Part shown: positions 1-64,000 of the stretch, piece after piece
How positions within the stretch are numbered: position 1 is the stretch's first letter
How the letters are laid out: every line of letters starts with the position of its first letter
Assembly: GCA_028023455.1 (NCBI GenBank)
Contig: JAQFVV010000010.1
Coordinates: 3,906,001 to 3,970,000 of the forward strand
From: Epiperipatus broadwayi
Lineage: Eukaryota > Animalia > Onychophora
Reading direction: 5' to 3'
DNA: 64,000 bases
Notes under the pieces: generated by a model
What the model saw: the letters and a program-made list of their open reading frames with translations, nothing else
Databases searched by the model: none
What the model was told of the DNA's origin: nothing
Program-made: the position numbers and the translations under genes

Positions 1-255
1 TGGTATATAACTTTGATAAAAATTTTTTTATTTCTTCACCTGCTTCTTTTAATATATCAATTACAATTACATCATTACCTGTAGCTTTTCCTTTCTTCAT
101 AAATTTAATTACATGTCTCATTTTTTCATTTAAAAGTCTGGGCAATTCAGAAGATATAATAGATGTAGGAGGTACTTGTTCTTTATTACTGTATAATTCT
201 TGATAGAAGTCTTCCACCCATTTCATGATATCATCTCTCTTTTTAATAATAGTAA
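1..255 (-). mobile_element. RTE-clade LINE fragment (start of RT region), same family as 3891-6725, running off the window start
   Basis: The reverse complement aligns by eye to ~5128-5372 (gaagacttctatcaagaattata...aaagaacaagtacctcc...gatatattaaaagaa) at roughly 85-90% identity. Confidence 0.85.
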
Positions 256-3200
256 TTATATGAATCATATAATCTAATTTATATATTGAAAAAGATTTAC
301 CTACAAATTTTTAATATAATTTAATTTGTACATCTTTTGCAACATAACTTCTATTTTTAATCATCTTTCGATTTACTCTTTTATGCTTGCTTTTTTGCCT
401 TTAATCAAAAAGTATTTCAAAATTTCCCAAAAAATGCATTATTGAATATCAGCATTATTATTGCAAACAACCAAATTCTTTATGTATTTATCTCCCAGAA
501 AATTCTTAAATGCCCTTTTTTTCTTTACTACATTTTTTTTTTTTACATTTAAAATTGTAAAAAAAATATTATTAAAGTTAAATATCAAAGTTGTTTTCAT
601 GTTTTCTTTTATAAAAGTAATAATTTGAATATTATAACTTAAGAAATGAAAACTACTTGTAATTAATATTTAAAAAGATAGTATATGTGCAACTTTAAAG
701 ATGTATTATTAACTATTATCTAAAGAATGAATGTGAACTTTTAAAAACAATGTTATTTAATATTTGTCTTGTATGGTGTGCAGTTTGCATGAATATTAGT
801 GTATGAAAGCATAATGATAATAATTTAAGCTGTCAGCAAATGTTTAAGAATAATAAAATTATGTTTCACAATAAATAATTCACCTTTTATATTCAGTTTG
901 ATGTATGTAAAGTTGTATTACCTATATCTTTTAAAAGTAGGACATTTTATTTGCATTAATTAAATTTAGTAAGACTCCCATGGTGGCCCTGCATTTGATT
1001 TATAAAAAAAACAAAACATCAAATAAACACTATACATAAAAAAATACATATGCACATGTGGTTTCTGGAGCAGGTGAAAGCAACATTTTGTGCTATATCT
1101 TTCATTGATACAAACTGTTGAAAATTGTGTTGCAGAAGAAATAATATTAATTCAACATTCTTGATTTTTTAGTCTTTCTGCATTAACATTTGCTGGAGTA
1201 ATTAATTGATTATGTAATACTAATTTAATAATATATTTTACTCTCATTATAAACATGTCTTTTAAAAAATGCATATGTTGCTGAGAAACTAAAACAAGTA
1301 TTAAATATAATAAATAATAGCAGTAACTGTTAATGTTTAATAGATGTACATTTATATGTTCTGTATATTAAAATGTAAATTACTGAGGGGGGGAAAAGGA
1401 AAAATATTTGCAGCTGGTCAATGTGTATTTAAATTAGATGAGTCATTTTTGTTGTTGTTATATATAGAAAAAAAATGTGTTAAGAAAGTTCCTTTCTGAA
1501 TAATGACATCTTCAGGGAATTGAAAGTACTGATTATTTTGATATTTCTATTGTCCATTGTTACCACTAGATTATTGCTTAGCTAATCCAGGTACAAAAAT
1601 TGGTTACTAAGCCTTACAGTTTGTGATAAAGATGTTTGTAATTATTCATTCTAATTTGCATTCATTGCAAAAATCTTAATTTGTTAAGTGTTCATTATAC
1701 ATGCAGTTGTGAAAGAAGCTGTAATTGTAATATCCATGTTTGTATGTGAACACATCTATTTTCAGATATATAAATAGAGACATAGATATTATATAAATTT
1801 TTTTACATTAAACTAAATTACTACATGTATGTTAAGTACATATATTCAATAGTGAACTACTTTATTCTAATAAATATGTAAATAAACTCAAATGTTGGCA
1901 TTGGATATAGTATACTCTAAACTTTTCAAAATTCACTAAATGGTCTTTCAATATTTTCATATCATCATCGTGGTATATATTATACAAGCACACATAAATA
2001 AAAAAAAATAAATTATCTTTTATTTAAACTATATACTTGAAATTTTTTTTTATTGTATATAAAAATCTATATTATTTACATAAATGTATCTAACTTTTGT
2101 ATACATATATGTAAATCAGTAGTAATGTATAAATACTGATGAATGTATGTACAAACACAAATTTATATATAACACTGAGTATAATATAAAAGTACTGAAA
2201 GCTCCATGGTGATTTGAAAAATTTCAAACATTTTTTGGGCATATATAGACACATGTTCATCTTTCATAATTATCATTATATGACTTATTTATAATATATA
2301 TATTTCAATTCAAGAACAGGTGCTAGTTTAGCACATGCTACTCTTATCATATTTTCCAAGTGAAAAATATTATAAATTAAATTATGATTCATAGTATATA
2401 TATTTATTTTTACAAATTTAATTACAAAAGAATAACAATAAATGCAAAGAAAAAGTTCTGATTTGGAGTCTTATCAACACAAATGATTAAAATGTGATTA
2501 AAAACACCAATCAAATAATCATGAAATAAAAGGAGTGAAATAGGGCCACGCCTTGCCTAGTATAGTGCATACCTTATATACTAAATAAATCAATATATTA
2601 GTGACTAGAAATTATAAGAACCCAAAGGGCCATAAAATATCAGGATGATAAATCCTAGGAAGTGAAGGTCCCTAAGGCTGAACAAATTAATAGAAGTTTA
2701 GGAATACATAGAAGGGAAAGTGACCGCCCTACAAGTGGTATGCCATGCAAACCAAGAAGTAAGCATATATATATATAAAGACATTTATAACAGAACTGGG
2801 AATACTTAAACGGTGAAATAGACTTGTACAATTGGACAATCCAAGGACAATATTCCCACTGCAACTGAAGTGGTTGCCTTGTTTCTTTCAAGCTTTTGCC
2901 TCCCAAATAGTCATGAAGCACGAATAGAGGTGTTCTGAGAGTTTAACATTGCAGTTGATATAACAAAATTTTTGTATAACTAATGGGGAAATGGACATGT
3001 ATATTTGGACAATTTTGTGAACAATAATTTAAGCATAAGAAGTTGGGTTTATGTGTGTGAGTCTGGAAGGGCAGGTGAATTTTGTGTTACTGCACATCTG
3101 GAACCATAAAAACCCCGCCACCTATCCATATGTTTATACTTGAATGTTTAAAAATCATATGCACGGAATCAATTGTATGGGTGCGGATGCGCTTGACACG

Positions 3201-3890
3201 CACCGACGCTCCCTAAATTTGTTTGTAAGAATTCTTGTTGATTTCATTGTAATATCCAAACTTATGCCTCTTGAATTGTCTTGAGGCACAAATAAAGGCA
3301 TTTGAAAGTAAAAGGAGTGAAATAGAAATTTTCTAATTATATCTTAATCATTTGCATTGGAAAATTTTAACCACATCTCCAAATCAAAAGTTACTCGATG
3401 CATTTTTCATTTATATAAGAAATGTATACCATAAGTAAATTTATTATTCTTTTGAAATTATATTTGTATCATTAAAACTGTCTTCTTGATATATATATAA
3501 TTTAACATTTCATAGAAAATTTTATTAGTCTTTTGTGATTATATTTGTACAAGTATGTTTGCTGTATATTGTGATTTCAGTTTTTATTAATTATTCATTT
3601 GGAGATGGTTGTAAAATATAATAAGTATTGGTAGTGCACATGATAAGCAAGCATTCAATAACAACCATTAATTATCCTTACGTTTAGTATTAGTATATAT
3701 ATATTAGTTTTTAAATAATTTTGCTTGTTCATTTCAATTTTTTAGAAAAATTTTTTTGGTCTTTTTGATTTATCTGGATGGCAATTTTATTTTAAATTTT
3801 AGCAGTTTTTTTCTATGGCAATTTTTAAAATTATTTTTCTGAATAGGCCAATTTATTTAGTAAAGTATACTAATAATTATTTATACAGTC

Positions 3891-6725
3891 ATGACAAGCA
3901 AAAATAAATCATGGCCCTTATTTCCAGGAGGGTGTAAAGTCCCCAACCAAGGCAGCGGTTGGTGACCGAAAGCGGAGGGTGCTAAGAATCTCCTGATTGT
4001 GGACCCAGGCTGCCATTTGATGATGCTTTTTTTTTAGGTACTTACAATGGCAGATCACTTTCAAGTGAAAGAAGATTGCAAGAATTAGAAGAACTGTCTT
4101 ATTGGACTTTGTGAAGTTAGAAGAAAAGGTGAAGAGACAATTGATTTAAAAAGTGGACATATACTCTACTATAAAAGCGCAAATATATTCATTATAAATA
4201 AAAAATGGAAGAACAACATTGTGGAGATTGATGGTGTATTGGACAGAGTGGCAAGATTAGTTATAAACTTAATAGCAGATACCAAATGCAGATGATTCAA
4301 GTTTATGGCCCAACAAATTCTCATAGTGATGAAGTAGTAGATTTTAATATGGATGTACAAAAGGCTTTTGATCAGAATAAACAACATTTAAAAATTGTTA
4401 TGGGAGACTTTAATGCTAGAATTGGTAAACAAATGAAAGATGAAAGTGCTGTAGGTAATTTTGGTTATGGTAATAGAAATGAGACAAGACATAGAATTGT
4501 GGAGTTTGCAGAAAAAGAAAAACTTTACATTATTAATTTTTTTTTTAGAAAAATGTTAAAAGGAAATGGACATGGAAGCATCCAAATGAAGGTACGGCAG
4601 AATTGGATTATATTTTGACTAACAAAATATATATTTCAAGATTATAATGTTCTTAATAAATTTAACACAGGAAGTGATCATTGATTAGTAAGATATAAGA
4701 TACGTGTTAATGCAAAACTAGAGAGACAAAAATTATTAATAAAAACACTATAATGAATTTAAATTAGAAAATCGGTTTCAAGTATTAATAAATTTTAAAC
4801 ATGATTCAGATTTGAATGAAATTAATAAGAAAATAACTGATACACTTTTAAAAACTGCAACAAAGATAGCTGGTAGCAAAAAACAGCAATTGACCAATAA
4901 CATTTCTACTGAGATTAGAGAATTTATTAAGAAAAGAAGGAATATGAAGCTATACAAAAATAATGCATTAAAAGGAATTGAATACCTCGGATTCTGTAAA
5001 ATGGTATGGAAAAGAGTTGAAAATGATATAAGAAAGTATAACTGTGAATTAGCAAGGAGAGCTGTAGAAAACAACATTTTAATATTGGTTGGAAATTTAT
5101 ATCTGCAATAAGGAAAAAAAATGGAACTATTACTAAAAAGAGAGATGACATCATGTAATGGATAGAAGACTTCTATCAAGAATTATATAGTAATAAAGAA
5201 CAAGTACCTCCCATATCTATTATATCTTCCGAATTGCCCAGAATTTTAAATGAAGTGACACATGCTTTTAAATTTATGAAGAAAGGGAAAGCTCCAAGTA
5301 ATGATGGAATTATAATTGATATATTAAAAGAAACAGGTGAAGAAATAGAAAAAAATTTAGCAAAGTTATATACTAAATGTTTAAAGAATAAAGATGTACC
5401 AGATGATTGGAAGAATGCAGTATTAATATTAATATTTAAAAAAGCTGATGAAGAAGATATTAGAAATTACAGACCTATCGGCCTTTTGTTATTATACAAA
5501 ATTTTTACCAAGATAATTACAACTCATTACAGAGAACATAAGATTTTCATCAACCAAGAGAACAAGCTGGATTTAAAAGTGGTTTTAGTACAGTAGATCA
5601 CATTCAGGTATTGTGAGAAGTTATAGAAAGGACAAATGAATATGAATTGCCATTATGTTTTGGATTTGTAGATTATGAAAAGGCATTTGATTCTATAAAC
5701 ATTTCTTCAGTGATTAAAGCATTGGATCATCAAGGTATAGATCCATGATATTGTCATATTTTAAAAAAATATTTATAAAAATGCAACAGCAACAATTGCA
5801 TTACATAATCATATCAGGAAAGTCAACATTGAGAAAGGTGAAAGACAGGGTGATTTCATATCTCCAAAACTTTTTATAGCAGTGCTGCAAGAAGTATTTT
5901 ATGGATTAAAATGGGAATCTATCGGAGTGAAAGTAAATGGAGATTATTTAAGTCATTTAGATTTTTCCAGATGATGTAGTTATTTTTGCAAATAATGCTT
6001 TAGAGCTGCAGGAAATGTTGCAGAGTTATCAGATGAAAGTGGGAAAGTAGGAGTAAAGATAAATGTTAAAAAGAATAAAGTAACGTTTAATGGATTTTCT
6101 CAAAATATGAAAATAAAGAGTGATTATGATGAGTTAGAAGAAGTTAACAGCTACAAATATCTTGGTCAAATTATTAATACAGATGGAAACATAATGGATG
6201 AAATTAATCATAGAATTAAACTTGGTTGGAGTGCTTTTGGTAGAAATAACTTGATACTAAAAGGAAACTATGCCTATGTGTTTGAAAAGAAAGGCTTTTA
6301 ATAAATGTGTTTTACCAGTTATTATTTATGTATCTGAGTCTCAGGCACTTAAATAGAAGTGCAATACAGACTTCAGACCACTCAAAGAAGTATGAAGAGA
6401 TGCATGTTAGGAGTAACAAGAAGAGATCAGAAACAATATATGGATAAGAGAACAAACATGTTATTGACCTCATTGAAAAAATTAAAAGACAAGTGGAGTT
6501 GGGCTGGGCATATTTCTAGAAGAGATGATAATAGGTGGACAATTGAAATCTTAAACCGGATGCTAAAAGATTGTAAAAGACCCAGAAAGAGACCACATGT
6601 GAGATGGATGGATGAAATAAGAAAGTGTGCAGGAGTGATGTGGAGATGAGACGCTAAAGATCAGAGAAGGTGGTTTGAACTTGGAGAGTCCATCCTGCAG
6701 TGGATTGATAATAGTTGACGATGAC
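3891..6725 (+). mobile_element. Decayed RTE-clade non-LTR retrotransposon (APE endonuclease + RT), ORF broken by many frameshifts and stops
   Basis: ORF pieces carry IVMGDFNARIG (4286-4618), TGSDH (~4670), KKGKAPSNDG and NYRPIGLL (5234-5596), VDYEKAFDS (~5670), RQGDFISPKLF (~5845), YKYLGQ (6107-6301) and KWSWAGHISRRDDNRW (6359-6649). An N-terminal GAKNL motif follows the ATG at 3891. Confidence 0.92.
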
Positions 6726-9700
6726 TAATAATTATTATCTTACTATACATTTATAAATGCACTTTATAATGATAGATATGATAGAACAAAATTTTTTATT
6801 TTCATTCTGTATTATTAATTTGGAATTTCTACATACAGTGAAGTTATAAATATCAACTAATTTACTTATATGCTATCCATAAAAAAAAAAAATCCCTCAC
6901 TAAATTCAAAATTTCTAAATATTACAAGTTAGATATATATATATATGTTCATACTTATTAATAATATTTATTCAGAGTATGTTGAAAGCATATACATTTT
7001 TTCCCCTTTTTTTGCTTCCAAAAATTTTATATGGTACAGCATTTTGTTTAGTTAAATGCTTTTTAAATTTAAAACTAGAAGCTTTACAAATATTTGAAAT
7101 GAGTAACTATGAACAGGAATGATTATGGTCTAATGTTAATATCGACTTAAAAACATCAAACTAACTAAGAGACTATTACAAAGTTGAAGTTTTATAGCGA
7201 TAAAAATAAATTTATATAAGTTCAATTTTGTTTATAAAATCTGATTAAAAGTTTTTTTTTATTTTACTGTGAAATATATATATATATTGTACCCTTTTGA
7301 TTAGGTCCAAATAGGTTTACTGAGGCAATTTTTAAAAAATTTTAAGTTAAGAGTACATTTTAAATAATATAACTGCTGTATAATGTTGGTAACATTTTAA
7401 AAACTTTGTTAAAGTAAAGTGAGAGTAGTAAATATATAAAAAAAAACTATGTTAATATGTTAAAATAATAAAGCTAAATACTATGATTTTTATATGGTTC
7501 GGAAAGCTGGCCATAGTCAAATAATATATTCAAAGTCCTATTAAAGAAAGTGTTAAAAGTTAGTGTTAGGATAATGATTTAGAATTAAATAAACTAATGT
7601 ATTTTAAATAAAATTAGATTTAATATTTGTTTTATAAATTATTTATTAAAGATATATTTATGGTGGACAAATGTATTTTATTGCAGCTAAATAATTTTTA
7701 AATTTATCTATTCCAAATTGTATTATAATATTTTGTAATAAAATTGTTTAAGATATTTCTTTTTGACAGTAGTTATAAAAAAATTGCTACATATTGTCTG
7801 TTTTTTTTTTTTGTAAAAAAAAGTCATGTGGCCAGTGAACACTCATATTTTGTACTTACAAGGTTTCTAGAGAAAATTTCAAAATTACTTTAGAATTGTT
7901 TTTAATATTGAAACATTTGTTCAAAATAAAAGTAAATATTAGAAAATTTATGTAATTGAATAGCTTTAAAATATATGTAGTTAGTAAAGTTACATTTTAA
8001 AAAATAGATAAAATTAAAATTAAATATTGGATAAATTAATAAAGTATTATTTTTAAAATGTTGTTTTAAAGTGTTTAGTTTGTTTAAATGAAATTGTAAA
8101 ATTAATTTAGAATTAAGTTTTTTAATAATATTTAATGAGTCGTAAATTTTATTTGACAAATATGTAAATTAGATCATAAGTTGAAGAGTAACTAACCAAT
8201 CAAATCGTCAGTTCAATTTAGTATAAAAGTAGATGCTCTCATTTTTCTGGTGCTTAATATCTTAATTGGGTGCTTAATAATGTAATAAATCTCTTAATAA
8301 CTTGTTTATTTATTGTCAATATTATTATCATATATTAGCATCGAACTTTTGCTTAGTTTACTACTTAAAATTATTGTTTTAAAAGAAAGGATTTGAAGGA
8401 TTATAAATTTACTAAGCTAAAGTAGTTATGCGTTGCTAAATTAATAAATTCTCTATCAACTGTTTTATTGAAACTTAAGCCAACTTCATAGAAACTGGAT
8501 TTAATACCAGAAACAAGGATTTATTCAAAAGAATTAAGGATGAAAGTACATCTACTAAAGGAAGGTACAATTTTAAATATATTGGGGAAAAAGTTATATC
8601 ATTTATTTTTAATATTTTGGACATTGGCAAGCAAGTTGAACAGAAATATTCTTCGAAATTTTAACATTTTTATGCATTATATTTTAAGGATAGATAACTA
8701 TTTGGAGAGCAAAAAGTTATATGGAAAAAACTTTAATTTTAATATTTGAAAAAGTATATTTTAAAAAAGTTGCACTGAATATTTTTTTAAAAAAGCTTGT
8801 CATAAACTTCTTTTGAAAATACTTATGAAGATAAAAAACTGATAGTATTACGGATATATTTTTTTTATGACAAGTCGTTATTAAAAAAGACCGTAAATCA
8901 TTTTAATATTGTTAAAACTGATTTTAGAGTTATTCATCGATAAAAGAATAAATGGGTAATTAAAAATATTCTGACTAAAAAAATATTACTTTATAAATGA
9001 CTTTATTTGAATTACCATAAAATGATAATTTTAATGAAATCTAAAATATATATTTTCTGTACAAATATGTGGATTTATATAGCCGTCACTGATGCATTTG
9101 AACCCGGTATACTCCAAGTGAACGGGAATCTCCCGAGATTATTTTAAAACTTTCCTAAGTAATATCTCATTTAATAATTATTTTTCCTGGAAAGCCACAG
9201 ATAACAGACTACGTTTTATAGACTTTTATAACGGGATTGGTAGTTATTATTTAGAAATTTTTCGGATTTAAAAGTCGACTTCATTTTCATTTTTTTTATC
9301 ATTTATGAGTTTATGCACTGTGGGGAAGGAGAGAAAAGGTTTTGTTCTAAAACTTTGGACAGTGGTCATCTTAGCAACAAGCGTCGGGAGAGAACTAATA
9401 AAGGAATATTAGGAAGAAGAAAAAACTTTTAATTTGAACTTTAAGGAGAAGAAAGAATTGGATTTAGTAACTATAGTTTTATTTATCATTTCACATTCTA
9501 ATTATAGTATTAAGTTTTATTAGTGTTAGGTAGGAAAATTACATTTAAACATTTATTTAATCTAACATAATTAATATTGTAAGGAATATTTAAATGTTTT
9601 TTTTTCATAAAACATTTTTAAAGTATAATAGTGATGCTGAATGGATGTTATTATTATTTAATGTTTTTTATATGAAATATTGGACCAGAAAACATCTAAG

Positions 9701-11719
9701 AGTGACCGACAAGATTAGTGTCACTAGGTAAATCTTTGTAAAATATTTAATTTCACATGATGTATATTTTATTGTTTCTAGAATTGCTTGGAATATTTTT
9801 ATAGTATTACCTTATCATATGAATGTATGAACATGTGTGCATGCATGAATTGCACATAAAACTTTATTGTTATTCTAAAGATATGAGCTAGGATTTTTTT
9901 TTTTTAGAAAGATATACATATTTTTCTTTTATATTATTAATGTAATATAATTTACTGATACATATAATTTTTATATGATTCTTTAATGGATGAACCTTAT
10001 TTTTAGAGATATCTTAAATATTGATTTTAATATCATAAAACAAAATCATTTGTATTTTTATTGCTGAATTTTAAAAGTGGAGAAACCTTTTCTTGTAGTA
10101 GTTTTAGATTTGTTAAAGTCATATGTGAATTTGTTTATTATTTAGAGTAAGGCTAGATATTTTTGCGATGTAGATAGATAAATCTATTGTGAAGTTTTAA
10201 GTGATAATGACCTTGGGATCTATGAAAAGAAACCATGGGATGCTTATACGTAGGATCTATGGAGAATAGGAAAGTAACTTATATTATATCTTAGTAGTTT
10301 ATACAAGTACAGATAACATAGCCCTGTGACTTGTATATATTTTCCATGGGCAGTGTCTTTCTTGGTATTATGTATTTTAATGTTCGAATGAGCTGAATAA
10401 ATAGCCTCGACATTATTATTGTATTTGAAATATTTGAGGTTATTAGACAGAGAAGTCATACCTCTTTGTTTACACTATATCCATGTAGATTATCCCATAT
10501 ATTTTATACTATTGAGTCTATACTCTAGTTAGTTCGTCATGCCTACGCATCATTTCGCTATCTTAATTTCGACAGTTATTGCATCGTACATCATTGTATT
10601 TATGAAAGAAATAATGAATAATTTTCAATTGTAGTATTGTTATTTTGAAAGGTGATGAGATAGGTTTTTCTTGTTTTGATTTTTGGTTAAAGTCAAATAC
10701 AAATGAGATTGAAAGTAAAGGCTAACAGTAATAATAAAGAATCATAGATATTTTTCATAGTTTTGTTAAACTATTTTAACAAAAATAAAAGAGATGATAA
10801 ATTGTTCACAAGATTTTTTTGAACAATTTTTGATATTTTGATTACACATGATAATGCATATTTTTAAAGAATAGAACATCGAGAATGAACAACATAAAAT
10901 AGAATAGGTGCTTGTATTTTATGAATATTATTTTATGTTTTTAAACATACATGAAACACACATATAAGGATTTTATTTAGAGTAGTGCCAAGCAAGGTAT
11001 ATAAAAGAACGTCATTAATATTATTTTGTTAAAGTCAATTTATTTATTGAACGAACCAAGATAAATATTTAAATAACATTAGCACTATCATATTAGAAGT
11101 TTGATTAGTTTATTATAAAAATCTATGAACATATTTTAAAAATAAATGTTACTTCAGTATTTCATAATTTTATATTTTCGTGTACACTTATGAAAACCAT
11201 ATATTTGAACTATGTCAATTAATGGATATTATATTAAACTATAAGTGTCTTCTTAAATTAGTATTATTATTATTATTTTAAAATAATATGCAAAAGTTAA
11301 TAAGTTAGAGTAAAGGCTTATTTACTTGTTGATTTATTTTTTATTTTCAATGTGGAAATATGTAATGTTAATATTATTTTCATTAGTAAGTATTTGTTAG
11401 GTTTTGTCAAATATAATTGTAAATATTGTATATAGTTTGTTAAAGGTATAGAATAATAAGTTTTGTTAAATTTGTTTTTTTATACAACTTTGTGTTATGT
11501 CATTTTATTCACCATTACAAATACATGATTGCCAGATACCAAAACAAACATAATATTTGCACAGTACAGATATAATTATTTACTTAAGAAATTATGGTCA
11601 TAATTAATGGTACAATTTATTTCTGATTTGATTCCATTAATGGTACAATTTATTTCTGATTTGATTCCATTTTTAAAATGGAAACATTTAAATTGAATTA
11701 TCATAATTAGACTTATTAA

Positions 11720-11928
11720 ATGTGATAATATGTTGGATTATTTCCATCATCTATTAGTAAATGTTGAATGTATAGAAAATTTTAAACAGTATTTAAACTT
11801 CTCAAATGCAAATAACTTGTTAATAATAATATGCAAATAGACAACACAAATTAAATAAAGTTTAAAATTTTCTATAACATTCAACATTTATTGATAGATG
11901 ATGGAAATAGTCCAATATATTATCACAT
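11720..11928. repeat. Inverted repeat with ~68-bp arms (11720-11787 and 11860-11928), MITE-like
   Basis: atgtgataatatgttggattatttccatcatctattagtaaatgttgaatgtatagaaaattttaaac recurs as its reverse complement with a few mismatches. Confidence 0.75.
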
Positions 11929-12754
11929 CTAATATACCATCTTCACTAGTCTTCAGGCTAGTAGACTTATTAAAATTTCACGAAAAATTTCATCATTAAT
12001 ATTTATGCAAGCAATTCTTGTTAGCCAGTAAAAGAGCCTTCGCTTTATCATAACTACATTTTCATGACTTGTCTTCTTAAAAGTAAATATTTCAAATAAA
12101 ATCTAATTGTAATACAAATATGTTGTATAAATAAGCTTAAGTATGCAAATACTAAAACAATAAAGCACATTCTGAAATGCCTGGGGGCCAAATCTACTGA
12201 TCAGTGATGCTGTCTGTGTTTTTTTATATATTATAATACAGTCAATCAGGGTATTGTCGGCTTCTTTTGACATTAAAATTTACATGATATTTTTATCTGA
12301 CATCTTCAATTTTTTTTTTAAAGCAAAATTTTAATTATGATTTCTGTGTAAAAAAAAAAAAAAAAGAAAATCGTTCAGATAAACTACTAATATAAATAAC
12401 TATAAAGTAACAAAGGCCGAAGTAACAACAATATTAAAATAACACCCCAAAATTAGCAACTTTGACGTTACTACAGCTCCCAAAATTAAAACACTTTAAA
12501 TTGAATGATTTACTATTGATTGGGAGATAACTTATTAAACTTTATTTTTTTAATTAAATATTTTTATATATTTTGAATTTAATGTAACGAATTATTGTTT
12601 TTTCTATGGGAATATATTATAATTGCTTATTTTTTATGCAAAAGTTTTGATTTACAATGCATTTTGATACACCAATTCTTGCTAATCAGGGTGAAGGTAT
12701 ATATTTATTTTTCAGTATTTTTGTCCCATTATCAATTAATTTTTTATAATATAT

Positions 12755-14411
12755 TATAACGGAAATGGTTATTCGTACGGTTGCTTAATTATTTGTGTAT
12801 TCAATTATATTTATTTCGATTATTTTATTCTATATTATACTTATTTATTATATTTTAATTCTTTTCATAACTTATATTTTTTATCCATTTATTGTTTACA
12901 ACTTAGATTCTTTATTATCTTATTCATTATTTTAACCAACGCCGTTACAATACAAGCAGAGAGCTAATACAGATACAAATTTAACTTCATATCTATACCT
13001 TGATTGAACCCCAAGGCAATACGTACATATTATCTTGGCGTTATTTTTCCCAGCCAAAACTCTCGGCTGCTGAACAGAGCAAACTATTCAAAGAAACTTA
13101 GCGAATGTCCAGCGCTTGCTATTTATTTTTAGAATTGGGATTCCGCACGAACAAGCAGCACATGAATATCTTAAACAAATCAGTATGCCCCTTTAATCAC
13201 TACTTACAGTTTCCCCCCTGTCGTAGCTTGGTGATAGGAGAATAAAGCAAGGATACGAAATTTAATGACAAATATGTTTAATAATATTTACACTTTATAT
13301 AAAAAATTACATTATAATAATAAAAACACACACTTATAAATACATGGCTATAATAAATATATGCAAATAGATCAGATATAAAAGTTCTTAAAGTCCTGTT
13401 GATAGAGTTCTATTTTTCTCAAATCATTAATTTTATATTTAATTATGAATAGTAGACGAATGAAAATGCATGCATGCTTTTACCTAGGCTTTGTTGTAAT
13501 TGTCCCATGGGTATTTCTTCCGAGCGCTCTTGATTAACTTCCTCAAATTGTGGGGTTATTTTCATCCAGTTTTCTGGTTGATTCTTTAGGTTGAGTTTCA
13601 ATCGACAGCTACAGAAGCGGCGGTCCCTCTAGCAGGTCAGGCAAAGATCTTACATTGCGAGTCAGTGATGAGATGGCTTGAATCCAAACCTACGTCCCTT
13701 TAACGCCACTATCCACGCACTTCTTCCATTTTCTTTTAGCTGTTGCTTCTCTAAAGTCTCTACTAGCAATCCCAGACAAAAATTGTAATTTTATTAATAT
13801 CTTTCTTTGTTCGTTGTTTTCAAATTTTTTTAATTAAGACTTAGATTTCCAACCAATTCTTATCATTATGTTATTTAATTAGTGGCTGGAATGTAAGTCC
13901 CAATTAACAGATCAGGCCAAGATCTTTCGTTGATAACATTTCTTTGTCCGTGGAATTTAATTTGTCCAACAGACTTTCACACCTACAGCCATATTGTTTC
14001 TTTTTTATATATCACATATTACATTTATTTTATTTAAAGTTTACAATTCATTCATTTTTTTCTTTCACATTTACGTTTTACATTTACTTTAATTTGTTAT
14101 AATATATTTTTTAAAAGAGAGAAGAAACGCATTTTTTTTATGCATCCACTTCCCCTCTCCCACAATAAACAAAATAACTTTCTAGCATTGGATTTACCAG
14201 AGAGAAAGAGACACATTTCTTTATTTATGCAGCCCCCTCCCCTTCTCTTACTATTACAAAATCCACGGTAATTTTGACATTAGAATTTCAATTTTTCCTT
14301 TCCTTCCTTTTTCTTTAAAAAAATTTATTAGCTAATTTATTTCACCTTTATTACTTTCTAATTTTATTAATAAATATATATGTGTGTCGACGACTTTACG
14401 TGATCGTCACA
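12755..14411 (-). repeat. 3' LTR of the Gypsy element
   Basis: Direct repeat of 20218-21883, from tataacggaaatgg to cgtcaca; ~98% identical by eye. Confidence 0.93.
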
Positions 14412-14431
14412 TTACACTCCGCCTGTTTTTT
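14412..14431 (-). other. Polypurine tract (PPT)
   Basis: The minus strand reads AAAAAACAGGCGGAGTGTAA immediately before the TGTGAC start of the 3' LTR. Confidence 0.55.
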
Positions 14432-14785
14432 GAGAATTAAAATCGGGTCGAATCTTATTCTGAGATGAGAGCCTATTTTAATTCTTTGCTTTCAACTCTT
14501 ACTTCTGCTTTTATCACATACTTTCCCACTCTGTCATGACGAGTGATAATGATGATGAGGATGACTGCAGAGAGACAGCTAGGTAAAGCTACACAATTCT
14601 TTCCGGTCGATTTTGGCTGATCAACCAATTTAATCTATACGCATACGAGACCATGGCATAACTTAACTCTATCAAAACAAAAAAACGTAACTGGGTTTAA
14701 AGCGTGTGAACAGCAGGATATTTCTACTGCCTGCTCATCTTGCGCAAACAACAAATTCTTATTCTTGATTTATTTATTTATTTTA

Positions 14786-14975
14786 TTCGAGGCACTAATT
14801 CTTATTTCTTCATTTATTTATTTTGAGACACTAATTCTTATTATATAATGAGTCCAGGATTCTTACTGGCGCTTCATTTATTCGAGGCACTAATTCTTAT
14901 TTCTTCATTTATTTATTTTGAGACACTAATTCTTATTATATAATGAGTCCAGGATTCTTACTGGCGCTTCATTTA
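14786..14975. repeat. 95-bp tandem duplication (x2) in the Gypsy 3' untranslated region
   Basis: ttcgaggcactaattcttatt...ctggcgcttcattta occurs at 14786 and again at 14881. Confidence 0.9.
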
Positions 14976-15635
14976 AAAGTTTAACCATCGAGAGCCATGA
15001 GAATCTAAAGTGTGAAGAGACGGCTGAATCAAGCTCAAAATACGACCCAACATAATGCATACACACTCATATATGCCTCAATCTGCAACCTCATACACCT
15101 ATCAGTGATATCTATCATTTAAGCATTATCAATGTTGTTCATTTAGTTTATTTATTAATTATTAAACGGCTCTTTAATGAGCCTAAACGATTCTTATTTT
15201 ATTTTTACTTTTATTTATTTGTCAATTCTATCTGCATTTATACCTGATAGATTGTGATACGAATAAACTATTTATAGATTTCTTTTTTTTTTTTTTGTTA
15301 TTACTTTTATTTACATTGGTCTTGCTGTGCTTGACTGCACATAAATACTCGTTAAGTTTATCATTGATTTTACTCCGTGAATATCATTATTATTTTTTTG
15401 TCTATTATAGCTCATTAAGTCTATCATACACATGAAAAAAAAGTCTATCATTAATTTCCCTCCGTGAACACTACTCCTTTTTTTTTTTGTTTATCATAGT
15501 AACTTTGATTTTGTCGTGAGACGATTTGCCCCACCTGTCATACGTTTAAAAAAAAAAACAATTTTATTTTTCATGATCCCATTACGTTATCCGTTTCACT
15601 GAACCGACATTTCCGTCCGTTTATTTCCTTTCGGC

Positions 15636-16667
15636 TTAGTTTTTGTCTGGAGGCTTCTTATCCCTCCTTACCAGCCTTAGCGACCGAGCATTATATGTCC
15701 CCTTTTCCTCCATTCCTTGTGCTACTACGAAAGCATTATTCCCATACCTTCGTCTGATTACGTAAGGGCCGTCATAGATAGGTTGAAATTTTTTATATAT
15801 ATGTTTCTCGGGATGACTCACAGGCTGCACTCTTACCATGACCTCATCTCCTATCTTAAATACGATTTTTGCTGCTCCCTGTCTCCGACATCTTAAATTG
15901 CCCATCTTTTTTAACCGGCTGAGTGCTTGCTCTGGGTCCTTCCTTCTATTTATCGATCTTGTTCCCACTGGTAGTCTGGTCTCAAAGGGACACGGGATGT
16001 TTTTCCCATAATGCAAACGAACAGGTTCGAACCCTGTGGATTCGTTTTTTGACCAGTTTATCATATTTACGATTCGCGGGATTTCCTTTACCCATCTTCG
16101 ATGGTCATCCTGGATGTAGATGCGAAATAATCACCCCAATTCCCTCATAATTCATTCACATGGGTTAGAATGAGGGTTACGGATTGACGTCAGAATGTGT
16201 TTTATCCCATGTTTGTGAACCCAATTCTTCCATTTGTTTGATATGAACGGCGTTCCGTGATCCGATAGAATTTTCTCAGGAATTCCCACAGCTCTGAAGT
16301 GTTGTTGCTCTAAAGCCCTCATGGTTTGTTTTGCATTAGCCTGAGTTACCGGATACGCCGCCACTAGCTTCGAGAATATGTCATATGTGACAAGCAGATA
16401 TTTCATTTTATTAAATGGGGGTAATGGCCCTTAGAAGTCAATTGCTATTAAACTATTGGGTCGCTGGGCATAGATTGGTTGCAATGGACCTATCCCCGAT
16501 GTGTTAGGCGGCTTCGTTTTTCCGCACACAGCACATGTGCCAATGACGTTTATAATGTTAGCATACATTTGCGGCCAGTAGAACCAATGGCTGAGCCATC
16601 CTTCCACCTTCTTCGCCCCATAATGGCCATATGTATTATGTATGGGTTCAATCACTCGTTTTCTCAT
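15636..16667 (-). pseudogene. Gypsy integrase, split by frameshifts
   Basis: Zinc finger HNTYGH...CAVC (16431-16667), catalytic core DIFSK...ILSDHGTPF...PHSNPCE (16152-16406) and GPY/F module KKFQPIYDGPY (15636-16064). Confidence 0.9.
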
Positions 16668-16691
16668 GAAGTCCGGTAAGACAATACGCGT

Positions 16692-18407
16692 TTATTTATT
16701 TCTCCGAAACACACGCTGAAGGACTCCTCCTTTTAAGCAGAAGTGCTTTCTGTCCTTCCACAATGGATTCTCCTTTGTGTCAGTCGTAGGCTGATGTTGT
16801 AAATAGTTTATTATCTGCTTGCAATCGTTGTCTTTTCCTTGATGCTCTTTTAATTTCCGCAACTCATCTTCCATTGTTCCTTCTCCGTCCATTTCCGCTG
16901 TGGCTATATATACTCCACAGCTTAAATGTTGCCCTTCTGCCACCGGATATAGGCTTAGGGTATCTGCTACAATGTTCTCTTTCCCGCAGCAGTAGACTAC
17001 TTTATAGTTAAATTCCTGCAGGAACAAACTCCACCTTATTAGCCTGCTATTGGTCAAAAAACTGTGGTTAAGAAACTCGAGGCTCTTATGGTCGGTCATC
17101 ACCACTACTTCGGAACCTATCAGATATTGCCGAAATTTTTTAAATGCCCACACAACTGCCAGCGCTTCCTTCTCAGTCACGGTATAATTCACTTCCGGTC
17201 CTTTCAGTAAGCGACTAATGAAGCAAAGGATTACATGTTGCCCCTTTTCTAGTATTTGAAATGTGGCCCCCAGTCTGAACCCGGTACTATCCGTCTGTAC
17301 GAACAACGGTCTATTGAAATCAGGATATGACAGCATAACCTCCCCTAAGAAACCCTCCTTCACTCTTTGGAAACTTCGCTCATGCTGTTCACCCCACGTC
17401 CATGCTTTCTCCTTTCTTAATAAGTGTAGTAATGGTTCCATGTCTAGTGAAAAGCCCCTATAGAACCGATTGTAAAACGTACACAGCCCCAGGAACGATT
17501 TAACATGTTTTTTATTTCGAGGTGTTGGAAACTCCTGAATTGCTTGGATTTTTTCCGGGTTGGGTAGTATTCCCCTCTCGCTGATGATATGGCCTAGAAA
17601 TTTGACCTCAGTAGCCATCACGTGACTTTTATTCAAATTGATTCTGATACCTTTTCTTTTGCACTCGTCTAATAACCGTTCTAAATGCTCAAAATGTTCC
17701 TCTATACTTTCTGACGCAACAACAATATCGTCCACATATATCACAACAAAATTTTTAACCTCTTCCGACAACACTTGATCTAGACACTGCACTAGCCCCG
17801 CTCCACTATTTTTTAACCCAAATGGAATTCTATTAAAGTTATACGCTCGTCCATTATACCTAAACGCCGTATATTTTCGGTCTCTTGGATGCAACTTAGT
17901 TTGCCAATAACTGGACGTCAAGTCGAAAGTCGAAAATATTTTTTTATTTTTAAACCTTGTTAACAATTCATTCATAGGTGGCGGAGCGTTCGTATCAGGA
18001 ATGGTTATTCTGTTCAACTGTCTAGCGTCTAAACACAACCGAATTGATCCGTCCTTTTTCTTTACTGTTACGATGGGGTTATTATATGGGGACGAGCATT
18101 TAGATATGATTCCCCATGTCAGCATTTCATCTATTTGCTCTTCTACCTCACGTTTATATTGATAGGGTATGGGATACGCGTGAGCTCGATAAGGCTGATC
18201 TTCCATGAGCCTTATCCTGTGTTCATACCCCCAGATCTCTCCGGGAATCTCCGAGAATACCACCTCGTGGCAGTGTAATAATTTCTTCAACCTATATCTT
18301 TGCCTTTCACTTATGACTTTCGATTCATCTATCACTTTCAGCATTTCTATCTCCATCGAGGCATTTTGTATAGAATCCATTTTATCAGTCTGTTCCCTTA
18401 AATCCAT
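16692..18407 (-). CDS. Gypsy reverse transcriptase + RNase H
   Basis: IRLCLDARQLN, FDLTSSYWQ, IPFGLKNS, YVDD, FLGH, VQTDSTG, TVTEKEALAVVWA, TDHKSL. Confidence 0.95.
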   Translation of the reverse strand: MDLREQTDKMDSIQNASMEIEMLKVIDESKVISERQRYRLKKLLHCHEVVFSEIPGEIWGYEHRIRLMEDQPYRAHAYPIPYQYKREVEEQIDEMLTWGIISKCSSPYNNPIVTVKKKDGSIRLCLDARQLNRITIPDTNAPPPMNELLTRFKNKKIFSTFDLTSSYWQTKLHPRDRKYTAFRYNGRAYNFNRIPFGLKNSGAGLVQCLDQVLSEEVKNFVVIYVDDIVVASESIEEHFEHLERLLDECKRKGIRINLNKSHVMATEVKFLGHIISERGILPNPEKIQAIQEFPTPRNKKHVKSFLGLCTFYNRFYRGFSLDMEPLLHLLRKEKAWTWGEQHERSFQRVKEGFLGEVMLSYPDFNRPLFVQTDSTGFRLGATFQILEKGQHVILCFISRLLKGPEVNYTVTEKEALAVVWAFKKFRQYLIGSEVVVMTDHKSLEFLNHSFLTNSRLIRWSLFLQEFNYKVVYCCGKENIVADTLSLYPVAEGQHLSCGVYIATAEMDGEGTMEDELRKLKEHQGKDNDCKQIINYLQHQPTTDTKENPLWKDRKHFCLKGGVLQRVFRRNK

Positions 18408-18549
18408 TATAAATGGAATTGTTACATTACCCTCTCTGCCCGATTACGTTTAAAATCCAACACACTCATTTTTATGCATAAAGTCCGATCCTAGTATAAC
18501 CTCATGGATTAATTCTTCTAAAATCAACAATACATGATCACATTCCCTA

Positions 18550-19056
18550 TTAGCTATGCGTAATGTCACCCATACCTGTTTTGATGCCAATTTGACTCTT
18601 TCCATTAGCCATTACGATATGTGTCATTTTCAAAGGTAGGGTTTTAATCCCCGGGTTGACACAACTCACTTTATCAAACATCTGTGACATAACAGATATC
18701 TGACTCCCCGAGTCTAATAGTGCAGTAGTCCCAATTTCTCCTACTCTTACTTTTATCTTTGGGCAGATCTGCGGTGCCATCGTAGGCATATTCTCTTCCC
18801 TGTTATGTACCAAATTCGCTAACTGTATATGACCAGCTTCCACGTCTTTGTCTCCTCCCGTACTATTATCTAAAGTTATTAAAACCTCAGCCATCTGTTC
18901 TACCGTTTGCTTGTCAATCATTTGTTCTATCTCTGTGGGCAAGCCTCGTCTAAGTAGCCACATGATTTGCTGTTCTGTTAATGGGTGTATAGTGAGCGCT
19001 CTCGATTTCGCTACCTGTCTGCAAAAAAATGCGTGAAGTGATTCCCCGGCTGCCAT
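18550..19056 (-). CDS. Gypsy Gag C-terminus / aspartic protease piece
   Basis: ALLDSGSQISVM aspartic-protease active-site motif, immediately upstream of RT. Confidence 0.85.
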   Translation of the reverse strand: MAAGESLHAFFCRQVAKSRALTIHPLTEQQIMWLLRRGLPTEIEQMIDKQTVEQMAEVLITLDNSTGGDKDVEAGHIQLANLVHNREENMPTMAPQICPKIKVRVGEIGTTALLDSGSQISVMSQMFDKVSCVNPGIKTLPLKMTHIVMANGKSQIGIKTGMGDITHS

Positions 19057-19809
19057 TTAATTTGTGCTATTTGAAACTTAAAATTTTCCTGAAGCTCCTC
19101 CCCCCAGTAGCTTGCTAACATCGAGTGCTTATATTCCTCGAATGTCGCTGGTTTTACTTGTAGTGAGTACCACCAAAACCGGGCTTCATCCTGTATGTGA
19201 CTCCGTGCTATGGCAACCCTTGCCTCGTCACTCAATCTATTCAAGTTGCAATACCGCTCCACACTCTCCAAATGGTCATTCGGCATCTCTCCCTCCTGTC
19301 CTGAGAATGTTTTCACTCTTAACAACTGACTGGCTGCCTCTGTTTTACTTATATCTGCCCATGTTTGCATGTTGTCCTGTTCCTCCTTTCTTTCTTTCTT
19401 TATTTCTTTCCCTTGCTCCTCTCTAAGCTTGTCTACCTCTTGACACACTGTTTCTTGCCTACCCTTCACATACTTCATCTCATCATTTACTTGTTCCACC
19501 CTTTGACTAAACTTTTTATTTAGTCGTTCGTCCAACTCTTCTATCTTCCTACTATTTCTTTCATCTATTTTCCTCATTTCCATACACAACCTTTGCTGGC
19601 CTTCCATTAATTTCGTGAACATATCCCATATCCCTTATATTATAGCTTTCCATTTTATTTTTATCATCAATCACTGTCTCCATTCCCTTTCTAATTTCTA
19701 TACCTCCGTCACTAGCTATTTCTCCGGACGGTTCCATTATTTCTTCGGAGGGTTTTCCTATTTCGCCCAGTAGAGCGTCCATTTTTATTTTTGACCTGAT
19801 GTGCATCAA
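19011..19809 (-). CDS. Gypsy gag (two overlapping frames: coiled coil + capsid)
   Basis: Charged coiled-coil region followed by FSGQEGE..HL...ARFWW...TFEEYK...YW, typical of retrotransposon Gag capsid domains. It lies just downstream of the PBS. Confidence 0.8.
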
Positions 19810-20195
19810 ATTTATTTAACACACACACACTAATTAATCACTTATATTTTATTCTACAGCTTTACTATCTAACCTTATCCTTATAGGATTATATTACTTT
19901 ACTAACTTTATATTTCACGGATACTAGGTACGTTTGTTCGGCTCTCCCCGTCTCACTCACTAATCATCACTCACCCATGCCTGCCTTCAAGACCCCTCCG
20001 CAACTGTCTCCAATTTACAACCTAACTTCCCACGTTATATTACGTTCTCTTTTTCTCCTTTTACACTCTATTATTTATTTTATTTTTTGCTTTTATCTAC
20101 CATCAAGCTATTTTTGTTTTGTTTATTAATTATTGCATAAACTATTAATTTTGTTATACTCGAATTCAAATGGCTGAACTTGTAAACGTGAAAAT

Positions 20196-20215
20196 ATCCC
20201 GGACTCTGGCCCCCA
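20196..20215 (-). promoter_or_regulatory. Primer-binding site resembling tRNA-Pro
   Basis: Minus strand TGGGGGCCAGAGTCCGGGAT sits 2 nt after the LTR. The canonical Pro PBS is TGGGGGCTCGTCCGGGAT (7+9 nt match, with CAGA in place of TC). Confidence 0.75.
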
Positions 20216-20217
20216 AT

Positions 20218-21883
20218 TATAACGGAAATGGTTATTCATACGGTTGCTTAATTATTTTATTCAATTATATTTATTTCGATTATTTTATTCTATATTATAC
20301 TTATTTATTATATTTTAATTCTTTTCATAACTTATATTTTCTATCCATTTATTGTTTACAACTTAGATTCTTTATTATCTTATTCATTATTTTAACCAAC
20401 GCCGTTACAATACAAGCAGAGAGCTAATACAGATACAAATTTAACTTCATATCTATACCCTTGACTGAACCCCAAGGCAATACGTACATATTATCTTGGC
20501 GTTATTTTTCCCAGCCAAAACTCGGCTGCTGAACAGAGCAAACTATTTCAAAGAAACTTAGCGAATGTCCAGCGCTTGCTATTTATTTTTAGAATTGGGA
20601 TTCTGCACAAACAAGCAGCACATGAATATCTTAAACAAATCAGTATGCCCCTTTAATCACTACTTACAGTTTCCCCCCTGTCGTAGCTTGGTGATAGGAG
20701 AATAAAGCAAGGATACGAAATTTAATGACAATTATGTTTAATAATAATATTTACACTTTATATAAAAAATTACATTATAATAATAAAAACACACACTTAT
20801 AAATACATGGCTATAATAAATATATGCAAATAGATCAGATATAAAAGTTCTTAAAGTCCTGTTGATAGAGTTCTATTTTTCTCAAATCATTAATTTTATA
20901 TTTAATTATGAATAGTAGACGAATGAAAATGCATGCATGCTTTTACCTAGGCTTTGTTGTAATTGTCCCATGGGTATTTCTTCCGAGCGCTCTTGATTAA
21001 CTTCCTCAAATTGTGGGGTTATTTTCATCCAGTTTGCTGGTTGATTCTTTAGGTTGAGTTTCAATTGACAGCTACAGAAGCGGCGATCCCTCTAGCAGGT
21101 CAGGCAAAGATCTTACATTGCGAGTCAGTGATGAGATGGCTTGAATCCAAACCTATGTCCCTTTAACGCCACTAGCCACGCACTTCTTCCATTTTCTTTT
21201 AGCTGTTGCTTCTCTAAAGTCTCTACTAGCAATCCCAGACAAAAATTGTAATTTTATTAATATCTTTCTTTGTTCGTTGTTTTCAAATTTTTTTAATTAA
21301 GACTTAGATTTCCAACCAATTCTTATCATTATGTTTCTTTATTTAATTAGTTGCTGGAATGTAAGTCCCAATTAATTTAACAGATCAGGCCAAGATCTTC
21401 CGTTGATAACATTTCTTTGTCCGTGGAATTTAATTTGTCCAACAGACTTTCACACCTACGGCCATATTGTTTCTTTTTTATATATCACATATTACATTTA
21501 TTTTATTTAAAGTTTACAATTCATTCATTTTTTTTCACATTTACGTTTTACATTTACTTTAATTTGTTATAATATATTTTTTAAAAGAGAGAAGAAACGC
21601 ATTTTTTTTTATGCATCCACTTCCCCTCTCCCACAATAAACAAAATAACTTTCTAGCATTTGATTTACCAGAGAGAAAGAGACACATTTCTTTATTTATG
21701 CAGCCCCCCTCCCTTTCTCTTACTATTACAAAATCCACAGTAATTTTGACATTAGAATTTCAATTTTTCCTTTCCTTCCTTTTTCTTTAAAAAAATTTAT
21801 TAGCTAATTTATTTCACCTTTATTACTTTCTAATTTTATTAATAAATATAGATGTGTGTCAACGACTTTACATGGTCGTCACA
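20218..21883 (-). repeat. 5' LTR of the Gypsy element
   Basis: Direct repeat of 12755-14411, adjacent to the PBS. Confidence 0.93.
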
Positions 21884-23182
21884 ATTTTGAAGCGATATAT
21901 ATGTGCTTCACATATACCATTTAAAAATTTATTAGTAACTTGTAAACGAAAGCTACATTTTTGCTAAACTAAAAATATATATACTGTTATAAGTATGTGC
22001 ATAGATAAAATATATTAGGCCTTATTAATTCTAAATTAATTTTAAGTAATTTAAACAAAGTTTATAAAATATTTTATTAATTATGAATTATAAAATTATA
22101 TTATAATTAGGTGAGTGGAAATAAAATTATTTTTATAAATTAATTAATTTATTGATAAGCAGACCCAGCTAATTATGAGATTCATATTGTATGTTGTCTA
22201 GTTAAAATATTAATTTTATTATTTTGCCAAGCTAATTTTTGTAGTCTGTAATTGGTCAGTAAGCCATGGACCACAGCAAAGTTTAGGACTAATCTACAAT
22301 CAATGGATGAATATATGAAATCAAACTATGAAAACTGATTTTATAAATAAGGCAGCTTGGTGAACTTTAAAAAAGGATCTCTCAAAATATCTATTATTAT
22401 GCTTTTGTTCTTTGTTTGGTTCTTTCACTTATTCTGTCTTGATCATCAGAGTCGTTTTAAAATATTGCGATCGCTGTTGTATCATGGAAGCACATCATCC
22501 ATTCCACTTTGGTCAAGTTGACTGAGTGCAAGCTTAAGTCCATCGTGAAGTGCTGAGAAGAAGCCATAAAATAATGTAAAACCATCTCATTGATCATTGT
22601 GTCCAGATTATATGTGAATTGTATGCTTCCTAAGTTTAAAGTGTCCTATAACTTTGAGGAATAGACCATCTATCATTCAGCAAGAAAAGACTCATGTGCT
22701 GCCACTGAATCAAATAGAAGTACCAATATCAATGGAAGCTTCATAGAAGATTGTCAGATATAGCTATGTTACCTTTTGTTTAGGGACTGTCTTCTGGGAT
22801 CTTGGCTGATTTTGGCTGTAGGATTTATCCCGGGAAATTTTCTTAATCCCGAGATTTCCCAGTTTGAATTACTAACTTCCATAATCAATACTTACAGTCT
22901 TACACACACATTATATAAATATATGCAACCATCATGCACTGGCAAAATAAAGTTTCTTCATAATTTGAGATCGTCAGCAATAAAGATGTGTATTATTTTA
23001 ATTTAGAAAAATATTTATTTTCATACATTTCAGATTGTTTATTCTTAGCGTGTTGAAACCGCTTGAGGGTGTAATTTTTATGCAAATGCACAGAAATATG
23101 CCGTTTAAGTGGCCGTGCCGCTATATAACGTTTTTTTTCAATGTTTAAGCATAGAAAGTCTGTTTACTGGTCTGCGGCACCC

Positions 23183-23500
23183 ATTTCTATGCTACAGCAC
23201 AGAAATAGGACGTTTATTCTGCTGCAGCAGACACCGCTGCTTACGGTGAACTTTGAGTTACGCAGTTTATACGAACAATCACATTTTAAATTTCGCTATA
23301 GTATCTATTTCTATGCTACAGCACAAAAATAGGACGTATTATTCTGCCACTGTTTATACGAACAATTCTATTATTAACATTTCGCTACAGTATTTACAGC
23401 ACAGAAGTAGGATGTTTATTCTGCCACCATGGCTGCTGCCGCTTATGGAGAACTTTGTGTTACGCAGTTTATATGAACAATCCCATTTTAAATTTCACTA
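23183..23500. repeat. Three degenerate ~90-125-bp tandem units
   Basis: tacagcacagaaataggacgtttattctg and gtttatacgaacaat...atttcgcta each recur three times (units start near 23183, 23307 and 23395). Confidence 0.75.
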
Positions 23501-24374
23501 CGGTCGTTTATGAGGGTGACTGTAATTGAGTCTGTCAAAAGTCTTCAAATTTGCATGCCCAAGTTATTATTTTCCATATCCAATGATGTAGTATGAAGTA
23601 ATAAAAATTGTGGAAACTTTGCTCCGCTTCTCTAGTCAAGGATGACACTCTAATCGTCAAAGAGGAGTGTAAGCGTGATTTTTATGAAATCATGCTAAAA
23701 TTCACATTTGCATGAGAAAAATTGCAAGAACAATAAAAAATACCGGTTTTATTTTTGGCCACGATGTTGTTTTGAATAAATTCTTTTTTTTTTATTCTTG
23801 TTAAAATTACAAAATGATATTTGCGTGACCATGATGTTGTTTTGGGGAAATTATTTCTCTTTATTCTTGTTAAAATTTGATTTGTGCAGCCACGATATTG
23901 TTTTTATTTGTTTTTATTTTTGCTAAAATACAAATTTCATTTTAGGTAAAAAATATTTAAAAAAAAAAAAGGTTTATCCAATTTATTTTTTATTTCTTTT
24001 AGATAAATTTCATTATTCATGATTTTATTGTAAATCAAAAAAGCACTTTAAAGTTGGGAAAAAAACAACAACGGCCTGGTAACATTATAATTCTGTTTGC
24101 TTACATAGAAATAACGCCCTCATGCAGTTTCAACACGCTAAGAGTACACAACTACATTTCATTTGCAATATATATATATATAATAGAAAATGAAAGTCAA
24201 GAAGTCCTTTCTTATATATCTCTGTAATGTTATCATTTATTGACTCTAGACTCTTCTTGACTGAGTAGATTCGAGCTCTCATGTTCACAATTATACATGT
24301 CATTTTTTTTTTGACAGATACTTTTGCAGTTAAACCGCTTTTCATATATTTAATTTTTTAAATTTTTTGTGATG

Positions 24375-24560
24375 ATGAAGAAATCAAAAACATCTGCCTG
24401 GCAAGACTTCATTAAATGTAGTAATAATGAAGAAGCAAAGTGTAATCATTTTGCTGCAATACCCAAATGTAGAGGTTTTTCTGCAAGTGCCTTGCTTCGG
24501 CATTTAAAAATTAAACATTCTTTCAGGAAGCTTACATCGACAAATGGTTGTAACCTCAAA
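24375..24560 (+). mobile_element. Decayed BED zinc finger, probably a hAT transposase N-terminus remnant
   Basis: SAWQDF...AKCNHF...KCRGFSASALLRHLKIKH fits the BED pattern W..F...C..C...TS.L.RHL...H with one Cys lost. No catalytic domain or TIRs were seen. Confidence 0.65.
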
Positions 24561-27500
24561 CGTTCTGCATGGGATGAATCTGTAGAAATCTCTTTGAAAT
24601 ATTTAAAAAGTGTTCATTCTCAGCAATAAAAGCATAAATTGCCTGTTTCTTACGTTCATATTACTTGTCAATTGCCAAATCAGTCTCAAACTAAACTAAA
24701 GTGAAAAAATTTTTTTTTAAACAATGTAGCCATTAGTCTGTCATGGTTTAAAAAAAATTAATTTTCTGAAAAGTAAGTTTTGAATTCGTTTCAATTTTTA
24801 ATTTATATTGTACCGAGGTACATTGGGACCGAATGTGTAATATTCTTTGAAAGTAATAATATTTAATAAATTTTGTTTAAAAAAAAAAATAAAGTGGGGA
24901 AATTAAGTTAAAATAAAAGTTAAAAGTTGAAGGAAAAGAAAATTAAAAAAAACTAAGGAGTAGGGTAGGGGGATTTATTGTTAAAGAAAAATAAATAATA
25001 AACGATTTTAAAAGGAGGGTAAGATTTTTTTTCCTTTATTTTTTTTTAAAAAAAAGAGTGTGAAATAAAAATGATTCCATATTACTTTTGATTAGTTCAT
25101 AATAAAACTAATAAAGAAAAAATTCGCTTTGTTTTATAATAAAAGAATTAAATGTGTGAGTGTGTAAAAATTTTGAATAAAAAATAAAATAGAAGCCCAA
25201 TCAGAGGGAAGTAAAAGTACAATGATTTCATGAGATAATAAATGCTGGATATAAACAAACTTGGTTATTGTTAAGACGGTTTTAAAATTTCAACATTCCA
25301 TTATTATTATATTTTTAAAATATTTCAAAATATTTTATAAAATCAAACGATCAAAAGAAAACTATATAAATTGCTATTCAGACAATATGATGCATTGTTA
25401 AATTCATCGTATCGTGTAGCTGACTGGAGCTTTCTCTGTAATACCATCAGCAGATAGTTCAGAGGGAAACCATGTTCGGATAAGGTAAACAGAGTACCGG
25501 AGTGTCTATGCTAAGAGCCACGAATGCCATATAACATCACGAATTCAGGGAAGATTTGTGTAGAGGTTAGAGATAACATTCTATGGAAATTACTTTTGCT
25601 GGACGTATTTCAAATCAGATTTCAAATCCTAGGTAATGTTTAATTTTCATATTCTCTAATTCTTGCTTTTTTTAAAACTGTGATAAATAAATAAATTAAA
25701 ACTTTCAACCTTTACCGATTAGTATTTGGAAGATATAAATGATATCGGCTTCTGCGTTCAACTTTATTCAGAGACATTAATTGTATGTATGTATGAATTT
25801 TAATTTAATATGTTATGTACACTTTTAGTTATTTATAATGTATTAAAACATTTATTTAAATGAAAAGAGTGTGCGTGGTTGAATTATAAAACAAAACGAT
25901 TGTTTTAAAAAGACAAAAAAAGGATTTAAACTGTCATTGAAATATTTATATTGATATATGAATACATATATTTATGCTGAAGTAATATGTTTAGTAAAAT
26001 GGGAATGGAAAGAATGAATTATTATTGAGAAATGATTAAGTTACAACGAAAAGAATAGGGAGAATTTTTTTTTAAAAATGATTTGTTATTTAAAGATGTC
26101 AAAGTTTATCGGATGGTAAATCGTCATTATTAAAAATAGAATTTTTAGATTGTGCGGAGTTTTTTTAAAAGGCAGCTATAATTCGGTGAGCTAGCTGTTA
26201 TCTCAGGTACTAGATTCGTTGCTGGTCGGGTAAACATTGTTAATTACTATGTGATTAACTGGCACTTAAAGGGTTTACCTTAAAATAAATTAAGTGTTTA
26301 TTTGGTCAGTATTTGTCTAGTAGCTGAGTGATTATATTATTGGTAGCTTGCTGCCAATGATATTGTTCACTCTACCTGAGAACCAAGCACCTTCAGAGAT
26401 TGGATGGTTTTAGTAAGGAAGGAAGAATAATATATTTCTATTTGTTACTATTATATAAAATAAATGGGCAGTTCAATATATATATATGTAAATGAATAAA
26501 ATGCTGTAAAATTTTCAGTTTTAATTTCACCCACAATAATCCCAGGAATACCAAAGTCCAGAAAAAAAACAGTTCCTACTACTGTTTCCCAAAAAATCTA
26601 CAGGTACCTGAATTCATAACTTGAACTATTAAAGATGAAAAGGGAAATTTGTATGAACTTTAATTGTACGCTATTATGACTTAATTTCATTAAGATTAGA
26701 TATTTAATCTCCTATGTATTTATATTTAATTTATATTGAAATTTTGTAGAGATTATTATGATTTTTTGACATAAATATATATATTTAGAGATCAGAATGG
26801 CAATGGATTGCGTAATTTATTTAGACATGCTACATTCAGACATCATAACATAAAAAGAAAATATTTATAATAAAACAATTCGTTAATCATTGCAAACTTT
26901 TGCCATTCACTAAAAAGCTTATTTAATATTATTTTAATTAATTATTTTAAAATGAGTTAATAGATTATTTCCACTAGCTTGAAATATAGTAAGGGTGATG
27001 TAAATAATATTGATTAATGGTCTGGATAGAATAAAAAGCTGCATAGACAGATTGAATGTATTGAGAAAGATTATTTTAATCGTTACAAAAAAAACATAGT
27101 TGTAATTAAAAAGCCCTAGGTTTAGGATAGGCAGGCATAAGGAGGAGGATATTTATGGATCATATAAGCCAATTATTAAACTTTCTTTAAGCAATGTCTT
27201 GAATTTCATGTGATATTATTTCAGTTTGCTTTATTTATATATATTTTTGATGGTTCAAAAACGAGTGTAAAACAAATGATTTTTCTGCCAATTGCAGTCA
27301 GTGACTTAGTTTGAGCAGTATTATTTGGTATATGCACATTTCTACCATATATCGTATGTTTTATGTATCCTTTGATTGTTTGCCAACAAATGTAAAGCGG
27401 ATGTTTTTTTGCCACTTTAACTTGGATTATTATTATTATTGTTATTTATCAGGTAGATACCCATTCCTACCATTTAGTTCTTAAGTCTTGGTCATTAATG

Positions 27501-29026
27501 CCAGGTAGGTGCGTAATTCCTGTACAGGCCTTTGCTGATATATATTCAAATGTTATTGAAACAGATTTTAAAGATCGTCTGACATACATGACACTTAGTT
27601 CACTTAATATAATTCTCCAATCGCTGCAGCCTAAAATGCTCTAGATTAATGTCAGCCTTCTAATAGTATATTTTATATAAATGAAGTTTAACTTATCCTT
27701 GGGCCTGTGAGCCAGATTGACGGTTCTTGAATCTGGGTAGTGACCAGTTATATTAATAAGTAATGGTATTTATAGTTAATCTATGCAGCAAGTCAGGATC
27801 TACCCAGTGACAATTAAGATGCATAGAACCGTATATTATCTGTGCATAACGAGGCAGTGAATAAATATCTAATCATATGAATTTTGTCTCAAACTAGCTA
27901 CGGCAGTTAAATAAAACAATTGATCATTAAGTGTTGTTATACTGAATTCAATCCCAGGTAAAAGACCAATAGACTGTGTTACCAAAGGGTTCTGTCAATT
28001 CTATTATTATTTGTTTGGTGATTATGTATATAAATAAATAAATATATTGTAATTTCTCATTATTCTAACATGTCTTTTATTGCAATCAATAATGGTAATT
28101 AATCTATCATAAGTCTCTCGCATCTTACTGAGTTTTGCGGGATGTAAAAAGGAAAAGTTTTAGATCATATGACATTGGAATGTGGAGCTGCATGCAGATT
28201 ACCTTTGAGCGATTTGCGTGTTAGCTGGGCATTTTTGACTGTTACAGTATTAACTATTTATTTATTATAGAAATCAATTTTTTCTAAATATAAGGGGAAA
28301 ATACATTTTCTCACTATATACAGGTGGTAATTTCTTGCATAGATTACTTTCTATCTTATTTTATTTTTTGAAGATGATAATTAATTATCTAATGAAAAAT
28401 AATTCGTCAGAGGTTTTGTAAATTTTATTTATACTAAAAAAGAAACATTTATAAAAATCATTGTATTGTGCTATTAATTATTTATGAGAATGTTCACATA
28501 GTTTATCTAGTATTAAAACTAATTTTGTGGTAAAATTTTTTTAAAAAATATGAAGTTTAGAAAAATATAAATTATAAAAATCAGTGTTTTGATTTAAGAA
28601 AAAATGTCTTAAGATATAAAAGATTTTGAGAAAATTTTAAAATGACATCAATTACATGCATAATTTGTATCAGTTTCCATTTTGAATTAAAGCCAAAGAA
28701 ACTAAATATTTGAAATAAACTGTTTATACAACTTGTATAATTAATTACTTAACAAACATTAATTCCTTTTTGTTTGATGTTTGTTTATATATTAAGTGTT
28801 ACAGCTGAATTTGTTGCGATTTGTTATCAAACATCTATATATTAATCTTTCTGACATTATATAATACTGTACTATTATTTATGAAAATATATTATGCTGG
28901 TATTGTTTACAAAAGTTTAGACTACATTATTATTTAGATTTTACATTCTTGTTTTATTTAATTTATTTAGACAAATTGGCTCTTTTTAATTTGTTAACGA
29001 TTTTTATGAAAATTCATCAATATTTT

Positions 29027-29292
29027 TAAACAAAAGCAAAACTCCATAAAGTAGTGCCACCCTGTGCTAACCAGAGTAATCAATAGATGCCAGAAGGCTT
29101 GTGCATAAAATCCCTATCTAGTGCCTACTCATCCAATATCCCCAGACTAGTTTCTGGCTTGTGGCCATCATCAGTGGGGATATTGGATGAGTAGGCACTA
29201 GATAGGGATTTTATGCACAAGCCTTCTGGCATCTATTGATTACTCTGGTTAGCACAGGGTGGCACTACTGTATGGAGTTTTGCTTTTGTTTA
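29027..29292. repeat. Near-perfect hairpin / fold-back MITE: 118-bp arms, 30-bp loop
   Basis: 29027-29144 is the reverse complement of 29175-29292 with one mismatch (ccataaag vs ccatacag). Both ends are TA. Confidence 0.95.
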
Positions 29293-31275
29293 CAACAATT
29301 ATGTGCTAGTATGAGATGGTGATCATGTGATGTTTAGTGATTTAACAATAATATTTTTTTCAGTTGATGTTTTAAATTTATTCATCAATAGAAGATAAGT
29401 AGTTTTTTTTTTTATTCTCATAAGTTTGAATGTATACTGCCACACATAAAAGCTATATCATCAACTCCAATTAATTTGATGATTTATTCTAGAATTTTCT
29501 ATTAGATTTCATTAACTATCTTATATAAAAATTATTTATCCTCAGGATAATATATGAACATGTTTACCAGTTGCAAAAACAGATTCTACAATCTTTGTGA
29601 ACTACAATCCTAATTTAAATTCTTGTTCAACTATCTTCAAAATATTGTTTCTATTTAACAATACCTCATTTTCAGATTTTATTTGAATTTTGATATTATC
29701 TGTCCTTAGCATTTAGAATCCAGAAAGTATGTTATAGTTATTTCAGTCGTATACTTATTTACATTTTAATTTGTATAATACATCTATTGTTTACTGTCAG
29801 AAGTATGTGGACAGTTTGTTTCCTTTTATTTGATGGTAATAGTATAACAAAAAAAAATATCAGATTACATTAACATGTTTATGTGATTTAGATGCTAAAA
29901 GCATAATGATTAATTTCATAGTTACAGCTATTTCATTTGATTTCTGTTTAATTTTATAGTACAGTATTATGTCATTTGATATATTGTTGGTAGAATTAAT
30001 ATTAGCAGTTGTCTTTTTCTCATGATGCATTTTTAAAAATATTGTGTAGAATTTCTAGTGCATATTTTCAGTACTTCATTCTATTTAATTTTTATATATT
30101 TTAATGTTATTCAGTTTTATGGAAAATTTTAGTGAGCAGTGCTGTTTGTAGATTAGCTAGCTATTCAGGAGCTTATTCCTTGTATATATATTTGTAATTT
30201 TTTTTTTTTTTTAATAAAAAAAAAGTTTATGAATGCATTTCTCAGAACAACAACAACAACAAAAAAATAGCAGTTAAAAAGAATTAATCTATGCATATAA
30301 ATTTTAATGAGTTTTAAATATATAATCTCAATTTTTAGATAATGCATGTTTAGCATTATTAACTTCACAAAAAACTATAAATATATTTTAATATTTAAAT
30401 TTCATTTGATTGAAAGACTTTTTCCAGTTTAGCTCCATGTTATTAATAAAGATTATTCATCAATTAAACTTTCATTGCTGAATAGCAATTTAAAGCTATC
30501 TGTAGAAGGTTTGAGTAATTAATGAAATTAGTAAATTTATCCCCAGACTTTTTTTCAGCTCTTGGCCTTAACCACCATGAAATTTTTAAACTGTTAGGTT
30601 GAATAATATAATGGGAGTAAAAGTTGTCTAAGTATTTGAAAGAGATTTACAAAACTTTTTCTATTAATGAAGACCAATAGCCAAAGAAATAGTTTGATTA
30701 AGCTAATTAAAATTGTTATTATGAATGAAATATATATACATGTATATCAAAATATACTATCAAAGATCTATATTCATCTATTGTTATCTTTATACAACAA
30801 ATACTCCTTTATACACTTTTTACAATGCAATAATTTATTCTTAACTGGATAAAATCTTATAATTTCCATTGTCCAGCAATCTTATTATCTTTATATAATT
30901 AAAGTAGTTACACTCATGGTGGTGGAGGGATATCATAAATGAAAAATTTATTAGCAAAAGTTATGAATAATAATGACTAATGTATTCTAAATATATTGTT
31001 TTTGAAATTTTTCAAGACCATTTTCTGAGCTGATTTTTTTTTTTTTACAATCACTGTTTTTTGCTATAATTTAGATACATTTTATTTTACAATATAAATG
31101 TATATTTGTTACATTCAAGTGTAAATAATTGAACATTGTGTATATGTGTTTAATGTTGTGTAAAGAATCTGAATAAGTGATTGCATTATTGTAATTTAAA
31201 CTCATTATGCTGAAATTAGTCTTTTTTTTTTCTCAAATTTTAATTTTTTATTTTTAGAATTACTGGAGAAACAGT

Positions 31276-31363
31276 ATGTCTTTTCCTCCGCATCGGCCTC
31301 CTTTGGGAATGCCACCATTACATCCAGGATTAATCCCGCCAGGATTTGCTATGCCACCAATGG
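31276..31363 (+). CDS. RBM25: First coding exon of an RBM25-like RNA-binding splicing factor (exon 31258-31363, phase-1 donor)
   Basis: A T-rich acceptor ...ttttag|aat at 31258 is followed by ATG 31276, MSFPPHRPPLGMPPLHPGLIPPGFAMPPM+G, and donor gtatgt at 31364. This closely resembles the vertebrate RBM25 N-terminus (MSFPPHLNRPPMGIPALPPG), recalled from memory. Only 29 codons support the call. Confidence 0.75.
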
Positions 31364-34300
31364 GTATGTTTAATTTGCAAAAAAAAAAAAAAAAAGCAAT
31401 GCAGATTTTTTAAAACTTTTTTCCAGCATTAAAAAGAAAGTAATAATTAATGATAATAATTATACGACTGAATGCAAGACAGGAGAAATGCAATTATAAT
31501 TTTATTTTTTTATGCATATTTATTAAATTTTTTATGTTTCTTTACAAGGCAGCATTGAGCGGATTTTAGATAATAGGATATGAATACTTCATTCAAACAA
31601 TATGATTTATTCTAATTTTTATTGGTAAATTGCTATTACTTAATATTCTTTAAACATGATTTATTCCAGCATTTAATAATCAGATTTGTATTATTAAGTA
31701 ATGAAGCTATAATGGAAACTTATGTAAAGTTATTAAGTATATAAAGTCAAGTAATGATTTTTTGTGTCTATATTAAGAAAAAATATGCTCATAAGTGCAA
31801 AATTTTCAAAAATGTGTTAATGTAAATTTTGCATTTGTCACTAAATATGATAGATATTGTTAAGATAGAGATCTCATTTATTTATTATGATTTTTAGTGG
31901 TGGACTTGAATAAAATTTATGTTTGGAAAAATAATAGTGATTACAGAATCTTTACACTTGAAAATTTCTGGATCTTGAGATGTTTGAGTATTAGTTAATT
32001 GACAAAGAAGTAAAGGCACAACATTTGTTAACAGCAGGATTGGGTAATAGTATATTTTATTAAAAAAATGTCTGAAGTTGTATCATTTTGATTGGGGGGG
32101 GGGGTAATAATGGGATATGAGTCATTCTCAAAATTGTAATTTTGAAGTTTTTTTTAATTATCATTAAATTTCTATTAAAATTTTTATTTTATTTGTAGAA
32201 ATGATATGCATACATATCTATTTTTATTTTATATAATTTTTAACTTTTTTTCATGATATTAATTTTAAGTGATTAAAGTTTATCTCAATTTCTCACATTT
32301 TTTGGATAGAATCTTATTTATTCTTTACCTAAATTAATACTTTTTTTATCTTTTATTAATAGCATTCTTTGGTTTCCAAATCTTTCAAACTGTTATATAA
32401 TTCTAAGCAATAAAAGTTTCCAAGAATATCATTGATTAATATTATTTAGGATATAAATATATTATATATTATTTATATATTATATATTATTTAGGATGTA
32501 AATAAATATATATTGTACCTAGGGAAAGAAAAGGCTAGTAATTAAAGCTAACAAGCTAAATAAGGTCAAGATAAATAAGGTTAATAAGGCTAAGCTAAAG
32601 CTCTAGCTAAGCTCAGGGTTTTTTTTCCTACTGTAATTTATGTGAGAACACAGAGAATTACAACAACAACAATAATAAACATTATAAAGTATAGCTAATA
32701 AATTTAAAAGGAGGAGAAACCTCAACTCACTCTTGCAAAACATTTAAAAGCTCTCAGTATTATAACACAAAGTAGCAATGATACAATTAATTGTTCTCTT
32801 ATAATAAAATCTCTTCCATTATCCCCACTCCAGCATATTCTTACATCTATAACTCCTTCTTCCTCTTCATATTGCTATGATCAGATCCACATTTAATAAA
32901 TAGTCAACTTGTATAAATCTTACTGATTTGTTATGCCATTTTGCCTTTTTTTGTCAATAGATGTAAGTTATTATTTATAGAATTATAGTATTATAATCTG
33001 AGGGTTCTTATATTATTTTAATATTAAGTTTTCAATATTGATTTCATGAATATGTTGTTGATAAATGAATGATATCCTAGCGATCAACAAGAGAACACAT
33101 ATACTTAATCTATAAGTCAATATCTACCTATTATTGAATAATAATAATGATAATTTAATAAATAATTTAACTAAGACAAAATTGCATCAAACTCTAAATT
33201 TGGAATAATATAATCATCTACTAGGAGAGCATACTGAATACCCAGAGTGGGAAAGGGATTTGATGTCCACTCAAAATATTCATTAACAACACAAAATACA
33301 TTTATTACATGGAAATAGACAATAATTGATTGTAAACATGGTCTTATTTTTATAAATTGCAGTTTTAAATTATAGTGATCAATAGAATAAATGAATAATA
33401 TTTTATTTAATGCACTCTTCATATCTGCAAAATAATTATTAGTTAAATAGTAACATTTAATTTATGTATTTGTAGTTTGAATAAATATTTGAAAAATATT
33501 TGCATTATAAAGTACATAATGTTTAGATTTCTGGATATTAATTTAGTGAATAACGAGAACATTATAAAGACACTACACCAGATTAAACAACAAAACATCA
33601 TTTATTTATAATGAACAAAATTTCATAAACATGAAATAACTTGGAAGGTCATTAAAGAATTAAAAAAAAAAATTTATAACAGTCTTATGTAATTGCTTAC
33701 AGGAGAATACTTTACAATTTCAAATTTCTCAAATTAACACATGACATGACTGAATTACATATCCATGACGGAGAATGGATTTAGGTGGACAAGCTCATTT
33801 GACCAATTAAAATTATTATAAGAAAATTTACCCTTCAAATAAAATACTTATTTTTCACTATTCTCAATTAATATTCTGCTCCATTCAAGTAATATAACTT
33901 TAATACACTACTAATAAATTTATGATACATGTTATATCTTTCGGCATACACACTCTAAATCATGCTATAATTTGATAATGAGCTTTACTAATTCATGCAT
34001 TATTTATTAACTATGGTCTTTAACTATCAGAGTTTTAATAAAACCTTCAATTATTTGCAGAGGTTACACATATCCACTCACACAATCTGTGCTATTTGTC
34101 TCAACAAGAGTAAAGCTAAATGATTTTAGATCTTACCAGTCCAGTGATAACTTGCATCTGGATGATGATCATTATGATGCACATTGTTTATTTTAGTCTA
34201 ATAATAAAACTTATAAATTTGAATAAATCATTATCAGTTTTATTTTATGTTTTGCTGGAAAACACAACAAAACAGATTATACATCAAAACTATCAAACCT

Positions 34301-35953
34301 ACAATTAGGGAGTTAAAAGTGTTCCTGAAGAAGATGATATACTTCAAATAACAAAACTTATTAATGACCAACTTACTAAATATTAATAACACCATACATG
34401 GTGGTAAATATATAATAACAAAGATATTTACGAGAGGAAAAGCTAATAAAGCACTAAACCTGTGATGGCATGAACCCAGAATAAGCACCTACTATCTGGG
34501 GGCAATAAAATTTGTTAGGACTTTGTCTCTAGACATATTTAATAAACGGGAATGAACCAACACACTACAAACATAAACATGAGAAAATAACACTCAAAAA
34601 AAATATCGCCAATATTGAAGGGAGTAACCCTCTATCTCCTAATAAAATTTCTAAATTATTTCAATATCAACACTAATGAGAGAGCCAAGCTCATCCTCCT
34701 AACCATCATGGCAGAAATAAAATTTGCATACCTTGGAAATACATAAAGATCAGATAATTTATATCACATATACTAGAGAGGAATTAATTCTAAACTCTTG
34801 ATAAATATAATACTAAATTAATGCATAAAAACGATAAACTAATAATAATTGTCAAATATGACTGAATAAAATGTAACCTTTAGAAATTAAAACAAACAAG
34901 CAATATACACCATTTTCATAAACATATAACATTCACTATAAATAACATTCTTATAATAAAGGGCATAGCAATACTATTTTAAATAACTTATACTAAGTCA
35001 TTATATAGCTTAGTATCATTAATGCTAACAATAATAATAAGTGAACCTCTATTAGGCATGTTAGATCGTACAATATAAAATATAAAACTCTTAATATTTA
35101 AAATAGCATACAATAATATATTTTATAATACATAACTTAAATTTAGTAAGCATAAATTTTACCAAAACTTTTTTTTTTTAAAAATAAAAAGAAAATATAC
35201 TCAAGTTCTTAATCTGACACAATTCCTGGTCTAACAATTCAACACATAAGGAGCTTCTATGTACGCTGATAATATAATTCAACAAATGCATTTGCATTAA
35301 TAGTTCTTTTTTAAGACTTCTACACACACACACACACAAAGAAAATATAAATAAATAAATGAATAGCTATTATTTCACTAATTATTACACATACACCTGA
35401 CAGAACAGTTCAACACTTTTATCACATTACACTGATTGCACTTTTTTTATGTAGATAATCATTTTTAATTTAGCATTTAATACATATTCTTCTTTTCCAA
35501 TTCAAGCAAGGTTTTCTCAGATACAACATGTAATATAGCGGTTTGCTCCTTAACACTTCTCTATCAAGCTAAGTAAATTTTTAAGTAATATTAATACAAC
35601 ATTTATCATATATATCTTTTTTATAATTAATCAATTTTTCTGTATGAAACATTTATATATAATATGGTTTATTCAAATATTTTCATATAGCTGTTTGGTT
35701 AAAATAACATTTTTTTTTGTTAATTATTTAACATTTTACCAAAGACAAAAATTCTATATCAATAATTCTCCAAAATTAGGAATATTAATTTATAAGTGAA
35801 AGTCTCAATAACTTTATGAATCAAAATTTTCCTTTTTAATCAGTATGATAAGCAACTATACAATTATTATGATAATAAAATTATTAGTGTTCACCACAAC
35901 AGTATTCTTTTTTTTATGAATAATTACTTCATTAAAGATTTTTATCTGAGACA

Positions 35954-36211
35954 AAAGACAATAAACATTTTAAAAGTTTCTGATGAATCATATTACCATA
36001 ACAAGTTATAGCAGATTACTAAAATTATTGTAGTCACTACCATAAACCTCTAATGAGTCTGCTTCAAAATAAGAAATTTCAAAAGACAATAAAGCATTTT
36101 AAAGGTTTCTGACAAATTATATTATCTTAGCAAGTTATAGCAGAAGATTAAAATCATTGTAGTTAACACTAAGATAAACTTCCAATATATCTGTTTCCAA
36201 ATAAGAAATTT
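35954..36211. repeat. Degenerate ~130-bp tandem duplication (also mirrored in the right arm)
   Basis: aaagacaataaa(g)cattttaaa.gtttctga...aagttatagcag...aaataagaaattt occurs twice. Confidence 0.75.
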
Positions 36212-39200
36212 AGACAGTTCATCATGAATAAAGTTTTTAACTGAATTAAGATAATTTAAACGGAATACCTGTAACACTTTGGCTCCAGAAAACAATGCTT
36301 TCATCATCTTTAAACAATTAATTGACAACTTGTTTATAAATTCTTCCTTTAACATTTGATTTAGATCCCCTGATTCGGATGAGAACCAGTATCTGATATA
36401 GTTTTACGCATTCATTTTTACTTTAGCAAAAAAAAAAAACTTATTAAAATTTCTTTTTTACTTTTGACTTTTCAAAATTTAAACTTCTTCTGCAATTCTT
36501 ATGGGCAGCAGGAAAATAAACTTCCCTTCATTTTTCTTCTTTCATTTTGTTGCCCCTGCCCTTTTTGATGCAATTCCCCAATGTCAATTGTCAATCATTC
36601 TGATTGACAAGAAACATTATTTCCTTTTGATTTCTCCACCTTTAAATTAACAGTTGATTGGTCTTTTATCTAAATCTAGATTTAGTAGTAAAATCATCAG
36701 ATGATCACATGATAGTCTAGGAATTTTCCATCAACCAAGTTATATTGTTAAATAAAATAATATAAAATAAATATTATCTAATTTTATTAACTTCTTTAAA
36801 TTCTTTTAAATTATATGAATGAATAATATTAGAGGTTCATTAATATTTAATTTAAGTTTTAATCAAATAAAATACTCTAAATATTAAATATTACAAAGAA
36901 ATATTTTCATTAACAAATAAAAGTTAAAATTATTATTGCAAACATGCTTACTCACACATTTAGAACTCATTCCATATCTTTTAACTATCAAATACAAAGT
37001 TTGAATAGCAATATTGATTATTATTTTAATCTCTTAAACTCAGTTTTAGACTGATTACTAATACAAATTATTTTAAATAAATATTCTATTTGAATTATAA
37101 TAATTATGTCTTAAATTTTAACATTAAATTAATTTAATCTGTATTAGGTTTAATTCAGGTACTAATGTAATTAGTCTAACTTGTATTAACTAATCTAAAC
37201 TTCTAATATGATAAGTTACATTTTAGATTTAATTTATTAACACATATCATAAATTTAAATATTTTTATTAGCATACAGTAAAGTAAAATATAATATGTCT
37301 ATTTATGACAAATATTTTAATCATTGACTATTTAGACTTGTCTATGCTTATATAATTTACAGAGGTAGTTAAACGTAATAAATGCTTCCTATAATTTTTT
37401 TTTTTTCATTAAATGTCAGCAATAACGAAATACTAGCTTTCTTGGCAAAGCCAGGATCACAATATATATCAGTAAAACATTGCCTGAAATTGTTGAATAT
37501 TGATGATCCAGGAAGATTGATGTTATATTGCTATGTTGATGACAGGAATTTTATAGTAAAAAGATTCTTTGTATCTCATAATTTGCTGATAAATCTTTGG
37601 ATGAGAAATTTTTTTCCATGAATGATTTTATTATGGGACAAAATATCTCACATAGCCATTTGTAGAGCAAAGATTTGATGATTCAAAAATTTTTTTTTAT
37701 TACTAAAATAATGCTCTACAAGTTCAAAATTTTAAATTGCTCATAAACTCAGATTTTTTAAATTAACAATGATTCAATTTTAAATCTCCAAACAAAAAGA
37801 ATAAAGCATTTCAGATAATTTGGCTTCTTTTCTTAACTCCTATAAGTATTTTTTTTTTGCATTTTATTTTGTAAGACCGTAGTTTTATAATTTACATTAA
37901 ATTTCATCCACATATTTACGAAAATCATATTCAATACATTTTTAGATTTCACAAATCAGAATTGCACTTTTAATTTGTGCATGTTTCATAAAATTGTCAA
38001 ACCACATATTTCTTTTACATTTTTTAGATATAGAATCTTTAATTTGAAATTATGGTACTTACATCTTGGATTTGCTGTAATGAAAATAGATGTACAAACA
38101 ATGTCTATATAAGGACCGAATTAAACACATTTACAATAAAAAGGAAAATAATTACTTTTTTAAAGATAATATTCTGATCAGAATATAGTTGTAACTCAAA
38201 ATGTTGATTCAGCTACTAATTTTATGATTTAAAGTATATTGTGATGTCATGATAGAATGCTGGGATGACTAATCGATCATCTGGAGAAAGTAAAGTGTAC
38301 ATGTGATTTAATGTTCAGCTTTAATTTTTGTCGAGTGAATTTTTTGAACATCTTATCCAGTGAAATGATTAAAATTTGGGAACTGCTTGCTACCGAGGAC
38401 AATGCATTCTACTAAAGTTTGTACATGTAGCTTGATATCTCTAGAAAAATTCAAAATTCTGTAAAAGTGATGATTGCAAGCTACTGGAATATAAGCATTT
38501 TCATGTAAATCATAGGTATACTTTCGTTTCCATTTTACAATACAAAAATACCTCAGTCCACCCGAGTGATTGCAAGAAACAATTTTTCGTTTTTCTTTTT
38601 TTATTGGAATAAATGTATATTGCTATCATTTTTCGCAAAAAATAAAAACGTAAATATTTGTTCATGTATTTCCGGTAAATAAAGTTATAGGTCGCCATTT
38701 TGTACAAAATAAGATTAGTTTTAGTCATTTTTGCAAATAATTCTTTGCTTCAAAACATAAATACGTGTTTGTATATTTGCACTAACTAAAGTTATAGTCA
38801 TCATTTATGAAAATTGGTGGATTAAATCTGTCAGAAGACCTGTGCAGATATTATTTTATAAGATGCAAGGTTAGAAGATTATCGCTGGACTATTATGTAT
38901 GTGATATTTCACAGTAAGTCTAATACATAAGTGTCGAAATGTTTTTTTCTCAAATATTTAAGATTAACTTTAACTTTTTCATAAATAAGTCCCCTTCTTT
39001 TTAGTAAAAGGCTCTATTACTTAAATTATTGTATGATTTGGGAAAAAATGAGAAGTATTAGTTTTGATATCTATATTTTATTGTAGCTGAATTCATTAGT
39101 CCATAATTATCTATAAGAATCATAATTTTTCTCTACTTTGAAATTCATTTATTACATACTTTTTATTTCAAGTTTTTTTTTTTGTATTGATTTGTATCAT

Positions 39201-39400
39201 TTTGGAAGTCAAAAATAAATAAAACTAATATGTTAATAATGTATTTTTAGTGTATATTTATTAAAAATCATAATAGTCAAAAATAAATAAATCTAATATG
39301 TTAATAATGTATTTTTATATTTATTAAAAATCCTAACACAAATATTATTAAATGAAATTTCAATTAACTAACTTTCATTTATTTGATTTTCCCCTCTCTC

Positions 39401-39447
39401 CACACACACACACACACACACGCACGCACACACACACACACACACAC
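39401..39447. repeat. (CA)n microsatellite, mirrored as (TG)n at ~58101-58152
   Basis: Read directly from the sequence. Confidence 0.95.
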
Positions 39448-39523
39448 TGTTTTCTGTTTAATCACGTACATTATATCAATTTTTGAATATTAATGAACCA
39501 AATACAAATAGCATTATTTGTTG

Positions 39524-40637
39524 TATAATAACAGGGGAACATATATTTGATAAACCAGATATCGATGAATACTTAAAGGCTCTATATTCTCATGAACTCA
39601 TTAACACGGTCAAATATACTTCTTTTTTTCCTGCTAGAGGGTTCGTTTCGATTGAATATTTCAATAAAGAACAAAAAGATAAAGCTGAAAACATAATTAA
39701 GCAAATTCAAAATAAAAAAATTTACTATGTTATAAAAGATCCCAATCCATTGGTCTATGGAAGAATACTGCATACACCTCCAAGTTTCAATGTTGAATTT
39801 TTTAAAATCCAACTATTGGATTATGCTGAGATAATAAATTTGGAAAGAGAAATGACGCCGGGCACAGCCTTCCAAATTCCGTCAAACTCATGGACAGTAG
39901 TACTTAAATTAAAGAAAGGGGTAACGAAAGAACAGATACCACATAAAATAACAAAAGATCAAATGCCCATTTCCATAATAATAAAGGGTAGATCACCATT
40001 GTGTTTTAAATGTAATCGAGTGGGGCATATTGCAGCAGGCTGTAACACTGCTAACTGCATGAAGTGTAACAAATTTGACCGATTAAATCACTTATGTAAT
40101 GTATCATCATCAATTAAGATATGGGCTAATATAGTTAGTAACACAGGAGACGAGCATTTATTGTATGAAGAAGAAATTGATAAATTAAAAAATATGGACA
40201 TATTAGATGAAGTTGAATTGTTACCAGGCCAAAATGATCTATTGCAGGTTGGAAATGTCACAGGTATTGATAGTCTTATAGATTCATTTGATGAGAATAA
40301 CACAGACTCGCAAATGGAAAATGAAAACGAAGACAGGGTTATGATAACACAATCGGTAGAACTTATCAACCAACAAGTAAATGATAATGAAGATAGTATC
40401 AAAACAGAAGAACTTAGCAACAAGCAAATAAATGGTAATGAGGATAGTATCAAAACACTCAAAAGAAATACACATCAAAAGATTAATAAAGTTACAAAAG
40501 ATAATAATGGTGATAATCAAATAATGTTGAATATTAATTTGGCAGAATTAAACAATGACTCCTATGATAAGAAAGATGATGAATTAAAAACTAAGGGAAA
40601 AGATGAGGATGTGGGGTGTAATATGCTAATAAAATGA
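39524..40637 (+). CDS. LINE ORF1 (Gag-like, CCHC zinc knuckle), 5'-truncated
   Basis: GRILHTPP..L..Y.EI..LERE...IPHKI...IIIKGRSPLCFKCNRVGHIAAGC resembles Tx1/L1 ORF1. The ORF track start at 39483 is a TTG in non-LINE flank. Confidence 0.8.
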
Positions 40638-40655
40638 TTACTAAATTATCAAGAT

Positions 40656-42592
40656 ATGAAGAATTCACTAAATATAATATCTATGAATGTTAGAGGAATG
40701 AATGCAGGTGATAAAGTGATTAAAATTATAGACTACATTGCTTCCCAAAAATATGACATTATAATCTTATCAGAAACAAAGATTAGTAGTAACACACCAA
40801 TTTGGATTACTGAAAGACTTGCAAAGGCAAATGTGTTTCTGTACAGAATGAATACAAAATCAGCACAGGGAGTTGCATTACTAATAAATATGAGATCAAA
40901 TATAAGAAACATACAAATAATCATGTTACAAATAAATTTTATAGTGATTTCCTTTACCTTTTGTGATAGGCTTCATTATCTAATTGCAGTATACTCGATT
41001 AGTAAAGATAAAGATATTCCTAAGCTAATTCATGGTATACAACATAAGTTAATGCAGAAGCCGGGCATTGTTGTGGTTGGAGGTGACTTCAATTGCTCCT
41101 ACCGGGATATTCCTAAAAGTCTGGAAAACAAACTAGAAGCTCTTGCAGTATATCCATTGGAAATGAAATATGGTAAGGATGCCTACACATTTTTTAACAG
41201 CAGGTATATGTCACTAATAGATTTGTTCTTTGTGTCAAATGGTAAAGTGAAAGACTCATTCATTGAAACTTCTCTAGTAGGCTTTTCTGATCACCTAAGA
41301 ATACTATTGGAGATAAAAAATTATGATGCAATAAAAAATAAGGCCTATGTCTTTTCTATTAAAAAGAACATTATGAGTCAGATAAACTTTACAGTTGATC
41401 AAATGTCTAACATTTTGATAGTATCAAACTACTATACAAGCCAATCAAAGCTACCTCCATGTATTGCATGGAATAAAATGAAAAAAATTATCTCAAGCCT
41501 ATGCCGTAATAACACAAATAATATGTTAACGCAAAACCAAATGAGAAATAGAATTATTGAAATCAATAAAATACTAATTACTATATCTGGCCTCAGAGAA
41601 AGTAATGATTTAGTGAAGAAGCTACAACTGGAATATAATGATATATATAAAAGAATGCAGGAAGAAACATATACACGAAGAATAAGAAAATTAATCCCAG
41701 ATCTTAACAAAATAGTGAAGCCAACAATTAACTATGCGAAAATATACATCCCTCACACCAATGGTATCCCATTGATGACAGCCGAAGACTCTGTGATATC
41801 GGGTGATGAGGTAGATCAATATATGGTTGTGAGATTAAAAGAAATCATGGGCGAACGAAGGATTGAGAGTGAACAATTCTCCATTCAATTAAGGCAAACT
41901 ATGAATGGTTACATCTCGCATCAGGAGGTCTTGCTTGAAATAAAGAGATTAAAGTTGCAAACAGTATTAGCAAATGACGAAATCCCAGCATCAGTGTATA
42001 AGCAAATTGGTTATTTTCTGATTGGCCCTTTATTAAAATTTTATAATCAAATGTGCTCAGAGATTTTTGATTGGCCATATATTAACAACAGAATAATCTT
42101 CAGCATTAAAAAAGAAAAGAATATGAAAATGCCCCACTTTGAAGAACTAAGAAATATAACAATTGAGGATATTGATGCTAAAATCATTGCTAGAATATTA
42201 CAAAAAAATTATTTAGAAATGTCAGTAACAAGATATCTTCGGCGCATCATGCAGTAAAGGGCAAGAGAGCAGTAAATGCAGCTATTAAAATCCAAGAAGC
42301 TATTAAGCATGCCAGGCACGCTTAATCTAGCACAGTATTTCGCATTGCAAATTGATTTTAAATCTGCCTTTGACCTCGTGAACTGGTCTTATCTATTTAA
42401 TACCCTAAAGGAGCTTATAGCGGATGATCCATTCTTATTGAATGCAATAAAAAATTACATTATGAATAATAGAATTTCTTATAAAAATTTCATGAGAAGA
42501 TCAGAGTTTTTTGCCCCAGATAGAGGAATTCCACAAGGATCACCTTTGGCAGCACTGTTGTTTGCAATTTATGTAGATCCCATGAAAAGAAA
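40656..42592 (+). pseudogene. LINE ORF2 (APE endonuclease + RT N-terminal half), frameshifted near 42200-42330 and truncated at the apex
   Basis: SMNVRG, ILSETK, GGDFN, IDLFFVS, FSDH; RNITIEDIDAKIIARIL, IDFKSAFDLVNWSYL, GIPQGSPLAALLF. Confidence 0.9.
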
Positions 42593-42683
42593 GGGGGGGT
42601 GAACTCAGTGTCCCGCAGATAGTTTTTTCCTGGGCGGGCCCGGGGGAGGCCGGGGGTATATATACGAGGGTCCAGGGTTACTA
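42593..42683. other. 91-bp unique GC-rich spacer at the palindrome apex
   Basis: About 56 of 91 bases are G/C, against a strongly AT-rich background. The inverted arms end at 42592 and resume at 42684. Confidence 0.9.
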
Positions 42684-42922
42684 TTTCTTTTATCATGGGA
42701 TCTACATAAATTGCAAACAACAGTGCTGCCAAAGGTGATCCTTGCGGAATTCCTCTATCTGGGGCAAAAAACTCTGATCTTCTCATGAAATTTTTATAAG
42801 AAATTCTATTATTCATAATGTAATTTTTTATTGCATTCAATAAGAATGGATCATCCGCTATAAGCTCCTTTAGGGTATTAAATAGATAAGACCAGTTCAC
42901 GAGGTCAAAGGCAGATTTAAAA

Positions 42923-44623
42923 TCAATTTGCAATGCGAAATACTGTTAGATTATGCGTCCTGGCGTGCTTAATAGCTTCTTGGATTTTAATAGCTGCATT
43001 TACTGCTCTCTTGCCCTTTACTGCATGATGCGCCGTTGATATCTTGTTACTGACATTTCTAAATAATTTTTTTTGTAATATTCTAGCAATGATTTTAGCA
43101 TCAATATCCTCAATTGTTATATTTCTTAGTTCTTCAAAGTGGGGCATTTTCATATTCTTTTCTTTTTTAATGCTGAAGATTATTCTGTTGTTAATATATG
43201 GCCAATCAAAAATCTCTGAGCACATTTGATTATAAAATTTTAATAAAGGGCCAATCAGAAGATAACCAATTTGCTTATACACTGATGCTGGGATTTCGTC
43301 ATTTGCTAATACTGTTTGCAACTTTAATCTCTTTATTTCAAGCAAGACCTCCTGATGCGAGATGTAACCATTCATAGTTTGCCTTAATTGAATGGAGAAT
43401 TGTTCACTCTCAATCCTTCGTTCGCCCATGATTTCTTTTAATCTCACAACCATATATTGATCTACCTCATCACCCGATATCACAGAGTCTTCGGCTGTCA
43501 TCATCAATGGGATACCATTGGTGTGAGGGATGTATATTTTCGCATAGTTAATTGTTGGCTTCACTATTTTGTTAAGATCTGGGATTAATTTTCTTATTCT
43601 TCGTGTATATGTTTCTTCCTGCATTCTTTTATATATATCATTATATTCCAGTTGTAGCTTCTTCACTAAATCATTATTTTCTCTGAGGCCAGATATAGTA
43701 ATTAGTATTTTATTGATTTCAATAATTCTATTTCTCATTTGGTTTTGTGTTAACATATTATTTGTGTTATTACGGCATAGGCTTGAGATAATTTTTTTCA
43801 TTTTATTCCATGCAATACATGGAGGTAGCTTTGATTGGCTTGTATAGTAGTTTGATACTATCAAAATGTTAGACATTTGATCAACTGTAAAGTTTATCTG
43901 ACTCATAATGTTCTTTTTAATAGAAAAGACATAGGCCTTATTTTTTATTGCATCATAATTTTTTATCTCCAATAGTATTCTTAGGTGATCAGAAAAGCCT
44001 ACTAGAGAAGTTTCAATGAATGAGTCTTTCACTTTACCATTTGACACAAAGAACAAATCTATTAGTGACATATACCTGCTGTTAAAAAATGTGTAGGCAT
44101 CCTTACCATATTTCATTTCCAATGGATATACTGCAAGAGCTTCTAGTTTGTTTTCCAGACTTTTAGGAATATCCCGGTAGGAGCAATTGAAGTCACCTCC
44201 AACCACAACAATGCCCGGCTTCTGCATTAACTTATGTTGTATACCATGAATTAGCTTAGGAATATCTTTACCTTTACTAATCGAGTATACTGCAATTAGA
44301 TAATGAAGCCTATCACAAAAGGTAAAGGAAATCACTATAAAATTTATTTGTAACATGATTATTTGTATGTTTCTTATATTTGATCTCATATTTATTAGTA
44401 ATGCAACTCCCTGTGCTGATTTTGTATTCATTCTGTACAGAAACACATTTGCCTTTGCAAGTCTTTCAGTAATCCAAATTGGTGTGTTGCTACTAATCTT
44501 TGTTTCTGATAAGATTATAATGTCATATTTTTGGGAAGCAATGTAGTCTATAATTTTAATCACTTTATCACCTGCATTCATTCCTCTAACATTCATAGAT
44601 ATTATATTTAGTGAATTCTTCAT
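42923..44623 (-). CDS. LINE ORF2 (APE + start of RT), 566 aa to a frameshift
   Basis: Same APE/RT motifs as the left copy. The RT motifs continue in another frame (DFKSAFD, PQGSPL, YVDP). Confidence 0.9.
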   Translation of the reverse strand: MKNSLNIISMNVRGMNAGDKVIKIIDYIASQKYDIIILSETKISSNTPIWITERLAKANVFLYRMNTKSAQGVALLINMRSNIRNIQIIMLQINFIVISFTFCDRLHYLIAVYSISKGKDIPKLIHGIQHKLMQKPGIVVVGGDFNCSYRDIPKSLENKLEALAVYPLEMKYGKDAYTFFNSRYMSLIDLFFVSNGKVKDSFIETSLVGFSDHLRILLEIKNYDAIKNKAYVFSIKKNIMSQINFTVDQMSNILIVSNYYTSQSKLPPCIAWNKMKKIISSLCRNNTNNMLTQNQMRNRIIEINKILITISGLRENNDLVKKLQLEYNDIYKRMQEETYTRRIRKLIPDLNKIVKPTINYAKIYIPHTNGIPLMMTAEDSVISGDEVDQYMVVRLKEIMGERRIESEQFSIQLRQTMNGYISHQEVLLEIKRLKLQTVLANDEIPASVYKQIGYLLIGPLLKFYNQMCSEIFDWPYINNRIIFSIKKEKNMKMPHFEELRNITIEDIDAKIIARILQKKLFRNVSNKISTAHHAVKGKRAVNAAIKIQEAIKHARTHNLTVFRIAN

Positions 44624-44625
44624 AT

Positions 44626-46311
44626 CTTGATAATTTAATAATCATTTTATTAGCATATTACACCCCACATCCTCATCTTTTCCCTTAGTTTTTAATTCAT
44701 CATCTTTCTTATCATAGGAGTCATTGTTTAATTCTGCCAAATTAATATTCAACATTATTTGATTATCACCATTATTATCTTTTGTAACTTTATTAATCTT
44801 TTGATGTGTATTTCTTTTGAGTGTTTTGATACTATCCTCATTACCATTTATTTGCTTGTTGCTAAGTTCTTCTGTTTTGATACTATCTTCATTATCATTT
44901 ACTTGTTGGTTGATAAGTTCTACCGATTGTGTTATCATAACCCTGTCTTCGTTTTCATTTTCCATTTGCGAGTCTGTGTTATTCTCATCAAATGAATCTA
45001 TAAGACTATCAATACCTGTGACATTTCCAACCTGCAATAGATCATTTTGGCCTGGTAACAATTCAACTTCATCTAATATGTCCATATTTTTTAATTTATC
45101 AATTTCTTCTTCATACAATAAATGCTCGTCTCCTGTGTTACTAACTATATTAGCCCATGTCTTAATTGATGATGATACATTACATAGGTGATTTAATCGG
45201 TCAAATTTGTTACACTTCATGCAGTTAGCAGTGTTACAGCCTGCTGCAATATGCCCCACTCGATTACATTTAAAACACAATGGTGATCTACCCTTTATTA
45301 TTATGGAAATGGGCATTTGATCTTTTGTTATTTTATGTGGTATCTGTTCTTTCGTTACCCCTTTCTTTAATTTAAGTACTACTGTCCATGAGTTTGACGG
45401 AATTTGGAAGGCTGTGCCCGGCGTCATTTCTCTTTCCAAATTTATTATCTCAGCATAATCCAATAGTTGGATTTTAAAAAATTCAACATTGAAACTTGGA
45501 GGTGTATGCAGTATTCTTCCATAGACCAATGGATTGGGATCTTTTGTAACGTAGTAAATTTTTTTATTTTGAATTTGCTTAATTATGTTTTCAGCTTTAT
45601 CTTTTTGTTCTTTATTGAAATATTCAATCGAAACGAACCCTCTAGCGGGAAAAAAGAAGTATATTTGACCGTGTTAATGAGTTCATGAGAATATAGAGCC
45701 TTTAAGTATTCATCGATATCTGGTTTATCAAGTATATGTTCCCCTGTTATTATATTAGTTTGAATAATTAAGCTAAAAATTGATGTACTTGGTGACATAC
45801 ACTTTACAAATATCTTTTTCCAGTATTCATTTAATTTCACGAAAGATTTTGTTGTAAGTTTCTTGCTACTTATATTATCAGCATAGTTATCATTAACATC
45901 AATAAATTGAGTTTTATTCACCGAGTTTATTTGATTATCTACTACATCTCCCTTTTTAATTAATTTTGATCTCAATCCAGCTTGTTTTATTGCATCAGAT
46001 TGTAAGCTCAAAACTTCACTTGAGTCAAAATTATTATCGCTATCCATTTTCCTTTTTTTATTATTATTTAGTATTACGCACTCTGGATTTTCTAGGCCAA
46101 CGTTACTACTTAGGCTTTTTTCAGTTTTTTTGCTAATAATTGCTTTTTCCGTAAGTGCTATATTGTTTTCTTGATTTATTGATTTATTTGTATGTTCTTT
46201 TAAATTTATACTATCACTATTATTATCATTTTCTTCTCTACGTTTATTTAAAAAAGTATCACTATTATATTTCCTTAATTTACTTTCTTTTCTCAGAGAC
46301 TTAAACGCCAT
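44626..46311 (-). pseudogene. LINE ORF1 with a Lys/Asn/Ser-rich N-terminal region and a CCHC knuckle; 1-bp frameshift near 45650
   Basis: ORFs 45583-46311 and 44642-45529 join in frame if one T is restored, as in the left copy (FFPARGF). Confidence 0.8.
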
Positions 46312-48099
46312 TTTCTCATTATGATTTTTATTTTCCTCCAGATTATTAGTATCTAAGACTTTAAATTTATCTTTAACTTCACAAATACTTACTTTGGTAT
46401 TCTAGTTCTTTTTATTCTTTCGCCCCATTTTAATTTTTTATTTTAAACAATCGTTCCCGTAAATCAAGCAGGAAAGATACTTGCACTACCAGCCATTACT
46501 CGAAGCGGAAGTCGCTGATGAGAACTTATGATGTACAGATATATCCCTATCTTGCTAAATCTTGCAGGTCAACGACAAAGACTAGCCCAGTGATATCGGC
46601 TGCCCGCCTAGCAGTGGACCCAAGTGACCCAGGGGCCGAATTGTTCGAGTATGAGCATCAAATATGGAACTGGGGTAAAAACCCAAGACTTGAGTAGCCT
46701 ATTCGGGTTCTGAACTTTCCTATGTTTCAGAGTAAGAGTTTCATTAGCAAGCTTATTAGTTCCAATGAACCACACATCTTATATATGAAAGTAATTTCTC
46801 ATTCACATTGCCTAATCCGTAATAAGTTTTGTAATTGCTAACAGCAAACCACAAGTGATGCTAATTTACTCAGTTCACTCCTGTGTATTATATTGATTCG
46901 TGCATTTGTCCGAAACCATAAGAAGCTCTGGTGTGAGAAATCATGATTTGCATCATCTTTCAAAATTAATGAATATAATCAAATCTTGATTTATTTATCT
47001 TAAATAATCAGCAATATTAATGCAGTAGCAAATAATGTTTGTGATTGTCATGTTAAAACCTTCACCATTCGGAAGATCACAGCAAGAGAATTAAATATCA
47101 TTTGGCATACTAACTGTCATAGATGTCAATCAGTCATAAAGCACAAAAATTGTTAGGTTCACTTAAATAAAATCACTGACACTACATTATCTTTAACTAA
47201 CTTTCCAAATTGTGTAATGCTTGATAGTGTCAAATGAACTATATTTTAATTATTAGCCAATTGTAATCTATATATGTTACTCGTTATCAACTAAAAATAA
47301 ACTTGTTTAAAATGTATTTAGTTTCCATTATCATTCACACCATATTCCAATCAAATTAAATTAATTAACTACATTTAAGTCACACAAATATACCATTGAT
47401 ATTACTCCCTCCTTAGATTCTTCCCTGAGTTTCACATGTAATTTTTCTGGGTTATGTGTAAAATTGTATAATAGTTTATACATGATGCTTAAGTAAACTT
47501 TAGTATCTGATGTCATAATTAATAAATTAATATTTGATGTTTAATACTTAGTTTTAATGTTGAGTTTTATATTCTATAAGCAATTTCTTGCTTACTGTTG
47601 ACATAGAGCCAGGGGATGACTTGAATAGGGCATGAGTCATCTTCAATTAAAATTTTGTCATCAGAGGTAAAAAAAAATGTAAAGGGAGGGAACCGTTATT
47701 AAAAATTTTGTTTAAAATTGTGACTGGATGTGAGATAATGGAAACAATAACATGGGGTAATTGTTTGTATACTTAATAAAATAAAATGACAATTGCAAAG
47801 AAAAAACGAATATAATCATGGATATAGTAAATTTTATAGGAATTAAGAAGCAGTCAACAAGAAAAAGAAGAAACAAAGAAGCACTGCACATAAGTTTTTT
47901 TAATTACAGTTTTTGATTATTGTTTAATGTTATTAAGATACAGAGTTGGCAAAGGATTAAAATGTAGGAATAATAAAGAGTATATAAAAGGAATAGGATA
48001 AGGCAGACAGAGCAGAGGGTTCATAATAAAAAATAGTGACAATTGGAGATAGCCTTAGAAGGGCAGAGGAGAATATGTTGCTGTATTGTAAAAATTTTA

Positions 48100-49860
48100 T
48101 AAATAACCTTATAATTTAAAGGAATAGAATATAGAAATAACACAGGAACCTAGAATAAATATTACCATGGATAGTAGTACAAAAGAGGTAGAAGAGACAG
48201 AGGTCCATGTGTAGGAGATGAATTGATGGAAAGCCCAGTATACTTTAAGGAGCCATTTAGAGTACTCTAAGAGGAGCCAGCAAGATATGCGAGAAATGAG
48301 GAGTTGATCATAGCCTTGCAGGAAATGAAAAGGATAGCTATAGAGATGGAGGCTAGAAACCAAAAGAATATATTTAGATATAGAGGAGACTAGAAACCAA
48401 AAAAATATTTTGGCTATGGAAAAGAGATTAGAAGCCAAAGATTGACAGAAAACCCTAGAGATGAAGAAGAGGTTAGAGGCGAAATAACAAAGGATCTTAG
48501 ACATGGAGGCAAGGTTAGAGGCAAAGGACCAGAAATATAAAGAGATGTTGTGAAGAAACCCAGAAGAAATAAAAGCAGATTATCAAAAAAATTGTGAAGA
48601 AATGTCGGAAATTAACAAAGCTATGCAGATGCTAAAAGAGTTTGAAATTAATAAGGATAAAGTAGAACCAGAATGATCTTAAAACACTCAATAAACGAAA
48701 CTAAAGACGTGGAAAAAAAATTAAAAGAGCAGGTAAAAGTTGTTAGAGATTTACAAGAGGCACAAGAAGAAAGGAGAATATCTACGAATTGAAAAAAAAT
48801 TTAATGCATGACAATAATATTGCCACCCAGGAAAAAACAGAGATGATGATTAATAACCAGCTATTAAAAGAAAAGATAGAAATAAAGAAAGAAAGAAAAA
48901 CCTAACACCCAGAGAGATAACAAATTCTATAGGACAAATGGGGTTAATACAAAAAACCAATAAAGGGGATTCTAGGCCATATCGAATAGGTAGCCAAAAG
49001 TAGGGTCGATACATTAGGTGATACCAGAGATTCTAGAAATGAAGTAAGAAATGGTCCTATTGTTAATGGGATGAATAATCACAAGCAGAGCTTCCAGGTC
49101 AAGGAAGATAAAAAGAACATAGTACAGGATAGTATATCCAGGAACCTTAAGGAGAGCACAGAGGGTTCAGCTATTAAGGAACAACAAGAACCAGGAAAGG
49201 GCATTCAGACCCACTTATGAAAATTAATCCAGATTAAAATTTTTATGGGAGACATCGGGGAAAAGTTTAAAAGTACACATTGAAAGCTTACGTGAGTTGT
49301 TCCATTTTCACAAAATTGGACCATTAGAACAAATCGCTCTCGCAGCCCATTATTAGCAGGGGGGCTAGGCCAAATCATGGTGGAAAGGTCGTACTGAGAA
49401 ACCTCTCACCTTCAAACATTATTGCTCAGCCCTCTTCAAAAGCTTTTGGAGCAAGGAATGCCAGGATGAAATTTCCCAGGGCATTCTCAAAGAATTATAT
49501 GGCTTAACTGCCTAAGAAACTCATACTAGTTTTTTGAGACAGGCCTTCGCATTTACAGATACGCAAATTATCCTTGCTATCCAACAGAATATGCTGCCAC
49601 CTGTGCAACAAATGATGACAGAATACAGGATCCGGGTTACAAAAGAAATGGTGGATTTCTAACCATGATCGATTTCACTCCAGAGAAGGTGCATAAGATT
49701 GAGTCTTCAAAATTTCAAGAACTCAACTATCGCACATAGATTCCAAAAGCAAAGATACAGGAGCCAAATTCAGGTCAAGAAAGTAGACAGTAGAGTTCAT
49801 GGGCTATGTTAGATCATTCCTCCTATTGGTGTCCTGTTAAGCTTCAAGGCAACAAAATAG
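48100..49860 (+). mobile_element. Highly decayed Gypsy gag remnant
   Basis: KVHIESLRELF...EQIALAAHY*..AKSWWKGRTEKPLTFKHYCSALFKSFWSKECQDE (~49260-49470) parallels the Gag of the intact element. DHSSYWCPVKLQGN (~49813-49855) looks like a knuckle end. The left boundary is uncertain. Confidence 0.7.
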
Positions 49861-51039
49861 AAAATAGATCTCAAACCAGTGATGGGTAATACTATGACGC
49901 ATGATGTAACTAACACCCACAACAGGAGTACTAACATTTGTGTATATATATTGAATAACTGAATATCACCTTGAGTAATGAGTCAAAGTAGTAATTGTAA
50001 AAACTATAGAGGAAAAATAAAAATCTAAAACATTGGGATACAATAGCGTCACTTTAATAATTTAGTTAAGTATAAATTGATTAAATAAACTTTCTTTCGC
50101 CATTATTATAAAATTTCAGCCTTGAATTCATGATTATATTTACTATTGTTTATATTATATGTATGTAAAATCATTTTTTTTGTTTTGTAACTGACGGGAT
50201 ATGAAATATATTTGCCTTGCCATATTCATTTCGCCTATATTACACCCTATAATCAAATCTTTGCCAAATGCAGACCATAAAAGTGCCCAAGATATCCCAT
50301 ATGAGTATATAGGCGTAATCATGTGTGTATATATATGTGTGCATTAACATCAGTAATCTAACTATAATGAGTAGATTAAAACTGATACACACTTTTTAAT
50401 ATATATAAATACTAGGTATTTCATTAAATTGCAAAAAAATGTCTGTGATTAAGATATTTTCAAAAATGTGTTATTTTACTATGCAAATATGTGTGTGTGT
50501 GCAATCATTCATTTAGTATCTTTGGTTTTTTAGCCTTCTAGGATTAACAATATTTTCAGATTAAGAGAACATGTAATAATTCAGCATTATTTTTTTTTTA
50601 CCTCTCACAAAAACTTTCTTGTGTTTAAAGCACTCACATGTAATTATATATATATTATTTTTACTATCTACTGCACTGAAATAAACATTTACAATTCATT
50701 CTGAATATTAAACTTATTTTTAAATGATTTAGCATTTTTTTACAATGCCCTTAATTAATACAATCTGGCTAAGTTTGTTGTGCCTGGTGAATTACTCATT
50801 ACAAATGTAAAGTGACAATAGTAATAATAATATCAATAATAGTGATAAAGCAAGAAGCAGTGGTAGTATTAAAGATAAATATGATAAATTTAATTTTTCT
50901 AAATATTGGTACATTGAATGTGTGAACTTTATTTGATACAAACATTTGTATCAATCAAATTAGATGCCTGCACTGATGGTTAAAGAACTGTCAAGATTAG
51001 AGATAGAAAGTTTATTAGAACAAATGGATGAAAATAAAT

Positions 51040-53400
51040 TTTATTGGAAATGGCAGGTCAGTCAATGAAAGGATAATGCATGGTGTTGGATTGTTGTAAG
51101 TTCTAATTTAGTATCTTCTAACCTTTGGAAATCCTTATTGTATCAATGAAAGACTAGTGATTTTAAAGTTCAACTTGCACCATGGCACTAATGATCATTT
51201 TATTAGTGTTCATACTCCAATCTTTGATTCAGAGAAGGAAAGCTGTTATTTCTTCTTGGATAGGATTATCACAGCAATACCATTAAAAAAAAATTTTTTT
51301 TCTTAGAAATTTTAATGCATGCATTAGTACAAAAGTTATTGGAAATAATAGTAACCATTAAAAAAAAATTTTTTTTAGAAATTTTAATGCATGCATTAGT
51401 ACAAAAGTTATTGGAAATAATAGTATCGGTGCCATAAATTCAAATCACTTGTTATTAAACTTTTGCACTATATAGATTGATTAGACTATATATAGGAAAA
51501 AAATTGTTAACATGGATATATCCATGGTCTAAACAATGGCATTTAATAGATTACATTATACTTATCCCCAAGAAATTGATTTTCATTCTTAAAAAAAATA
51601 TATTCTTCGCACTAAATTTCAACACCAGGGCTGTCATATTAACCAAACATGGAATTCTCTTATATAATATGTTATGAATACGAGTAAATGCACATAATAA
51701 CCATTTCTTATACTGTTTAAATCCATTTTTGGGTTCAATAAAATGAAGAATCATAACTAGATTTCTGACAATGATCTTATTTGAAGAAAACATGGCATTA
51801 TCTGCTTGATAAAATAATAGATTAAATGTGGAATAGTGGAAGATACAGACATTCACCGATAATGATCATTTTGGGGTTTCTTTTGATGCACTGAAGGTGA
51901 CGTAAGAACTTGAGAAAGGGTATTACAATTCCTATCAAATCCAGAAATGGTAATCATATGATATTTTAAACAAGTGTAAAGAGCATTTTGATCATTTTCT
52001 GAATAATGAGATGTACTGAGATGATAACTTTTAACGATACATTCATTTTATTTCCTCATTTACATTTGGACAAAGATATTCAACTAAGTAAAATCAAAAC
52101 AGCTAAATTGAAAGACTGCAGGTCCTGAAGAAATAGATGAAGTTGTAAAATATGGCAATAATATTTTAGCATCAAAATATTGGGATTTTTTAGAAATATA
52201 CGGATTCATGAAGTTGTCCCATCTGATCTTAAAGATGCTTTTATTTTTCTAATTTTTAAAAACAATGGAAATATACAAGATTGCAGTAATTATTGTGGAT
52301 ATCATTATCTACTACAGAATAGGTACTTTCAATAATTTTGTTGAATAAACTGCTTCTGTTCATATTAGCAGACTCTACATGATTTTAGATAACCAATAAA
52401 CATGAATATATATGAGGCAAATGCAAAAAAAGTGACGATTTAGTTAAAGCATTTGATTCTGTTAATAAGATAGATCTATGGCATAGTTATCCATCAAAAT
52501 TTATTCATAATATAGTTTTTATATGAAATGAAAATTGGTGTTAAACATGCTCCAACATTGTTTTCAATTTTCATATAGCAATGGTCTTTGGAATTTTTTA
52601 TAAAAGGCTTAAATAAATAGGGATCAAGATATAATTATAGATATGATAGTGGAATTTTTAATTTAAATTGATTTAAAACAATAACAATAACTTCTTGAAT
52701 TCTGGATTGATACTATACTGATGATGTGCTATTTTTTCCAACAACAAAAGATGATCTCCAAAATATACTTAATGTTTTGAATGCAGCAAATATAAAGTTT
52801 GGTTTATCAATTATTATTCAAAAATCAGGAATAATGGAAGTCTTCAGCAACTTTTAACTTGAATAGTTATTAACTTGAAAATGTGAAGCCAACATAAATT
52901 CTTGGTAGCTTTTTAAATACAAAGATAGACATAGATATTGAGGTGCAGTGCAGATTCCAAGGTGATATTGCTGTTTTTAACAAGTTAAAAGATAGAAGAT
53001 TTCATCATAGGAAAATAACTATTGCAACCAAGTTGTACAGAAAACAATTATTTTATCTAATTTATTATATAGAAGTAAAATGTAGTGCAAAAAAGTTTCA
53101 TTTAAGAATGTCCCATAAAATTTTTAAAATACAATGGCAAGATCATAAAAGCAATCATTATGTTCTTCAACTTGATGTGATACTATGAAGTCCATTATTG
53201 TAAAATCACACCTTTGTTAGATTAAATATTTAAATGTATGATTAATGCAAGACTTCCTTTATAAAAAGGTGTTTTATAGTGAACTTAAGCATGGTACACC
53301 CTGTTTATGTTATACGGATTATTTCAAAAATATTCTAAAGTACAATGTCAATTGTTTCCATTGGGAAGATAGGCAGAAAATAGAATACATTATTGGTGAG
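51040..53400 (+). mobile_element. Old decayed RTE-like LINE (APE + RT), antisense within the right arm
   Basis: TWIYPWSKQWHLIDYII (~51510-51560), LVKAFDSVN (~52440-52468), GVKHAPTLF (~52537-52563) and YTDDVL (~52712-52730). Confidence 0.8.
51279..51424. repeat. ~73-bp tandem duplication (x2)
   Basis: accattaaaaaaaaattttttt...gttattggaaataatagta occurs twice. Confidence 0.9.
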
Positions 53401-56400
53401 CTACAACTAGATATGTTTTGTTAACATAGTTCAGAAAGAGGTTTTCTGCTGAAGAAATTATAAGATAACATTGTAAAATATCAAGTAAACAAAATAATAG
53501 AAAAGTATGTTCCATATGTGGATGAATTTGTATTTCAGCGAATGATTTTTGTAATCATCTCATTTCTAGGTATTTTCCCTCTCCCTCTTTTTTTCCTTTT
53601 TCTTTTTTTTCTGAGTTAGGACAGCTATACTTGTTTATGAATGGCTGTTTATTATTACAGCATTCTAAATAAGCATTTATCATTTTTTTCCTTCCTTCAT
53701 TAATATAAAAATTAAATAACAATATTATTAATTAATAAGTTTAATATCTATTGCATGTACATTTGCAGTATATTCTACATATATACACATTTTATATCAG
53801 TAAAGCATCTTTACATCAATCATTTACTCTTTTCCCATCTCGCTTTCTTATTGTAAAAATTGTTGTCAGTTTGTCTAGCATTTTTTTCTCCCCTTTCATT
53901 TAATGCCCATAATATTATGTGTAGTTCAGCATTTAAAGTTTCTCTTTTTATTTATTTATTTATTATTATTTTGTAGTAAAACCATGATAATGTAGTAAAT
54001 GTTTTTTTAAAAAACAATGCTATTTACTAAACAAAATAAAAAAAGTAAAAATCCCAAATTTAAATAGAGAAGTCAAAGAAAAAAAATCAAAATTAAAAGA
54101 ATGATGGTCATATACGCTTATAAATATACTTGTATTTAAAATATATACATATTTTATTTTTACTATATTGTCATTATTATTACTTTTAAAATATAACTTT
54201 ATTTTGGATAATGAGGGTAATTGGTTTCCCAAAACTCATTATAAAACAAAAATCTGTATAGAAAAAAAGCAATCTTAATGGTTTCTCATGGTAAAAATTT
54301 AAATTGTTATTATAGATTCAAAACATAACATAAAATTTGATCCAATAAAAAGGTTTAAAACTGAAAAAGTGATAATTCATGAAAAAATAATTTATTAGAC
54401 ATTATTAATTAAAACTTCCACTAATCTACGAGTAAATATAGTATATAATTTGTTGATTTTTAAGCACAAAACCATTACTATGAAAGTTTTTTTATTTTAA
54501 ATAATGTTATAGTAACAGTCCCATTTTGAAATCATGTTGTCAAAACTGATATCCTGTTGAATTATAATTTGTTAAAATAAAATATATAAAAATAAAAATA
54601 ACTGTAACTATTAGAATTAGAAGTTACACTTTCAATTCTTTTTGGTGTACTGCATGTGTGTGTATATATATATAATCAATGTTTTGTTTTGTTTTTTGTA
54701 ATTATCTTATGAGTGAAATTCTTAATTTTTTTTTATCTCATTCTGTTCTAAAATGACTGTCTTTACGAAAATGAAGTCAAATTAAAAATTAAATTACCAA
54801 ATGTCATGTACAATACCCATTTATAAATTCATTTTTGATGCAGCTGATTCTTATTTGTAATCAAATTTTATTATATGCAATGATTATTTAACTTTATGAT
54901 TAAAGGCATTCAGATATTAACAATTGTAACATTTAATAATAACTAGGTAAATAAATCATATTTTAGCTACTCAACACATTTTTCAATGTACGTTTAGTGC
55001 TTCATTACTGTGTGTGACCATTTTTTGTTTTTGTTTTTTTACGTAATGATTAAAACCTTTTTTTCCCCCAACAAACTTGTTTATGATTATGAAAAAGACA
55101 TTTTAACTCATGAATATATTTTTCAATTTATTTTTAATGTTCTTCAATACTTTATCTGATGACCTTTTTTTGTTACTTGGGTAATAATTAAAATTACTTA
55201 TTATGATGAGAATAATTGTAATATAAACAATTTAGATGGTAGCAAGTGTATTTTATGAGAACATTTAATAAAAATTAGATAAATAAATCTTATTATAGCT
55301 AATATACACATTTTCCAATTTATTTTTAATAATTAACCCTTTGAATGTCAAGATCAGATCATAGTTAAAAACTTGCATATAAAATCATATAGTTATTTTA
55401 CACATACATTAGCATAATAAGATGCCATAATATCTTACAAACAATTATAGCAAGCACTATGTATACTCCAATCAACATTGGAAATCAATATATAGTCTAT
55501 AGGACATAATATTTATCTAGTAGCATGTACTATGAATTATAATTTTTTGATTTGATCACATTTCTGTAGCATTTAACAATATATTATCTAAATATTTATG
55601 TTTCGACTTTTTTTTTTTTTAGTATTTCATTAGTACCCAGAAAATTTTCTGCCTTTTTTTAAAATCTCTTACCTTCTACTAAAATTATTGCAATGCTTTG
55701 TTCTGTTGCTATTATAAATTTTAAAAGATATTCCCCTAGCACTTTAATTCATATTTTTCAGCAATTAAAAAATTGGTAGAATCCGCTAAAAATAATTGAT
55801 TCCATCAGAGCCTTACTACATTCATTGTAGCTCACAATGAAATATATGTATTATATAAGAGTAATCCATTATAGGACCCCAGCCTAGAACAAAGTTACCA
55901 TCCACAACAATCATTTAAACAGGAAAATATAATAGAAATATCAAAAATGTAAATAAAAAATACATACAAAATTAATTGCTGTACATAATGTACAATTCAA
56001 TTTTAATTAAAAATAAAATAAAACTTTTAAAAGCATAAAGTGAAATGTAAACAAATTTAACCTCAACCATTGCATGGATTTTTTCAAAAATGAATATATT
56101 ATTTGCCTTTTTTTTTTTTAACCTATCATTTCCTTTTGATCCTGTTGCCTGTGCAAATTTTTAATTCATCCTCATTTTTAAAAATAGCATAGATCATTCA
56201 TTTAGCATATTGTATTCAAAACTCAAATTACTTTCTATTTTATTTATTTCTCTTTTAGAAATAATCATATTTTCCATTCAATACTGATCATATTTGTACA
56301 TGCATGAACACAAATTTTTTTTAAATAATAAAGATGAAACAAGAAACAAATTGTAGAAGAAAAACTAAATGAAATATGACAAAGATTAAGGCAAAAATGA

Positions 56401-58032
56401 AAGTGCTGTGCACATGCTCATTGTAACATTTGCTATTTCAGCCAATAGGAATTGTCATTTTAGTTATTCTATGTTTAGCATTTAAATTTCTGACATTTTT
56501 ACTGTATTTTCACTTCAAAATTATTTTTTGACAACAATGAATAATAAGATTTTAAATTCTGCATTTATGGTTATAAATGATTAGAATATGTGCCCAGAAG
56601 AATACTTTTTTAACTATATTTTCACTAGCATGCTAAAGATAAAACTAGATAAGCAAACTAAATTGATAATTAAATCTTTTGTGATAAAAATGTTTGCTAA
56701 TCTCATATTAGCTGCATGTATTTGCATTTGTTCTACAATACTTAATTTAGATATTAAAAAAAAGCCTCATTGCACAAAATTGTTCACTATAAGCCTTCAT
56801 ACTATATAACAGTTCAGTTATACTTCAAAAATAGTTTTTTAATAAATAATAACTGCTTATTTATAATTTTTAATAGGCTGCTCTTCTATAGTTTTTATAT
56901 AACTATTATTTATTTCTCCAGTTCCTTGAAAAACAAGATGAAAGTTCATTATACTACATTTTAAATCAAATCATGTAAATATAAATTCTTTTATAACACT
57001 TAATATATGTACATATATATTTTAATCAAAAACATATTAATTTTTAACTGCTTTCATTTCTTACTCCGATTCATTTTTTTTTCTCTTTATCTTGCCATTC
57101 CATTCTTTCATATCATTATCCATTTCTTTTAGTCTTTCACTATTATTTTTTTTCTGCCAATTTCTAAAATGTTTTGTAATTAGAACATAAATTTGAAAAA
57201 TTATTATGATGTTAATTCAAAACAATTTTCTCATTTATTCTCAAAACTTTGTTTTACTATAACCATTGCTACCTTTTCCTAGTGTGAAAAATACATATCT
57301 TCTTAATATTATATATAATCTTTTCACCTCACTACAAATACATTTGCAGTTTCCCTTCTCTTTTTTGACATTTCTTACTTCACAGACTCTTTATTGTAAC
57401 GCTCCGATGAGCAATATAGAAACTAATATATGCAGATTAAAAATACTTGGAAAAGTCCTCTTAATTCTTTTCAACATATATTTTAAATATTAAAATAATA
57501 ATAAGCAAAATAAATTAATAGTTTAGAAGACAATAATAATAATAAAGTAAATAAGTAGTAATCATATGGTAAATTGTTTGAGAGTTCGTGGGACATTCAA
57601 TCATTCTATTGCCAGATCAAGAATTTAGCAGCTCCATTCATTTAACCTAGTTTTTATTTTTTTAATTACGTTAGTGTCACTGAGAAATAATTATGGAAAC
57701 TCCAGCTTCACATTCGAGAATGTACACTGCAATGAACAATTACATTAAGTAAATAAACTAATATAATAATATGATAGACTGATAATTAATATGAAAATAA
57801 AAAGTATAAATAAATTAATAAAATTTAAATAAAATCTCTAAATAATTTTAAAATGATTTGATATTAGTAATAATATAAAAAGATAATGTGTTTAATTATC
57901 ATTTACTAAATAATCATCCCAATATCTTTTTTATTAACCTATATAATAGAATTTAACACATTTATAGAAAATGGTATAAATAAATAAAAAATTTTGCTTA
58001 ACACAATGTTCATGATAAATAAATTTCAGTTA

Positions 58033-58120
58033 AATGCTATTTGTATTTGGTTCATTAATATTCAAAAATTGATATAATGTACGTGATTAAACAGAAAACA
58101 ATGTGTGTGTGTGTGCGTGC

Positions 58121-58153
<33 letters not shown>

Positions 58154-61100
58154 GAGAGAGAGAGGGGAAAATCAAATAAATGAAAGTTAGTTAATTGAAA
58201 TTTCATTTAATAATATTTGTGTTAGGATTTTTAATAAATATAAAAATACATTATTAACATATTAGATTTATTTATTTTTGACTATTATGATTTTTAATAA
58301 ATATACACTAAAAATACATTATTAACATATTAGTTTAATTTATTTTTGACTTCCAAAATGATACAAATCAATACAAAAAAAAAAACTTGAAATAAAAAGT
58401 ATGTAATAAATGAATTTCAAAGTAGAGAAAAATTATGATTATATAGATAATTATGGACTAATGAATTCAGCTACAATAAAATATAGATATCAAAACTAAT
58501 ACTTCTCATTTTTTCCCAAATCATACAATAATTTAAGTAATAGAGCCTTTTACTAAAAAGAAGGGGACTTATTTATGAAAAAGTTAAAGTTAATCTTAAA
58601 TATTTGAGAAAAAAACATTTCGACACTTACGTATTAGACTTACTGTGAAATATCACATACATAATAGTCCAGCGATAATCTTCTAACCTTGCATCTTATA
58701 AAATAATATCTGCACAGGTCTTCTGACAGATTTAATCCACCAATTTTCATAAATGATGACTATAACTTTAGTTAGTACAAATATACAAACACGTATTTAT
58801 GTTTTGAAGCAAAGAATTATTTGCAAAAATGACTAAAACTAATCTTATTTTGTACAAAATGGCGACCTATAACTTTATTTACCGGAAATACATGAACAAA
58901 TATTTACGTTTTTTATTTTTTGCGAAAAATGATAGCAATATACATTTATTCCAATAAAAAAAGAAAAACGAAAAATTGTTTCTTGCAATCACTCGGGTGG
59001 ACTGAGGTATTTTTTGTATTGTAAAATGGAAACGAAAGTATACCTATGATTTACATGAAAATGCTTATATTCCAGTAGCTTGCAATCATCACTTTTACAG
59101 AATTTTGAATTTTTCTAGAGATATCAAGCTACATGTACAAACTTTAGTAGAATGCATTGTCCTCGGTAGCAAGCAGTTCCCAAATTTTAATCATTTCACT
59201 GGATAAGATGTTCAAAAAATTCACTCGACAAAAATTAAAGCTGAACATTAAATCACATATACACTTTACTCTCTCCAGATGATCGATTAGTCATCCCAGC
59301 ATTCTATCATGACATCACAATATACTTTAAATCATAAAATTAGTAGCTGAATCAACATTTTGAGTTACAACTATATTCTGATCGGAATATTATCTTAAAA
59401 AAAGTAATTATTTTCCTTTTTATTGTAAATGTGTTTAATTCGGTCCTTATATAGACATTGTTTGTACATCTATTTTCATTACAGCAAATCCAAGATGTAA
59501 GTACCATAATTTCAAATTAAAGATTCTATATCTAAAAAATGTAAAAGAAATATGTGGTTTGACAATTTTATGAAACATGCACAAATTAAAAGTGCAATTC
59601 TGCATTGTGAAATCTAAAAATGTATTGAATATGATTTTCGTAAATATGTGGATGAAATTTAATGTAAATTATAAAACTACGGTCTTACAAAATAAAATGC
59701 AAAAAAAAAATACTTATAGGAGTTAAGAAAAGAAGCCAAATTATCTGAAATGCTTTATTCTTTTTGTTTGGAGATTTAAAATTGAATCATTGTTAATTTT
59801 AAAAATCTGAGTTTATGAGCAATTTAAAATTTTGAACTTGTAGAGCATTATTTTAGTAATAAAAAAAATTTTTTGAATCATCAAATCTTTGCTCTACAAA
59901 TGGCTATGTGAGATATTTTGTCCCATAATAAAATCATTCATGGAAAAAAATTTCTCATCCAAAGATTTATCAGCAAATTATGAGATACAAAGAATCTTTT
60001 TACTATAAAATTCCTGTCATCAACATAGCAATATAACATCAATCTTCCTGGATCATCAATATTCAACAATTTCAGGCAATGTTTTACTGATATATATTGT
60101 GACCCTGGCTTTGCCAAGAAAGCTAGTATTTCGTTATTGCTGACATTTAATGAAAAAAAAAAAATTATAAGAAGCATTTATTACGTTTAACTACCTCTGT
60201 AAATTATATAAGCATAGACAAGTCTAAATAGTCAATGATTAAAATATTTGTCATAAATAGACATATTATATTTTACTTTACTGTATGCTAATAAAAATAT
60301 TTAAATTTATGATATGTGTTAATAAATTAAATCTAAAATGTAACTTATCATATTAGAAGTTTAGATTAGTTAATACAAGTTAGACTAATTACATTAGTAC
60401 CTGAATTAAACCTAATACAGATTAAATTAATTTAATGTTAAAATTTAAGACATAATTATTATAATTCAAATAGAATATTTATTTAAAATAATTTGTATTA
60501 GTAATCAGTCTAAAACTGAGTTTAAGAGATTAAAATAATAATCAATATTGCTATTCAAACTTTGTATTTGATAGTTAAAAGATATGGAATGAGTTCTAAA
60601 TGTGTGAGTAAGCATGTTTGCAATAATAATTTTAACTTTTATTTGTTAATGAAAATATTTCTTTGTAATATTTAATATTTAGAGTATTTTATTTGATTAA
60701 AACTTAAATTAAATATTAATGAACCTCTAATATTATTCATTCATATAATTTAAAAGAATTTAAAGAAGTTAATAAAATTAGATAATATTTATTTTATATT
60801 ATTTTATTTAACAATATAACTTGGTTGATGGGAAATTCCTAGACTATCATGTGATCATCTGATGATTTTACTACTAAATCTAGATTTAGATAAAAGACCA
60901 ATCAACTGTTAATTTAAAGGTGGAGAAATCAAAAGGAAATAATGTTTCTTGTCAATCAGAATGATTGACAATTGACATTGGGGAATTGCATCAAAAAGGG
61001 CAGGGGCAACAAAATGAAAGAAGAAAAATGAAGGGAAGTTTATTTTCCTGCTGCCCATAAGAATTGCAGAAGAAGTTTAAATTTTGAAAAGTCAAAAGTA

Positions 61101-64000
61101 AAAAAGAAATTTTAATAAGTTTTTTTTTTTTTGCTAAAGTAAAAATGAATGCGTAAAACTATATCAGATACTGGTTCTCATCCGAATCAGGGGATCTAAA
61201 TCAAATGTTAAAGGAAGAATTTATAAACAAGTTGTCAATTAATTGTTTAAAGATGATGAAAGCATTGTTTTCTGGAGCCAAAGTGTTACAGGTATTCCGT
61301 TTAAATTATCTTAATTCAGTTAAAAACTTTATTCATGATGAACTGTCTAAATTTCTTATTTGGAAACAGATATATTGGAAGTTTATCTTAGTGTTAACTA
61401 CAATGATTTTAATCTTCTGCTATAACTTGCTAAGATAATATAATTTGTCAGAAATCTTTAAAATGCTTTATTGTCTTTTGAAATTTCTTATTTTGAAGCA
61501 GACTCATTAGAGGTTTATGGTAGTAACTACAATAATTTTAGTAATCTGCTATAACTTGTTATGGTAATATGATTCATCAGAAACTTTTAAAATGTTTATT
61601 GTCTTTTGTCTCAGATAAAAATCTTTAATGAAGTAATTATTCATAAAAAAAGAATACTGTTGTGGTGAACACTAATAATTTTATTATCATAATAATTGTA
61701 TAGTTGCTTATCATACTGATTAAAAAGGAAATTATTGAGACTTTCACTTATAAATTAATATTCCTAATTTTGGAGAATTATTGATATAGAATTTTTGTCT
61801 TTGGTAAAATGTTAAATAATTAACAAAAAAAAATGTTATTTTAACCAAACAGCTATATGAAAATATTTGAATAAACCATATTATATATAAATGTTTCATA
61901 CAGAAAAATTGATTAATTATAAAAAAGATATATATGATAAATGTTGTATTAATATTACTTAAAAATTTACTTAGCTTGATAGAGAAGTGTTAAGGAGCAA
62001 ACCGCTATATTACATGTTGTATCTGAGAAAACCTTGCTTGAATTGGAAAAGAAGAATATGTATTAAATGCTAAATTAAAAATGATTATCTACATAAAAAA
62101 AGTGCAATCAGTGTAATGTGATAAAAGTGTTGAACTGTTCTGTCAGGTGTATGTGTAATAATTCGTGAAATAATAGCTATTCATTTATTTATTTATATTT
62201 TCTTTGTGTGTGTGTGTGTGTAGAAGTCTTAAAAAAGAACTATTAATGCAAATGCATTTGTTGAATTATATTATCAGCGTACATAGAAGCTCCTTATGTG
62301 TTGAATTGTTAGACCAGGAATTGTGCCAGATTAAGAACTTGAGTATATTTTCTTTTTATTTTTAAAAAAAAAAAGTTTTGGTAAAATTTATGCTTACTAA
62401 ATTTAAGTTATGTATTATAAAATATATTATTGTATGCTATTTTAAATATTAAGAGTTTTATATTTTATATTGTACGATCTAACATGCCTAATAGAGGTTC
62501 ACTTATTATTATTGTTAGCATTAATGATACTAAGCTATATAATGACTTAGTATAAGTTATTTAAAATAGTATTGCTATGCCCTTTATTATAAGAATGTTA
62601 TTTATAGTGAATGTTATATGTTTATGAAAATGGTGTATATTGCTTGTTTGTTTTAATTTCTAAAGGTTACATTTTATTCAGTCATATTTGACAATTATTA
62701 TTAGTTTATCGTTTTTATGCATTAATTTAGTATTATATTTATCAAGAGTTTAGAATTAATTCCTCTCTAGTATATGTGATATAAATTATCTGATCTTTGT
62801 GCATTTCCAAGGTATGCAAATTTTATTTCTGCCATGATGGTTAGGAGGATGAGCTTGGCTCTCTCATTAGTGTTGATATTGAAATAATTTAGAAATTTTA
62901 TTAGGAGATAGAGGGTTACTCTCTTCAATATTGGCGATATTTTTTTTGAGTGTTATTTTCTCATGTTTATGTTTGTAGTGTGTTGGTTCATTCCCGTTTA
63001 TTAAATATGTCTAGAGACAAAGTCCTAACAAATTTTATTGCTCCCAGATAGTAGGTGCTTATTCTGGGTTCATGCCATCACAGGTTTAGTGCTTTATTAG
63101 CTTTTCCTCTCGTAAATATCTTTGTTATTATATATTTACCACCATGTATGGTGTTATTAATATTTAGTATGTTGGTCATTAATAAGTTTTGTTATTTGAA
63201 GTGTATCATCTTCTTCAGGAACACTTTTAACTCCCTAATTGTAGGTTTGATAGTTTTGATGTATAATCTGTTTTGTTGTGTTTTCCAGCAAAACATAAAA
63301 TAAAACTGATAATGATTTATTCAAATTTATAAGTTTTATTATTAGACTAAAATAAACAATGTGCATCATAATGATCATCATCCAGATGCAAGTTATCACT
63401 GGACTGGTAAGATCTAAATCATTTAGCTTTACTCGTTGAGACAAATAGCACAGATTGTATGAGTGGATATGTGTAACCTCTGCAAATAATTGAAGGTTTT
63501 AGTAAAACTCTGATAGTTAAAGACCATAGTTAATAAATAATGCATGAATTAGTAAAGCTCATTATCAAATTATAGCATGATTTAGAGTGTGTATGCCGAA
63601 AGATATAACATGTATCATAAATTTATTAGTAGTGTATTAAAGTTATATTACTTGAATGGAGCAGAATATTAATTGAGAATAGTGAAAAATAAGTATTTTA
63701 TTTGAAGGGTAAATTTTCTTATAATAATTTTAATTGGTCAAATGAGCTTGTCCACCTAAATCCATTCTCCGTCATGGATATGTAATTCAGTCATGTCATG
63801 TGTTAATTTGAGAAATTTGAAATTGTAAAGTATTCTCCTGTAAGCAATTACATAAGACTGTTATAAATTTTTTTTTTTAATTCTTTAATGACCTTCCAAG
63901 CTATTTCATGTTTATGAAATTTTATTCATTATAAATAAATGATGTTTTGTTGTTTAATCTGGTGTAGTGTCTTTATAATGTTCTCGTTATTCACTAAATT
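58033..64000. repeat. Outer right arm of the inverted duplication (mirror of 33540-39515), continuing past the window end
   Basis: Reverse-complement identity of ~99%, with scattered substitutions and small indels (e.g. ~19 bp missing near 61731 relative to ~35811-35830). Confidence 0.97.

Follow-up and report, generated by a model that had tools for sequence, protein, structure and literature searches.

We conclude that the large palindrome at 33540-64000 of the window (the whole 64-kb stretch of Epiperipatus broadwayi DNA that was analysed) is very probably an artefact of genome assembly, in which one locus was written twice, once for each haplotype, and the two versions were joined head-to-head inside a LINE. 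An inverted duplication with a short unique spacer is present in the assembled sequence, and the mirrored pairs described in an earlier note on this DNA were recovered at the same coordinates by self-BLAST and a repeat search. The outer arms (33540-39515 versus 64000-58033, inverted) are 98.9% identical over 5989 aligned columns, with 32 mismatches and 14 gap openings, and the inner arms (39524-42592 versus 45754-42684, inverted) are 99.1% identical over 3075 columns, with 17 mismatches and 7 gap openings. Divergence is equal in the two pairs (0.54% in the outer arms and 0.55% in the inner arms), and, judged on sequence, the mirror match is far beyond chance. Because position 33540 pairs with position 64000, which is the end of the window, the arm lengths are minimum values. 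The mirror of a hairpin element further to the left would lie 4241 nt to the right of position 64000, and the palindrome probably continues outside the window. For this hairpin, the matches from a permissive Rfam scan were all sub-threshold and of the generic miRNA-hairpin type, with no hammerhead model among them, and a scan of the whole window at the Rfam gathering threshold gave zero matches. The motif CUGAUGA lies in the loop of the hairpin on the minus strand.

Table 1. Features of the palindromic locus, in window coordinates.
Feature	Coordinates	Strand	Description
Hairpin element, 273 nt	29022..29299		Near-perfect; self-match 29027-29299 versus 29292-29022, 92%
Left outer arm A	33540..39515	+	Flank, single-copy for the most part, that contains small repeats; read as haplotype L
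Filler ATTTGTTG, 8 bp	39516..39523	+	Between flank A and the 5'-truncated LINE in the left arm; from junction comparison
Left LINE copy	39524..42592	+	Extends from within ORF1, through the APE endonuclease, to the RT domain, where it stops
Apex spacer, 89 nt	42593..42681		63% GC; three G runs of 5-7
Right LINE copy, portion common to the left arm	42682..45754	-	ORF2 of 566 aa with APE domain
LINE 5' portion, N-terminal part of ORF1	45755..46311	-	Right arm only
Segment C, about 11.7 kb	46312..58032		Right arm only; no recognisable gene
Right outer arm A'	58033..64000	-	Read as haplotype R of the same locus; ends at the window edge

The two pairs of arms had been interpreted as a single asymmetric palindrome that turns within a reverse transcriptase (RT) gene, and the domain structure agrees with this. 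The apex is exactly where the Pfam RVT_1 match halts, at position 139 of the 205 in the model. Both LINE copies break off there in mid-RT, without 3' ends, and the turn is symmetric, with the two arms reaching one LINE position to within about 7 nt. Pfam searches identified an ORF1 with a weak CCHC knuckle and an ORF2 with an APE endonuclease in the LINE, and the left copy, which carries several frame-breaking indels, matched Exo_endo_phos as well as RVT_1. The sequence from 45755 to 58032 (12,278 bp) is confined to the right arm, where an open reading frame at 45583-46311 crosses the breakpoint. The LINE 5' UTR and its end fall somewhere at the left edge of segment C, the open reading frames of which had no Pfam match. 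A search for proteins homologous to ORF2 found none at E <= 1e-20, an Atlas search returned only generic APE/RT clusters, and no contigs encoding ORF2 or two small open reading frames of A' are on record, either in other assemblies or past the window end.

This anatomy makes it scarcely conceivable that the structure is a product of retrotransposition, that is, an inverted LINE pair formed via twin priming or with a Penelope-type head-to-head geometry. First, LINE 3' ends are always supplied by target-primed reverse transcription, but they are missing from both copies here. Second, the LINE 5' ends point outward, and the mirror extends into a minimum of 6 kb (probably above 10 kb) of flank that lies outside the LINE. 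Third, twin priming joins non-overlapping segments, whereas these arms overlap by 3 kb. Insertion by either route is contradicted by the mid-RT ends and the mirrored flanks, and with the flanks mirrored, target-site duplications that bracket only 39524-45754 are impossible.

Might the palindrome instead be a real chromosomal feature? A break in the LINE, followed by snap-back or by copying of the breakage-fusion-bridge type, could have duplicated at least 13 kb in inverted orientation in the germline; this explanation also requires a later divergence of ~0.55% and the gain or loss of 12.3 kb in one arm. The symmetry of the turn to within about 7 nt is what true fold-backs show, and the equal divergence of the outer and inner arms also favours such an origin. 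The locus resembles biological fold-back and breakage-fusion-bridge palindromes in its inverted duplication, short spacer and symmetric turn, but differs from them in that its junction lacks read support, its copy number is not doubled and its spacer has a base composition foreign to the genome. A long palindrome whose spacer is short is unstable, and persistence through 0.5% divergence is accordingly unlikely. Palindromes that are maintained, such as the human Y-chromosome amplicons, keep their near-identity through gene conversion, whereas the arms at this locus diverge by 0.55%. We therefore regard as improbable a real germline fold-back with arms of at least 13 kb and 26 kb around a spacer of under 100 nt, stably inherited through 0.5% divergence. 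If true, it would imply an unusual tolerance of long palindromes in this species.

The apex spacer stands apart from the rest of the window. Its GC content compares with a window mean of 28% (s.d. 8.4%) and is the highest of any 89-nt stretch in the 64 kb, matched by none of the 63,662 other positions; a filler so foreign to the genome argues against a real fold-back. The indels that break ORF2 cluster within the final 400 nt before the spacer, and this clustering, together with the extreme GC content, is consistent with unpolished sequence from a single read. A self-complementary hairpin adapter was also considered as the source of the spacer, and is not favoured, because folding revealed no hairpin structure (z = 0.45). 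Read support was assessed using eight 31-mers sampled across 42578-42698, each overlapping the spacer by at least 16 nt. None of the eight was found in any indexed run, as is awkward for a real fold-back; in the neighbourhood (38800-42760), a fraction of 0.60-0.66 of the sampled words was present in runs X1-X4, all of sample S1. If the assembled spacer is error-ridden, a true apex of other sequence would likewise yield no word matches. Among the Logan contigs listed, a minority of all pieces and loose ends, none covers the spacer or changes strand there, which again argues against a real fold-back, with the reservation that rare variants are lost from Logan contigs and one crossing the apex at low depth could have escaped notice. 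A lack of independent reads across the apex had been named beforehand as a sign of haplotype fusion by the assembler, and, as far as contigs can show, the words and listed contigs agree with it. The spacer probably represents junk introduced by a chimeric read that folded back.

A second such sign, the continuation of sequence from the apex into an intact RT, was seen from both arms. The left-side contig (from run X6) reaches 42585 and the right-side contigs (from X2 and X4) reach 42681. The loose ends of the X6 contig and of the X2 and X4 contigs are mutually reverse-complementary and spell one in-frame RT continuation containing DPMIKEIETLINGIYLP. In total, contigs of three runs depart from the two arms at the apex and enter one and the same intact RT. 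The ~100 other LINE copies may be the source of all of these continuations.

Both arm versions of flank A occur in sample S1. In its single-copy portion, the contigs of X1 or X2 carry the other letter at 37389, 37456, 37955/6, 38780 and 39116/7, and every one of these variants is an inter-arm difference with the letter of the right arm. Different alleles were chosen in the same 803-nt contig in X1 and X2, which represent one sample. Position 37456 has about 16-18x of additional depth next to the main contig, and the shared sequence lies at about 31-34x. Two sequences account in full for the sample variation at this locus, which is a further point against the presence of a real fold-back.

The depth of coverage leads in the same direction. 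Contigs of unique flank A have a word depth of 25-45x (X1 + X2; mean about 34x), and baseline contigs, which were attached through chance matches of 20-24 nt and probably come from unrelated loci, have 27-42x, mostly about 32x. The ratio of flank A to baseline is about 1.0-1.1, so that arm copy number is not doubled; because the baseline consists of incidental contigs and not of a chosen single-copy control, this test is moderately strong. Because flank A has the depth of the baseline, about one copy of A is present rather than two. The depth fits two haplotypes of a locus that is single-copy, and not a duplication: the summed depth of the arms lies near the baseline and not at 2x or 1.5x, which argues against a real fold-back. 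The earlier note had likewise looked to depth as a sign of haplotype fusion, and in the Logan contigs the arms summed correspond to the single-copy baseline. Of the two alternatives that it left standing, head-to-head fusion of haplotypes by the assembler is upheld by the absent spacer words, the run-on contigs and the depth, and a real chromosomal fold-back is disfavoured by the same observations.

The LINE itself is present in many copies. Its word depth in Logan contigs is 2,500-9,000x, compared with the baseline of about 32x. It has roughly 100 or more copies, and the family is abundant and probably recently active. At every inter-arm LINE difference among those listed, the letter of the right arm is the majority in the reads; the right copy is essentially the majority sequence of the family, and each of the 17 substitutions that separate the copies is a change private to the left one. 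Such one-sidedness calls for an extra assumption, because symmetric divergence of alleles would produce it with a probability of 2 x 0.5^17. The two LINE copies might be different insertions, or the right copy might have been polished or converted towards the family consensus. In multi-copy LINE contigs of X4 and X6, the loose ends show the upstream sequence of the right arm preceding the position that corresponds to 39524.

How, then, might the assembled structure have arisen? Under the assembly-artefact explanation, we infer that the contig path was most likely turned within the RT by a single chimeric long read that folded back, or by an equivalent strand error in the graph. The path would have led in along haplotype L (flank A and the truncated LINE) and out along haplotype R (the LINE, segment C and A'). 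The GC-rich spacer would be unpolished junk covered by the fold-back read only, and the arm divergence of ~0.55% would represent ordinary heterozygosity. A high-copy LINE is a typical site for such an assembler U-turn. The 12.3-kb asymmetry would be a heterozygous structural variant with an inferred polarity: haplotype L would carry either a deletion or a 5'-truncated LINE insertion of its own at the boundary between A and C. The earlier note had correctly assigned the 12.3 kb to the right arm only, but its description of this sequence as lost from the left arm is not established; insertion of a 5'-truncated LINE in one haplotype fits at least as well.

Artefacts of this kind have been reported. 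Among ONT gDNA reads, about 0.55-0.6% are fold-back artefacts, which can entangle the graph in an assembly (Heinz, Meyerson and Li, PMC12338684), and palindromic reads arising after whole-genome amplification have been described as well (Pacasus, bioRxiv 10.1101/173872, PMC6218980). The present locus resembles fold-back artefact reads in that a molecule would have been read forward and then as its reverse complement from nearly the same position, with unrelated sequence optionally between the two. It differs from them in that the arms are not identical and are distinguished by the 12.3-kb variant; the fold-back read would therefore supply the turn only, and the arms would come from other reads of the two haplotypes.

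At the level of whole assemblies, the palindromes in the first assembly of Adineta vaga were not retrieved at chromosome level and were ascribed to erroneous scaffolding of phased haplotypes (PMC8494291). As in the AV13 assembly of that species (compared with AV20), the arms described here differ at the level of heterozygosity, represent the haplotypes of one locus placed head-to-head, and lack independent support (PMC8494291). This precedent raises the alternative that two unpurged haplotigs, each ending in the LINE, were set in opposite orientation during scaffolding and the gap between them was filled with spurious sequence, and the evidence for haplotype duplication (spacer words, contigs, depth and variants) applies equally to it. 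We nevertheless consider a scaffolding error highly improbable. There is no N anywhere in the 64-kb window, and two separate contigs would have had to end within about 7 nt of one LINE position; the near-identical stop positions in the two arms instead suggest that a single molecule or read folded back. Unlike the case of A. vaga, the join is gapless, lies inside a high-copy LINE and contains a junk spacer, which argues for a fold-back read rather than scaffolding.

We are thus highly confident that this palindrome is not a real feature of the genome, and the finding serves mainly to flag the quality of the assembly. At least 30 kb of a chromosome-scale assembly would be falsely duplicated in inversion; since the mirror is cut off by the window end, the full length is probably much greater. 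The 3' half of the LINE and its true downstream flank would be missing from the locus or misplaced. Gene counts, synteny, structural-variant calls and any claims regarding palindromes in this genome would be affected. At the same time, the locus documents a real 12.3-kb heterozygous structural variant beside a member of an abundant LINE family.

How might an inverted duplication of this size have arisen? The palindrome is present in the assembled sequence, as the earlier note had observed, and a comparison of the window with itself reproduced its coordinates, which are listed in the table together with the neighbouring features. The outer match, in which 33540 is paired to 64000, is cut by the window end, so the arms have at least the lengths given. 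The two blocks of the left arm are separated by an 8-bp filler, and the points in the right arm that match this boundary lie 12,278 bp apart (45755-58032). Not a single N base occurs in the 64-kb window. We consider it most likely that this palindrome is not real biology. Of the two explanations offered in the earlier note, a chromosomal fold-back or two haplotypes joined head to head by the assembler, it is the second that holds.

Features of the palindrome and its surroundings (window coordinates)
Feature	Position	Strand	Size and identity	Remarks
Inverted repeat pair	3-253 vs 5126-5373		251 bp, 89% identical	Encloses about 4.9 kb
APE-endonuclease fragment	ORF 4286-4618			Between the 251-bp repeats
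Other LINE debris	near 4.3 kb			
Imperfect palindrome	11714-11934		228 bp, 81% identical	
Ty3/gypsy LTR retrotransposon	12753-21883	minus		RT, RNase H, integrase SH3 domain
Ty3/gypsy LTRs	12753-14411 and 20216-21883		1.66 kb, 97.3% identical	
Tandem duplication	14782-14975		95 nt, perfect	Just past the left Ty3/gypsy LTR
Near-perfect hairpin	29022-29299		273 nt	CUGAUGA in loop, minus strand
Outer blocks (flank A and its mirror)	33540-39515 vs 64000-58033		98.9% identity, 5989 columns	32 mismatches, 14 gap openings
(CA)n microsatellite	39401-39447 and 58102-58153			Lies ~70 bp before the A|LINE junction
8-bp filler	39516-39523		8 bp	ATTTGTTG; separates both left-arm blocks
Inner blocks (LINE)	39524-42592 vs 45754-42684		99.1% identity, 3075 columns	17 mismatches, 7 gap openings
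Apex spacer	42593-42681		89 nt	

A non-LTR retrotransposon makes up the inner blocks; its ORF1 has a weak CCHC knuckle and its ORF2 an APE-type endonuclease. The RVT_1 match breaks off precisely at the turn, having reached model position 139 of 205; therefore, the palindrome turns inside the reverse transcriptase, as had been proposed from the sequence. The LINE positions at which the two arms end are no more than about 7 nt apart. Several indels of 1-2 nt relative to the right arm interrupt ORF2 in the final 400 nt of the left arm ahead of the spacer, and at three such sites the multi-copy LINE contigs, all or most of them, disagree with the left arm. The word depth of the LINE is 2,500-9,000x as against about 32x, and its copy number is roughly 100 or more. 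The majority sequence of the family, which is that of the right arm (42682-46311), appears to contain a frameshift inside the reverse transcriptase near 42946-42965; either the change of frame is tolerated or most copies stem from a master that was already defective. Twin priming and a Penelope-type head-to-head insertion are ruled out by the anatomy, since neither LINE copy has a 3′ end and the mirroring extends over at least 6 kb of unique flank.

The spacer at the apex is 63% GC, compared with a window mean of 28% (sd 8.4%) for 89-nt stretches, and at none of the 63,662 other 89-nt positions in the window is the value as high. The spacer has three runs of 5-7 G, forms no hairpin structure on folding, and does not occur a second time within the window. 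Of the 31-mers sampled from 38800-42760, a fraction of 0.60-0.66 was present in X1-X4, four sequencing runs that all come from sample S1. For eight words sampled from 42578-42698, where every 31-mer shares at least 16 nt with the spacer, the index listed no run whatsoever. The stretch 36800-42760 was compared with Logan contigs from X1, X2, X4 and a further run, X6. An X6 contig arriving at 42585 from the left continues as TAAAAGAAATAGAGACACTAATAAATGGAA, and X2 and X4 contigs arriving at 42681 from the right are preceded by the reverse complement of AGACACTAATAAATGGAATTTACCTGCC. These loose ends are one identical continuation, in-frame …FAIYVDPMIKEIETLINGIYLP…, in which the reverse transcriptase carries on. 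Arms that run on into an intact reverse transcriptase, which the earlier note had named as a sign of haplotype fusion, are thus seen in the contigs, possibly derived from other LINE copies. Among the joints listed for 36800-42760, and the minority of pieces and loose ends listed with them, no joint changes strand and no piece covers the spacer; contigs also lose rare forms. We regard a real germline fold-back as improbable; that the assembled spacer may be an error-ridden form of the true one, and that the contig listing is incomplete, speak in its favour.

Depth in flank A bears on the same question. In its unique parts, contig word depth is 25-45x (for example, 31.4, 34.1 and 26.9 in X1; 30.8, 25.2 and 24.7 in X2). 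The single-copy alternative letters in A (37389, 37456, 37955/6, 38780, 39116/7) are all inter-arm differences and carry the right-arm letter. X1 and X2, from one sample, picked different alleles in the same 803-nt contig, as is expected when bubbles of two equally deep alleles pop at random. At 37456, an additional depth of about 16-18x stands next to a main contig of about 31x. Contigs with chance 20-24-nt matches only, which probably come from unrelated loci, have depths of 27-42x, mostly about 32x (15 of 21 such joints listed). Summed, both arm sequences reach about 1.0-1.1 times the typical depth, where 2x would be expected of a homozygous duplication and 1.5x of a heterozygous one; this fits a single-copy heterozygous locus. 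By depth, the case that A is such a locus is moderately strong, the baseline being incidental.

Substitution divergence is equal in the flank (32/5976, 0.54%) and the LINE (17/3069, 0.55%). All 17 substitutions, of which 11 are GC-to-AT and 4 fall at CpG, appear to belong to the left LINE copy: among the rows listed, the read majority has the right-arm letter at every differing LINE site, two of the 17 (39546, 42310) lying outside these rows. The only departures of the right copy from the family majority are one at 41918, which the left copy shares, and a single T within the T run at 45655. A 17:0 split does not come from symmetrically diverging alleles, which leaves two ways out: polishing or gene conversion drew the right copy to the family consensus, or each arm's LINE is an insertion of its own. 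If the latter is true, the haplotype read in the left arm would carry an extra 5′-truncated LINE at the boundary between A and C (the right-arm-only segment, 46312-58032), with C and the full-length LINE downstream in both haplotypes. Untemplated filler of 8 bp at the 5′ junction is ordinary for 5′-truncated LINE insertions. Alternatively, the left-arm haplotype would carry a 12.3-kb deletion with one end in ORF1; one assembly error then suffices, but the 17:0 asymmetry is unexplained. Either one is a heterozygous structural variant and is compatible with an assembly artefact. Between the arms, the (CA)n microsatellite differs by 8-bp and 2-bp indels and three substitutions; because contigs break there, any read support of the filler junction is hidden.

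Transposable elements abound in the region, small hairpin elements among them, and no host gene was recognised there. The pol of the Ty3/gypsy element is split over several ORFs. The 251-bp repeat pair may represent a further retroelement in inverted arrangement or the TIRs of a transposon, and the 228-bp palindrome is probably another small fold-back element. The expected mirror position of the 273-nt hairpin lies 4241 nt past the window end, and with a hairpin there the mirror would span at least 29.0-68.5 kb in window coordinates; a hammerhead in this hairpin found no Rfam match, the only matches being sub-threshold and to generic miRNA hairpins.

About 0.55-0.6% of ONT genomic reads are fold-back artefacts, many of which have unrelated sequence between the halves, and assembly-graph tangles have been ascribed to them (PMC12338684). 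Whole-genome amplification is another source of palindromic reads (Pacasus, bioRxiv 10.1101/173872, PMC6218980). We infer that a chimeric read of this kind, which runs forward, passes through junk and then returns as the reverse complement from nearly where it had stopped, led the assembly into a U-turn within a repeat too difficult for the assembler to resolve. The contig path would have drawn its two arms from two haplotype versions of the upstream flank, each arm acquiring its own haplotype's letters through consensus and polishing, and the spacer, covered by the chimeric read alone, would have remained noise. In Adineta vaga, palindromes of the first assembly were absent from the chromosome-level assembly and were ascribed to erroneous scaffolding of phased haplotypes (PMC8494291). 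For the present palindrome, a pure scaffolding join instead of a chimeric read is less likely, since no gap is present and both arms end at nearly the same LINE base. What the finding does flag is a large, probably false inverted duplication within an assembly of chromosome scale.
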